Shown here: positions 1 through 64,000 of the stretch, in pieces | Layout of the letters: the number at the start of each line of letters is the position of its first letter | How positions within the stretch are numbered: the stretch's first letter is position 1 | From: Mobula hypostoma | Lineage: Eukaryota | DNA: 64,000 nucleotides | NCBI RefSeq assembly: GCF_963921235.1 | Contig: NW_026948199.1 | Location: 62,001 to 126,000, forward strand | Direction of reading: 5' to 3' | Translations under genes and position numbers: made by a program | Notes under the pieces: model-generated | Databases searched by the model: none | Seen by the model: only the letters and a program-made list of their open reading frames with translations | Told to the model about the DNA's origin: nothing

Positions 1-890
1 CGCATTTCTAATTTCCTGTTTAATGCCATCCCCAACCTCACTATTACTTTTAGGTGGCCTGTACACAACTCCCACCAGCGTTTTCTGCCCCTCAGTGTTA
101 TGCAGCTCTACCCATATCGATTCCACATCCTCCCGGCTAATGTCCTTCCTTTCTACTGCGTTAATCTCCTCTCTAACCAGCAATGCCACCCCACCTCCTT
201 TTCTTTCATATCTATCCCTCCTGGATATTGAATATCCCTGAATGTTGAGCTCCCATCCTTGGTCACCCTGGAGCCACGTCTCTGTGATTCCAACTATATC
301 ATATTCATTAATAACTATCTGCACATTCAATTCATCCACCTTGTTACGAATGCTCCTTGCATTGACACACAAAGCCTTCACGCTTGCTTTTACAACACTC
401 TTAGCCCTTATACAATTATGTTGAAAAGTGACCCTTTTTGATTTTTACCCTGGATTTGCCAGCCTGCCACTTTTATTTTTCACCTTACTACTTTTTGCTT
501 CTACCCTCAATTTACACCCCTCTGTCTCTCTGCACTTGTTCCCATCCCCCTGCCACATTAGTTTAAATCCTCCTGAACAACAGTAGCAAATGCTCCCCCT
601 AGGACATTGGTTCCAGTCCAGCCCAGGTGCAGACCGTCCTGTTTGTACTAGTCCTACCTCCTCCAGAACTGTTTCCAATGCCCCAGAGATTTGAATCCCT
701 CCCCCTTGCACCATTTTTCAAACCACGTATTCATCTGAAATATCCTCCTATTTCTACTCTGACTAGCACGTGGCACTGGTAGTAATCCAGAGATTACTAC
801 CTTTGTGGTCCTATTTTTTAGTTTATCTCCTAACTCCCTAAATCACCTTGTCGGACCTCATCCCGTTTTTTACCTACATCGTTGGTACCG
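1..890 (-). mobile_element. CR1 LINE fragment (end of ORF1 esterase and start of ORF2 AP-endonuclease), 5'-truncated, runs off the left edge
   Basis: The reverse strand encodes GGGVALLVR-type APE motifs and DGLHL esterase motifs, matching the CR1 copies at 16-21 kb and 52-55 kb. Confidence 0.85.
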
Positions 891-1010
891 ATGAAATTGA
901 TAATCTTGAAAGTGACTGTAAACTGTGAGACCAATACTATATGTGGATAAATTAACCCTAAACTTCGATTTAACTATGGATTAAGTAATATCATGATCCA
1001 TTACATTAAG

Positions 1011-1028
1011 TGGCTACCACAGCAGGAC
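1011..1028 (+). other. Candidate retroviral primer-binding site (tRNA-Arg-like), just after a putative LTR end ...CCATTACA at ~1005
   Basis: TGGCTACCACAGCAGGAC matches TGGCGACCGCGGCAGGAC (complement of the vertebrate tRNA-Arg-TCG 3' end, as recalled) at 15/18. All three mismatches fall at CpG positions. Confidence 0.5.
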
Positions 1029-1074
1029 CTGGCTCGCTGCATTGAAAATGTAAACTGCTGTGTTAGTGCAGAGT

Positions 1075-1740
1075 ATCAGAATTAGGATTAATGTCACCTG
1101 CATACATTGTGAAATTTGTTAACTTTGTGGAAGCAGTACAATGCAATACATAATAATACAGACAAAAACCTGTTAATTACAGTGAAGTGTGTGTGTTGCT
1201 CGGATTTCCAGCCGCATCTGCAGATTTTCTCTCGTTAGTGAAGTAGTGTTCATGGGTTGAATGTCCACTCAGAAATTGATGCCAGAAGGGAAGAAACTAT
1301 TCCTGAATCCTTGAGTGCGAGACTTCAGGCTTCTGTACCTCCTTGCTGAAGGCAGCAATGAGAACAGAGCATCTCCTGTTTGATGGGGGTCCTTAATGAT
1401 GGACACCGCCTTTTGCAGGCACCACTCCTTGAAGATGACCTGGTTACTATGAAGACTTGTGCCCATTATGGAGCTGTCTAATTTTACAACTCTGCAGCTT
1501 ATCTTGATCCTGTGCAGTAGCAACCCCACCCCCGAATATTCAAAAAAGGCATTATAACCAGTTAGAATGCTCTCCACAGCACATCTGAGTGTTTCAGAAC
1601 TCACCGATCTGGCCTTCAGCAGACTATGAACCACCTGGTTCATCCACGGCTTTTGATTTGGACATGTACAGTAAGTTCTTATAGGCACACACTCATCCAC
1701 ATTTTAATAAAGTCAGTGACAGCTGTGGTGTACTCACTCA
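1075..1740 (-). mobile_element. Rex1/Babar-type LINE fragment, internally deleted
   Basis: ORF 1269-1700 has PNQKPWMN and IIKDPH..GDALFSLLPSARRYRSLKSRT..RNSFFP, the C-terminus shared by many copies in the window. Confidence 0.75.
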
Positions 1741-2016
1741 GACCCAAAGAACAGGAGGTATCAGAGTCATAACAGTAATAGAGACACAACAGATTCTGTA
1801 GATGCTAGGACACTTGAACAAGACACACACACAGAATGATGGTGGGTCAGCAGGTCAGGGGGCATCTGTGGAAGAAATGAACAGTCAAAAGGTCTTGATC
1901 CAAAGCATTTCATCCATAGATGCTGGCTGACTTACTGAGTTCTTCCAGCATTCTGTGCATGCTGCTCATGGCAGTAATGGGAAAAGTTTTAGTGAAAAGT
2001 GAGAGCAGAATATGTT

Positions 2017-2225
2017 ACAACAGGAATTCTGCAGATGCTGGAAATTCAAGCAACACACATCAAAGTTGCTGGTGAACGCAGCAGGCCAGGCAGAAACTCT
2101 AGGAAGAGGTGCAGTCCACATTTCAGGCTGAGACCCTCCGTCAGGACTAACTGAAGGAAGAGTTAGTAGGAGATTTGAAAGTGAGAGGGGGAGGGGGAGA
2201 TCCGAAATGACAGGAGAAGACGGTG
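2017..2225 (-). mobile_element. Penelope-like element pseudo-LTR fragment with a degenerate hammerhead motif
   Basis: Reverse complement of the 3' pLTR at 24880-25090. The hammerhead core is mutated (CTGACGG, GAAATGTG). Confidence 0.8.
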
Positions 2226-2754
2226 GGAAAAGGTCCTCTGAAAGGCACAGACATGCCAAGGTAAAGATTTATGGGATTTAGACCATAACATCCCAGCACA
2301 CATTCTCCAGCAAACTTGTGCTGAAAGGTTAAAAGGAAAGTTATGTCGCATAGCAGTAACGTTTGCAGTAATTGAAGGGCACAGGTTACATTAAAGAAAA
2401 ACAAGAAATTATCTAAGAGACTGCAATTGGAAAACAGGTATAAGGAGTTAAGGAAACAGATGAAACTGAGTGTAAAAAAAGAGAGGAGGAGGTGATAGAT
2501 CAGAGAGAGGAAAAGGGAATACAGTCCACTCCAACTTATGAATATCTGATGTACGTATGGGAGACTTGTGGAATGGATTTGCCAGCTGCTATGTACCTCT
2601 GACATCTTCTGCCCTGTAGGAACATGGTTTGTGACCGCACTTCCATCTTGCAAACTGTTTTTTATTACAAAAGTGTGCAATGCAACTTCACATCTCTAAG
2701 CCAACATCAGCACAGAGATAATAACAGTGTCTAACACAAAATAAATTAAAACTT

Positions 2755-3040
2755 TGTGGCGACCCACTTTCTGGCACCCACGAACCGGCTCACAACGGCG
2801 CGCGCAGGCAGAGGGCCGGCCCCAAAAAGGGCGCCAGGCCATCTTCACCAGCAGGGGGAAAATCCCGCGCGCGGAAAGGGTCTGGGAATATGCATTCCCC
2901 ACAGCAAGCCCGTCCCAGGGAGGATGGGAACGGGAAGGCTTTAAAGCAGGCTGCGAAGTTAGAATAAATCTCTTTCATCGCAACTCTAACTCACCGACTC
3001 CGTGTGGTTATTCTAGCGCTGTGTGTAGCACACCGCTACA
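2755..3040 (+). repeat. 5' LTR of the Gypsy element
   Basis: TGTGGCG...CGCTACA; direct repeat of 6786-7071 with about 12 substitutions; contains AATAAA. Confidence 0.97.
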
Positions 3041-3042
3041 AT

Positions 3043-3056
3043 TGGTGACCCCGACG
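3043..3056 (+). other. Primer-binding site complementary to tRNA-Trp
   Basis: TGGTGACCCCGACG, 2 nt after the 5' LTR, is complementary to the tRNA-Trp 3' end (...CGTCGGGGTCACCA). Confidence 0.9.
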
Positions 3057-3080
3057 GCCCAAACAATATTTGGACCAGAG

Positions 3081-6000
3081 ATGACCGACGCTGCATCTGT
3101 TCATGCAGTTTCGTTAAAACTGCCAAGCTTCTGGACGCTGCGACCCCATTTATGGTTTGAACAAGCAGAAGCTCAATTCCACATTCGGCAGATAACCTCT
3201 GATTCCACTCGCTACTACTACGTGCTGAGCTCCCTCGACCAGGAGACAGCTGCACAAGTTGAGGAGTTTATACAGTCGTCCCCGGAGGACGGTAAATACA
3301 CAGCATTCAAAGCCCTGCTCATAAGGACTTTCGGACTCTCACGGCACGAACGAGCACGCCGCTTAATGCACCTGGATGGTTTGGGAGACAGGCTGCCATC
3401 AGCATTAATGAACGAGATGCTGGCCCTGGCTGAAGGACACAAACCCTGCCTCATGTTTGAGCAGGCGTTCCTAGAGCAACTGCCCGAGGACATATGCCTG
3501 CTGCTGTCTGACGCAGATTTCAGCAACCCCCGGGAGGTGGCGGCCCGAGCAGATGTGCTGTGGAATGCCAAGAAGGAGAGGGGGGCATCCGTCGCACAGA
3601 TCACCAAGCCGCGAGTCCAACGAACAATGGTGTTTCTACCACCAGCGGTGGGGTACAGAGGCCCGCCGCTGCAGACCACCCTGCAAATTCCCGGGAAACG
3701 CCAAGGCCCAGCTGCCGCTGATGGCTACGGCGGCTGGCCATCGGGACAGCCTCCTGTATGTCTGGGACAAGCAGTCGGGGCGCCGCTTTTTGCTCGACAC
3801 CGGAGCGGAGATCAGCGTCTTACCTCTAACGAGTTATGATACCCGCAATAGAGAACCGGGACCCACCCTAAGGGCCGCAAATGGCAGCACAATACGAACC
3901 TACGGCACCCGCACGGTGCGGCTACAGTTCAGCTCCAGCCGGTTCACGTGGGACTTCACACTGGCCGCCGTGGCCCAACCACTCCTGGGGGCGGATTTTC
4001 TGCGAGCCCACAGCCTGCTGGTCTACCTGCAAGGGAAGCGACTAGTCCACGCCAAGACTTTTCAAACGTTCTCCCTGGGTGAAGCCAAGTCGCCAGCCCC
4101 ACACCTGGACTTCATCACGCTGTCCGACGACGAATTCACCAGGGTCCTGGCGGATTTCCCATCAGTACTGACACCGCAGTTCACGGCAGCCATGCCCAGA
4201 CACGGAGTACAGCACCACAGCCCGACCCAGGGACCACCCCTCCACGCCCGTGCTCGAAGGCTTCCCCCGGACAAGCTCCGACTGGCGAAGGAGGAGTTCA
4301 AGAAGATGGAGGAATTGGGGATCATACGACGGTCCGACAGCCCATGGGCCTCCCCCCTTCACATGGTGCCCAAGGCAATGGGAGGCTGGAGACCATGTGG
4401 TGACTACCGCAGACTGAACGAGGCTACGACGCCAGACCGCTACCCTGTGCCGCACATTCAAGACTTCGCAGCAAACCTACACGGCGCAAGGATCTTTTCC
4501 AAGGTAGACCTTGTCCAGGGATACCATCAAATCCCGGTACATCCGGACGACATCCCCAAAACAGCACTTATCACCCTGTTCGGACTTTTCGAATTCCTCC
4601 GAATGCCGTTTGGTCTAAAGAATGCCGCACAGACTTTCCAGCGGCTAATGGACGCGGTGGGACGCGACCTGGACTTTGCATTCATCTATTTGGACGACAT
4701 CCTCATAGCAAGCAGTAGTCGGCAGGAGCATCTGTCCCACCTCCGCCAGCTCTACTCCCGCCTGAGCGAATTCGGCCTTACAATCAACCCAGCCAAATGC
4801 CAGTTCGGACTCGACACCATCGACTTCCTGGGCCACAGGATTACTAAAGACGGGGCAACCCCACTGCCCGCCAAGGAAGACGCGGTCCGCAACTTCCCCC
4901 AACCCAACACAATCAAAGGCCTGCAGGGATTCGTGGGTATGGTGAATTTCTACCACCGTTTCCTCCCCTCAGCAGCCCGAACCATTCGCCCCCTGTTCAC
5001 TCTAATGTCGGGTAAGGGCAAGGGCATTACCTGGGACGAAGAGGCCGCAACCGCTTTCGTTAAAACCAAAGAAGCCTTGGCAAACGCCGCGATGCTACTG
5101 CACCCCAGAACGGACGTTCCTACTGCCCTCACGGTGGACGCATCCAACACAGCAGTCAGTGGAGTGCTGGAACAACTCATCGAGGGTCGCTGGCAATCCC
5201 TGGCGTCTTCAGCAAACACCTACGACCACCCGAACTCAAATACAGTGCTTTCGACCGGGAGCTATTGGCACTATACCTGGCAATCCGGCATTTCAGGTAC
5301 TTCTTAGAAGGTAGGCCCTTCACCATGTTCACAGACCACAAACCGCTTACCTTTGCGTTCATGAAGGTGTCCGACCCCTGGTCGTCCCGCCAGCAGCGAC
5401 ATCTGTCCTACATCTCCGAGTACACGACGGACATCCGGCATGTCTCTGGAAAGGATAACGTCGTGGCGGATGCACTATCCAGACCTACCATACAGGCCCT
5501 GTCCCAGGGGGTGGACTATGCAGCGCTGGCAGAGGCACAGCAGGCAGACGCTGAGATCCCCAGTTACAGGACTGCAGTCTCCGGTTTGCAGCTCCAAGAC
5601 CTCCCCGTAGGCCCAGCTGAGAGGACCCTACTATGTGACGTAGCTACTGGCCAACCCCGCCCCGTCATCCCAGCAGCCTGGCGCCGGCGGGTTTTCGAGT
5701 CCATTCACAACCTAGCGCACCCCTCCATCAGGATAACCGTCCGGCTGGTCTCCAACAGGTCCGTGTGGCATGGGCTGCATAAACAGGTCAGTGAATGGGC
5801 CAAAACGTGCATGCAGTGCCAAACGGCCAAGGTGCAGCGGCACACCAAGGCTCCACCGCAGCGGTTCGAACCCACCCGCCGGAGGTTCGACCACATCCAT
5901 GTGGATATCGTGGGGCCCCTGCCAGTGTTGTGAGGAGTGCAGTACCTCCTAACTATGATAGACCGGTTCACCAGATGGCCAGAGGCAGTCCCACTCACCG

Positions 6001-6782
6001 ACACCACCTCCGAATCCTGTGCCCGAGCACTGATCGCAACCTGGGTAGCCCGCTTCGGGATACCGGCCCACATTACCTCCGACAGGGGCGCCCAGTTCAC
6101 CTCCAGCCTGTGGTCGGCTATGGCCAGCCTCTTAGGATCGCAGCTACACCACACAACTGCCTACCACCCACAGTCGAACGGACTAGTGGAACGCTTCCAC
6201 CGTCACCTGAAATCGGCTCTCATGGCCCGCCTGGAGGGGCCTAACTGGGTGGACAAGCTTCCCTGGGTCCTGCTCGGAATCTGCACGGCGCCCAAAGAGG
6301 ATCTACACACCTCGTCGGCCAAGTTGGTGTACGGCGCACTCCTGGTAGTCCCAAGAGAGTTCATACCAGCCCCAAGGGGGCAAGAGGAAGAACCCACAGC
6401 AGTCCTGGACAGACTACAGGAGAGGCTCGGTAACCTGGCCCCCATCCCCACTTCACAGCACGGACAGAGCCCGACCTGCGTACCCAAAGACCTGCAGAAC
6501 TGTAAGTTTCTTTTTGTACGACGGGGCGGACACCGGGCACCGCTACAGCGGCCCTACGAGGAGCCGTTTAAGGTGATCAGGAACAACGGGTCCACGTTCG
6601 TGCTGGACATTGGGGGGAGAGAGGAGGTTTTCACGGTGGATCGACTCAAACCAGCCCATGTGGACTTGGCGCAGCCGGTCCAGGCTCAGGCACCGCGGCG
6701 CAGGGGCAGACCTCGCAAACAGAGGCTGATCCAGACTGTGGACATTGGGGGAGGTATCGCCGGTTCTGCGGGGGGGGGGGGG
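3081..6782 (+). pseudogene. Gypsy gag-pol polyprotein, disrupted (frameshifts ~3620 and ~5207, stop at 5931-5933)
   Basis: Gag KLPSFW..WFEQAEAQF and [18 protein letters not shown] knuckle; protease LLDTGA; RT YLDD and MPFGLKNA; RNase H VDAS and TDHKPL; integrase H..H..C..C, HVDIVGPL, SDRGAQF and NGLVERFH. Confidence 0.95.
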
Positions 6783-6785
6783 TTA

Positions 6786-7071
6786 TGTGGCGACCCACTT
6801 TCTGGCACACACGAACCGGCTCACAACAGCGCGTGCAGGCAGAGGGCCGGCCCCAAAAAGGGCGCCAGGCCATCTTCACCAGCAGGGGGAAAATCCCGCG
6901 CGCGGGAAGGGTCTGGGAATATGCATTCCCCACAGCAAGCCCGCCCCAGGGAGGGCGGGAACAGGAAGGCTTTAAAGCAGGCCGCGAAGTTTGAATAAAT
7001 CTCTTTCGTCGCAACTCTAACTCACCGACTACGTGTGGTTATTCTAGCGCTGTGTGTAGCACACCGCTACA
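6786..7071 (+). repeat. 3' LTR of the Gypsy element
   Basis: Direct repeat of 2755-3040, preceded by the polypurine tract and followed by TSD ACTT. Confidence 0.97.
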
Positions 7072-8262
7072 ACTTAACCATTCCAATCTAGGATCATATT
7101 TATCCCGTGTGGTGCCCAACGATCCCAGGAATGGGGCATGGTACTCCTCTTAATCCTGCACAATTGTCAGAAATGAGTGAAGTCCCATTCCAGTCTGCTG
7201 GAGGAAGTCAGCGGGTTGGCCAGCATCTGTGCAGGCAGATGGGTGGTCGAGACCCTGCCTCAGGAATAGTCACGTAGAGTGGAGATATGAACATGGCCGT
7301 ATGAAGAGGTGAAGGAGAAGGGTGAAGCAGAGGGCAATCAGGTGATAGGTGAAACCAGGTGTGGAGAGGGTTGCTAGCACATGGAGCCAGGTGGGGGTGG
7401 AGGTGTGGAATTGGGAGACAGTGGCTGGTGGATGATACTTTTGAGGCTAAATATTGAAGGTAAGGTAAAGCTCTGCATCACCAAGTATATTTGATGAGTT
7501 AAAGGTGAATAGAGAGCCAGGAGGTCGAGACCCAGCAACTGCTCGAACAAGGAACCAGCAGGGGTCCAAGGAATATCCAAATACCTTCTTGAATAGGCTG
7601 TGGATGCGTTACATTGCAGTATATGGACCAGGACACTGTGATCAGCTGACTGACTGGGGATAAGCTTACAAGGTTGAGAACATCCATCTCTTACACTAAT
7701 CTGACCACTCACGAGATGGTTTATGATCCATGGATCAATGACCACAGGAATCAAGGGTGTTGGAGAGAATGGAGAGCGTCTGGGAGAAAATGAGATCAAA
7801 GAAACAAGGTGTTAAAATTTCAGCAGTAGTGTGGAGAGATGAGGAAACAGAGGAAGTGTGGGAACAGAAATTACAGGGATAGGATGTGTGTTTTCATTGG
7901 GATGTGCAGAAGTGCTGAGGCAGTGTGGACGAGGTAGAGGAAGAGGAAAATTGAATCTCGTGTTGGAAGTACAGGCTTCAGCTCCAGCTTATGCCTGTGT
8001 TGGAGAGGTGAGCACAGGAAGAAAATCTGTGCTGACAGGGACAGGCATCAGTAAAGGCGATTTGCCCATTTCTTGGACCAGTTTGATCAACTGTGCATCA
8101 AGGGCTGGATTGGCAGCTGCTGTCAAGAATACTATTTGTCCAAGGACAGTTGAGGGAAGAGGAGGACGGTATAAGTAGGAACAAAGGAAATGGGATGCAC
8201 TTGGAGGATTTTCAGGACGTGCCCAGAAAGTGCATGCATCTAAACTGATTTTCCACCACAAA

Positions 8263-8587
8263 GGACACCTTCAAAAGACGGTACCTCAAGAAGGCAGCAT
8301 TCATCATTAAGGACCCTCAGCATCTGGAACATGCCTTCTTCTTATTACTACAATCAGGGAGAAAGTACAAGAACCTGAAGACCCTCACTCAATGTTTGAG
8401 GAACAGCATCTTCTCCTCCACTATCAGATTTCTGAATGGTCCATGAAAACTACTTCACTACTCCTCTTTTGCTTGCTTTCACTCTATCAATAGTATTTTT
8501 TATGCCTTGCACCGTACTACTGCCACAAAACCGCAAAATTAACCACATTTTATTATCATGCCAGTGATAATAAACCTGATTCTGATT
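8263..8587 (+). mobile_element. Rex1/Babar-type LINE 3' fragment
   Basis: Encodes KAAFIIKDPQH..HAFFLLLQSGRKYK and ends in the tail AATAAACCTGATTCTGA. Confidence 0.7.
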
Positions 8588-8855
8588 TAGGAAACTGGGA
8601 AGTTAAAAGTGTATTTCAAGTTTACTCCTGGAATACACTCAACTCTGCTTCACTAAAGCACATTATATTCCAGGAGCAGACTTGAAATAATAATATCATT
8701 AGTAAGATAGTGTTGTTTCCCCAGGAGTTGAATACTGGCACCAGTGGGTGCAAACCAATATCAGATCTTACCACAGCACAAATCATGAGACAGACTCAGA
8801 GGAATTAAATTAAACATGTACACAGGTAAACGTACTACACAATGTTGCAGAGTTA

Positions 8856-11800
8856 GCAGATATATCTAATTTCTTAACATCCTTAGATTTACCATCGGTA
8901 AGAACAGAGCAAAATAAACTAATAACTCAGGAGATAACAGAGATAAGGCTATATCAGCATTAAAAACAAATAAAATCTCAGGTGCTGATGGCTATCCAGC
9001 GGAATGGTACAAAACTTTCAGAGAGATAATAATACCAATACTTAAGAAATGTTTTAATTATGTTCTCGGAGGAGGGGAGACTCTGTTGTCCTGGAATCAA
9101 GCAATAACTTCAGTAATTCCTAAAAGTGGTAAGGATCGGACTGAATGCAGTTCCTATAGGATCATATCTGTTATAAACATAGATTATAGATTATTTGCAT
9201 CAATATTGGTAAAAAGATTGGAAAATACAATTCCAGATCTAATTGACACAGATCAAACAGGTTTTGTAAAAAGTAGGCAAATACAGGCCAATGTGAGACA
9301 GGCCCTTCATCTCACTGACCATATGAGCAATAATAACCTGGAATCTGTAGTTATTAGCCTTGATGCTGAAAAGGCCTTTGACTCGGTACGATGGGAATAT
9401 CTCTCCTTGGTACTTAAGCGGTTTGGCTCTAATAATCAGGTAGTTGTATGTCTGAAATCTTCATATTCTTCCCCTACAGCCAGAATTAAAATAAATGGGC
9501 ATTTATCTGAAACAATATTTCTTGAAAGGGGATGTCGACAAGGGTGCCCCCTAAGCCCCACGCTTTTCGCTCTTTTTATCGAGCCATTGGCCCAGGCAAT
9601 TAGAGAAGACAAGATTATAACAGGTGTACCAATCAGAGATATAGAATATAAGATTTGTTTATATGCGGATGATATTCTCGTCACTCTTACCAATCCCAAT
9701 GCAGGTTTGCCTAAATTATTATCCCTGCTGAAAGAATTCAGTTCCTACTCTGACTATAAATTAAATTTACATAAAACCCAAACTTTAAATTTTAATTATG
9801 AACCACAGGAAAACATTTACAGAATAAGTAAATTCAAATGGAAAGGTAATATGATTAAATACCTAGGAATACAAATACCTGAAGACTTGTCTACTATCTA
9901 CCAACATAATTATATTCCCATAACAGCTGATTTTAAAACAGACTTAAATAGATGGTCATTGCTGCCAATGAATATGTATAATCAAATAGAAACCATAAAG
10001 ATGAATGTATTACCTAAATTGCTCTTTCTTTTTCAATCATTGCCTGTTGAAGTACCTTTTAAGCAATTTAATGAATGGAAAAGAATGACTTCAACATTTA
10101 CTTGGGGAAAACAGAAACCAAGAATTAGATTTCAGACACTACAGCTGCCTAAGGATAAAGGAGGATTTGCTGTGCCTTGCTTTGAAGACTATTAGAGAGC
10201 AGTACAGCTGCGCAGTCTGGTCTGTTGGTGTGATCCCAATTGTGAGGCAAAGTGGAAGGATTTAGAACAAAGTCTAGTAAATATCCCTCTCCAATCTTTA
10301 CTGGGGGATAAAATGCTCCAAAAGAAGCATTTAAATAAACTGACTAAGTGGACAACAGTCCCTCTAAACATCTGGTATAAAGAATTTAAAGACCCAAAAT
10401 TTGAAAGAAATGTAAGAATACTACGTTGGGTGGCACATGACATGGAGTTCCTTCCAGCACAATTGGATGGAAGATTTACACATTGGACAAGTAAGGGAAT
10501 CACCTCATACTGTACAATATCCTCCATTAAGGGGTTGGAGTCCTTTCCACAACTCACAGAAACTTGTCACTTAGAGAAACAAGATTTCTTTAGATATCTA
10601 CAACTCAGACAAAATTTTAATAATAATATTAAAACTATTGGAGAGAATGGGTTAAGTCTGATTAATATATTCATTGATGTGTATAAAGGTAATATTAAAA
10701 AGAAACCGATAACCAGGATTTACTCGATTTTACCATCTAACAGGGGTCTCTCCACAATGTATGTTAAATCAAAATGGGAGAAAGAAGCCAACATACAATT
10801 GACAGAAGATGATTGGTTAAACATACGCAGAACACATTCAACTACTTCAAGCTCAGGTCTGTGGAGGGAATTCACCTGGAAGAATACTTTAAGATTTTTC
10901 ATAATGCCAAAAATAAAGAAGTTACAAAGTAACAGGGTCAATGTTGGAGAATGTGTGATAATATGTTGGCTGATCATTTTCATATTTTCTGGGAGTGTCC
11001 AAAGATTTTGGCTTATTGGTTAGATGTGGTAACAGAGATAAGGTCAATAATCAGCCCAGACATTAATTTTGACTTTAATGTTATTTATTTGGGTAATGTA
11101 CCAAATGGGCTCAAAAAACATGAAAGATATTTGTTACAAATACTCAAACAACAGGAATTCTGCAGATGCTGGAAATTCAAGCAACACACATAAAAGTTGC
11201 TGGTGAACGCAGCAGGCCAGGCAGCATCTCTAGGAAGAGGTACAGTTGACGTTTCAGGCCGAGACCCTTCGTCAGGATGAACTGAAGGAAGGGTCTCGGC
11301 CTGAAACGTCGACTGTACCTCTTCCTAGAGATGCTGCCTGGCCTGCTGCATCCACCAGCAACTTTTACGTGTGTTGTTACAAATACTACCAGCAGCCAGT
11401 AAGAAAGCGATTATCAGGAAACAGCTAAGCAAAGAGTCTCCTACAGTCCTGGAATGGATAGAAATAGTTCAAAAAATGTATGTTATAGAACGATTGACTT
11501 TCTCTCTGAGACATGCCACGAAAAAAGTTTGAAAGATATTGGGAAAATTGGACATTTTATCTGAGCCTGAAATGACTCCTTCACTGTTTGGTTTGAAGAA
11601 CTTTGTTTTATTTCTTCTTATGAGGGAAACTGCAGAATGGACTTTAGAGTTATGGATGTTAAGGTCTCCTGAGACTTTGAAGGACAATTATGGACGTAAG
11701 AGTTTGGTTAACCTTGATACAGCAATGCAACCCACTTTGCTATTCATTTTTCCTATTACAGTATAAGATACGGATTTTACTTCACCTATGATGACCCTGT

Positions 11801-11860
11801 CTGTTAGTTTTTATCCTGTTTGTTCTGTTATTGGCAAAACAATAAGCGTAATGTTATGAA
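8856..11860 (+). mobile_element. L1/Tx1-clade LINE ORF2 (5'-truncated pseudogene) plus 3' UTR
   Basis: RT motifs SLDAEKAFD, RGCRQGCPLSP and CLYADD (ORF 9086-10195); premature TAG at 10193-10195; C-terminal C..C...DHFHIFWECPKI knuckle; AT-rich. Confidence 0.92.
11145..11373. mobile_element. Short fold-back Penelope pLTR derivative inserted in the L1
   Basis: About 89-bp inverted arms (11182-11270 / 11288-11376); flanking duplication TTGTTACAAATACT at 11131-11144 and 11374-11387. Confidence 0.88.
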
Positions 11861-12599
11861 ATGTATGTAGGTGTAGATGAAGCATAAACATTTCCGTGGA
11901 AGAATGGGGAGGGAGGGGCGTTGATATATCACTGTCACATGTTGCAAGGTATAGTGAAACACTTTGTTTTGTATGCCATCCACACAGATCATTTTACCAC
12001 ATCAGTACACTGATGTTACAGAAAGGAAAAGCAGTAACAGAATGCAGAACATTGTGTTACAATTAAAGAGGAAGTGCCACGCAGGGGTACAATAATGTGG
12101 AAGATCCATGACGAGGCAGATTATTAGGTTAATACGTTTACCATTATTTACACTAACCTAATGTAAAGGGGATGGAAGCTTAGTGTTCCAGGTTTTCCAG
12201 CTTTTAAAACCTCTGTCTGATGGGGAGGGGGGTGTAGAAGAGAGACTGTCTGGGGTGAAAGGGGTCTTTGATTATGCTGGCTGCGAGAAGTGTTCAAGGT
12301 CCATGAGGGAACTGTTAATCAGACCCAAAAACAGCTTCCTTTCTGAAGAACATGCACAAAATGCCGGAGGAACTCAGCAAGTCAGATAGCATCTATGGAG
12401 AGGAATAAACTGTCAACATTTCGGACCAAGACCAAAATATTTTGGACCGCTCCCAGCTTCTTACTTCATCCACCTATCTTCCTTCCCTCATCTGGTCACA
12501 CCTAATACCTGCCAGTTTGTACTCCTTCCCCTCCCTCCACCACCTTATTGTGGCTTCTGCCCCCTTCCTTTCCAGTCCTGTTGAAGGGCCCTGATCCTT

Positions 12600-14420
12600 T
12601 CTGAAGCAGCCGAGGATGTAGAAATTATCACAGAAACTCTAACGGAATAAGAGGGCCTGAGACGAGTCGCATCAAGATGAAATTCACAACATGGCCATTT
12701 CAGAAGCTGATTGAAAACAAGGAACTACATAAATGCACAATGGTGGCTGCATTCCCAGTGTCCAGGTGGTCAAGTCTTGACAGTATTGATTCTGGTCAGT
12801 ACCACTGGATGATGACTGTCAATACAGGTCTACTTTTACCTTTCAGCGGCAGCAGTGCACATGGACTTAGCTTGTCCTAGGGATTCCACAACAGCCCCTT
12901 CATTCTCCTTTAGAGATGAGCCGAGAAGTTAAAAGGTTTTTCAAAGACAACCACTTAGCTGTTGGGAGATTTAACGGAGCTCTTAAAGAAGCTTAGTGTT
13001 AAGCTTTATCAGAAGGAATCTCAGCTAGGAAGGCCTGAAGTGGAATTGTTGGGAGTAATTGCTGTTCAGGGACAGAGGGCAATGGCAAAGAGGAGCTATA
13101 TAGAAAATACCCCTTCTAATAGGTGTCTCAATTTCCATGTTGTGTTTTAGGATTAGATATACTGTAGGAACCATATAGAAGGCTTTGCTGAGAATGGCTA
13201 AACCAAGACACGAGTTAACTGAGAAGGAGTTAACCCCAGGGATGGACAGTAGCTCAGACCCAGGTGGTGAATGAATTGACACTGGTAGGGCAGCAAGCAC
13301 AAACCTTGCAGGCAGTGCAACCAACAAAACTGTTTGGCCTCAAGGTAGCTGCTGCTCTGCAGGAAAAGCATGGAGAACCATGATCGGTAGCTCAGAACTA
13401 GAGATTGCTGATTGGGATCAAAAAGATGCAACCAGTTGTGTCAGAGGTACAGGAATCCCCACCACAGGTCATCTACAAAAGGGGATGTCTCAGTGAGGTG
13501 ACATCCCTCAGCAAGGACCCCCACCATTCAGGCCATGCCCTCTTCTCTGTACTGCTGTCAGAGAAGAGTACAAGAGCCCAAAACCTCACACCTCAAAAGT
13601 TTTACCGCAGCTTCTTCCCACTGCCATCAGAACTGACCTGAAAAACCAAAACACTACATATTGTGTCAAGAAACCTTCCTGTACACACCTAACAAACTCT
13701 ACCCCATCTAAACCCCTCACTCTAGGGAGATGCCAGTCAATATTTGGGAAACTAAAATTTCCCATCAATAACAAAATAAGAAAGATACTTATTGCCTAAA
13801 CAGGGTTCTGAAGATCAGCGTGAGTTGGAGACCAGTGACCCTGCAATTAAGAAACCAGGAAACTACAACCCCAGTTAGTTTGTCAGGATCACCCATTTTT
13901 ATCTGGTGGTTAACCATAAGATGGAAGCAGAACTGAAGGAGGGACTTGACAACACCTGAAAGAGAACAACCCGACATGCAAGGGAAGAGCAGGAAGAAAT
14001 TCTAACAGAAGGCAAGTCTGCAGTGATAATGAGGTGTTGATACTAATGCACAACATGCAAGGACATCAAGGAATAAAAATTACATCAGGAAAATTAAAGG
14101 AATTATTCTGGTAGAATAGTATAATAAGGTAGTTTCAAGCTGCTAATTGCTTGATATGTGCACAAAATAATCCTGGGTGACATACACGAAAGGCAGGAGC
14201 GACCTTGGACAAGCTTACAAATTGACCACATGGGACCCCCTCACTCCCACACATAATATATTTTGGTAGCAATTGACTGTTTTAATAAATGCATAGAAAC
14301 TTTTCCTTACATCATCAAACACAGCAGCTAATAAAGCAAGGATATGTATTCACTGGATGGGGTTTGCAGAAGTTAATGGAATCAGGGTTAACATTTCATA
14401 CCATGCAGCTGCTAGGCATC
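12600..14420 (+). pseudogene. Highly degenerate endogenous retrovirus pol (RT, tether/RNase H, integrase), interrupted by Rex and CR1 fragments at ~13450-13775
   Basis: Read across stops and frameshifts: WPFQK; CQYRSTFTFQRQQCTWT..GFHNSP; KESQLGRPEVELLGV; YCRNHIEGFAE.AKP; LQEKHG; QGHQG..NCLICAQNNP; PWTSLQIDHMGP..YILVAIDCFNKCIETFP..FTGWGL. Confidence 0.75.
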
Positions 14421-14424
14421 AAAT

Positions 14425-15050
14425 AGAATTCTTATCTATGTACCTGGCCAAGGGTCTTTTAAATTCTGTTATTGTACCCAACTCTACACCCTCCTCTAGC
14501 AGCCTCTGTGTGAAAAACGTGCCCCTTTTAAATCTTTCCCCTCTCACTTTAAACCTGTGCCCTCTAGAAAAAAAGATGGTGACCATCCATCTCTGCCCCT
14601 TGTCATTTTATAAACCTCTATCAGGTCACTCCTCAACCTCCTTCACTCGGGAGGAAAAACGGTCCTAGTCCATCCAGCCTCTCCTTATAACTCAAGCCCT
14701 CCAGACCTGGTTAACATCCTCATAAATCTTTACTGCACCCTTTCCAGCTTAATGACACCCTTCCTACAGCTGGACGATCAGACCTGACACACACACTGCT
14801 CAACAAGTGGACCAGTACAGTTACAACATTATCTCCCAACTCCTATGCTCATGAAGGCAAGATGCCAAAAGCCTTCTTCATTACTCTGCCTGCCTGTATC
14901 ACCACTTCCAGAAAACTATATACGTATATCCCTTAGGATCTCTCTGGTGCCCTGCTGTTTACTGCTCTGCTCTAACTGACCAAAGTACAACAATTCGCCT
15001 ATGTTCCAGTTAAATTGCATCTGGTATTCCATGGCCCACTTCCACAGATC
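14425..15050 (-). mobile_element. Old CR1 3' fragment
   Basis: Reverse-complement CR1 3' motifs (ctttcccctctcac..taaacctgtgccctctag, ataactcaagccctccag). Confidence 0.7.
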
Positions 15051-18000
15051 AATAAGGAGGGAAAAATCAGTATATGCTGAAAAATTCTGTAGAGCCTAGA
15101 CAGGAGGTCACATAAGCAGTGGGCACCCAGCCCAGACGGGTATTTGGTCAAGTACTAAAGACACGTGCTGACCAACTGGCCGGAGTATTCACTGAGATCC
15201 TAGACCTGTCGTTTCAGCGGTGTGAGGTACTCACACGTTTCAAGCAGGCTCCAGTTATATGGGTGCCTAAGATGGATGCAGCACTTACATTCACTGCGAT
15301 GGAGTGCTTCGAGAGGTCGGTGATGAAACCTACCAACTCCCACCTGAGAAGCAGCTCGGATCCTCTCCCATTTGCCTATCACCACAAGAGCTCAACAGCA
15401 GATGCCATTTTACTGGCTCTTCATTCATTCCTGGAACATCTGGACAGCAAAGGTGCACACATCGGGATGCTCTTCACTCGGCATTCAACATTATCATGTC
15501 CTCAAAACTCCAAGTCCTAGGCCTCAATATCTCCTTGTGCAACTGGATTCTTGATTTCATCACTTGCAAACCCCAGTCAGTTCGGACTAGCAACAACACC
15601 TCCTCCACAACCTCCCCCAGCACCGATGCATTACAAGCTGTGTGCTTAGCCACCTAGCTCTACTCACTTTATATTTATGGCTGCGCACAGCTTCAATGCC
15701 ATAGTTAACCTTGCTGACGACACCGATGTCATTGGCCGAATCAGCACAAAGGAGGGAGATTGAAAATCTGGCTGAGTGATGCCACAGTAACAATATCTCA
15801 CTCAATGTCAGCAAGACCAAGGAACTGATTATCGGCTTCATGAGGGGGAAACTGGAGGTTCATGAACTGGGAATCAGAGGTAGAGAGGGCCAGCAACTTT
15901 AAATTCCTCAGTGTTATAATTTTCAAAGGATTTGTCCTGGGTCCTGCAAGTAACTGCCATTACGTGAGGCAGCGGGAGTGTTTAAAAGCGAGAAGATTGT
16001 GAAGGTTGGTGATTTCTTCCGCAGTTGAACGGGGCACAACTGCACAAGCGCGTGTAAGTCGGACCGTGAGGCAGCGGGAGTGTTTAAAAGCAAGAAGATT
16101 AACAGAGCGGACGACATTGTAGCGGGTGATGGAGTAAAGGGAGACAGAGTAGGAAGGCTTTGGCTCGAGAGGTTTTAGCGAGCAGAGGCTGAGGATCAGC
16201 TTCGCTCCAAGTGAGGTAAGGCCGGGTAAGTTTCTTAAATTAATTTAATTACCTTAAGAGTAGGCAATGGAGGCAGCAGTTAGGGCAGTTGAGTGCTCTG
16301 CTTGCAGGATGTGAGAAGTCAGGGCGAGTACAATTGTCCCTGATGACTACACCTGCAAAAGGTGCATCCAGCTGCAGCTCCTGACAAACGGAGTTAGGGA
16401 ACTAGAGCTGGAGCTGGATGAATTTCAGATCATTCGTGAGGCAGAGGCAGAAATAGACAGGAGTTACAGGGAGATAGTCATCCCTAGGAGTCAGGAGACA
16501 GGTAACTGGGTGACTGTCAGGAGAGGGAAGGGGAATAGACAGAATGAGCAGAGCACCCCTGTGGCCGTTTCCACCAATAATAAGTGTATCATTTTGGATA
16601 CTGTTGATGGGAACGACCTACCAGGGACAAGTTGCAGTGGTTGCATCTCTGGCACCGAGACGGGACCCTCAGCTCAGAAGGGAAGGAGGGAAAAGAGGAG
16701 AGCAGTAGTGATAGGGGATTCCATAGTTAAGGGGGCAGATAAGAGGTTCTGTGGAAGAGATCAAGAATCCCGGATAGTCTGTTGCCTCCCTGGTGCCAAA
16801 GCCCGCAATATCTCGGATCGAGTTCTCAGTATTCTCAAGAGGGAGGGTAAGCAGCCGGATGTCATGGTCCATGTAGGGACCAATGACGTGGGTAGGAAGA
16901 GTGAGGGGTCCTGAAAGGTGAGTTTAGGGAGTTAGGTGCCAAGTTAAAGGACAGGACCTCCAGGATAGCAATCTCAGAATTGCTACCAGTGCCATGTGCA
17001 GGCGGGTTTAGAAATAGTAAGACAGCGCAAATCAACACGTGGCTGAAGACATGGTGCAGAAGGGGGGGCTTCAGATTTATAGATAATTGGGCAGTTTTCC
17101 AGGGGAGGTGGGACCTGTTCCGGCGGGACGGTTTACATCTGAACTGGAGGGGGACAAATATTCTTGCAGGTAGGTTTGCTAGAGAGGCTCCAGTGGATTT
17201 AAGCGAGATACAAGGGGGGAGGGGAACCAGAGTGTCGGAACAGATGTAGGGAAGAAGGAAGAAAAAGGAGATAGTGAAGTTGTTTGCACCGTTAGTGATA
17301 AACAGAGAGCAAGAGGTGGAAAATTTCTTAAATACATTTATTTTAATGCTAGGAGCATTGTAAGAAAGGTGGATGAGGTTCCAGGAGGGGTGTGATTGGC
17401 AACTAAATATTCCTGGATTTCATTGCTTCAGGTGTGATAGAATCGGAGGGACAAGAGGGGGAGGTGTTGCATTGCTTGTCAGAGAAAATATTACAGCGGT
17501 GCTCTGACAGGATAGATTAGAGGGCTTGTCTAGGGAGGCTATTTGGGAAAGGTGTTGTGACGCTTATAGGGGTGTATTATAGACCACCAAATGGGGAGCG
17601 AGAATTGGAGGAGCTAATCTGTATGGAGATAGCAGATATTTGTAGTAAGCACAAGGTTGTGATTGTGGGAGATCTTAATTTTCCACACATAGACTGGGAA
17701 GCCCATACTGTAAAAGGGCTAGATGGTTTGGAGTTTGTAAAATGTGTGCAGGATAGTTTTTTGAAGCAATACATAGAGGTACCAACTAGAGAAAGGGCAG
17801 TGTTGGATCTCCTGTTAGGGAATGAGATAGGTCAGGTGATGGAGGTTTGTGTTGGGGAGCACTTCGGGTCCAGTGATCACAATGCTATTAGTTTCAATAT
17901 AATTATGGAGAAGGATAGGTCTGGACCCAGAGTTGAGATTTTTGATTGGAGAAAGGTTAACTTTAAGGAGATGTGAAACAATTTAGAAGGAGTGGATTGG

Positions 18001-18272
18001 GACAATTTGTTTTATGGGAAGGATGTAATAGAGAAATGGAGGTCATTTAAAGGTGAAACTTTGAGGGTACCGAATCTTTGTGTTCCTGTTAGGTTGAAAG
18101 GAAAGGTTAAAAGTTTGAGAGAGCCATGGCTTTCAAGGGATATTGGAAACTTGGTTCCGAAAAAGAGAGATATCTACAATAAATATAGGCAGCATGGAGT
18201 AAATGAGGTGCTTGAGGAATATAAAGAATGTAAAAAGAATCTTAAGAAAGAAAAGCTAAAAGAAGATATGAG

Positions 18273-18651
18273 CAACATACATCAAAGTTGCTGGTGAACG
18301 CAGCAGGCCAAGCAGCATCTGTAGGAAGAGATGTAGTCGACGTTTCAGGCCGAGACCCTTCGTCAGGACTAACTGAAGGAAGAGTGAGTAAGGGATTTGA
18401 AAGTTGGAGGGGGAGGGGGAGATCCAAAATAATAGGAGAAGACAGGAGGGGGAGGGATAGAGCCGAGAGCTGGACAGGTGATAGGCAAAAGGGGATACGA
18501 GAGGATCATGGGACAGGAGGTCCGGGAAGAAAGACAGGGGGGGGGTGACCCAGAGGATGGGCAAGAGGTATATTCAGAGGGACAGAGGGAGAAAAAGGAG
18601 AGGGAGAAAAAGGAGAGTGAGAGAAAGAATGTGTGCATAAAAATGATAAAA
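18273..18651 (-). mobile_element. Penelope pLTR fragment nested in CR1 ORF2
   Basis: Reverse complement of the pLTR; AAGATATGAG duplicated at 18263-18272 and 18652-18661. Confidence 0.85.
18335..18375 (-). ncRNA. Minimal type-I hammerhead ribozyme motif (Penelope-associated), core intact
   Basis: Minus strand reads AGTC-CTGACGA-AGGGTCTCGGCCT-GAAAC-GTC-GACT: CUGANGA core, stem II, GAAA, palindromic ACGU stem III, GUC cleavage triplet and stem I AGTC/GACT. Confidence 0.75.
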
Positions 18652-18921
18652 AAGATATGAGGTTGCTTTGGCAAGTAAGGTGAAAATAAATCCAAAGGGT
18701 TTCTATAGTTATATTAATAACAAAAGGATAGTGAGGGATAAAATTGGTCCCTTAGAGAATCAGAGTGGACAGCTATGTGTGGAGCCAAAAGAGATGGGGG
18801 AGATTTTAAACAATTTCTTTTCTTCTGTATTCACTAAGGAGAAGGATATTGAATTGTGTAAGGTAAAGGAATCAGATAGGGAAGTTATGGAAACTATGAT
18901 GATTAAAGAAGAGCAAGAACT

Positions 18922-20109
18922 TGTCACAATGGGGGCGTTGGAAGCGGACCCAAATGCAAGACACAGACACTGAAGTACAAGGAACAGGACTTGACTAGAG
19001 TAAGGACGTGACAGGATACAGACAAGGAGCAGGGACAAGTACACAGACTAGGGCTTGGACCCTAAGCCAGAGACTGGACAAGGACCCAGAACCTGGGTCT
19101 TGCCTCGGGCTCGGGCCCCAGAACCAGGCATTGACATGACATAACTGCAGGACTGGAGGCTGGGGTCTAGAGGCTTGAGGCTTGGAGACAGGCTTGGGGT
19201 CTTGAGGTTTGAGCTTGGAGAAAGGCTTGGAGTCTTGAGGCTTGAGGCTTGGAGACAGGCTTGGGGTCTTGATCTTGAGGTTTGAGCTTGGAGACAGGCT
19301 GGGGGTCTTGGTCTAGAGTACTTCAAGGCTTGGGTATGGATTCCAAGCCAGAGACTGGGCAAGGACCCAGAACCTGGGACTTGACTTGGGCTTGGATTCC
19401 AGAACTAGGCAAGGACAAGACGAGGCTACAGGACTGGACATGGCTTGGGTGTGGAACTCCTGGGTAGGGCGAGACACAAGGACAGGCAAAGGCACATGGC
19501 CAGGACTCGGATAGGACTGGACTAGCACGGACTGGACGAGGGCCTTCAGGAGCACGGAGCCTTGGACTACAAGAGACAGGAGCATGGAACACAGAGCCAA
19601 GACCCCTCCTTGGGAACAGGATGTAGGGCCGGGACTCACACACATAACACAGAGCCGGGACCCCTCCTTGGGAACAGGACGTAGGGCCGGGACTCATACA
19701 CAGAACACTGAACATAAAGAGGCAGATCCCAACACTAGGTGGCAGCAAACGGCTGGACCTACCTAGCGAAGGCGTGGACACAGACAGACAATTCCACACA
19801 ACGAAAGACAGCTCCTTATCTTGACCTAACAAGGCTCCAGTCTTGCTCCAGCGGTAAGACTTCAGCGATACAGGCGGGGTATCCAGGCTAGGGGAGCAGG
19901 CAGAGAGCCAGGCGAAGGGGGAAAATAGAGGGAGGGGAACAGGACAGTCCAGCAGCAAATCTCTGGTTTGCAGAGGTATTTATGTCTCAGCCCCAAAATG
20001 AGAAACATGTGCCCACAACAGAACCTGGGAAAAAGCAGAAACCCCAGAACAAAGAACCATGGACCGGACCGTGAACCGGAACACGGACTTCATGGACCTG
20101 ACTATGACA
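18922..20109 (-). mobile_element. Solo LTR (~1.19 kb, Gypsy-type) with internal tandem sub-repeats, nested in the CR1
   Basis: TGTCA...TGACA termini; 5-bp TSD GAACT/GTACT (18917-18921, 20110-20114); TATA-like CATAAATA on the minus strand at ~19976-19983; no coding domains. Confidence 0.8.
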
Positions 20110-20261
20110 GTACTGGCGTTTTTAAGGAATATAAAAGTGGATAAGTCTCCGGGTCCTGACAGGATATTCCCCAGGACCTTGAGGGAAGTTAGTGTGGAAA
20201 TAGCAGGGGCTCTGACAGAAATATTTCAGATGTCATTAGAAATGGGGATGGTGCCAGAGGA

Positions 20262-20578
20262 GTCTAGTACGAGAGGGCATGACTTAAGGATTGAAGGGCG
20301 CCCATTCAGAACAGAAATGCGAAGAAATTTTTTTAGTCAGAGGGTGGTGAATCTATGGAAATTGTTGCCACAGGCGGCATGGAGGCCAAGTCATTGGGTG
20401 TATTTAAGGCAGAGATTGATAGGTATCTGAGTAGCCAGGGCATCAAAGGTTATGGTGAGAAGGCAGGGGAGTGGGACTAAATGGGAGAATGAATCAGCTC
20501 ATGATAAAATGGCGGAGCAGACTTGATGGGCCAAATGGGCGACTTCTGCTCCTTTGTCTTATGGTCTTATCTCTTATG
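20262..20578 (+). mobile_element. 3' end of a different CR1 subfamily, inserted into CR1 ORF2 with loss of host sequence
   Basis: TRGHDLR..FFSQRVVNLW and a (TCTTATGG)n tail; the host ORF2 jumps from VPE to GIYNY. Confidence 0.8.
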
Positions 20579-23113
20579 GAGGTGGTATATATAATTATCC
20601 GGATAGACAGGGTCTGATTAGGAACAGTCAACATGGATTTGTGCGTGGAAAGTCATGTTTAACAAATCTTATTGAATTTTTTGAAGAGGTTACTAGGAAA
20701 GTTGACGAGGGTAAAGCGGTGGATGTTGTCTATATGGACTTCAGTAAGGCCTTTGACAAGGTTCCACACGGAAGGTTAGTTAGGAAGGTTCAATCGTTAG
20801 GTATTAATATTGAAGTAGTAAAATGGATTCAGCAGTGGCTGGATGGGAGACGCCAGAGAGAAGTGTAGATAACTGTTTGTCAGGTTGGAGGCCGGTGACT
20901 AGTGGTGTGCCTCAGGGATCTGTACTGGGTCCAATGTTATTTGTCATATATTAATGATCTGGATGATGGGGTGGTAAATTAGATGAGTAAGCATGCAGAT
21001 GATACTAAGATAGGTGGAGTTGTGGAAAATGAAGTAGGCTTTCAAAGTTTGCAGAGATATTTAGGCCAGTTAGAAGAGTGGGCTGAAAGATGGCAGATGG
21101 AATTTAATGCTGATAAATGTGAGTACATTTTGGTAGGACTAATCAAAATAGGACATACATGGTAAATGGTAGGGCATTGAAGAATGCAGTAGAACAGAGG
21201 GATCTAGGAATAATGGTGCATAGTTCCCTGAAGGTGGAATCTCATGTGGATAGGGTGGTGAAGAAAGCTTTTGGTATGCTGGCCTTTATAAATCACAGCA
21301 TTGAGTATAGGAGTTGGGATGTAATGTTGAAATTGTACAAGGCAATGGTGAGGCCAAATTTGGAGTATTGTGTACAGTTCTGGTCACCGAATTATAGGAA
21401 AGATGTCAACAAAATAGAGAGAGTACAGAGAAGATTTACTAGAATGTTACCTGGGTTTCATCACCTATGTTACAGAGAAAGGTTGAACAAGTTGGGTCTT
21501 TATTCTTTGGAGCGTAGAAGGTTGGGGGGGAGACTTGATAGAGGTATTTAAAATTATGAGGGGGATAGAGTTGACGTGGATAGGCTTTTTCCATTTAGAG
21601 TCGGGGAGATTCAAACAAGAGGACATGAGTTGAGAGTTAAAGGTCAAAAGTTTAGGGGTAACATGAGGGGGAACTTCTTTACTCAGAAAGTGGTAGCTAT
21701 GTGGAATGAGCTTCCAGCAGAAGTGGTTGAGGCAGGTTCGATGTTGTCATTTTAAGTTAAATTGGACAGCTATATGGACAGGAAAGGAATGGAGGGTTAT
21801 GGGCTGAGTGCAAGTCGGTAGGACTAGGTGAGAGTAAACGTTCGGCACGGACTAGAAGGGCCGAGATGGCCTATTTCTGTGCTGTAATTGTTATATGGTT
21901 ACGAAGGAAGCATGGCAGTACCTCTACTTAGAAGATTGTGAAGGTTTGGCTCATCATATAAAACTTTGAAAAACTTTTATAGATGTGTGATGGAGAGTAT
22001 ATTGACTGATTGCATCATGGCCTGGTGTGGAAACACCAAACCTAATATGGACAAGCCTACAAAAAATGGTGGATATGGCCCAGCCCTTCACGGGTAAAGC
22101 ACTTTCACCGTTGAGCACACAATGCTATCACAGGAAAGCAGCATCCATCATCAAGAACTCCCACCATCCAGACCATGCTCTCTTCTCAGTGCTGTCATCA
22201 GGAAGAAGGTACAGGTGCCTCAACACCCATAGCACCAGGCTCGGGAACAGTTATTACCTCTCAACCATTGGGTTTTTTGAACCAGAAGGGTAACTTCACT
22301 AAAATATTCCCACAACTGATGGACTTACTTTCAAGGACTCTTCGTTTCACATTCTCAATATTTGCTATAATTATTATATTCCCTTTCTTTTTGTATTTGC
22401 AGTTTGTCAGGGTTTTTTTTGCATATTGGTTGCTGTCCATCCGGCTGGGTGCAAGTCTTTCATTGATTCTATTGTGTTTCTTGTATATACTGTATTGGCA
22501 ACAAGAAAATGAATCTCAGGGTTGTGTGACATACATGTATTTTCACAAATTTTATTTGAGCTTTGGATAGATTGCTCCTGGTCATGGAATAAATTTTAGG
22601 AGCCAGGTTTGTTTTAATGGCACTAAACGTGTTAGAAGTTTATGGGAACTGAACGGCACATGTGAAGGCAACCTATGGGGAATGCGGCTTATTTTAAAAA
22701 TCAATAGGCCCATAGGATATTCCAGTGTCGTGTCTAATGTGGAATTATGACATAACCAAACCCATCATTGGATATACTCTTAGTGATAAAATAAATGCCA
22801 CTCTCGCTGATGTGGGAAAGTGCAATACAGAAACTGAATATTGTGGAAGAAATGTAATAAATATTTTCCATTTAATAGAAGTCTGGTACATACAATGCAG
22901 GGAGAAAGGAGGAATAGGTATGGGAATGAGAATCTCAACTAATTCCATAAAGAAACTCTCTCCAACTCAGAAGTTGTAAAGGTGAGCATAAGTTAGGGAC
23001 ATTGTTAAACCAAGTTATGTGGCAAGGAACATGGAATTTGTGGGCAGAAGTGAATATAACAACATGACAACCATGTAGCTACAAAAGGGCAGAGCACCAA
23101 TACCAACCTTAAT

Positions 23114-25090
23114 TTATAGGAAGAAGTACAGTTGACGTTTCGGGCCGAGACCCTTTGTCAGGGCTAACTGAAAGAAGAGACAGTAAGAGATTTGAAAGTG
23201 GGAGGGGAAGGGGGAGATCCAAAATGATAGGAGAAGACAGGAGGGGGAGGGATGGAGCCAAGAGCTGGACAGGTGATTGGCAAAAGGGATATGAGAGGAT
23301 CATGGGATGGGCGAGAGGCCTAGGGAGAAAGAAAGTTGGAGTGGGGGAAGCCCAGAGGATGAGCAAGGAGTATAGTGAGAAGGACAGAGGGAGAAAAAGG
23401 AGAGAGAGAGAAAAATATAATAATAAAAGATAAATAATGGATGGGGTATGAAGGGGAGGTGGGGCATTAATGGAAGTTAGGGAAGTCAATGTTCATATCA
23501 TCACGTTGGAGGCTACCCAGATGGAATATAAACTTGAGGGCAGGGTGAAAGTTGGAGGCAAAGTTAATGAAGTCAACGAGCTCAGCATGTATGCAGGAAG
23601 CAATGGCAATGCAGTCGTCGATGTAGCGAAGGAAAAGTGGGGAACAGATACCAGTATGGGCTTCATTAAGTTTGCCTCCAACTTTCACCCTGCCCTCAAG
23701 TTTACCTGGTCCATTTCCAACACCTCCCTCCCCTTTCTTGACCTTTCTGTCTCTATCTCTGGAGACAGCTTATCTACTGATGTCTACTATAAGCCTATGG
23801 ACTCTCACAGCTACCTGGACTATTCCTCTTCTCACCGTCTCGCAAAAATGCCATCCCCTTCTCGCAATTCCTCTGTCTCTGCCGCATCTGCTCTCAGGAT
23901 GAGGCTTTTCATTCCAGGACGAAGGAGATGTCCGTTTTTAAAGAAAGGGGCTTCCCTTCCTCCACCATCAACTCTGCTCTCAAATGTATCTCTGCCATTT
24001 CATGCACATCTGCTCTCACTCCAACCTCCCGTCACCACACTAGGAATAGGGTTCCCCTTGTCCTCACCTACCACCCCAGCAGCCTCCGCGTCCAACATAT
24101 TATTCTCCGTAACTTCCGCCACCTCCAACGGGATCCCACCACTAAGCACATCTTTCCCTCCCCCCCCCCCCACCGGCTTTCAGCAGGGATCGCTCCCGAC
24201 GCAACTCCCTTGTCCATTCGTCCCCCCCATCCCTCCCCACTGATCTCCCTCCCGGCACTTATCCTTGTAAGCGGAACAAGTGCTACACATGCCTTTACAC
24301 TTCCTCCCTCACCACCATTCAGGGCCCCAGACAGTCCTTCCAGGTGAGGCGACACTTCACCTGTGAGTCGGCTGGGGTGATATACTGCGTCCGGTGCTCC
24401 CGATGTAGCCTTCAATATATTGGCGAGACCCGATGCAGGCCGGGAGACCGTTTCACTGAACACCTACGCTCTGTCCACCCGAGAATGCAGGATCTCCCAG
24501 TGACCACACATTTTAATTCCATGTCCCATTCCCATTCTGATATGTCTATCCACGGCCTCCTCTACTGTCAAGATGAAGCCACACTCAGGTTGGAGGAACA
24601 ACACCTTATATTCCGTCTGGATAGCCTCCAACCTGATGGCATGAACATCGACTTCTCTAACTTCCGTTAATGCCCCACCTCCCCCTCGTACCCCATCCGT
24701 TATTTATCTTTTATTATTATTTTTTTCTCTCTCTCTCCTTTTTCTCCCTCTGTCCTTCTCACTATACTCCTTGCCCATCCTTCCCCTTTCTTTCTCCCTA
24801 GGCCTCCCGTCCATCCCATGATCCTCTCATATCCCTTTTGCCATTCAACTTTCCAGCTCTTAGCACCATCCCTCCCCCTCCTGTCGTCTCCTATCATTTC
24901 AGATCTCCCCCTCCCCCTCCCACTTTCAAATCTCTTACTATCTCTTCTTTCAGTTAGTCCTGACGAAGAGTCTCGGCCTGAAACGTCGACTGTACCTCTT
25001 CCTATAGACGCTGCCTGGCCTGCTGCTTTCACCAGCAATTTTTATGTGTGTTGCTTGAAATTCCAGCATCTGCAGATTTCCTCGTGTTTG
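23114..25090 (+). mobile_element. Penelope-like element (RT C-terminus, GIY-YIG endonuclease, pLTR) with an inverted 5' segment
   Basis: FLRYIDD on the inverted piece, NFHPALKFT, FLDL, and GIY-YIG GVIYCVRC..C..QYIGET..RFTEH (24344-24670); 23114-23660 is inverted; 11-bp TSD CCAACCTTAAT at 23103-23113 and 25091-25101. Confidence 0.93.
24952..24992 (+). ncRNA. Hammerhead ribozyme motif in the Penelope pLTR (one stem II mismatch)
   Basis: AGTC-CTGACGA-AGAGTCTCGGCCT-GAAAC-GTC-GACTG. Confidence 0.65.
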
Positions 25091-26285
25091 CCAACCTTAA
25101 TCTGCAGTGTTTAATTGTGCAAAATATGGTGGTACATAACTGAGAGCAATAATACTGGCGTCAAGAATAATCTAACTCAGACCATTTTCAGCATGATGAT
25201 AATCTAATTAGTTATAATAATAAAGGAACTTCAAAGGGATGTGACCGCTTTATTGTTTCAACCTGAAGTACTTAAACAAAGGGAGAAGAGGGATGATTTG
25301 CAATTTTGGGATAATACCTAAAATAATGCAAGACTGGACAAGACGTCAACAGCACAAACTAAACACTGATGGGGTTTCCATTAATGCCACCAGTCTGTGT
25401 TATACAGTGACAAACCAAAGCTCATTCACAGCATACAACATTCTCTGGGATGTGTCTGGCAGAATCGATGATAATGAAACTCAAGTATAGGATGATGAGC
25501 AATAATGTAATTATTTGTGTTATTTCTTCAGACAGTTTATTGGGAAGATAGGATAATTAATAAGAAACCAGAGAAACAATGTTGGCATAATGTCTCATGT
25601 GTGGACAGAAGGTTTCAGTATATTGGCTCATCTAACATAACAAGGAGAATGAGAAAATATATCCCACCCAATTAATTTAACCGCCATTAGGGAGCATTTA
25701 GGAAAATTCCTTAAAATGTTTCAGAAACGACTAAAGATGTGAGACACCAGTAATTATTGGTGTGGACTGTGGTTTATATCGGTTTCCTTCAGTTTTTGTT
25801 TTTTTTTGTTGCTGATTGGTGGGTGGGTGATGTTTCTTCTTTTGGGCGAGGAAGGGGTTGTGGGTTTGAGATCTGATGTACTTGTTGGTATTTTCCGTGT
25901 GAACGATCCGTTATTGCGTGCAAGAGTTTGGGGGAGGGTTGACGTTATTGTCACTGTTTTTATTTGTGGGAGGGGCTTGGGGGTTAGGGGTTTGATCTTT
26001 TAGCTGCTGTGTTCAGGTGAGCGATCTGTTAAGTTTTTGTGCAGGGGAGGAGTTGATATCTGTTCTTCCATGGTTTTTCTGTATTTCATGGCTATCTGGA
26101 GAAGACGAATCTCAGAGTTGTATTCTGCAAACATACTTTGATAATAAAATTAATCTTTGGACTTTTAAAGATGGAAAAAGACCTACAACAAAAAGAGATT
26201 AATATGGTATATGGCCAAAGAGAATTATTAAGATTGGCTAAGATTGAGGATATTTTCAGGAGGTGGTGCCTCAAGAAGTCAGCAT

Positions 26286-26496
26286 CCATCAGGAAGGATC
26301 CCACCCCAAGGACATGCCCTCTTCACATTCCTTCTCCATCAGGGAGGATCCCACCCAAGGACATGCCCTCTTCACATTCCTTCTCCATCAGGGAGGATCC
26401 CACCCCAAAGACATGCCCTCTTCACATTCCTTCTCCATCAGGGAGGATCCCACCCAAGGACATGCCCTCTTCACATTCCTTCTCCATCAGGGAGGA
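26286..26496 (+). repeat. Tandem repeat, four copies of 49-50 bp, amplified inside a Rex 3' fragment
   Basis: Unit CCATCAGGGAGGATCCCACCC(C)AAGGACATGCCCTCTTCACATTCCTTCT; lengths alternate 50/49. Confidence 0.9.
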
Positions 26497-26939
26497 GGGA
26501 CAGAAACCTGAAGGTCCACATTCAGAAACTGTTTTTTCCCCTCTGCCACCAAATGAGCCCATGAATAGTACTTCACTATTTACTTTTGCCATATGAGTTT
26601 AGTAATTTACAGTAAGCTTACATGTTTGCACTGCACTGCTCCACAACAGCAAATTTTATGCCACATAAAAGTGATAACATAACAGATCATGATTACCTAT
26701 TGGTGGGATATTTTTGAAGGGTGTTCCACCAAAGCTCATGTAGTTTTAAGATTAGCCAACCACTTGGCAATTGTACAATTTGCATTAAAAATAATAGTTC
26801 GCATTGGCTTCATTATTGTCATATGTACCAAGACAGAAAGAAAAGTTTTGATTGCATGTTGTCACAATGATCTTTGTATGTTACACGATCAAACTCTGTA
26901 CGTACAATGACAAGGGAACAGAAATTTTGTATGATGTAA

Positions 26940-27705
26940 AGTGACCTTCAACAGAACTATCAAAGTACAGTACATATATAGCACCACATACAACCATGAG
27001 ACTTATTTTCTTGTGGGCATACTCAATAAATCTATAGAATAACCATAATAGAATCAATGAAAGACCACCCAACTCGGGGTTTTAACCAGAGTGCAGTAGA
27101 CAACAAACTGTGCAATAAAAAGCAAAAAAAAAGTGAATATTAAGAACAGAAGATGAAGAGACCTTGAAAGTAATTCCTTAGGATGTGGGAACATTTCAGT
27201 GATGGGGTGAGTGAAGTTATCTCCTCTGGTTCAGGAGCCTGATGGTTGAGGGGTAATAACTGTTCCTGAACCTGGCACTGAGTCCCGAGGCTCCTGCACC
27301 TTGTTCCTGATGGCGGCGGCAAGACAGCATGTCCTGGATGGTGGGGAGTCCCTCATAATGGATTCTTCCTTCGTGTGACAGCATTTCATGTAGATGTGCT
27401 CAATGGCTGGAAGGGCTTTACCCGTGATGTAGTGGGCCATATCCACTACTTTTCTAAGATTTTCCATTCAAGGGCATTGTGTTTCCATACCAGACTGTGA
27501 AGCAGTTAGTCAATATACTCCCTGCTACACATCTATAGAAGTTTTCAAACTTTTAGATGTCATTGCGAATCTCCACAGAGTCTTATCGCAGTAAAGGTGC
27601 TGCAGTGCTGTCTTCATCATTGTACTTACAGGCCCAGGACAGGCCCTCTGAAACGGTAACAGCCAGGAATTTAAAATTGCTGACCCTCTCCACCTCTGAA
27701 CCTCA
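26940..27705 (-). mobile_element. Rex1/Babar LINE 3' fragment
   Basis: ENLRKVVDMAHYITGKALPAIEHIY; reverse-complement homolog of 21904-22560. Confidence 0.75.
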
Positions 27706-28429
27706 TCATGGCATTATTTCAAGATCAAGAATATAGATGAAATATATAAATACACAAACTGTTACTTCAATTGTAACATTTTAAAAGGTTAGCTTGTGAT
27801 CACTGGAGAAAACCATGTATACTGCAGCGTGCTAGGAAATGAACTCCAATCGGGTATGGAAGGAAATGCATGAAAGAGCAACAGTTCACTGAAGCCAGAT
27901 ACCAGCACAGGAGACGAGGAATTAAGTGGAGAGAATAATCAATCTGTTCTAATTCCAAGGAGAACAGCAGGACTGTGCTGATGTGCAATTAGACTAAATT
28001 TGTCAAATGGAGTCAGAACTAAATACAACTCTGGAATGTCTCTGCTTTCACTCAAGTTGCCTCCGCCCCTCTCTTTAGCTCACCTTCCTATCCAAACAAC
28101 TCCTTCACCCTCTGTCCTTATCACCCAACTCTTCCCTCACCCCTAACCTCCCCTTACCCTAACTCAGCGACTCCTCGGCCCCTCATCACCCATAACCTCC
28201 CCCCACACATCCTGAACCCCACCTTCACATGTCAACCCCCTCGACCTCACTCAGCTTAGACACCTCATGCGGACACCCTGAACTCTCCTTCACCCACGTA
28301 AACTGACCCATCATTCACACCATGACCCCTCCCAAATGCACTGCCTCTCCTACCCTGACTCATCATTACCCCAACCTCATTCAGATTACCCCCTCCCCCT
28401 CACGTGTCAATTCCACCCTCACACCTCAG

Positions 28430-29870
28430 CCACTCCCTCATCCTCACAACCCGACCCCTCCCTCACCCTCTCACCTCAACCCCTCCCTCACCCCGACCAC
28501 TCCCACTCCCTCATCCTCACACCCAACCCCTCCCTCACCCTCTCACCCCGACCCTTCCCTCACCCTCAGCCCAACCCCTCCCTCAACTCTGACCCCTCCC
28601 TCATCCCCTGACCCTCTCCTCATCCTCAGCCTGACCCCTCCCTCACACCCTGACCATTCCCACACCCCGACCCCTCCGTCATCCTCACCCCGACCCCTCC
28701 CTCCCCCTCACACCCAGACCCCTCCCTCCCCCACACCCCGACCCCTCCCTCCCCCTCACACCCAGACCCCTCCGTCATCCTTACCCCGACCCTTTCCTCA
28801 TCCCGACCCCTCCCTCCCCCTCACACCCAGACCCCTCCGTCATCCTCACCCCGACCCCTCCCTCCCCCTCAAACCCAGACCCCTCCCTCCCCCTCACACC
28901 CAGACCCCTCCGTCATCCTCACCCCAACCCCTCCCTCCCCCTCACACCCAGAGCCCTCCCTCCCCCTCACACCCAGACCCCTCCGTCATCCTCACCCCGA
29001 CCCCTCCCTCCCCCTCACACCCAGACCCCTCCCTCCCCCTCACACCCAGACCCCTCCGTCATCCTCACCCCAACCCCTCCCTCTCACACCCAGACCCCTC
29101 CCTCCCCCTCACACCCAGACCCCTCCGTCATCCTCACCCCGACCCCTCCCTCCTCCTCACACCCAGACCCCTCCGTCATCCTTACCCCGACCCTTTCGTC
29201 ATCCCGACCCCTCCCTCCCCCACACCCAGACCCCTCCCTCCCCCTCACACCCAGACCCCTCCGTCATCCTCACCCCGACCCCTCCCTCCCCCACACCCCG
29301 ACCCCTCCCTCCCCCTCACACCCAGACCCCTCCCTCCCCCTCACACCCAGACCCCTCCGTCATCCTCACCCCGACCCCTCCCTCCCCCTCACACCCAGAC
29401 CCCTCCCTCCCCCACACCCCGACCCCTCCCTCCCCCTCACACCCAGACCCCTCCGTCATCCTTACCCCGACCCTTTCCTCATCCCGACCCCTCCCTCCCC
29501 CTCACACCCAGACCCCTCCCTCCCCCTCACACCCAGACCCCTCCGTCATCCTCACCCCGACCCCTCCCTCCCCCTCACACCCAGACCCCTCCGTCATCCT
29601 CACCCCGACCCCTCCCTCCCCCTCACACCCAGACCCCTCCCTCCCCCTCACACCCAGACCCCTCCGTCATCCTCACCCCGACCCCTCCCTCCCCCTCACA
29701 CCCAGACCCCTCCGTCATCCTCACCCCGACCCCTCCCTCCCCCTCACACCCAGACCCCTCCGTCATCCTTACCCCGACCCTTTCCTCATCCCGACCCCTC
29801 CCTCCCCCTCACACCCAGACCCCTCCGTCATCCTCACCCCGACCCCTCCCTCCCCCCCACACCCAACTAC
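28430..29870. repeat. C-rich minisatellite (23-25-bp units, G-rich on the minus strand)
   Basis: Units CACACCCAGACCCCTCCCTCCCCCT, CACACCCAGACCCCTCCGTCATCCT and CACCCCGACCCCTCCCTCCCCCT. Confidence 0.95.
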
Positions 29871-29879
29871 TCCGTCACT

Positions 29880-30340
29880 CCGACTCCCCCTCACATGCTG
29901 AACTTTCTCACCCAGACCTCCCCTCCGCCCCCACACACACCTTGGGTTTCTCGCTCTCAGCCGTCGTCTATCTCAACAGATCCCGCTTCGCGCCTCAGCC
30001 GTGCACGTCATCGATTTCTGCGCTCTACGCACCCCCCCCCCATTCCGCCGAGCACGTCATCGATTCCTGTGCACTACACCCCCCTCCACTCCGATTCCGC
30101 CGTGCACGTCATTATTTCCCGCGCTCCACCTCGCATGTGATAGACTCCAGCGCCTCGCGCAGTACATCTGGGTGCGGCTTCTGCCGCGTGCTGCCAGGGC
30201 TTCGCCACCATCTCCCGTCAGGCTCGGCGACTGCTACCATCTTGGTAGAGGCGTGGGCAGCTTCGGCTCCTAGCCCTTCCTCCCATCAGGCTCGGTGGCT
30301 GCTACCATCTTGGTAGAGGCGTGGGCATGTTGGTTAAGAT
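29880..30340 (-). promoter_or_regulatory. CpG-rich promoter-like region with a candidate non-coding first exon ending at 29941
   Basis: High CpG; three CACGTCA (CRE/ATF-like) sites at 30004, 30053 and 30105; two CCATCTT (YY1-like) sites; minus-strand donor AAG|GTGTGT at 29941/29940. Confidence 0.5.
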
Positions 30341-31018
30341 GGCAAACCTCACCCTTCACCTTGCCCAGACTCCAAGCTTTGAAGCCAGGGAATGGGGGCA
30401 AACTCTGGGTGTAAGGGAAGTCAGCTTTCCAACTCTATGGGCAGATGCCAGTAAGGGATGGGATGGTGATTGGGCATTGAGTGGGACAAAGGATCAGGGA
30501 TCCATGGTTGCACATCTGCAGTTAGCTGGCCAGGACCACAGGACAGCTAGCGGGCTTCATGAACACAGGGACTGGGGTGCAAGGCAGCTGGCAGCCACTC
30601 ACCAGAAATTCCCTTTGCACCATTTGAACGCTCCCTTGAGCCAGAGAGTACTAAATTCCTGTTACTTGTCCCATAAAATTATAATCCACACCACACACAC
30701 TTTTCCCTAGTCCCACTACCACCGAACCTCTGTTCCCGGTTAACAACCTCTCTGGCTATGAATAACGCTCCTCACTGGAACCAGGGTCTTCGGGAGTGGG
30801 AAGAGGGCACAGAAGTCAGCATCCAGGGAGCCAGACGCCAAAAGGTTATTTGAAATTTCATTGTACACAACAAACTACCCATGGCCCTCTGACTGTGGAT
30901 GTATGTGCCCCAGCTGTGTTGATACACAAGCCGGTGCAGTACAACGGGGAGAGCGAGCTGTTGCCCATGCAGCGGGCTCCCCCTCTCCACTCAGAACAGA
31001 CAATGCGATACAGAAACT

Positions 31019-31117
31019 CACAGCACGCTGTAGGAACTCAGCAGGTCAGGCAGCATCAGTGGAAACCATGAGTCGACGTGTTGCTTTGATCCCAGCATCT
31101 GCAGATTATTTTATGTT
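31019..31117. mobile_element. Tiny Penelope pLTR-derived insertion
   Basis: pLTR motifs GGAACTCAGCAGGTCAGGCAGCATC and CCAGCATCTGCAG; flanking duplication TGCGAT(A/T)CAGAAACT at 31004-31018 and 31118-31132. Confidence 0.7.
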
Positions 31118-31124
31118 TGCGATT

Positions 31125-31232
31125 CAGAAACTACCACAAACTTTTATTTTACGCTTGTTAGCCCGTCACCCCAGAGTGCTGGGTGGGGCATTGGCCGCTG
31201 GGACCTCGCGCAGAGTGAGACACAGTGGCTGG
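31125..31232 (-). other. Candidate terminal exon of the BANP-like gene, with poly(A) signal
   Basis: Minus strand shows branch-like GCTAAC, a pyrimidine tract and CAG| at 31233, then AATAAA at 31148-31143. Confidence 0.45.
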
Positions 31233-31819
31233 CTGAATGGTTGGAAGCACAAAGAACGTTGGCAGAGGTTAGCAGATAAGCAGAAACCACAGGAGGCAAA
31301 TCGAAAGCTTGGAATCCTATATTTTTGCCTTCTTCAGATAGATTGCCTGCAATGTCCCCCACCTTCTGCCAGAAGACACCACCACCCACTTGCACCATTC
31401 AGTCTCTCGTGGTGTCCCCCACCTTGTTACGGACCTGTCGTTTACCCTGAATGAATCGTGTGCTTCATTTACTTTCGACATTTTCCTACCTCTGACGGCA
31501 GCTCATCAACTCAATCCGCTATCTCCGATTTTCTCTCCACGGGCACTTTTGTCAAGAGTGGATTTTATTTCAGATTTCCAGAATGTGCAGTGTCTGGCTT
31601 TACTGGTTGTTTAAATTGTCATTTAGAGATACAGCAGGGTAACAGGCCCTCCCAGCCCAATGAGTCGACAATGCCCAATTACTCCCACTTAACCTAATAA
31701 CCCATCCAACTTTTGAATGTGGAGCACCCGGGGGAAACCCTCACAGGGAGAATGTTGCCACGGAAACTGAACCAGAGTCACTGGCATTACGCTAACCTCT
31801 ATGCTAATGGACCAGCTTA

Positions 31820-32360
31820 GAGACATCGAAAAGTAGAGCTCAGAAACAGGCCCTTCAGCCCATCTAGTCCATACCGAACCATTTAAGCTGCCTACTTCCA
31901 TTGACCTCCACCGGGACCACAACCCTCCATGTACCTGTCCAAACTTCTCTTAAATGTTGAAATTGAGCTTGCTTGCAGCACTTGCGATAGCAGCTCGTTC
32001 CACACTCTGAGTGAAGAAGTTTTCCCTCATATTCCCCTTAAACGTTTCGTCTTTCACCCTAACCCATGACCTCTGGTTGTAGCCCTGTCCAACCTCAATG
32101 GAAAAAGCCTGCTTGCAGTTACCCCATCTACACCCCTCATAATTTTGTATACCTTTATCAAACCCCCTCTCAATCTTCTACATTCCAAGGAAGAAAGTCC
32201 TAATCTTTCCTGATAAATCCGGCAACATCCTTGTACTTTTTCAACCTTATTTACATCTTTCCTGTAGCTAGGTGACCAAACGTGTCCACAACACTCCAAG
32301 TTCAGACTCTCCAATGTATAACAACTTCAGCATAACATCCCATCTCCTGTGCTCGATACT
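31820..32360 (-). mobile_element. CR1 3' fragment
   Basis: WSPSYRKDVNKVE..RRLRGGLIKVYKIM..TRGHGL. Confidence 0.8.
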
Positions 32361-33564
32361 GGAGATTGTATCGCACACTTTCAGCTGTTTCTTCCACTTT
32401 CCCAGCATTTCCATCTCCTTCAGAGCAGCTGCAGTGAACAAGCCTCCTCCCCAGGTCATGCCGTCTCCACCACGCCATCAACACCCCTCAGTTCTTTCTG
32501 ACCCTTCCCCTTCTCTACAACAGGGGACGTGTTCCGTTTCACACTTCCAGAAACATTGGCTCTGTTTCTCTGTCCCACTGCCTGACCAGCTCAGTGTTTT
32601 CGCTCAAATTTCCAGCACGAGTAGTTTCCCGCTTCCCTCCTGCTCTGCAATGAGGCAACACTCAGAAGTATTCGGGTGTGTCATAGTCTCTGGAGGGCGG
32701 CCGCAGAATGCCTGAACCAAAATCATGGCATTACTTTATTGTGGATCAGTGCAGGCTTGTGTCTCAAACAACTTGGGCCCAGAGATGGTACCAGGTTACA
32801 CAGAGCAGCACAGAACAGGCCCTTCGGCCCACAATGCTGTGCTGACCTATTCTTTCCCTGCCACACAGCCCACCACTCTCCATCTTCCTTTCACTCTTGA
32901 GCCTATCTAAAAGTTTCTTAAATGTCCCCAACGTATGTGCCCAAACCAGCACCCCGACAGTGCACTCCACACAGCCAGCACACTGTGTGTAAAAAGCCTA
33001 CCTCTGACATCTCCCCTAAAGTTTGCTCCACTCACCCTAACAGCGTTCGCCATTGGCACCAGGGTTAAAAACTACCGGATACCCACCGTGTCTGTGCTTC
33101 TCATAATCTTACAAACCTCTCACCCACCTTCATTCCGAAGAGGAAGAGCCCAACCTTTCTGCATATGACATACTCTCTAGTCCCAGTAAATCTCTTCTGC
33201 ACCTTCTCTACAGCTTCTGCATCCTTCCTATAATGAGGCGACCAGGAGTGAATTCAATATTACCTCACTTGGACAAACCTTGGGCCTGTAAGGAGAGCAA
33301 ACACGGTGGCAACAGCCTCACCTCCCCAATGCCAGGAGGGTAACGTGCAGGTGCAACAAGCTGTTAAGAAGGTAGGTGCATCAGCTTTATTGAAAGAGAT
33401 TTAAGAGACGTTTCACTCCACTTGGACAGTGTCCTGGTGAGACCGCACCTGGAATATCACATACCCAGAGAAGCATAGACGTGGCGGAGGGAGTGCAGGA
33501 GTTAGGACCTCTTACTCCAAAAATACAGGGCACCAGTGAGACTGTCCGTGGAATATTGTGTACT

Positions 33565-33925
33565 GGTCTGGTCCTCCGACTCAGCGGGGGGGGCGCTACG
33601 GTCCTCCGACTCAACGGGGGAGGGGCGCTACGGTCTTCTGACTCAACGGGGGAGGGGCGCTACGGTCTTCTGACTCAGCGAGGGGGCGCTACGGTCTTCT
33701 GACTCAGCGGGGGGGTACTACGGTCCTCCGACTCAGCGGGGGGGCGCTACGGTCTTCCGACTCAGCGGGGGGGGGCGTTACAGTCCTCCGACTTAGCGGG
33801 GGGGGGCGTTACAGTCCTCCGACTTAGCGGGGGGGAGGGTGCTACGGTCTTCTGACAGCGGGGGAGGCAGTACGGTCTTCCGACAGCGGGGTGGGGGGGG
33901 CACTACGGTCCTCCGACTCGGCGGG
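33565..33925 (+). repeat. G-rich minisatellite (~30-bp unit) arising inside a degraded CR1 fragment
   Basis: Unit GCTACGGTC(C/T)TCCGACTCAGCGGGGGGGGC, about 12 copies. Confidence 0.9.
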
Positions 33926-34568
33926 GCGTGGACTTGTAAGGAGCGTAGCAAAGGCTCATGAGGAATAATCATTAGACATAACAAAATCTTTGGAGTTTGA
34001 TAGGAAGGGTGATCTCCTTGGCAGTGCCCAGATCCACAGAATGAAGGGGCTACTCGGGACAGAGGTGGGGGAGAAACTCCTTCCCCCAGAGAGGAGTGAA
34101 GGTCAGGAATTCTCTTCCGCCCTCTGGATGTTAGGGGAATGGAGGGAGAGAGGGAAGGTGGCACTGAGGTAGCAAATGGGGTCAAATGGGAAGGCAGGAA
34201 TGTGGGAGGGTGAATTATCCCCTCGCACAGAAATAGACCCTCAATTTCAGGTCTCGTTCTTGGATTGGGGAGGGGGTACAGCGTAACAGCTCTCTCCAAT
34301 TTCTCAGGCACTCTGCTTTACCTGGGCCAGCCGCTCAATGTCAGAGGAGGGGGTATCGAAGCAGGAGGGAGAGGAGGGTCCAGCAGTGTGTCGAGGAGAA
34401 GAGGGAAGAGGCCCAGAACGCGGTGGTGGTCTCGGGGAGGGTGGAAACACCAGGCCTGGGATCAGAGTGTGCCTACGCTCAGAGACATGCGCCCGGCTGA
34501 GTGTGTGGGTGAGGGGGGGTTGTCCTGCGGCCTCACGCCGGGGGTGGAAGAGGAGGGAAGGCGTGCGG

Positions 34569-34803
34569 TCAGTACATGAGCTGGTACAGCAGGTTGGTGG
34601 CGTCCGGCAGCAGGGCCACGGAGCCGTCTGTCTGCTCCTCCCCGCCTTCCCGGCCGTCCGCGCACAGCGCCACGATCCGCACGCCCGGGATCACCCCCTC
34701 TGACCTCCCACCCTCCCCCGCCCCTGCCGCCTCTCTGTTGCCCTCAAACTCCTCCTCTGACTGCCGGGCCTTGCCTGGCGCCTCTTGTGGCACGGTGGCT
34801 GAG
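34569..34803 (-). CDS. BANP: BANP-like gene, coding exon 4 (last; stop TGA at 34571-34569)
   Basis: Acceptor CCCCCACAG|C; phase-2 join (AG+C = Ser) keeps the frame: SATVPQEAPGK...VIPGVRIVALC...GSVALLPDATNLLYQLMY*. Confidence 0.7.
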
Positions 34804-35049
34804 CTGTGGGGGTTGGGGGGGGGAAGAGGTGAGGGATTAGTTTGGGGGGGGTGATGAATGGGTGGGATGGGGGGGAGAAAATTAAACACAGAATTAAATT
34901 AGATCCAACACAAGCTCACCTCCCCAGTCCTTTTCCCCTCAAGGACCCTCAACAATGGGGGAAGGACCCACCTCGAACCTCACTTTCACAACATGGGACC
35001 AAGTTCGAGTGTGTGGGTAGGGTGGGGGAGGACGAGGAGTGAGTAGGGT

Positions 35050-36081
35050 TTGCAGTGACTAGTGGGGTACTACAAGGCTCAGTGCTGCCCCAGTTGTTTA
35101 CAATATATATTAATAACTTAGACGAGGGAATTAAATGCAACATCTCCAAGTTTGCGGATGACACGAAGCAGGGCAGCAGTGTTAGCTGTGAGGAGGATGC
35201 TAAGAGGATGCAGGGTGACTTGGATAGGTTAGGCGAGTGGGCAAATTCATGGCAGATGCAATTTAATGTGGATAAATGTGAGGTTATCCACTTTGGTGGC
35301 AAGAACAGGAAAACAGATTATTTTCTGAATGGTGGCCGATTAGGAAAAGGGGAGGTGCAACGAGACCTGGGTGTCATTATACACCAGTCATTGAAAGTGG
35401 GCATGCAGGTACAGCAGGCAGTGAAAAAGGCGAATGGTATGCTGGCATTCATAGCAAGAGGATTCAAGTACAGGAGTAGGGAGGTACTACTGCAATTGTA
35501 CAAGGCCTTGGTGAGACCACACCTGGAGTATTGTGTGCAGTTTTGATCCCCTAATCTGAGGAAAGACATTCTTGCCATAGAGGGAGTACAAAGAAGGTTC
35601 ACCAGATTGATTCCTGGGATGGCAGGACTTTCATATGATGAAAGACTGGATCGACTCGGCTTATACTCTCTGGAATTTAGAAGATTGAGGGGGGATCTGA
35701 TTGAAACGTATAAGGTTCTAAAGGGATTGGACAGCTTAGATGTAGGAAAATTGTTCCTGATATTGGGGAAGTCCAGAACGAGGGGTCACAGTTTGAGGAT
35801 AAAGGGGAAGCCTTTAGGACCGAGATTAGGAAAAACTTCTTCACACAGAGAGTGGTGAATCTGTGGAATTCTCTGCCACAGGAAACAGCTGAGGCCAGTT
35901 CACTGGCTATATTTAAGAGGGAGTTAGATATGGCCCTGTGGCTAAAGGGATCAGGGGGTATGGAGGGAAGGCTGGTACAGGGTTCTGAGTTGGATGATCA
36001 GCCATGATGGTACTGAATGGCGATGCAGGCTCGAAGGGCCGAATGGCCTACTCCTGCACCTATTTTCTATGTTTCTATGTT
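35050..36081 (+). mobile_element. CR1 3' fragment (RT C-terminus plus tail)
   Basis: TSGVLQGSVL, KFADDTK, LVRPHLEYCVQF; tail (TTTCTATG)n. Confidence 0.9.
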
Positions 36082-37250
36082 TGTCAGGTCTGAGGACTGG
36101 AGGGTGGGCTTGAGCAAAGAGACGGACAGGATGAGGGCGGACGAGAGATTGGGAGTGAAAGGCAGCAAGGAACAGAAGGGGAGGAGGGACAGGGGTTCAG
36201 GGTAGGGAGGTTGGGCTGCTCGAGGAAGATGGGGTGAAGGGATGTGAGATGTTCAGGGAGGAGGGGGGAGAGACTGGAGACTGTGTGTGGGGAAAAGTGG
36301 AAATGGAGAGATGGGGGATCAGGGGCTGGGGAAGATGCCCAGGGAGGAGGGTTAGCAGGGAATGGGGAGACAATTCTGATTAGGAATGGGGTAGGGAGGA
36401 GAGAACGGGGACAAGGTGTGGGGGGGAAGGGGTGAGATGCTCATCGAGGAGGGGGTAGGATAAATGGCAATGGGAATGTCTGGGGAGGAGAGAGTGCAGG
36501 AGGTGCGTGAAGAGCCACAGGGTGGTGAGTCTGTGGAATTCGTTGCCACAGACAGCTGTGGAGGCCAAGTCACTGGGTGTATTTGAAGCAGAGGTTGATG
36601 GGTTCTTGATTGGCCAGGGAGTCAAAGGTTATGGGGAGAAGGGAGGAGAATGGGATTGAGAGGGAAAATATATCACCCATGATGGAACATGAAGCAGACT
36701 CGATGGGCCGAATGGCCTAATCTGCTCCTGTGTCTTACAGTTGTGTGGTCGTCATTCTCGTGGGTGGGTGGGAGAGATGGCTGGGGAGGAGGAGCGAAGA
36801 TGCCAGTGTGGGAGGACGGACATACGGCAGGGAGAGGGGGGAACAGGACTGGGGAGGAAGAGAGCAGGTGGCAGAAAGGTCACCACCCCGAGGGGTGTTG
36901 TGGACTGAACTGGCCCCCACCCCCACCCTATCTCCTCATCAACATGACTACCCAACCCAGCACCCCTCTCTCTTCCCTCCCCGTCAACCCCACCCAGAAC
37001 TCTGCCCCTTTCCCTCACCCCCACCCACAGCCCCCAAATCACCACCGAGAAACCCCAGCACCCACACCACCACCCAGCCTCTCTACACTCTCCTAAGCCC
37101 CATCGTTCCTCCCAACCAGTCCCCCTGCACTCTTCTGCCCTCAGTCACAGCAACCCCAGCACCCACACCACCACCTAACTCTCCTGCTCCCCCTCAGATT
37201 CTGTCACCCCCGCCTCTTCCTCCCTCGACACCCCTCACACCACCACCCAC

Positions 37251-37438
37251 CTGCCGCCAACTGGCTGCTGCCCCTCCGGCCTCTGTGGCTCGGCCAGTGG
37301 CGGCCGCAGCACATTCTGATTGGCCAGCAGGTCGACCTTCGCCCTCAGGCACTTGCATTTGTCCTCCATGGAGTTGAGGTCAGCCTCAATGGCATCCAGG
37401 CGCAGGCAGAGGGTCTTGCTGGCAGAGTAGAGGAGGGC
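37251..37438 (-). CDS. BANP: BANP-like gene, coding exon 3 (coiled coil)
   Basis: CCCCTAG|GCC acceptor and AG|GTGGGT donor, 188 nt. ALLYSASKTLCLRLDAIEADLNSMEDKCKCLRAKVDLL aligns with recalled BANP SFLYSINQTICLRLDSIEAKLQALEATCKSLEEKLDLV. Confidence 0.88.
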
Positions 37439-38235
37439 CTAGGGGATGGAATTGGGGGGGGGGTGGGAGAAGTGAGATGAAGGAAGGAGAGGGAGAGAGA
37501 TTGGTGCTGAGTTAAGCAAGGAGAGACCAAGTCAGCTGACAGGCGGCTGGCCTCACCATGAACTTTGACCCCAGAGTCCGTGTGTGTCACCTTTCACTGT
37601 GAGGCAGAGAGGATCGAAACAGGCCCTTCAGCCCATCATATCTATACCGACCAGCGTGCCCCATCCACACAAACCACACTTGCCTGCATCAATTCGATAT
37701 CCCTTTGCACCCTGTTCAGTCAAACACCCACCTGACGTCTCAGAAATATTGTTAGTGTTCCTGCCTCCACCACCTCCTCTGGCAGCTCATTCCGGATCCC
37801 AACAACTGCATGAGGAATTTATGCATCAAATCTCATTAAAGTTCCCCTCTCTCACATCAAACCTATGCTCCCTTGTTTAGGCACCCTTACTACGGGAAGC
37901 AGACACTTTTCTCTTTACACTTCTTGTGATATTATACGTAACCCATAATAAGGTTTTGTCCCTCCTGGAAAAACAGTCCCAGCCCTCCAATCCTGGTAAT
38001 ATCCCTGTTGATCTTTTCTGCACCCTTTCCCAGTTTTTATAAAGCCCTTCGTGAAGCCGGGGGACCAGGACTGCATACAGTACTCCAGGTGGGGCCTGTC
38101 GGTGGTGTGGACCTTTCATGCATGTGGGATTGATCGTTGACTGTGAACTTGGCCAATACAAGAGAGCATCCTTGTTAAGGTCAGCGCTGGAAAGTTTCGG
38201 AGAGATTCCAGAGAGTGTTAAGAGGTTTTTTTTGA

Positions 38236-41200
38236 CACAGAGCGTTCGCCGCCTACGAGACAGAGTGTGTTCGCCGCCTACGGCAACACAGAGAACGTCC
38301 GCCGCCTACGGCGACACAGAGAGCGTCCGCCGCCTACCGCGACACACGTTCGCCACCTGCAGCGACACGGAGAGCATCCGCTGCCTACCGCGACACACGT
38401 TCGCCGCCTACAACGACACGGAGAGCGTCCGCCGCCTACCGTGACACACGTTCGCCGCCTACGGCGACACAGAGAGCGTCCGCCGCCTACCGCGACACAC
38501 GTTCGCCACCTGCAGCGACACGGAGAGCATCCGCTGCCTACCGCGACACACGTTCGCCGCCTGCAGCGACACGGAGAGCATCCGCTGCCTACCGCGACAC
38601 ACGTTCGCTGCCTACAACGACACGGAGAGCGTCCGCCGCCTACCATGACACACGTTCGCCGCCTACAACGACACGGAGAGCATCCGCTGCCTACCGCGAC
38701 ACACGTTCGCCGCCTGCAGCGACACGGAGAGCATCCGCTGCCTACCGCGACACACGTTCGCCGCCTACAACGACACAGAGAGCGTCCGCCGCCTACCACG
38801 ACACAGATTCGCTGCCTACAACGACACGGAGAGCGTCCGCCGCCTACCACGACACACATTCGCCGCCTACAGCAACACGGAGAGCGTCCGCCGCCTACAG
38901 CGACACGGAGAGCGTCCGCCGCCTACAGCGACACACGCTCGCCGCCTACAGCGACACGGAGAGCGTCCGCCGCCTACCGTGACACACGCTCGCCGCCTAC
39001 AACGACACGGAGAGCGTCCGCCGCCTACCACGACACAGATTCGCTGCCTACAACGACACGGAGAGCGTCCGCTGCCTACCACGACACACATTCGCCGCCT
39101 ACAGCTACACGGAGAGGGTCAGCCGCCTACAGCGACACGGAGAGCGTCCGCCGCCTACAGCGACACACGCTCGCCGCCTACAGCGACACGGAGAGCGTCC
39201 GCCGCCTACCGTGACACACGCTCGCCGCCTACAACGACACGGAGAGCGTCCGCCACCTACCGCGACACACGTTCGCCGCCTACAACGACACGGAGAGCGT
39301 CCGCCGCCTACCACGACACACATTCGCCGCCTACAGCGACACGGAGAGCGTCCGCCGCCTACAGCGACACACGCTCGCCGCCTACAGCGACACGGAGAGC
39401 GTCCGTCGCCTACCGTGACACACGCTCGCCGCCTACAACGACATGGAGAGCGTCCGCCACCTACCGCGACACACTTTCGCCGCCTACAGCGACACGGAGA
39501 GTGTCCGCCGCCTACTGTGACACACGTTCGCCACCTACAGCGACACGGAGAGCGTCCGCCGCCTACCGTGACACACGCTCGCCGCCTACAACGACACGGA
39601 GAGCGTCCGCCACCTACCGCGACACACGTTCGCCGCCTACAGCGACACGGAGAGTGTCCGCCGCCTACTGTGACACACGTTCGCCGCCTACAACGACACG
39701 GAGAGCGTCCGCCGCCTACCGCGACACACGTTCGCCGCCTACAGCGACACGGAGAGCGTCCGCCACCTACAGCGACACACGTTCGCCGCCTACAGCGACA
39801 CGGAGAGTGTCCGCCGCCTACCGCGACACACGTTCGCCGCCTACAGCGACACGGAGAGCGTCCGCCACCTACAGCGACACACGTTCGCCGCCTACAGTGA
39901 CACGGAGAGCGTCCGCCGCCTACCACGACACAGATTCGCCGCCTACAATGACACGGAGAGCGTCCGCCGCCTACCACGACACACATTCGCCGCCTACAGC
40001 AACACGGAGAGCGTCCGCCGCCTACAGCGACACGGAGAGCGTCCGCCGCCTACAGCGACACGGAGAGCGTCCGCCGCCTACAGCGACACACGCTCGCCGC
40101 CTACAGCGACACGGAGAGCGTCCGCCGCCTACCGTGACACACGCTCGCCGCCTACAACGACACGGAGAGCGTCCGCCGCCTACCACGACACAGATTCGCT
40201 GCCTACAACGACACGGAGAGCGTCCGCCGCCTACCACGACACACATTCGCCGCCTACAGCTACACGGAGAGCGTCCGCCGCCTACAGCGACACGGAGAGC
40301 GTCCGCCGCCTACAGCGACACACGCTCGCCGCCTACAGCGACACGGAGAGCGTCCGCCGCCTACCGTGACACACGCTCGCCGCCTACAACGACACGGAGA
40401 GCGTCCGCCACCTACCGCGACACACGTTCGCCGCCTACAGCGACACGGAGAGTGTCCGCCACCTACCGCGACACACGTTCGCCGCCTACAGCGACACGGA
40501 GAGTGTCCGCCACCTACCGCGACACACGTTCGCCGCCTACAACGACACGGAGAGCGTCCGCCGCCTACCACGACACAGATTCGCCGCCTACAACGACACG
40601 GAGAGCGTCCGCCGCCTACCACGACACACATTCGCCGCCTACAGCGACACGGAGAGCGTCCGCCGCCTACAGCGACACACGCTCGCCGCCTACAGCGACA
40701 CGGAGAGCGTCCGCCGCCTACCGTGACACACGCTCGCCACCTACAACGACATGGAGAGCGTCCGCCACCTACCGCGACACACTTTCGCCGCCTACAGCGA
40801 CACGGAGAGTGTCCGCCGCCTACTGTGACACACGTTCGCCACCTACAGCGACACGGAGAGCGTCCGCCGCCTACCGTGACACACGCTCGCCGCCTACAAC
40901 GACACGGAGAGCGTCCGCCACCTACCACGACACACGTTCGCCGCCTACAGCGACACGGAGAGTGTCCGCCGCCTACCGTGACACACGTTCGCCGCCTACA
41001 ACGACACGGAGAGCGTCCGCCGCCTACCGCGACACACGTTCGCCGCCTACAGCGACACGGAGAGCGTCCGCCACCTACAGCGACACACGTTCGCCGCCTA
41101 CAGCGACACGGAGAGTGTCCGCCGCCTACCGCGACACACGTTCGCCGCCTACAGCGACACGGAGAGCGTCCGCCACCTACAGCGACACACGTTCGCCGCC

Positions 41201-42125
41201 TACAGTGACACGGAGAGCGTCCGCCGCCTACCACGACACACATTCGCCGCCTACCGCGACACGGAGAGCGTCCGCCACCTACCGCGACACACATTCGCCG
41301 CCTACAGCGACACGGAGAGTGTCCGCCGCCTACCGCGACACACGTTCGCCGCCTACAACGACACGGAGAGCGTCCGCCGCCTACCACGACACAGATTCGC
41401 CGCCTACAACGACACGGAGAGCGTCCGCCGCCTACCACGACACACATTCGCCGCCTACAGCAACACGGAGAGCGTCCGCCGCCTACAGCGACACGGAGAG
41501 CGTCCGCCGCCTACAGCGACACACGCTCGCCGCCTACAGCGACACGGAGAGCGTCCGCCGCCTACCGTGACACACGCTCGCCGCCTACAACGACACGGAG
41601 AGCGTCCACCACCTACCGCGACACACGTTCGCCGCCTACAGCGACACGGAGAGTGTCCGCCGCCTACTGTGACACACGTTCGCCGCCTACAGCGACACGG
41701 AGAGCGTCCGCCGCCTACCGTGACACACGCTCGCCGCCTACAACGACACGGAGAGCGTCCGCCACCTACCGCGACACACGTTCGCCGCCTACAGCGACAC
41801 GGAGAGTGTCCGCCGCCTACTGTGACACACGTTCGCCGCCTACAACGACACGGAGAGCGTCCGCCGCCTACCGCGACACACGTTCGCCGCCTACAGTGAC
41901 ACGGAGAGCGTCCGCCGCCTACCACGACACACATTCGCCGCCTACCGCGACACACATTCGCCGCCTACAGCGACACGGAGAGCGTCCGCCGCCTACAGCG
42001 ACACACGTTCGCCGCCTACAGCGACACACGTCCGCCGCCTACAACGACACACGTTCGCCGCCTACAGCGACACACGTCCGCCGCCTACAGCGGCACGAAG
42101 AGCACTCGCCGCCTACAGCGAGACA
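38236..42125. repeat. ~3.9-kb CpG-rich minisatellite of 28-bp and 23-bp units (51-bp dimer), intronic
   Basis: Units GACACGGAGAGCGTCCGCCGCCTACAGC and GACACACGTTCGCCGCCTACAGC, with variants. Confidence 0.97.
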
Positions 42126-44098
42126 GAGAGCGTTTGCTGCACTGCGGGGGTGGAGGTGAAGGTTGATAAGCAAGCGCCGTTACAAAGACCCGACAGTGCC
42201 TCCACATTCTTTGAAGTTTGCTCAGAATCGACATCCCACCAAAGCCCTTGCCAACCTTCTACAGATGTACAATGAAGAGTATCCTAAGTGGTTGCATCAG
42301 AACCTACAGAAACACTGGTGCTCAGAAATGGAGAGTGGTGGACACAGCCCAGTCCATTACAAGCCATTGAGTCCACTTACAAGGAATGATGCCAGAAGAA
42401 AGCAGCATCCATCACCAAGACCCCCACCAACATCGGGCAGGAGCTACAGGAGCCTTGGGTCCCACACCACCAGGTTCAAGGACAGTTGTTACCCTACAAC
42501 CATCAGGCTCCTGAACCAGCGTGGGTAACTTCACTCACAACCGCCCCGAACTGATTCTACCATCTGCAGACTCACTTTCAGTCACTTCTTTACAACTGAT
42601 ATTCTCAGTACTTTTGTCTTTGCACAGTTTTGCACATCGATTTGTCCGCCTTTGATTACGTATAGTTCCTTCTAAATTCTATGCTATTTCTTTCCTTCCC
42701 TGTAAATGCATCTGAAAGCAGTAGACGGTAACGTATGCATACTTTGATAATAAGCTTACTTTGAGCAATAGGGACTCAGGTGGATGTAAGTAAAATGGAG
42801 GGTTTGGACTGTCAGATTGATCATGGAGGAGGTTTGTATTGGTCCACACAACATCATGGGCTGAAGGGACCCTCCTGTTCTGTGTAAACTTCATCGGGGG
42901 GGGGGGTCAGTGACATTGAACCTTGACCCCAGGGGTACACAGCTCAGTGTAAACTTTGACCCTAAGGCAGGAAGGAACACCTCTCGCCCTAGGCTTTGAT
43001 CCTGACGGTGTGAACTGAAATGTGCTGGAGGCCGAAGGAGACAATCTGCCCTGGGGTTAGAGGGCTGCTTATGTGCGTGGGTCGGTGGGGAGGGGAAGGC
43101 CTTGCTGTCGCTGCTCGGTACGTTCAGTTTTGTTGTGTTCAGCGTCATTCTGGACGTGCTACGCCAGCAGCGAAACGCATGGCGATGTTTGTGGGCTGCC
43201 CCCAACGTACAGTATTTCACTCTATGTTCCGAAGTACACGTGATAAATAGATCTGAATCCGAACTCCCGCGTTTAACCAGAACGTTTCGGTCTACTTGAG
43301 GAACTGTGACCTGCCCGGGAAGCAACCTGGAGTGCTTCCATCTCTGCCACTGAAGAGGCAGAGAGGGTTCGGGGAGGGAATTCGGCACCAACGAGCCTTG
43401 GCCCAGCGGATGAAGGGAAAGGCCTCCTACTGAGTTCAAGGAGCAGAGAGATCGGGGGTGACGAGAGTTCCTCAGAGGGCGAGGCAGCTATCAGTGAAAC
43501 AATTGCAATGGACACAATCATTTGTCCCCAGTTAGGCTGGCAGGGTTTGCTCTCCCAGACTACAGAGAGTACCAGGGCAGATCTCATTGAAAATCCTCCC
43601 GGGTGGTCATATTGAGGAATATCTGATCGGCGGGGGAGGTTTGGACGGTTTCCCCTGACCGGGGTCACCATCCCAGAATAAGGGGTCATGCAGGGGGCGG
43701 GGAGGGGATGTGATTAAGGTGAACCTCTGGAATTCGCCCCAGCCCCAGAGGGAGGTCAGCCGCTGAGTTTTGGGCCTGAAGGGAAGATTGGGAGTCGGGG
43801 TTAGTGCAGGGAAGAGGTGGCGAGGTTTCCTCAGAGCCAGGGGTGCTGGTTGGGTGGTCACAAGGAAGACAGTGATGGTGATGGGATTCAGAGAGCCCAC
43901 GCAGTTTAGGATGAAGCCCATAGAAGTTGACGAGTAGAAATCACACCAGGAGTCTTATTCCCCCAAGATTCTCATGAAGAGTCAGAAAATCCAGTGCTTG
44001 ACACCCCTCCACTGGTGTCCTGAGTAACCCGGGTACAACAGCTGCTTTTAAGGGGAACGTACGCCAGCCGCACACTTGGGACTGGCTCTTCCCCATAC

Positions 44099-44211
44099 CT
44101 GAATGCTATCCTCTCCTTCCTCGGTCTCTACTTGTGACACCTCCACTCTGCGGCGTTTCCCACTGGGACTGGAACCGTCCCGATCATCTGTGTGGGAGCT
44201 TTGCTGGCTAC
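44099..44211 (-). CDS. BANP: BANP-like gene, coding exon 2 (NLS-like KRRR)
   Basis: CCCCCACAG|GT acceptor and CAG|GTATGG donor, 113 nt. ..SPSGKRRRVEV..EDSIQ resembles BANP PALKRQRLEI..DPSIK. Confidence 0.85.
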
Positions 44212-44649
44212 CTGTGGGGGTGAGAGGAGATGGTGACTGTCGAGGCAGGATCTGAGGGAAATCAGAACACAGTCCTGGTGAAGTCAGCAGCGATTTACAA
44301 TGTACAGGCAAATACATACTGGTATTTATAGATCTCTGCAGATTCTATTCAATATCCAGACTTTAACCTCTAACTTCATTTTTATATAATTATTTATCCT
44401 TCATAAGGAATTATATAAAAGATGAAGATAGGCATTAAATTACAGACATACTCGAACATTGTTTTTCATTGTATTCCACACCCTGACAAACACACCACAG
44501 TAAATTCCTAATCCTTCACCCCGGGTGGACATTACCATCCATATGGGAAAAGGCTAGCGAAGTGGACTGACAGAAAATGGTCTGGAACTAGCGTCATGTT
44601 CAATGGGAAGAGAAGGGATCAAACGGCGATGTGCACAGCAGGAGGGAAT

Positions 44650-45850
44650 AGGAAAGGGTGGGGTCCCTTTGGGATTGTGTTCGTTGGGAGTGAATGGAAA
44701 GGGGTGGCGTCCATTGGGATTGTGGACGGTGGGAGTGAATGGAAAGGGATGGGGTCCTTTGGGATTGTGTACGGTGGGAGTGAATGGGAAGGAGTGGGGT
44801 CCATTGGGATTGTGTATAGTGGGAGTGAATGGGAAGGGATGATCCATTGGGATTGTGTATAGTGGGAGTGAATGGGAAGGGATGGGGTCCATTGGGATTG
44901 TGTATGGTGGGAGTGAATGGGAAGGGATGGAGTCCATTGGGATTGTGTATGGTGGCAGTGAATGGGAAGGGGTGGGGTCCATTGGGATTGTGTACAGTGG
45001 GAGTGAAGGGGAAGGAATGATCCATTGGGATTGTGTACAGTGGGAGTGAATGGGAAGGAGTGATCCATTGGGATTGTGTACGGTGGGAGTGAATGGGAAG
45101 GGGTGGGGTCCATTGGGATTGTGTATAGTGGGAGTGAATGGGAAGGAGTGGCGTCCATTGGGATTGTGGACGGTGGGAGTGAATGGGAAGGAGTGGGGTC
45201 CATTGGGATTGTGTATGGTGGGAGTGAATGGGAAGGGATGGGGTCCATTGGGATTGTGTACGGTGGGAGTGAATGGGAAGGGATGGGGTCCATTGGGATT
45301 GTGTATAGTGGGAGTGAATGGGAAGGGATGGGGTCCATTGGGATTGTGTATAGTGGGAGTGAATGGGAAGGGATGGGTCCCATTGGGATTGTGTATAGTG
45401 GGAGTGAATGGGAAGGGATGGGTCCCATTGGGATTGTGTATAGTGGGAGTGAACGGGAAGGGGTGATCCATTGGGATTGTGTATGGTGGGAGTGAATGGG
45501 AAGGAGTGGCGTCCATTGGGATTGTGGACGGTGGGAGTGAATGGGAAGGAGTGGGGTCCATTGGGATTGTGTATGGTGGGAGTGAATGGGAAGGGATGGG
45601 GTCCATTGGGATTGTGTACGGTGGGAGTGAATGGGAAGGGATGGGGTCCATTGGGATTGTGTATAGTGGGAGTGAATGGGAAGGGATGGGGTCCATTGGG
45701 ATTGTGTATGGTGGGAGTGAATGGGAAGGGATGGGGTCCATTGGGATTGTGTACGGTGGGAGTGAATGGGAAGGGATGGGTCCCATTGGAGTTGTATAAG
45801 GTGAGAGTGAATGGGAAGGGATGGGGTTCATTGGGATTCTGTACGGTGGG
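44650..45850. repeat. G-rich minisatellite, 45-bp unit (43-bp variants), about 27 copies
   Basis: Unit CCATTGGGATTGTGTA(T/C)(A/G)GTGGGAGTGAATGGGAAGGGATGGGGT. Confidence 0.97.
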
Positions 45851-46524
45851 GAAAGATCGGGAAGGTGGGGGTCTGTTAGGACAGTGAATGGCCTGTGTGT
45901 ACGTGAGCACAGCCAGGTCTCTTTGACAGAGTAAATCTGGGCCCCTGTGCCAAATGCCCAGTCAGCACTGTCTAATCTCCTTTCTGCATGCTTATGGCCC
46001 TTCCCTCTGCCGCAAGATAAAATGGGTCGCTTGTCCTTTCTCAGCAAAAGCAGAAAAACGAAGTGTCAGCTGATATAGTCCTCCCGGGCTATCCAAGGTG
46101 CGAAGGGCAAATACAGATAAGATGTTTCTACACCAGCTGAAGGGCGTCATAAACAGCAGATAATCATTTAATAAAGGGTGTCTGGGAGCTCAGAAACCGC
46201 TGTGTTGCCCAGAGAGCAGCAAGAATGTGAAACCTGGCTCACAAAGTTTGCATTGACGGTTTTAAGCAAGGGTGGGGTGGGGGGAGGCTGACTCCACTCT
46301 CCATAAACACAAAATCAAAAACTGCATATGCTGCAAACCAACTCATCAATGAGGGAGGGGGTGCACCCTAAACTCTGAGGGGAGGGCAAAGGTTAGAGTT
46401 GCAGCCAACAACCTTTTGCACCGTTTCTCGACGGCTGCTTTATGAAACAGTGCTGTTCCTACACCAGGGAGCAGCCACCATCTCCTTCCCCACCTATCTC
46501 CGGAATCCCCTCCCTCCCCACCAG

Positions 46525-46790
46525 CTCTGGTGACCTGGACTCGATCCCCAACCTCAGGCGGGATTGGGTGGAGTCTGCACGTTCTCCCCGTGGCCCCAGA
46601 GGCTCCACCTCACTCCCACGACCCAGGGAAGCACCGGTCAGTGGGTCAGCAGCTCAGTGTGTGGGTGGGAGGCGGAATCTGGGGCAGGGGGTAATGCAAT
46701 GAGGTCAGCATTGGATTAGTGTAACTGTGTGGTTGATAGCACAGACTCAATGGGTTGAAGGGTCTCGGCCTGTGCTGGTCGGGTTTGTGA
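46525..46790 (+). mobile_element. Degenerate HE1/V-SINE-like element
   Basis: GTGGAGTCTGCACGTTCTCCCCGTG V-domain-like core and a CR1-type tail GACTCAATGGGTTGAAGGG. Similar remnants at ~50110-50365, ~51535-51700, ~59490-59705 and ~60210-60300. Confidence 0.6.
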
Positions 46791-47470
46791 CTCCCTTCTG
46801 AAAGTTACAGTTTAATCCAGATTCACTCCTCCTCTCGCTGCCGTGCACCCAGACCGCAACCAGTGTTTGAATGGGGTCTGCTTGAATGTCACCACTGGGA
46901 CTTCACCCCCCTGAAGTAACGGACAGGAGATGAACAAAACCGGGAGGGGTGTCGATAAGGTGGGTGGTCTCGGTATTCCCCCCCCCCCAGGGTAGGGGAG
47001 TCTAAAGCTAGAGTCCGGGGGAGAGATTTCCACACAGGGTGGAGGGAGCTGCTGGGAGATGTGGTGCAGGAGGATACAATGACTACATGTACAAGGCATT
47101 TGGACAGGTTCATGGATAGAGGGTTACAGGGAGAAATACAGGCAGACGGGATGAGTGCGGGGGTGGGGGCGGTTACTTGGTCAGTATGGACCAGTTGGGC
47201 TGAAGGGCCCGTTTGTACATTGCACAACTCTGCAGCTCCATCTCTCTGCGTTCTTAAGTCGTACCACAACGATTGCAGCCTCCACCCCCACTAGTCCCCC
47301 CTCCGACATACCACCCCCCTCTCGCCACTCAGGACCCTCCCGCACTCCGAAAGCATCAGCCCCTCTCTGCATCTGTGTCGTCGGCTGGGCCACTAGGCCA
47401 AGGGGAGGGGAGCCCCGTCAGACTGGCCGGGGTGTGGTGGGGGGAGAGAGGGAGACCGTACAGCACGTAC

Positions 47471-47537
47471 CGTCGGGGTCTGATGCAAATTGCCGCACTG
47501 CGATCTCCACCATCTCTGCGAGCGGTTGCTCTGCCAT
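47471..47537 (-). CDS. BANP: BANP-like gene, first coding exon (whole exon 47580-47471, ATG at 47537)
   Basis: Acceptor TTCTGTCTGCCGCAG|, Kozak GACATGG, donor G|GTACGT. MAEQPLAEMVEIAVRQFASDPD resembles BANP MSEHDLADVVQIAVEDLSPDHP. Confidence 0.85.
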
Positions 47538-48534
47538 GTCGGGGCTGGGGGTTCGGACTCGCTGCACAGGAGGATCCAGGCTGCGGCAGACAGAACGAGG
47601 ATAAGCCGGGAAACCAGTTCCTCCAGACTTCCTTCCCTCACCCACCCCACAGAACCACACCGGGTTCATCTTCCCTTCTCCCGCTCCCATCCCCATCCCT
47701 CTCCAATATATCCAGTGACCTGCCATCCCACAGAGAAAATCATTTCTCTGCCCCCATCTTGAAAACAGCGTCTCCCCGCCCCCCCCGGATCTAAATTCCA
47801 TCTCCCCCAGCAGGGGAAAACACCATCTCAGCTCTCCCCCATTAAGCCTGGCCACAGAATCAATAAGATCTCTCTCATTCCCCAGTGAGAGCCTGCCCAA
47901 CCTTTCCCAGTAAGGGAGGCCCTCTCCCCCGAGCTACAGACCCAGTGAACCCTCCCTGCATCAGCCCCAGTGCTTGAGACTCCCTTCAGAAATGTACAAC
48001 GCAGCACCGTGCACAAGTCCCCAGTGCGACCGCACTGACAGCCCGTAAGTGAGGGAACAGGATTGCCCGGAGAGTCAGCGGGAACTCAGTGGGCCGAATA
48101 GCCTCCTATGCTGGCAGAAATTATGAAAAATGCACGAGCAGGAACAATGTGGGGGTCACACTCAGGACGAGGAATGGGGAAAAATTCCTCCTGCCGTAAC
48201 CCCCCCTTACACAGGGAGGTAAAACCCCACCTGGGAGAATTGAGTGCTGTGCTGGTCACCACACTATAGACAAGGAGGGATTGCAAAGGAGATTCCCCAA
48301 AGGGTTGCCTGAATTGGCAGCCTTTGATTATGGGGAAAGATTGGATGGGCTGGGACCGGTCCCTGGAGTGAAGAAGGCCTTAGCGTAGAAGAACACTTTA
48401 ACAGGTTGCATCACTGTCTGGTACGGAGGGGCCAATACACAGGATCGGGGGAAAAAAAGCTGCAGAGGAATGCAAACTCAGACAGCTCCGTCACGGGCAC
48501 TAGCCTCCCGAGCTCCGCGGACACCTTCAAAAGT

Positions 48535-49100
48535 GGTGAAAAAGGCACAACAGCACCTCTTTCACCTCAAGCTGTTGAAGAAGTTTGGTGTGGGCCTCCA
48601 AATCCTAAGAACTTTCTACAGGGGCACAACTGAGAGCATCCTGACTGGCTGCATCAGTGCCTGGTATGGGAACTGTACTTCCCTCAATCGCAGGACTCTG
48701 CAGAGAGTGGTGTGGACAGCCCAGCGCATCTGTAGTTGTGAACTTCCCATGATTCAGGACATTTTCAAGGACAGGTGTGTACAAAGGGGCTGCAGGACCA
48801 TTGGGGACCCAAGTCACCCCAACCACAAACTGTTCCAGTTGCTACCATCCGGGAAATGGTACCGCAGCATTAAAGCCAGGACCAACAGGCTCCAGGACAA
48901 CTTCTTCCACCAGGCCATCAGACTGATTAATTCACGCTGACACAACTGTATTTCTGAGCTATATTGACTGTACTGTTGTACATAATATTTATTTTAAATT
49001 TCTATAAATTGCACATTGCACATTTAAACGGAGACGTAACATAACGATTTTTACTCCTTATGTATACGAAGGATCTAATTAATAAAATAAATTCAATTCA
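48535..49100 (+). mobile_element. Rex1/Babar LINE 3' fragment nested in an older Rex fragment (48405-49340)
   Basis: VVKKAQQHLFHL..FYRGTTESILTGCISAWYGNC..LLPSGKWYRSIKARTNRLQDNFF; tail (ATTCA)n. Confidence 0.85.
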
Positions 49101-50409
49101 ATAGGTGATGCCTCAGAAAGCCAGCATGCATCATCATGGACCCCACCACCCAGGCCATGCCCTCTTCTCAGTCCTACCATCCAGGAGGAGGTACAGGAGC
49201 CTGAAGACTTTAGGAACAGCTTCTTCCCCATTGCCATCAGACTATGGACTCTACCTCACCACTTCCTTTACACATTTACTGATTTTGCTCTGTACTGCTG
49301 GTGCTAAACAACAAATAGTCAGTGATAATAAACCTGATCGAGTAAATAAGATTATGAGAGGCAGACAGGGTAGACAAAAAGAACTTTTTACCCAGGGTTC
49401 AGATATCAAGGACAAGAGGTGTAGGTTCGAGGTGGAGGAATGGGCTTCAGAGGTAACTTTCTTTGTTACACTTTCAGCGGTTCACATAAAATCTGCCGCC
49501 AAAGAAGGAGGTGGTGGAATCAGAACTTATCCCTACGTTTAAGAGGCAACTTAGACCGGGCACTTAAATGGACAAGGTGTAGAAGGACATGGAGGCAAAT
49601 AGGATCAATGCAGATGGGCCTTTGCACCGCCCTCTGCAACTGGATCGTCAACTCCCTCATTAGGAGACAGTGCAGGTCAGTATTGATATTCAATACAGGT
49701 ACAGCTTAAGGATCTGTGGTTTTCTCTGCTCCCTCTACACTCCTGACTGTGTGGCTACACGCAGCTCAAACTTGTAGACTTGCCCATGACCCAACTATTG
49801 TCGGCAGAGTTAGATGGCCATGAGGAGGTGTACGGGAGTGAGATAGATCAGCTGGTTGAGTGGTGCTGCAACAGAAACCTTGCACCCAGCGTCAGCGAGA
49901 GTGAGGGATTGATCATGGACTTGAGGGGAGGTTGAGGGAACGCACTCCAGTCCTCATCGGCGGGGGGGGTCAGCAGCGGAAAGGGGGTGAGCATCTTCAA
50001 GTTCCTGGGTATCAGCTTCTCAGAGGATCTATCCTGGGCCCAACACATTGATCCAATGCGTGCACCGTCTGTCTGCCTATGCACCTTGGTGCTGGGCTGT
50101 GCGCGCCTGTATATATCATCACGGGTGTGTCCATGTTGGTTTCTTCTGATGTCCCAGTTCCCTCCCATGTCCTAAGGGCATGTGGGTCAGTGTGGTAAAT
50201 CACCTTTCCCCAGTGTGCAGGTGTAGGGGTAGAACTGGGGGTGAGGACAGTAGGGAGTTGATTGGAATCTGGGGAGAATGAGAAAGGATTGGTGTGAACG
50301 GGTGGTTAAGGGTCGGCATGAATTAGATGGGCTGAAGGACCTGCCTCCATGCTGGATGACTCTTCAACTGTGGTCATACCGTTCGCCATTGTTGGCTGTG
50401 GTCCATTTA

Positions 50410-50647
50410 TAGGCATCCGTTAGTCTCATGAGACCATGGATTTGCGCCTTGCAAGGTTTCCAGGGCGCAGGCACACCGATGTTGTCCAAGGGAAGGGCAC
50501 TAGGACCCATACAGCTTGGCACCGGTGTCATCGCAGAGCAATGTGTGGTTAAGTACCTTGCTCGAGGACACACACGCTGCCTCAGCCAAGGCTCGAACTA
50601 GCGACCTTCAGATCACTAGACCAACACCTTAACCACTTGGCCACACG
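50410..50647 (-). mobile_element. tRNA-derived SINE with an RTE-like 3' tail
   Basis: Minus strand: A box TGGCCAAGTGG, B box AGTTCGAGCC, core GTGTCCTCGAGCAAGGTACTTAAC, tail TGGTCTCATGAGACTAACGGATGCCTAT. Confidence 0.7.
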
Positions 50648-52520
50648 TTCATTTAACCAGTGTGATAAATGATCCAGGGTTTATCTTCAATGATTAGAGT
50701 ACAACAGGCCACTCGGTCCATAAGCCTGCCCTATCCCTCGACCGAGGATGCATCTCCCGGATAGGTTCCCCACCAACTCTCACCCTCAGTCCTTCACGAA
50801 CATACAATATTGTTCAAAAGTCTCAGGCACACATATACAGAATAGCCAGGGTGCCTAAGACTTTTTCACAGTACAGTAGCAATTTTATGTATTGCACTGT
50901 ACTGCTTCTGCAAAAAAAAAAAAATTAATTACATAAACCTGATTCTATTGCGGACTGGGAGTGGGAAGGGGTCAGGGTCAGGGAAATCATGGTTGGGAAA
51001 GGGGGAAGGTTGGTTTTTGAGCGAGGGAGGGACAGGATTTGGGATCTGATGTTCTTATTGGTTTTTGTGTGCGAGGGAGGGGGTGGTGGGGGTTCGGGAT
51101 TTGCGAGTTTGCTTTCTTTTTCCTTTTCGTGCTGGGAGGGGGGTTGATGTCTTCTCCCATGGCTTTTTCTGTATTTCATGGCTATCTGGAGAAGATGAAT
51201 ATCAGAGTTGAACTGTACATGCAGACTTTGACAATAAAATGAACCTTTAAACGGGTGACCACCTTATTTTTATATTCAAACGGATTCTAGATTTACTCTC
51301 AAGAAGAAACAGCCTACTTGTCATAAGACTATGAAATGGTTCCCTGGTACAATAAAATGGACTCTTGACCTCACAATCTACTGTTATGACCTTGCACTAC
51401 ACTTTCTCTATAGCTGCTACACTTTATTCTGCATTCAGATTACTTTTTACTTTGTTTTTCTGCACTGTGTAATCGTCTGAATGTTATACAAGACACTGTA
51501 TCATGGTACATGTGACAATAATAAACCAATTCCATCTGTACATTCTCCCCGTGACCCCATGGGTTTCCGTCCATATTCCAAAGATGTATGGGTTAGGGTT
51601 AGCGGGCGAACATGTGAGTGGGCATCTGGCTGGGCCACATCCTCAAACTGTATTGGTCTGAACAAGCCATTTCACTCATGTGACAAATAAAGCTAATCTT
51701 TAAAATTCAGTCAGGTTATAAAAGCCCAGTCAGTCTGATGCTTTTTCAGGAGGCTACCCACCCATACCATTTATTGGTCCACCAAACTTTCTCTGATCTG
51801 CTCCCAGAAGGTTAGCACCCTTCCCTATCAGCCCACAGTGCTCCGGTAATGGTCTCATCCGTGGCCTGTACGCCAACAATGGATTACAGTGTTACAATGG
51901 GCCTACAGTGGATCCACAGACAGGGAACGTGGCTTTTGTGGGGCAATTGATTAAAGTTTGGGAGGGCGTCAGGAGAAGGAATTCACCAGGAGCGGTGGGG
52001 GATGTGGAACTCAAGGCCCAGGACACAGAAGCCAAATGTACTTGGCAAGTTGCTGGATCAGCAGATGCTCTGCTGTTACTGTACGTGGAATGCAGGAGGA
52101 TGAGGTGGAATGTGTCTGCAATAGAATACTACGAGTTCAGGCTCCCTCACTGCGTCTTTCCACAACACCATTGTCTTACTGGCCTGATTCCAAACCCGAA
52201 TGATGGAACTGTTGTGATTTATCCTCATAAGCCCAGGGATACAGACATCCACAATCCCTCACAGAAGGGGGATTGGACATTCAAAGAGGCAGCATCCCTC
52301 CCTTGACTCCCTGCGATTCCGGTGGGGGGGCACACATTCCTCCTCCATATCGAGGAGTGCAGCCCTCTTCCCATTCCATCCACCCATCAAAGACAGCTCA
52401 TGCCCTTCCCACCCCATTCAAGCCCCTTTCTCCACAAGCCCCATTAAAAGAATAACACCTCCTCCATACCCTCATTAAAGGGAAAACACCCCCTCCACAT
52501 CATTTAAAGGCACAACACCC

Positions 52521-55500
52521 CATAGAACCATAGAAACTACAGCACAGAAACAGGCCCTTTGGCCCTTCTTGGCTGTGCCAAACCATTTTCTGCCTAGTCC
52601 CACTGACCTGCACACGGACCATATCCCTCCATACACCTCCCATCCATGTATCTGTCCAATTTATTCTTAAATGTTAAAAAAGAACCCGCATTTACCACCT
52701 CGTCTGGCAGCTCATTCCATACTCCCACCACTCTCTGTGTGAAGAAGCCCCCCACAATGTTCCCTTTAAACTTTTCCCCCCTCACCCTTAACCCATGTCC
52801 TCTGGTTTTTTTCTCCCCTTGCCTCAGTGGAAAAAGCCTGCTTGCATTCACTCTATCTATACCCATCATAATTTTATATACCTCTATCAAATCTCCCCTC
52901 ATTCTTCTACGCTCCAGGGAATAAAGTCCTAACCTATTCAACCTTTCTCTGTAACTGAGTTTCTCAAGTCCCGGCAACATCCTTGTAAACCTTCTCTGCA
53001 CTCTTTCAACCTTATTTATATCCTTCCTGTAATTTGGTGATCAAAACTGAACACAATACTCCAGATTCGGCCTCACCAATGCCTTACACAACCTCATCAT
53101 AACACTCCAGCTCTTATACTCAATACCTCGATTAATAAAGGCCAATGTTAAAAGCTCTCTTTACGACTCTATCTACCTGTGACGACACTTTTAGGGAATT
53201 TTGTATCTGTATTCCCAGATCCCTCTGTTCCACTGCACTCCTCAGTGCCTTACCATTAACCCTGTATGTTCTACCTTGGTTTGTCCTTCCAACGTGCAAT
53301 ACCTCACACTTATCAGTATTAAACTCCATCTGCCATTTTTCAGCCCATTTTTCCAGCTGGTCCAAGTCCCTCTGCAGGCTCTGAAAACCTTCCTCACTGT
53401 CCACTACACCTCCAATCTTTGTATCATCAGCAAACTTGCTGATCCAATTTACCACATTATCATCCAGATCATTGATATAGATGACAAATAACAATGGACC
53501 CAGCACTGATCCCTGTGGCACACCACTAGTCACAGGCCTCCACTCAGAGAAGCAATTCTCTACCACCACTCTCTGGCTTCTTCCATCGAGCCAATGTCTA
53601 ATCCAATTTACCACCTCTCCATGTATACCTAGCGACTGAATTTTCCTAGCTAACCTCCCATGCGGGACCTTGTCAAAGGCCTTACTGAAGTCCATGTAGA
53701 CAATATCCACTGCCTTCCCTTCATCCATTTTCCTGGTAACCTCCCCGAAAAACTCCAACAGATTGGTCAAACATGACCTACCATGCACAAAGCCATGTTG
53801 ACTCTCCCTAATAAGCCCCTATCTATCCAAATGCTTGTAGATTCTGCCTGTTAGTACTCCCTCCAATAACTTACCTACTACTGACGTTAAACTCACCGGC
53901 CTACAATTTCCCGGATTACTTTTCGATCCTTTTTTAAACAATGGAACAACATGAGCCACTCTCCAATCCTCCGGCACTTCACCCGTAGACAGCAACATTT
54001 TAAATATTTCTGCCAGGGCCCCCGCAATTTCAACACTAGTCTCCTTCAAGGTCCAAGGGAACACTCTGTCAGGTCCCAGGGATTTATCCACTTTAATTTT
54101 CCTCAAGACAGCAAGCACCTCCTCTTTTCAATCTGTACAGTTTCCATGGTCTCACTACTTGATTCCCTCAATTCCATAGATTTCATGCCAGCTTCCTTAG
54201 TAAATACAGACGCAAAAAACCTATTTAAGATCTCCCCCATTTCTTTTGGTTCCGCACAAAGCCAACCACTCTGATCTTCAAGAGGGCCAATTTTATCCCT
54301 TACAATCCTTTTCCTCTTAATATACTTGTAAAAGCTCTTTGGATTATCCTTCACTTTGACTGCCAAGGCAACCTCATGTCTTCTTTTAGTCCTCCTGATT
54401 TCTTTCTTAAGTATTTTCTTGCACTTCTTATACTCCTCAAGCACCTGATTTACCCCCTGTTTCCTATACATTTCATACAACTCCCTCTTCTTCTTTATCA
54501 GAGTTGCAATATCCCTTGATAACCAAGGTTCTTTATTCCTATTTAATTTGCCTTTAATCCTGACAGGAGCATACAAACTCTGCACCCTCAAAATTTACCC
54601 TTTGAAGGCTTCCCACCTACCAATCACATCTTTGCCAGAGAACAACCTGTCCCAATCCACGCTTTTTAGATCCTTTCTCATTTCTTCAAATTTGGCCTTC
54701 TTCCAGTTCAGAACCTCAACCCTAGGACCAGATCTATCCTTGTCCATGATCAAATTGAAACTAATGGTGTTATGATCACTGGAACTAAAGTGCTCCCCTA
54801 CACAGACTTCTGTCACTTGCCCTAATTCGTTTCCTAACTGGAGATCCAATATTGCATCCCCTCTAGTTGATCCCTCTATATATTGATTTAGAAAACTTTC
54901 CTGAACACATTTTACAAACTCTAAACCATCTAGACCCCTAACAGTATGGGAGTCCCAATCAACGTATGGAAAATTAAAATCCCCTACCACCACAACTTTA
55001 TGTTATCTCTGCTATCTCTCTGCAGATTTGCTCTTCCAAGTCTCGTTGACTATTGGGTGGTCTGTAATACAATCCCACTAATGTGGCCATACCTTTCCTG
55101 TTTCTCAGCTCCACCCATAAGGACTCAGTAGACAAGCCCTCTAATCTGTCCTGCCTGAGCACTGCTGTAATATTTTCCCTAACAAGCAATGCTACTCCCC
55201 CACCTTTCATTCCTCTGCCTCGATCACATCTGAAACATTGGAACCCTGGAATATTAAGCTGCCAGTCCTGCCCCTCCTGTAGCCAAGTTTCACTAATTGC
55301 TACAACATCATAATTCCACATGTCAATCCACGCTCTCAACTCATCCGCCTTCCCCGCAATACTCCTAGCATTGAAATATATACACCTCAGAAGATTTTTA
55401 CCACCACTCACAACCTTTCTATCAGCGGATTTGCTTGAACTTTCAACATCATTTATTTTCACCCCAGCCACACTGTCAGCTCTGGCACTCTGGTTCCCAT

Positions 55501-55812
55501 CCCCCTGCCAATCTAGTTTAAAGCCTCCCCAATAGCACTAACAAACCTCCCTGAAAGGATATTGGTCCCCCTGTGGTTCAAGTGTAACCCGTCTCTCTTG
55601 TACAGGTCCCACCTGCCCCAGAAGAGGTCCCAATGATCCTGAAATCTGAAACCCTGCCCCCTAAACCAGTTCCTCAGCCATTTGTTCCTCCTCCAGAGCA
55701 TCCTATTCCTACCCTCACTGGCACGTGGCACAGGTAGCAATCCTGAGATTACCACCCTTGAGTCCTGCTTTTCAACTTCCTACCAAGCTCTCTATACTCA
55801 CTGTCCAGGACC
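52521..55812 (-). mobile_element. CR1 LINE (ORF1 end plus nearly full ORF2, frameshifted), 5'-truncated, in intron 1 of the BANP-like gene
   Basis: [53 protein letters not shown]; tail (TTCTATGG)n. Confidence 0.95.
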
Positions 55813-55814
55813 TC

Positions 55815-56210
55815 TCCATACTTTCATTAAAGGGACAACACCCCCTCCACATCATTTAAAGGCACAGCATCCCCTCCATACCCTCATTAAAGGAAAAACA
55901 CCCCCTCCATACCCTCATTGAAGGGAAAACACCCCCTCCACATCATTTAAAGGCACAACACCCCCTCCATACCCTCATTAAAGGGAAAACACCCCCTCCA
56001 TACCCTCATTAAAGGGAAAACACCCCCTCCACATCATTTAAAGGCACAACACCCCCTCCATACTCTCATTAAAGGGAAAACACCCCCCCCGCACATCATT
56101 TAAAGGCACAATATCCCCTCCATACCCTCATTAAAGGGAAAACACCTCCTCCACATCATTTAAAGGGAAAACATCCTCTCCACATTATTTAAAGGCACAA
56201 CACCCCCTCC
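55815..56210. repeat. ~30-bp minisatellite, continued at 52440-52520 on the other side of the CR1
   Basis: Units ATTAAAGGGAAAACACCCCCTCCATACCCTC and ATTTAAAGGCACAACACCCCCTCCACATC. Confidence 0.92.
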
Positions 56211-56279
56211 ACCCCACTCCTCTAATAAAGTGAGGGCACCCCTTCCTCCCACGTGACCCCTCACTTTCTCTCCCCCCCC

Positions 56280-57100
56280 ACCCCGCACGGGAGCTGAAAT
56301 GGCAAGTCTCGCGAGCTCTCGTCTCTCGCGGGAGCCACCCACCGACCTGTCAGTCAGTCGCAGGTGAGCAGCTCAGACGGCAGGGGGCGAGACCCGAACC
56401 CGCTCTCCGCGCCGGCGTCCAATCAGGGTGGCCTACTCGCGCCCTTCCATTGGTCGACGTCTATGACTGACAAGATGCGGCTGTAACCGTTAGAGAGACG
56501 GGAGGTTGCGAGGCCGCCCGGCGAATGAAGAAGCAAAAACCCTCCCTCGGAAGTAATCCTGCTGCTCAGTCTACCGGCGGAATACCTTCTCAGTGTTTTC
56601 TTTGAGTTTCTGTGTTCGGTGGAGAACTCTAGAGATAAAGTGCTGGCAGAAAATCGGCCATTACCATCAGCGGCTTCGCTCCACCTTTGTTGTACACTGA
56701 ACACCCCTGACTGCCCCCAACAAAGATGGCGTCGAGAGTCTTACTTCTAATTGGTTGGCGGAATGCCCCGTTATCTGGACTGAACCAATGGCTGCAGCCT
56801 CGCTTATCTGCCTGACCAATCAATTGATGCCGGTGGGCTTTTTCTCTCTGGCGGAGCCACGCAGTCGCCAATCAGATAACCGGTTAGTTTATCTCTCGCT
56901 TCACCGCTGTGTTCTGCCCTGTGAGTGATGAGGATGCTTTCTGTTGACAGTAGGCAATGGCCAATCGGAGATAAGATTTAGGGCCGCCGTTTGTGTAGAC
57001 TCTAATCTCTGATTGGTTGGAAAGTCACAGCAAACTGTCACGGTGTCCAATCAAAGGAACCATATGCTTTTTCTCCATAACTATCAGCCAATCAAGTTTG
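56280..57100. promoter_or_regulatory. CpG-island promoter (probable BANP-like TSS ~56400 on the minus strand; possibly bidirectional)
   Basis: CpG-rich unique DNA; about ten CCAAT/ATTGG boxes; YY1 motif AAGATGGCG at ~56723; two CGCG elements at 56307 and 56324. Confidence 0.75.
56347..56410 (-). other. Candidate non-coding exon 1 of the BANP-like gene
   Basis: Donor CAG|GTCGGT at 56347/56346, downstream of CCAAT boxes at 56419 and 56448. The 5' end is approximate. Confidence 0.5.
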
Positions 57101-57829
57101 AAGTGCGATGCATTGCATTATCTGATGGTTCTCTCAGCAACCTCAAATCGCGCATTAATTTCCCCTGCAACGCACCTTCCCACCCCCCAACAATTAGTGC
57201 GTGCGACAATAATATTTAAGTTTGCACCCCTCTGAGGTGGACAATTCAGAGGCACGGTCCCAGGGATCACCTGTGTTACGGTTAGACCCCTCTCCTCTGG
57301 CAATTGTGACCAAAGTGCAAGTTCACGGCCAATACACTCTGTGGCTTCACTTACCAAGGCCCAGTTTCTCAATGCTTATTTTTAGCCACCTCCGCAACTC
57401 GCCCCCAATCACATTTGACAAATTACTTATTTAACCTCTTCCCCCATCTTTAGCAGCTTCGTCAGTGGCGTGAAGGTCAGAACTGGTGACCTTCAGTGAT
57501 GATTACACTATATCAGATTCAGATTTATTTATTGCATGTGTAAAGTTCAAAGTAAGTTTATTATTCCGAGATTACATTTCTAACATGTGCATCAAAACCT
57601 GCAGTGGAATGTGACAGCCAACTTGTCTAAGGGTGTGCTGAGGGCGGCCTACAAGCGTTGCCGTGCTTTGGTTTGTGAAAACACGTGCTGTGCTGGCCGC
57701 AGTTCTCTGTGGAACAACACGAAACCCAACAAGGCAATAACAGTTCCTCCCTCAACCTCACCCATGCACATACACCAGGACAGACATCTTTGGCGTCTAA
57801 CCTGTTATGGACTTGGACTCACAGACGTT

Positions 57830-58800
57830 CCTCCACTTCCTGAGGAGATTGAGACAAGCAAGTCCCCCCCCACAATCTTAACTGAATTTTACAGGAGCAC
57901 CATCAAGTTTGTCCTGACAAGCTGCATCTCCACCTGCTATGGGAGCAGTTGAGCATTGGCCCTGAAGTGCCTACAAGGGTCTGTGAGAACTGCTGAGAGG
58001 ATCATAGGGGTCTCCTTACCATCCGTAAGACACAGAAGCAGAATTAGGCCATTCAGCCCTTCGAGTCTGCTCTGCTAAACCATCATGGCTGGTCCCGAAT
58101 CCCACTCAACCCCATACACCTGCCTTCTCGCCCTATCCTTCGATGCCCTGACCCATCAGGAATTTATCAACTTTCATTCTGAATACATCCACAGGCTTGG
58201 CGTCCACCACAGTCTGTGGCTGAGCATTCCATAGATCTACTACTCTCTGGCTAGAAAAAAATCCTCCTTTCCTCTGTTCTAAAAGGTCAACCCCTCAATT
58301 TTGAGACAATGCCCTCCAGTTCTGGATACCCCCGACATAAGAAACATCTTCTCCACATCCACCCTATCTAGTCCTTTCAACATTCAGTAGGTTTCAATGA
58401 GATTCCCTGTGTTCTTCAAAATGTGGGGGCATTTATCAGGAGCACTGCAATCACAGGACCCTTAGTATTATCAAGGATCCCACCCATCCATCCAGCATCC
58501 TCTTTGACCTTCTACCATCAGGCAGGAGACTCCGATGCATAAAGACGAGAACGGTCGGGATGGGAAACAGTTTCTTCCCCCAGGCCTTTAGGCTTCTGAA
58601 CTCCCTGCCGCATAACATTTGAAATGTCACCAGATAAATTGTCCTGTCCCCTACAATATTTAATTTATGCACTTTAACTATGCATAATTCATTTGTAGAT
58701 TTAATTCTTACTTTGCTAAGTTATGGTGTGTTGATGTACACCCTGGTCCAGAGCAGTGTCGTGCCATTTGACAGTACACGTGTATATAGGTAAATGACAT
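57830..58800. mobile_element. Rex 3' fragment (+) interrupted by a CR1 3' fragment (-, ~58026-58420)
   Basis: FYRSTIKFVLTSCIST and IIKDPTHPSS..LLPSGRRLR flank the reverse CR1 tail AGCAGAATTAGGCCATTCAGCCC. Confidence 0.7.
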
Positions 58801-59076
58801 CACACGACTTGACTTCTCCACAGGACCCACAGAGACTCGCAGACTCGGGGCTTCAGCCATCGGGCCCCAGCGTCTGTTCCATTTGCAGCCCCTCAGTGAC
58901 CGAAGCAGCTCGCCCAGTCCAGAAAGACAGCACTGAACACTGAGGCAGGGGCAGTGGCCTCTTACCATCTCCAAGTTTGCCACTGTCAGCATTCGGGGTG
59001 GGACGCCGGGGGGTCGGGGGGGGGGGAGCCGCCCCTGCAAGTTGCACGCTATCCTGACTGAGAAACGCATCTCTAG

Positions 59077-59122
59077 CACACACACACAGAGTCCTGTCTC
59101 ACACAGATACATCCAGCCTTGT

Positions 59123-59170
<48 letters not shown>

Positions 59171-59222
59171 CCTGTCTCACACAGATACACCCAGCCTTGT
59201 TATACACACACACACACACACA
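59077..59222. repeat. (CA)n microsatellites with a duplicated ~40-bp spacer
   Basis: GAGTCCTGTCTCACACAGATACA.CCAGCCTTGTTAT occurs twice between CA runs. Confidence 0.9.
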
Positions 59223-60346
59223 GAAACGTTCTGCTCTACCATTTCTGGTCACTGTGGAGACTCAGCAGGCTTGGGGGACGGGAGCTGCCCCTGGCAGTGA
59301 GAGGCGAGGGGAGGCAGGTGTTCAGAAAATCGTCTTGTCCACTAGAGGTCTCTTCCCTGTCATGGGAAGCCCAGCCCACGGGCTCGGCTTTCAATGAGAG
59401 CCCGTGCCGAGCTGACAGACCTCTGAGAAAGGAGGCCATTCAGCCCCTCTTAGCCTGCCACCTGGAGACAGCAGGAGACCCACGTCAACAGTGTAGGGTT
59501 TGTATGCTACCCCCCTGACCATGTAGGTTTCCTCTGACTTTCCAAAGTACAAGTCAGGGTTGGTAAGCTGTGGGCATGGTACGTTGGCACCAGAACATGA
59601 TGACACTGCGGGCTGCACCAACACATCCTCAGACTGTGTTGACGCAAAAAGACATTTCACTGTATCTTTCAGTTGTCATGTGACAAATAAAACTAATTCA
59701 AATAAACACATCCTTAACAATAGGCCGGTCCCAGTAATACCAGGTTGGCAGTGGTGGCAGTCAGGGTTAAGAGTGACGGGCGATGCTGGCACCAAATGAG
59801 AGGGCAGCTTCGTTGTCCTTCTGTGTTGTGTGTGCTCTTCCAATCCTCCCCTGCTCCATTCGAGATTCCACTTCCACATCTATCACACCCCTCGGGATAG
59901 AGTCTGCCAGCTGCCCGCTGCCTTTCCCGGCTCCCTCTACCCGTCCACCCCGTGCTCAGCACACTGCCTGAGTCTTTGGCTCCCTCAGCCTTAGAGTCAG
60001 GGAAAAATACAGCACAGAAACAGGCCCTTCAGCCCATCTAGTCTGTGCTAAACCACTTCAGCTACCTACTCCCACAGATTTACCGGGATCTGCGCTAAAA
60101 CATTGGAATTCTTTATCTACATCTTGCTGTATCTTGGCTAAATCTTAGGAAGGCAGGCTTCAACTTCACAACAGCCGATGCCCCATGTGGCAGAGCTGTC
60201 TCGTGTCCTGTTGGCACAGTGACCCAATGATTAGAACCACTGCCTCATGACTGCAGAGACCCCCCCGTTCAGTCCTGATCTCCGGCGCTCTGTGTGTGTG
60301 AGAGAGAGAGAAAGACAGAGAGTGTGTGAGAGAGAGACAGAGAGTG

Positions 60347-61100
60347 NNNNNNNNNNNNNNNNNNNNNNNNNNNNNNNNNNNNNNNNNNNNNNNNNNNNNN
60401 NNNNNNNNNNNNNNNNNNNNNNNNNNNNNNNNNNNNNNNNNNNNNNNNNNNNNNNNNNNNNNNNNNNNNNNNNNNNNNNNNNNNNNNNNNNNNNNNNNNN
60501 NNNNNNNNNNNNNNNNNNNNNNNNNNNNNNNNNNNNNNNNNNNNNNNNNNNNNNNNNNNNNNNNNNNNNNNNNNNNNNNNNNNNNNNNNNNNNNNNNNNN
60601 NNNNNNNNNNNNNNNNNNNNNNNNNNNNNNNNNNNNNNNNNNNNNNNNNNNNNNNNNNNNNNNNNNNNNNNNNNNNNNNNNNNNNNNNNNNNNNNNNNNN
60701 NNNNNNNNNNNNNNNNNNNNNNNNNNNNNNNNNNNNNNNNNNNNNNNNNNNNNNNNNNNNNNNNNNNNNNNNNNNNNNNNNNNNNNNNNNNNNNNNNNNN
60801 NNNNNNNNNNNNNNNNNNNNNNNNNNNNNNNNNNNNNNNNNNNNNNNNNNNNNNNNNNNNNNNNNNNNNNNNNNNNNNNNNNNNNNNNNNNNNNNNNNNN
60901 NNNNNNNNNNNNNNNNNNNNNNNNNNNNNNNNNNNNNNNNNNNNNNNNNNNNNNNNNNNNNNNNNNNNNNNNNNNNNNNNNNNNNNNNNNNNNNNNNNNN
61001 NNNNNNNNNNNNNNNNNNNNNNNNNNNNNNNNNNNNNNNNNNNNNNNNNNNNNNNNNNNNNNNNNNNNNNNNNNNNNNNNNNNNNNNNNNNNNNNNNNNN
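60347..61100. other. Assembly gap (754 N) flanked by (GA)/(GT) microsatellite
   Basis: Run of N. Confidence 1.
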
Positions 61101-61301
61101 AATGCATGTGTGTGTGAGTGAGAGTCTGTGAGTGTGTGTCTGAGCGTGTGTGTGTTTGTGTCACGGTCTGGACACAGCCTTCGCTCTCTTCCTGAGACTC
61201 TGGTTTTTGCCGGACATTCTGGTTTTCTTCCACATCCTGAGTTGGTGGATTAATCAGCCGGTGTGAAATGTCAGATTTCACCCCCACACACACATAACCA
61301 C

Positions 61302-61335
<34 letters not shown>

Positions 61336-63754
61336 TGTTGCGGAATTACCTGGGGCGTGAGATTGTTCTGAGCCAGCTCTGACTCAATGGGCCGAATGGC
61401 CACCCGGAATTATTCACTGGTTGTCCGTCACCGTCACCCCTAAAAGCTCCCCTGTCAAGAACAGGGAGGAAGACTCACAACACGCTGGAGGAATGCAGCA
61501 GGTCGGGCAGCATCCATGGAAACGATGAGTCGACGTTTCGGGCCGGAACCCTTCGTCGATCCATCCCAGTCGTCATGGGGGAGGTGTTCCCGAGGCACCA
61601 TCGTGTAGAGATTTCTGTGACTTAGTCACGGCAACAGTAAAAGCCGTCTAAATGTACCTTCCAGTCAGGAGAGGGGAGGGGGACCTGCGGGCCGTGGGAT
61701 CCGCCTTGTTCTTCCGTCTGCAGACTCGGCCCACGTGATTACCAGGCTACTGAGGGGGAGTGGGATGGGGAGAGAGGGAGGTGGTGGAGGGACCTGCAGT
61801 GACTGAGGTTGGCGATGGAGGGTAGGACGAGAGTACTGAGGGTATTCACCAGGACGGAGACTTATGTTACGGGGGGCAGGCTGGGACTGCTTGCTCGGAA
61901 GCGAAGGATGCTGAGCGGTGAGCAGCCAGAGACATATACACGTTAGATAGAGTCCTTCTCCTGATGTGGGTAGATTTAGGAGAATCTTTCTCAAGCAGTG
62001 GTGAGTTTCTCACTGTCTGCTGTTACATCAGACTGGACCAGGAGTATTGGAATGGGTTTCTTACTCGCACCTGCACTGAGGTACGGTGAAAAGTTTGTCT
62101 CAGACTGTCCATACAGGTCAGATTGTTACACAGGTAGGAACAAGCTAAGGCAAGGGTGAGCCTGGTGGCGTGTTCGTTCAGGCTTCTGTACCTTCTGCCC
62201 AGTGGGAGAGGAGGAGAGAGAATGTCTGTGGTGGGAGGGGGTCTCTGATTAAGCTGGCTGCTTTACTGAGGCAGGTGTAGTTAGAGTCCGTGGAGGGGAG
62301 GCTGGTTTCACCGCACTAAACATACCAGATCCTGAGGAGATGCGACAAGGGAGATATGTTTCCACCAGCCAGAGAGCATCAAATGAGAGGTTAGACTCAC
62401 GAAGAAAGGGTCAGGTCTTTTAAAATTGCAGGGAGGAGGCACCTCTCCTCGTAGAGGGTACTGGATCTTGGAATTCTCTGCCCTGGGGATCGGTGGAAGC
62501 CAGTGTTTAAAGAGGGAAAGATCGGAATGCTGAGGCCTGGCGTGGATGAGCGAACGAGCCTTGGGGCAGATCAGCCATAGTCATATTGAATACCAGGGCA
62601 GGGCAGGCTTGAGGGCTCCCCTTTGTTCCTGTTTTGTTGTGATCGGAGGTGGGAAGGGAGCAGCGAGAGGTGAAAAGGAGAACCCCAAAAGAATGAACAA
62701 CAGAAAAATGTCAGTACCCCAAAGCCCCCTCTCCCACCTCCCCCCCCACACAAGCAGCAACAAAGCAAAAACCCTCCCGCTCCCCCACCCATTTCAGCAT
62801 CCACCAGCCACCAAGGAGAGACCACGATCTGCAGGCAACAAAAACTATTGCTTACCCAAGAGTTCAATAAGCCACAGACTCCCTCTCTCTCACTAACAAG
62901 TCCCTCTGTAATAGTCCATTAAGCTCCAACAGATTGTTCAAATATCCCATCGAATAAGTGGTTTCACTGCTTCTAACACTTTCTCAGTATGTATTCCCCC
63001 TACAAAACACTAGTTAGGCCGCACTCGGAGCACTGCGTACAGCTCTGGCCACCACATTGGCTTGGAGACGCTGCCGAGGAATTCCATGGATTTGAGGACT
63101 TTAGTTATGAGGAGAGGATTGGTAGGGACTATTTTCCCTCAAGCGAAGGAGGCAGCGTGCTGGGGGATATTGATAAGGTAGATAGTCAGAATCTTTTTCC
63201 CTTCATGTGCAGCGTCGTATGACGTGGGCAATCACAGTCTTATCCATGACCATGAAAGTTCCTGACAAATTTTTCACTCTGGGCTGTGTCTTTACAAGAT
63301 GGGTGCCCCCCCCCCCAGCCACTATCAAGGCTCTTCAGAGATTGTCTGCCTGGCGTCAGTGGTCACATAATCAGGAACTTGTGACATGCACCGTCTGCTC
63401 ATACGACCATCCACCATCTGTTCCCATGGCTTCGTGTGACCCTGATTGGGGGGCAGGTGCTACACCTTACCCAAAGGAAACCTGCAGGCTAGTGGAGGGA
63501 AGGAGCACCTCACACCTCCCTTCACCCTTTCCCCTCATTGGGGTATCAAAAATAAAGTGAGATTTTGAGGGGAAGGGTTCTCTTTTGCACAGAGGGGGTG
63601 ATATCTGGGATGTGCTCCGAGAAGAAGTGGTGGAACCAGATCAAAGCGTGCATCTTAGAGATGTTTGAACAGACACTTGGCAGTGTGTAGATAGGATGCT
63701 AGTGCCGGTAAATTGGATTAGTTCAAAGAAACTTTATTATCAAAGTACACATGC

Positions 63755-64000
63755 CTACTGCCCGTTTCACCACTGGTGTTCAGGGCAGCATTGAAGGTCC
63801 TCCATCTCTGGCGGTGTCAGGGTTTCCTTCGTCGTGTCGATAGCTTCCTCTCGGCTTTCACTGCTGTCAGCCACGCAAGTCCCGGGTGGAGACTCAGGAA
63901 TACCGTCACACAGATGTAGAAGGATTCTTCATTGTTTCTGTAACCGTTTTGCTTGACCGGTCAGGGTCGTTAGCCCTGAGCTGAACCCCTAAACCTGGAG
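63755..64000 (-). mobile_element. Non-autonomous RTE-type element (5' UTR joined to 3' end); another RTE-like remnant at ~63210-63520
   Basis: Minus strand CTCCAGGTTTAGGGGTTCAGCTCAGGGCTAACGACCC..GTTACAGAAAC (RTE 5' UTR-like), followed closely by RWRTF.AAL (RTE C-terminus-like). Confidence 0.55.

What the first reader, a model, noticed from the sequence alone, without database searches (positions are those of the whole stretch)
890..26800. Shattered ancient endogenous retrovirus (Arg-PBS, pol, env) underlying the whole left TE nest
Seen in sequence: once the younger insertions are set aside, the residual plus-strand pieces are collinear. In order: a putative LTR end at ~1005, a tRNA-Arg-like PBS (1011-1028, mismatches only at CpGs), a Lys/Glu-rich coiled-coil-like stretch (~2240-2640, possible gag MA), RT with QQCTWT..GFHNSP and integrase PWTSLQID (12600-14420), then env-like motifs ending in YWWDIFEGCS and a hydrophobic segment (22560-26800). 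Established: the QYTWxxLPQGFxNSP signature is retroviral rather than Gypsy (MPFGL). Snakehead retrovirus uses an Arg PBS and has a coiled-coil MA. Inference: this is a class III SnRV-like or lokiretrovirus-like fossil, stretched to ~26 kb by at least 10 later insertions. Such a lineage is probably poorly documented in cartilaginous fishes. The ORF track does not show it.
Basis: partly seen in the sequence, partly recalled or inferred. Interest (0 to 1): 0.7.

Follow-up and report, generated by a model that had tools for sequence, protein, structure and literature searches.

The report
Very old shattered fish retrovirus fossil
This is the dead remnant of one retrovirus, likely related to the snakehead-fish virus, that was split by a dozen later jumping genes, is also present in four other organisms' genomes, and likely entered a fish ancestor some 100 million years ago; the kind is already known, and only its age stands out.

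Summary
The named motifs are there, in retroviral order, and the element is larger than stated. I found a capsid-like gag piece (7532-7843) and a pair of terminal repeats, 4.4 kb left of the window and at 27709-28054, so it spans about 33 kb. Its RT groups with a younger multi-copy family of this genome and amphibian/coelacanth elements near snakehead retrovirus (SnRV). Lokiretrovirus (AU p 2e-7) and Gypsy (p 0.007) are rejected; foamy, gamma/epsilon and ERV-L/S placements are not formally excluded. The primer site matches a host tRNA-Arg gene at 15 of 18 letters. The env pieces fill the env slot and are rich in glycosylation sites, but match known Env only marginally (p 0.01-0.02). The provirus is dead. 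It is single-copy and present in four other organisms at 2-9% divergence. Its LTRs differ by K2P 0.33-0.45, so it is probably about 100 My old or older (uncalibrated). SnRV-like ERVs are published for cartilaginous fish, and this scan noted similar shark fossils on other DNA. New member of a known kind.

The parts
901..1005 (+). End of the 5' LTR remnant (inferred). A further piece lies left of the window at G000:C128:57267-57577, behind two repeat blocks
   Evidence: Single-copy; directly before the primer site; upstream piece pairs with 27709-28054; the repeat left of 901 does not continue in 3 of 4 other organisms
1011..1028 (+). Primer-binding site, tRNA-Arg type, decayed
   Evidence: 15 of 18 letters match host tRNA-Arg(TCG) gene L084; 2 of 100 shuffles; unchanged in 3 of 4 other organisms, one more change in the fourth
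2234..2754 (+). Likely N-terminal gag piece with coiled-coil character, frameshifted
   Evidence: Heptad score reached by 1 of 150 genomic controls; homology to related Gag not significant; adjoins 7073 across the Gypsy insertion
2755..7072 (+). Later insertion: Gypsy LTR retrotransposon, LTRs 96% alike, 4-bp target duplication
7532..7852 (+).
   Evidence: HMM of the related family 16.6 bits against at most 5.9 in 30 shuffles; frameshift-aware 40.6, 0 of 60 shuffles
8591..12210 (+). Later insertion block: LINE with RT, itself holding a SINE with a 14-bp target duplication
   Evidence: RVT_1 E 3e-42
12589..13424 (+). RT and start of tether, with stops, frameshifts and loss of the YxDD region
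13425..13774 (.). Later repeat insertion in pol
14010..14453 (+). Integrase zinc-binding and core pieces
   Evidence: Integrase_H2C2 E 1.9e-4, below Pfam's cut-off; tblastn and HMM hits
14603..22565 (.). Block of several later LINE-type insertions
22566..23113 (+). Env-slot piece A
   Evidence: Single-copy; sequon excess with piece B
23114..25101 (.). Later Penelope-type insertion with inverted arms and an 11-bp target duplication, showing that pieces A and B were neighbours
25102..25739 (+). Env-slot piece B
   Evidence: 19 sequons in A+B against 7.6 +/- 2.7, 0 of 1000 shuffles; weak in-register match to an Env relative
26555..26957 (+). Env-slot piece C: tryptophan motif and likely transmembrane segment
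   Evidence: tail profile p about 0.05-0.1
27709..28054 (+).
   Evidence: 122 of 165 columns identical to the upstream piece, score 78 against at most 45 in 200 shuffles; no second match in the genome search

Best explanation
This is the dead remnant of a single retrovirus, likely of the SnRV-related class III group, that integrated in the germ line of a fish ancestor, probably about 100 million years ago or earlier, and was then split by at least a dozen later transposons. Shown: retroviral gag, RT and integrase pieces in order on one strand, an Arg-type primer site, two matching terminal repeats around them, stops, frameshifts and deletions in every gene, single-copy state, and the same pieces in four other organisms. 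Inferred: the virus primed reverse transcription with tRNA-Arg, entered cells with a glycosylated class I fusion Env only distantly related to SnRV-type Env, became fixed, and has since decayed neutrally while serving as a harmless landing place for LINEs, SINEs, a Penelope and a Gypsy. It makes no working protein today.
For: Order LTR-PBS-gag-RT-IN-env-LTR on the + strand. RT identity 47 of 90 and 48 of 104 to the genome's younger family, 41 of 104 to SnRV, 27-29 of 104 to loki-type, 12-21 of about 104 to Gypsy. In the 46-row tree the fossil sits in a clade of 93.7/98 support with SnRV as sister at 80.9/87. AU rejects loki and Gypsy. LTR pair 0 of 200 shuffles, K2P 0.33-0.45, against 0.04-0.07 for two copies of the younger family. 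Target duplications show neighbours across two insertions. Single-copy contigs in 4 of 4 runs laid cover pol and env pieces at 2.0, 4.8, 6.8 and 8.6% difference, and the 5' piece too.
Against: Only 104 RT residues inform the tree; AU does not reject foamy, gamma/epsilon, bird class III or SnRV-alone placements (p 0.07-0.11), and SnRV was not sister in the first tree. Env pieces have no clear match to SnRV, foamy, MLV or WDSV Env or to the younger family's Env; a combined profile gives only 1-2 of 100 shuffles. The primer site differs from the younger family's. No contig bridges pol to env. The LTR match is 165-292 columns long, the R/U5 part has no partner, and the age has no calibrated rate.
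Confidence: 0.85

Rival explanations
1. The pieces come from two elements: an SnRV-related gag-pol fossil and an unrelated env-bearing provirus that landed in or beside it.
For: gag and pol match the younger family, env does not clearly; 8 kb of repeats separate integrase from env and no contig spans them.
Against: One LTR pair brackets all pieces; same strand, right order, no second gag, pol or primer site in the residue; all pieces occur in the same four organisms. Env evolves fast and is often swapped (established knowledge; also PMC7947760 discussion).
Confidence: 0.09
2. It is a real provirus but much younger than 100 My; the LTR distance is inflated or the paired repeat is not an LTR pair.
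For: Short, gap-rich alignment; distance moves from 0.33 to 0.45 with settings; small repeat-rich contig of 181 kb; no calibrated rate.
Against: Orthologues up to 8.6% apart already share the decay and most insertion edges; even the mammalian rate of 2.2e-9 gives 75-100 My, and sharks are reported as slower (PMC10587355, PMC4422223).
Confidence: 0.25
3. It is a lokiretrovirus, the first in a cartilaginous fish.
For: The integrase motif resembles loki integrases; loki were found in 0 of 6 chondrichthyan genomes, so it would be new.
Against: Published loki RTs read CPFGYxNSP and IYVDD; this one keeps GFHNSP like the SnRV-related group; AU p 2.4e-7; loki Env tails look different by eye (8 of 23 seen).
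Confidence: 0.01
4. The pol pieces are Gypsy debris and the rest is chance.
For: The region is full of transposons, among them a real Gypsy.
Against: AU p 0.007; identity 12-20%; gag, primer site, LTR pair and sequon excess are each beyond chance.
Confidence: 0.01
5. The host kept the element for a function (co-opted env or regulatory LTR).
For: Long persistence in at least five organisms.
Against: Stops and frameshifts in all genes; pol, env and LTR pieces diverge alike between organisms; insertions were tolerated throughout.
Confidence: 0.03

Closest known systems
Snakehead retrovirus (SnRV; record L082 and protein P0014, identified by comparing their RT with the SnRV row in the PMC7947760 supplement)
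   Same: RT motif type, nearest named exogenous virus, Arg-type primer site, coiled coil in Gag
   Different: Only 41 of 104 RT residues identical; another tRNA-Arg sequence; no detectable Env homology; dead
CmiERV lineage I of the elephant shark (PMC4422223) and clade Huo / class III ERVs (PMC6001957)
   Same: SnRV-related ERVs in cartilaginous fish
   Different: CmiERV-1 has LTRs 0.033 apart; these are about ten times further apart. Sequences not compared directly
Younger multi-copy family in the same genome (L047-L064, 'family A')
   Same: Closest RT, integrase and capsid relative
   Different: DNA alike only over about 80 bp of RT; other primer site and LTR; Env of another or very distant type; LTRs only 0.04-0.07 apart
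Lokiretroviruses (PMC7947760)
   Same: gag-pol-env layout, tether domain, similar integrase motif
   Different: RT motif and tree position differ; rejected
ERV-L insertion orthologous across placental mammals, 104-110 My (PMC5962544)
   Same: Very old class III insertion dated by orthology
   Different: Mammalian and calibrated; the age here is uncalibrated

Membership tests
Retroviridae (ERV) | RT groups with retroviruses, not Metaviridae | tested here: met
Retroviridae (ERV) | LTR-PBS-gag-pol-env-LTR order | tested here: met
Retroviridae (ERV) | Tether plus second RNase H | tested here: inconclusive
   Tether start found, RNase H not found and probably deleted; both present in family A
Retroviridae (ERV) | env homologous to a known retroviral Env | tested here: inconclusive
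   Right slot, sequon excess and hydrophobic tail; homology p 0.01-0.02 only
SnRV-like / clade Huo (class III) | RT clade includes SnRV | tested here: inconclusive
   Sister at 80.9/87, not; other retroviral placements not rejected
SnRV-like / clade Huo (class III) | tRNA-Arg primer site and coiled-coil Gag as in SnRV | tested here: met
   not shared by all relatives, family A has another primer site
Lokiretrovirus | RT in the loki clade, sister to retroviruses | tested here: not met
Lokiretrovirus | Env similar to paramyxovirus F (PF00523) | tested here: inconclusive
   No Pfam hit in 9 single frames; frameshifts weaken the test
Metaviridae (Gypsy) | RT with MPFGL motif in the Gypsy clade | tested here: not met
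Gamma/epsilon (class I) | Gamma-type Env with CX6CC and immunosuppressive motif | tested here: inconclusive
   No CX6CC or LQNR in any + frame of the env pieces, but decay could hide them; RT placement p 0.07

The most novel reading that the evidence does not exclude
One of the oldest datable retroviral insertions in any fish: a class III provirus fixed well over 100 My ago in early rays, still traceable by orthology, carrying an Env lineage distinct from SnRV, foamy, gamma-type and loki Env on an SnRV-related pol. It would give a hard minimum age for SnRV-like viruses in cartilaginous fish and a dated case of env exchange.
Probability: 0.3. Interest if true: 0.55.

Novelty: new member of a known kind. 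Interest (0 to 1): 0.33.

Why it matters
As a kind it is ordinary: class III ERVs are the main ERV type in cartilaginous fish. Its value is as a time marker. Orthologous ERV insertions near 100 My are rare (a 2017 review knew none older than 104-110 My, PMC5962544), and slow-evolving sharks and rays may keep older ones readable. The stacked insertions, one of them absent in three of four other organisms, also date transposon waves in this lineage.

Tried and rejected
Protein database searches with the decayed RT and env-tail pieces found nothing (99 and 7 candidates, none scored); weak evidence. Pfam gave no env, gag or RT family on single frames. PDB search gave only foamy Pol at E 0.2. Genome searches with env pieces found only the locus itself or a satellite. 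A degenerate env-tail pattern gave 7 hits against 4 control hits; apart from the locus itself, the five loci I read (L087-L089, L091, L092) showed no env relative, and L090 was not read. Twenty further ERV-like places held no closer gag or env relative. The protein atlas gave no result. A fold of an Env relative of family A was too poor to search with (pLDDT 46.5), so the paramyxovirus-F-like fold claimed in earlier notes is untested. The metagenome scan gave one short contig. No RNA holder listed. No partner for the R/U5 part in seven unique stretches to 38 kb. The genome DNA search missed even the known LTR partner, so 'single-copy' means no copy above roughly 75% identity. I first took the motifs for loki from memory; the published alignments overturned that. 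Rows left out of trees: 12 near-duplicate or chimeric rows, 18, and 9 panel proteins without a usable motif.

Full report
Observation. The window is G000:C128:62001-126000, on a 181-kb contig of a 3.5-Gb genome. The four named motifs are present on the + strand. Comparison with 62 and later 101 other loci shows which parts are common repeats; the residue is about 5.4 kb in nine pieces, cut by at least 12 repeat blocks. A 4-bp target duplication flanks the Gypsy at 2755-7072 and an 11-bp one the Penelope-type insertion at 23114-25101, so the pieces on either side were neighbours.

Pol. Searches of the genome with the integrase and RT pieces gave 32 matches of 109 scored and 135 of 150 scored. 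Most of those I read belong to a younger family (family A) with LTRs, zinc knuckle, RT, tether, RNase H, integrase and an Env with a basic cleavage site. Its RT fetched 57 database proteins. P0014 and record L082 agree with the SnRV RT printed in the supplement of PMC7947760; P0039 and P0042-44 carry the published loki motif; foamy, gamma, epsilon and delta RTs came from viral records, labelled by motif. The fossil's 104 usable RT residues are closest to family A. It sits with family A and amphibian and coelacanth elements in both trees, next to SnRV in the better-sampled one. The AU test (5,000 replicates, fast search, 28 rows) rejects loki and Gypsy but not four other retroviral placements. 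The panel was found with family A's RT and so is rich in its relatives. YxDD is gone; protease and RNase H were not found.

Gag and primer site. A family-A profile finds a capsid-like piece at 7532-7843 (1 of 60 genomic controls scored higher, probably a family-A copy in the control pool, not checked). The stretch at 2234-2754 is coiled-coil-like by my own score but not significantly homologous. The primer site matches a tRNA-Arg(TCG) gene of this genome at 15 of 18 letters. SnRV's own primer site has another sequence (Arg type by recall) and family A's is different again (Asn type by recall), so the fossil is a separate family.

Env. The three pieces between integrase and the 3' repeat hold 19 N-glycosylation sequons in A+B against 7.6 expected (0 of 1000 shuffles), while gag and pol pieces show no excess. 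A hydrophobic segment ends piece C. Direct homology is weak: none of 10 Env relatives of family A hit by tblastn; of 18 frameshift-aware comparisons two beat all 20 shuffles, about what chance allows; a 28-sequence profile is reached by 1-2 of 100 shuffles, and a region chosen afterwards ties the best of 300. I call it env by slot and composition, of uncertain type.

LTRs and age. A piece 4.4-4.7 kb left of the window matches 27853-28052 at 122 of 165 columns (0 of 200 shuffles), extending to 292 columns at 67% with laxer gaps; K2P is 0.33-0.45, against 0.043 for the Gypsy and 0.044 and 0.072 for two family-A copies. The span is about 32.8 kb. 19 of 24 listed runs, in 10 studies and 10 organism labels, hold part of the pol stretch, 4 of them possibly the source of this assembly. 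I laid 4 of them, from four other labels. All show single-copy contigs on pol and env pieces, 2.0-8.6% different (one run covers only parts), and one contig each on the 5' piece; in three the sequence left of 901 is not the repeat seen here. So the insertion predates these splits, and by LTR distance is about four times older than the deepest. At the mammalian rate used in PMC7947760 that is 75-100 My. The rate assumed in PMC4422223 gives an impossible 750 My or more, so the true rate lies between and the age is probably 100 My or more. This is inference; organisms are coded and no rate was measured.

Literature. PMC7947760: parts 1-3 of the text and supplement passages; loki in 0 of 6 chondrichthyan genomes. 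PMC4422223: part 1 of 2; SnRV-related lineage in elephant shark. PMC6001957, PMC11089739, PMC4977317, PMC12440569, PMC5962544, PMC10587355: passages only. Searches listed no paper on dated orthologous ERVs in sharks or rays; the library lacks most subscription papers, and supplements of these papers, not read, may hold related elements. Older orthologous ERVs may have been published since 2017.

Verdict. A real, dead, single provirus of a known group. The age is the only point a specialist would pursue.

Noticed in passing
L047-L064 (e.g. G000:C1:63478443-63489693): A younger multi-copy SnRV-related ERV family with 700-800-bp LTRs 4-7% apart, a non-Arg primer site and Env lacking any Pfam family; all copies read are broken. 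Its database relatives are labelled 'NYNRIN-like' or 'Gypsy integrase-like' although their RT is retroviral.
   Followed up: partly
window 2755-7072: Fairly young Gypsy element, LTRs 96% alike, with frameshifts, inserted in the fossil's gag.
   Followed up: partly
window 23114-25101: Penelope-type insertion with inverted arms, a GIY-YIG remnant and an 11-bp target duplication.
   Followed up: partly
L065:7488-window 901: A LINE in the 5' LTR that appears present in one other organism and absent in three; a 96% identical inverted copy of part of it lies at window 35052-36078. A usable presence/absence marker.
   Followed up: partly
window 38150-42300: Tandem array of a 51-bp unit, about 80 copies, which produces the long ORFs there.
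   Followed up: no
L106:2957-4400 and 8624-9070: A more diverged SnRV-related pol fragment lies about 4 kb from an immunoglobulin light-chain V-J-like stretch (recognised from memory).
   Followed up: no
L034, L100, L101, L110-L112: Epsilon-like ERV RTs also occur in this genome.
   Followed up: partly
window 60347-61100: A run of 754 N, outside the finding.
   Followed up: no

What the first reader, a model, noticed from the sequence alone, without database searches (positions are those of the whole stretch)
34569..47580. Hidden four-exon BANP paralog that keeps the coiled coil but lacks the BEN DNA-binding domain
Seen in sequence: four minus-strand exons with canonical AG/GT sites (67+113+188+235 = 603 nt; intron phases 1, 0, 2) join into an uninterrupted 200-aa ORF: MAEQPLAEMVEIAVRQFASDPDGSQQSSHTDDRDGSSPSGKRRRVEVSQVETEEGEDSIQALLYSASKTLCLRLDAIEADLNSMEDKCKCLRAKVDLLANQNVLRPPLAEPQRPEGQQPVGGSSATVPQEAPGKARQSEEEFEGNREAAGAGEGGRSEGVIPGVRIVALCADGREGGEEQTDGSVALLPDATNLLYQLMY. 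Established: BANP/SMAR1 has this N-terminus, a KRxR motif, a CLRLDxIE coiled coil and then a BEN domain. As I recall, its first introns also have phases 1, 0, 2. I found no BEN-like sequence (LLDYLF..SNLSG..KQLDP) in the window. Inference: this is a divergent, BEN-less paralog. It could oligomerise with BANP and act as a dominant-negative or adaptor, as Id proteins do for bHLH factors.
Basis: partly seen in the sequence, partly recalled or inferred. Interest (0 to 1): 0.8.

Follow-up and report, generated by a model that had tools for sequence, protein, structure and literature searches.

The report
BEN-less BANP-like gene of devil ray
The four exons are a real, expressed 200-residue gene already listed in RefSeq as "protein BANP-like"; it keeps BANP's front end and coiled coil but has no DNA-binding domain, is conserved across sharks and rays, and has never been studied.

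Summary
Four minus-strand exons (67+113+188+235 nt, GT/AG sites, phases 1/0/2) join into the stated 200-aa ORF. RNA contigs from three runs remove intron 3 exactly as predicted. They continue into exon 2 and run unspliced through the TGA into a 3'UTR of at least 670 nt. Intron depth is zero.

The gene is not hidden. Its protein is letter-for-letter RefSeq XP_062895785 "protein BANP-like" of Mobula hypostoma. Orthologs of about 200 aa exist in at least 14 shark and ray species, and most full-length models end in the same tail and stop.

The N-terminal helix, the nuclear signal plus coiled coil, and the C-terminal tail are under purifying selection (pN/pS 0.16-0.25). Overall dN/dS is about 0.3. 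Homology to BANP is significant (hhalign 98%, E 6e-15) but covers only residues 1-102. No BEN domain was found in the proteins, in the 64-kb window, or in 10 kb downstream in the zebra shark.

The BEN-less BANP-derived reading is therefore supported. Two points remain open. I could not show a separate canonical BANP in these genomes, because the hit lists filled with mammals. Hetero-oligomerisation with BANP is inference only. The scan had not met this gene on other DNA; one sister note on this window concerns CGCG motifs at 56.3 kb.

The parts
47471..47580 (-). ATG-containing exon: 43 nt of 5'UTR after an AG acceptor (47582-47581), ATG at 47537, 67 coding nt, GT donor at 47470-47469. Encodes the N-terminal helix (residues 6-18).
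   Evidence: a cDNA contig of another species (L003) aligns over 47584-47467; helix from AF2
44099..44211 (-). Coding exon 2 (113 nt, enters in phase 1, leaves in phase 0): acidic linker and the KRRRVE nuclear-localisation-type motif.
   Evidence: the loose end of RNA contigs at 37440 reads the end of this exon; K41-E46 invariant in 11 orthologs
37251..37438 (-). Coding exon 3 (188 nt, phase 0 to phase 2): the 45-residue coiled-coil helix (residues 59-103), the part homologous to BANP.
   Evidence: tblastn with mammalian BANP gives 51 % identity over 41 aa, E 3.7e-9; hhalign; AF2 pLDDT 93-97; RNA contigs cover 37251-37440
34569..34803 (-). Coding part of the last exon (235 nt including TGA 34571-34569): disordered acidic region, the PGVxIVALCADG block, and the conserved tail ending ...LLPDATNLLYQLMY.
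   Evidence: junction 34803/37251 in RNA contigs of X1, X2, X3; tail pN/pS 0.155
32735..34568 (-). 3'UTR, continuous with the last coding exon. AATAAA signals lie at 33391-33386 and 32740-32735. A 29-nt tandem repeat (33570-33926) inside it breaks the assembled contigs.
   Evidence: One RNA contig runs 33901-34803 without a break. Depth falls in steps from about 253 to about 120, 64 and 19 going down the window (X1), while intron depth is 0. PolyA signals; repeat.
56307..56333 (-). Candidate promoter element, not shown to belong to this gene. Two tandem CGCG palindromes, each one mismatch from TCTCGCGAGA, lie 60-120 bp downstream of CCAAT/ATTGG boxes in a local GC peak (0.64).
   Evidence: sister note s1-145027. 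Whether the upstream non-coding exon lies here was not tested.

Best explanation
This is the Mobula hypostoma gene for 'protein BANP-like'. It is a 200-residue nuclear protein derived from the BANP/SMAR1 gene and is single-copy and orthologous across sharks and rays.

Shown: it keeps BANP's first ~100 residues, namely a short N-terminal helix, a KRRRVE basic motif and a 45-residue coiled-coil helix, with the same exon phases. It then continues into a family-specific, mostly disordered acidic half that ends in a conserved short hydrophobic helix (...LLPDATNLLYQLMY) and a stop. It has no BEN domain and none of BANP's C-terminal DNA-binding/oligomerisation region. It is spliced as predicted, is polyadenylated within the window, and is under purifying selection in exactly those three modules.

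Inferred: BANP's coiled coil is one of its two oligomerisation modules, and oligomerisation gives BANP its preference for unmethylated CGCG. All a/d core positions of that coil are identical or conservatively replaced in the BANP-like protein. The protein most likely enters BANP oligomers, or forms its own, in the nucleus. There it would replace DNA-binding subunits with a subunit that instead carries an acidic-plus-hydrophobic tail. That makes it a modulator or adaptor of BANP-driven CpG-island promoters rather than a DNA binder. The sign of the effect (inhibitor or co-activator) is open.
For: Exons, ORF and splice sites.

RNA: the intron-3 junction, the link to exon 2, read-through of the TGA into the 3'UTR and zero intron depth come; polyA signals.

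Identity to RefSeq XP_062895785 and the same CDS span.

Orthologs in at least 14 elasmobranch species, with intron-less cDNA contigs from two more transcriptomes. The gene tree separates sharks from the ray sequences (ray side unresolved) and recovers the shark orders. The same 4-exon structure and phases occur in Stegostoma.

Selection: dN/dS is 0.28-0.38 overall. pN/pS is 0.17 (N-terminal helix), 0.25 (NLS plus coiled coil) and 0.155 (tail), against 0.7-0.8 in the linkers.

Homology to BANP residues 1-96 only. No BEN.

AF2: helices at 6-18, 59-103 (pLDDT above 93) and 191-199, the rest disordered.

BANP's coiled coil mediates oligomerisation, and oligomerisation is needed for methylation-sensitive CGCG binding: PMC11472053.

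Core heptad positions in the alignment (BANP-like/BANP): L63/L57, S67/N61, L70/I64, L74/L68, I77/I71, L81/L75, M84/L78, C88/C82, L91/L85, V95/L89, L98/V92.
Against: No experiment or multimer model links this protein to BANP.

A canonical BEN-bearing BANP in Mobula or any elasmobranch was not retrieved here, so its supposed partner is assumed from general knowledge.

The coiled coils are only about 50 % identical, and several e/g positions differ, which could equally make the two coils orthogonal.

Logan contigs drop rare variants, so a minor isoform that splices out of the last exon cannot be excluded.

The runs are labelled 'RNA?' (a guess), although the spliced contigs and the silent introns argue for RNA.

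dS is about 1.1-1.3, near saturation, so the dN/dS values are rough.
Confidence: 0.55

Rival explanations
1. Same gene and protein, but it works independently of BANP. The coiled coil forms only homo-oligomers, and the conserved acidic stretch plus hydrophobic C-terminal helix is the business end, for example an activation-domain-like or partner-docking motif. After about 300 My of divergence the protein would be an autonomous nuclear scaffold or cofactor.
For: The tail is the most constrained block (pN/pS 0.155) and has no counterpart in BANP. Coiled-coil identity to BANP is only about 50 %. In the invariant positions listed, K87 and R92 replace BANP's T81 and E86 at flanking (g/e) positions, so pairing specificity has changed.
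Against: All hydrophobic core positions, the polar 'a' residue and the core Cys are retained relative to BANP, and the N-terminal helix and NLS are retained too. This is most simply explained by a shared partner or assembly. The K87/R92 pair would repel in an in-register parallel homodimer but would meet Glu in BANP (inference).
Confidence: 0.3
2. It is not a paralog but the elasmobranch ortholog of BANP, having lost the BEN domain and C-terminus. No canonical BANP would exist in these genomes.
For: I could not retrieve any shark or ray BANP with a BEN domain. The two searches that could reach full-length BANP listed only mammals among their 120 best hits.
Against: The failure is a listing limit (938 and 927 hits, 120 shown), not an absence. 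RefSeq names the gene 'BANP-like' or 'uncharacterized LOC', not BANP. From general knowledge, not tested here, BANP is reported to be essential and highly conserved in vertebrates. Near-consensus BANP motifs are still present in this very window.
Confidence: 0.07
3. The four exons are the 5' part of a longer BANP gene. The 200-aa product would be a short alternative isoform, and BEN exons would lie beyond the window's low end.
For: This was my own first guess. The 34 kb downstream of the stop is retroelement-rich and looks like intron. Weak GT sites exist inside the last exon.
Against: RNA contigs run through the stop into a 3'UTR with two AATAAA signals and stepwise falling depth. All RefSeq isoforms retrieved, from 14 species, are 119-230 aa. 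Most full-length orthologs keep the stop position, and the tail is under strong constraint. The compact Stegostoma gene has no BEN-like sequence in 10 kb downstream.
Confidence: 0.05
4. It is a transcribed relic (pseudogene or non-functional ORF) left by a partial duplication of BANP.
For: Half of the protein is disordered and evolves almost neutrally (pN/pS 0.7-0.8). No Pfam domain is found.
Against: The ORF is intact in at least 14 species spanning the shark-ray split, with most full-length models sharing the same stop. Three blocks have pN/pS of 0.25 or less. Exon structure is conserved. RNA depth is robust and introns are silent.
Confidence: 0.03

Closest known systems
RefSeq model XP_062895785.1-XP_062895787.1 'protein BANP-like' [Mobula hypostoma], with its predicted orthologs ('protein BANP-like' or 'uncharacterized protein LOC...') in Mobula birostris, Hypanus, Hemitrygon, Pristis, Carcharodon, Cetorhinus, Stegostoma, Hemiscyllium, Chiloscyllium, Scyliorhinus, Mustelus and Pristiophorus
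   Same: The M. hypostoma model is identical in sequence and CDS span. The orthologs are 56-99 % identical; the full-length models have the same modules, and all but Pristis the same stop.
   Different: Nothing differs; this is the same gene. The database entries are automatic predictions with no function, and I found no paper on them.
BANP / SMAR1 (BTG3-associated nuclear protein), the CGCG-motif, CpG-island-binding BEN-domain factor
   Same: Residues 1-102 align to BANP 1-96 at 40 % identity (hhalign 98.4 %). This covers the N-terminal helix, the KRxR motif and the coiled coil with a conserved hydrophobic core. The intron phases 1/0/2 around these exons match those implied by BANP fragment isoforms.
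   Different: There is no BEN domain (PF10523) and no Q-rich C-terminal DNA-binding/oligomerisation region. The C-terminal 100 residues have no significant match to BANP: the best weak collinear match is at BANP 197-212, E 0.09-0.7 with a search space of one sequence. Length is 200 aa against about 500-560 aa.
Id proteins and other 'microProtein'-type regulators: paralogs of transcription factors that keep the oligomerisation domain and lack the DNA-binding domain
   Same: The architecture follows the same logic: the oligomerisation module is kept and the DNA-binding module is absent.
   Different: The fold and family are different (coiled coil rather than HLH). Heteromerisation with the parent factor is not shown. 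This protein also carries a conserved acidic/hydrophobic tail that pure titrators do not need.

Membership tests
BANP/SMAR1 family | N-terminal region homologous to BANP (helix, KRxR motif, coiled coil) | tested here: met
   hhalign of 11 orthologs against 10 BANPs gives probability 98.4 %, E 5.7e-15 over 97 columns. phmmer and tblastn hits of the coiled-coil exon to BANP give E 1e-4 to 4e-9.
BANP/SMAR1 family | BEN DNA-binding domain (Pfam PF10523) | tested here: not met
   0 of 11 orthologs match PF10523 at E<=1, and none of the exon translations does. Canonical BANP finds no BEN-like exon in the 64-kb window or in the 26.8-kb Stegostoma locus. A motif scan was negative.
BANP/SMAR1 family | C-terminal Q-rich DNA-binding / second oligomerisation region | tested here: not met
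   The protein ends at residue 200. Nothing beyond residue 102 aligns with BANP.
BANP/SMAR1 family | Shared intron positions and phases in the N-terminal exons | tested here: inconclusive
   The window and Stegostoma both show phases 1/0/2. Mammalian BANP fragments diverge exactly at HP|V/G, at IK|SFLY and at KVR|C/W, which fits phases 1, 0 and 2. No BANP genomic locus was examined directly.
Dominant-negative / microProtein-type paralog (Id-like logic) | Keeps the parent factor's oligomerisation module and lacks its DNA-binding module | tested here: met
   Coiled coil retained and BEN absent. BANP's coiled coil is an oligomerisation module (PMC11472053).
Dominant-negative / microProtein-type paralog (Id-like logic) | The parent factor (BEN-bearing BANP) coexists in the same genome | tested here: inconclusive
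   Two of the three homolog searches aimed at this. Their lists were cut at the 120 best hits, all mammalian, so elasmobranch BANP was neither seen nor excluded.
Dominant-negative / microProtein-type paralog (Id-like logic) | Physical hetero-oligomerisation with the parent factor and an effect on its DNA binding | not testable with these tools
   Only single-chain prediction is available. The case rests on conserved a/d core residues.
Processed or unitary pseudogene | Disrupted ORF, no expression, or dN/dS near 1 over the whole length | tested here: not met
   The ORF is intact in at least 14 species, spliced RNA is present, and dN/dS is 0.28-0.38 with three blocks at 0.25 or less.

The most novel reading that the evidence does not exclude
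Sharks and rays carry a lineage-specific, roughly 300-My-old natural 'subunit poison or adaptor' for BANP. This BEN-less coiled-coil protein would co-assemble with BANP tetramers and retune how CpG-island promoters read CGCG methylation. It would itself be driven by BANP motifs in its own promoter (56.3 kb), closing a feedback loop.
Probability: 0.2. Interest if true: 0.65.

Novelty: new variant of a known kind. Interest (0 to 1): 0.4.

Why it matters
BANP is the factor that reads unmethylated CGCG elements and switches on essential CpG-island promoters. Its selectivity depends on oligomerisation (PMC11472053). A naturally occurring relative that keeps only the oligomerisation end and has been conserved since before sharks and rays split would be a ready-made probe of that mechanism. 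It would show whether BANP activity can be tuned by subunit composition, and its invariant tail points to an unknown partner. For annotation, it gives about 15 'uncharacterized' or 'BANP-like' database entries a common definition: an elasmobranch family with the BANP N-terminal homology region, an acidic disordered region and a conserved LLPDATNLLYQLMY end. The value is limited because the gene model is already public, the family looks confined to one vertebrate lineage, and the function is untested.

Tried and rejected
1. My starting hypothesis (70 %) was that these are the 5' exons of the canonical BANP gene, with BEN exons beyond the window. I rejected it because RNA contigs pass the stop into a 3'UTR with polyA signals, the stop and tail are conserved, and only short isoforms are annotated in 14 species.

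2. I tried to find a canonical elasmobranch BANP. A search with a mammalian BANP over residues 1-300 and one with a mixed BANP plus BANP-like alignment each returned over 900 hits, of which only 120 were shown, all mammals. The Atlas search gives only phylum-level taxa. Paper searches found nothing relevant. The question stays open.

3. I asked whether the C-terminal half is a remnant of the first BEN strands and helix (PGVRIVALCAD against SNVTLITLNSE, ALLPDA against AIIPSD). A profile of the tail against BANP scores -1 bit, E 0.09-0.7 with a search space of one sequence. The match is collinear but not significant, so I do not claim it.

4. I first inferred a first exon near 56-57 kb from the 23.7-kb 'gene range' of M. 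birostris. I withdrew this because the ranges are CDS spans: the M. hypostoma range equals 34569..47537.

5. Pfam on the single exons and on all orthologs gave only chance-level coiled-coil hits. Protein-atlas look-alikes were at chance level, with a best score of 0.83.

6. I searched for relatives outside elasmobranchs. The 62-aa phmmer search over 1.8 billion representatives and the word-indexed search found none. One divergent cDNA (SRR24105886) falls on the unresolved ray side of the tree. Absence elsewhere is not proven.


Full report
**Observation**

- The exon limits are ATG 47537..47471 (67 nt), 44211..44099 (113 nt), 37438..37251 (188 nt) and 34803..34569 (235 nt including the TGA).
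- Each exon is bounded by AG and GT, and the phases are 1, 0 and 2.
- The joined 603 nt translate to exactly the 200 residues quoted.
At least one non-coding exon must therefore lie further upstream.

**Transcripts**

I laid Logan contigs of four runs on window 32000-37600.
- In runs X1 and X2 (same organism, no differences), one contig covers 33901-34803 without a break. It skips 2,447 nt with ends CT..AC on the + strand, which is GT..AG on the gene strand, and then covers 37251-37440.
- X3 carries the same junction in a shorter contig.
- The part that hangs off at 37440 reads the reverse complement of the end of exon 2. So the exon 2/3 and exon 3/4 junctions are both as predicted.
- The contig passes straight through the TGA (34571-34569) into at least 670 nt of 3'UTR.
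- Going further down the window, depth falls in steps (about 253, 120, 64, 19 in X1). AATAAA signals lie at 33391-33386 and 32740-32735 on the gene strand.
- A 29-nt tandem repeat at 33570-33926 explains why the contigs break there.
- Unique intron stretches (34805-34991, 36862-37235) have depth 0 in all four runs. They serve as the silent control against DNA contamination.
Assembled contigs cannot exclude rare isoforms.

**What the gene is**

A phmmer search with the coiled-coil exon found two ~205-aa proteins ending in the same ...DATNLLYQLMY tail, plus mammalian BANP fragments at 51 % identity. A follow-up search and a cluster look-up showed a family of predicted proteins in the following species:
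- Rays: Mobula hypostoma, M. birostris, Hypanus sabinus, Hemitrygon akajei, Pristis pectinata.
- Sharks: Hemiscyllium ocellatum, Chiloscyllium punctatum, C. plagiosum, Stegostoma tigrinum, Cetorhinus maximus, Carcharodon carcharias, Scyliorhinus torazame, Mustelus asterias, Pristiophorus japonicus.

They are named 'protein BANP-like' or 'uncharacterized protein LOC...'. The window's product is letter-for-letter the M. hypostoma entry XP_062895785. That entry's CDS span of 12,969 bp equals 34569..47537. The gene is therefore not hidden; it is an automatic RefSeq model. I found no paper on it. Two further species contribute intron-less ~1-kb cDNA contigs carrying the whole ORF.

**Conservation**

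- All isoforms retrieved are 119-230 aa.
- Most full-length models share the stop position. Pristis reads 18 residues further, and a few models are truncated.
- The Stegostoma gene, which is compact at 6.8 kb, has the same four coding exons (70+113+188+244 nt) and phases 1/0/2.
- The gene tree separates the sharks from the ray sequences and recovers the shark orders, but the ray side is unresolved. This fits single-copy orthologs older than the shark-ray split.
- Pairwise dN/dS among the window, Stegostoma and the two cDNAs is 0.28-0.38. dS is about 1.05-1.26, which is close to saturation.
- By block, pN/pS is 0.17 (residues 1-19), 0.25 (KRRR motif plus coiled coil, residues 40-103) and 0.155 (last 15 residues). 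The disordered linkers give 0.7-0.8.
- The pseudogene condition is not met.

**Relation to BANP**

Profile-profile comparison of 11 orthologs with 10 BANPs gives probability 98.4 % and E 5.7e-15. The match covers only residues 1-102 against BANP 1-96, at 40 % identity.

Mammalian BANP fragments in the database diverge from BANP at three places:
- HP|V/G, where one base of the codon is shared.
- IK|SFLY.
- KVR|C/W, where two bases are shared.

This fits introns of phase 1, 0 and 2 at the positions seen here.

The C-terminal half has no significant match. The best match is weak and collinear, placing PGVxIVAL on BANP 197-212 just before the BEN domain (E 0.09-0.7 with a search space of one sequence).

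No BEN domain turned up in any test:
- 0 of 11 orthologs match Pfam PF10523.
- None of the exon translations matches.
- Canonical BANP finds nothing BEN-like in the 64-kb window. That includes 34.5 kb downstream of the stop, which is filled with an LTR retrotransposon, LINE fragments and satellites.
- It finds nothing in the 10 kb downstream of the Stegostoma gene either.

**Shape of the protein**

AlphaFold2 with the family alignment predicts helices at 6-18, 59-103 (pLDDT 93-97) and 191-199 (about 72). Everything else is disordered. The protein can be read as five parts in order:
- a short N-terminal helix;
- a basic nuclear-localisation-type motif in a linker;
- a long coiled-coil helix;
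- an acidic disordered region, expanded to runs of Glu in Mustelus (and Glu/Asp runs in the related cDNA);
- a short hydrophobic C-terminal helix.

**How it most likely works (inference)**

Ren et al. 2024 showed that BANP's N-terminal coiled coil drives oligomerisation and that full-length BANP is mainly a tetramer. They also showed that oligomerisation is required for BANP to prefer unmethylated CGCG (PMC11472053).

In the alignment, every a/d core position of the coil is identical or conservatively replaced. The pairs (BANP-like/BANP) are L63/L57, S67/N61, L70/I64, L74/L68, I77/I71, L81/L75, M84/L78, C88/C82, L91/L85, V95/L89 and L98/V92. This includes the polar 'a' residue and the core Cys.

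Two invariant flanking residues, K87 and R92, would repel each other in an in-register parallel homodimer. In a mixed pair, K87 would face BANP's Glu86. This hint assumes a parallel register and that elasmobranch BANP resembles the mammalian one.

I therefore favour a nuclear subunit that joins BANP assemblies without contributing DNA binding. The constrained acidic/hydrophobic tail argues that it also brings a partner, so it is more adaptor than pure Id-like poison. A BANP-independent role is the main rival.

**What is not shown**

- A separate BEN-bearing BANP in Mobula or any elasmobranch. Two of my three searches aimed at it, but their lists (938 and 927 hits) were cut to the 120 best, all mammalian. 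'Paralog' therefore rests on database naming and on the general conservation of BANP.
- Any physical link to BANP.
- The transcription start. The sister note on this window (s1-145027) places the first exon beside 56307-56333. I confirm two tandem palindromes there, each one mismatch from TCTCGCGAGA, downstream of CCAAT boxes in a GC peak. I did not confirm that transcripts start there.

**Verdict**

- 'Hidden' is wrong, 'paralog' is unproven here, and the mechanism is untested.
- I class it as an unstudied variant of a known family whose gene model is already public. Interest is moderate.

Noticed in passing
window 56307-56333 (context 56280-56470, minus strand): Two tandem CGCG palindromes (TCCCGCGAGA and GCTCGCGAGA), each one mismatch from the BANP motif TCTCGCGAGA. 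They lie just downstream of CCAAT and ATTGG boxes in a local GC peak (0.64). The only TCGCGA in the whole window is here. This could be the promoter of the BANP-like gene, but no transcript evidence was obtained.
   Followed up: partly
window 38235-42133: A GC-rich minisatellite of about 3.9 kb (51-nt unit, about 75 copies, 87 % matches) inside intron 2 of the gene. It is open in several frames and produces spurious ORFs of up to 863 aa. The CDS span in M. birostris is 23.7 kb against 13.0 kb here, so intron sizes differ greatly between the two Mobula species; the cause was not examined.
   Followed up: partly
window 44641-45850: A 45-nt minisatellite (27 copies, 90 % matches) in intron 1, with strong G skew. 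It gives spurious ORFs of 436-497 aa on the gene strand.
   Followed up: no
window 28414-29865: A C-rich array with periods of 24/48/73 nt (GC skew -0.8), which reads as a 664-aa proline-rich pseudo-ORF.
   Followed up: no
window 2754-6998 (+): LTR-retrotransposon coding region spread over several reading frames (not checked for intactness): DUF7041 gag-like, aspartyl protease, reverse transcriptase, RNase H and integrase core by Pfam. A separate LINE-type reverse transcriptase lies at 9086-10195.
   Followed up: partly
window 34992-36113 and 36488-36861 (intron 3): A reverse-transcriptase-bearing repeat (RVT_1 fragment at 35055-35546). Copies of it are massively represented in the RNA runs, with summed contig depth up to about 2x10^5 against about 250 for the gene's exons. 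It is a highly transcribed repeat family in Mobula.
   Followed up: no
window 33570-33926: A 29-nt tandem repeat (11.6 copies) inside the 3'UTR. It fragments the assembled transcript contigs at 33901-33930.
   Followed up: partly
orthologs P0161/P0017 (Pristis pectinata) and P0160 (Hypanus sabinus): The Pristis models read 18 residues past the otherwise conserved stop (…LMY then a proline-rich extension). Hypanus isoform X1 has a 37-residue N-terminal extension whose last 15 or so residues match the in-frame sequence just upstream of the ATG in this window (…LDPPVQRVRTPSPD). The frame upstream of the ATG is open in the window too.
   Followed up: no
run X5 (organism B) on window 33903-34625: A related species' transcript differs from the window by 14 substitutions, a 1-nt deletion and a 15-nt deletion (at 34442) in the 3'UTR and the end of the CDS. 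It otherwise has the same structure.
   Followed up: no
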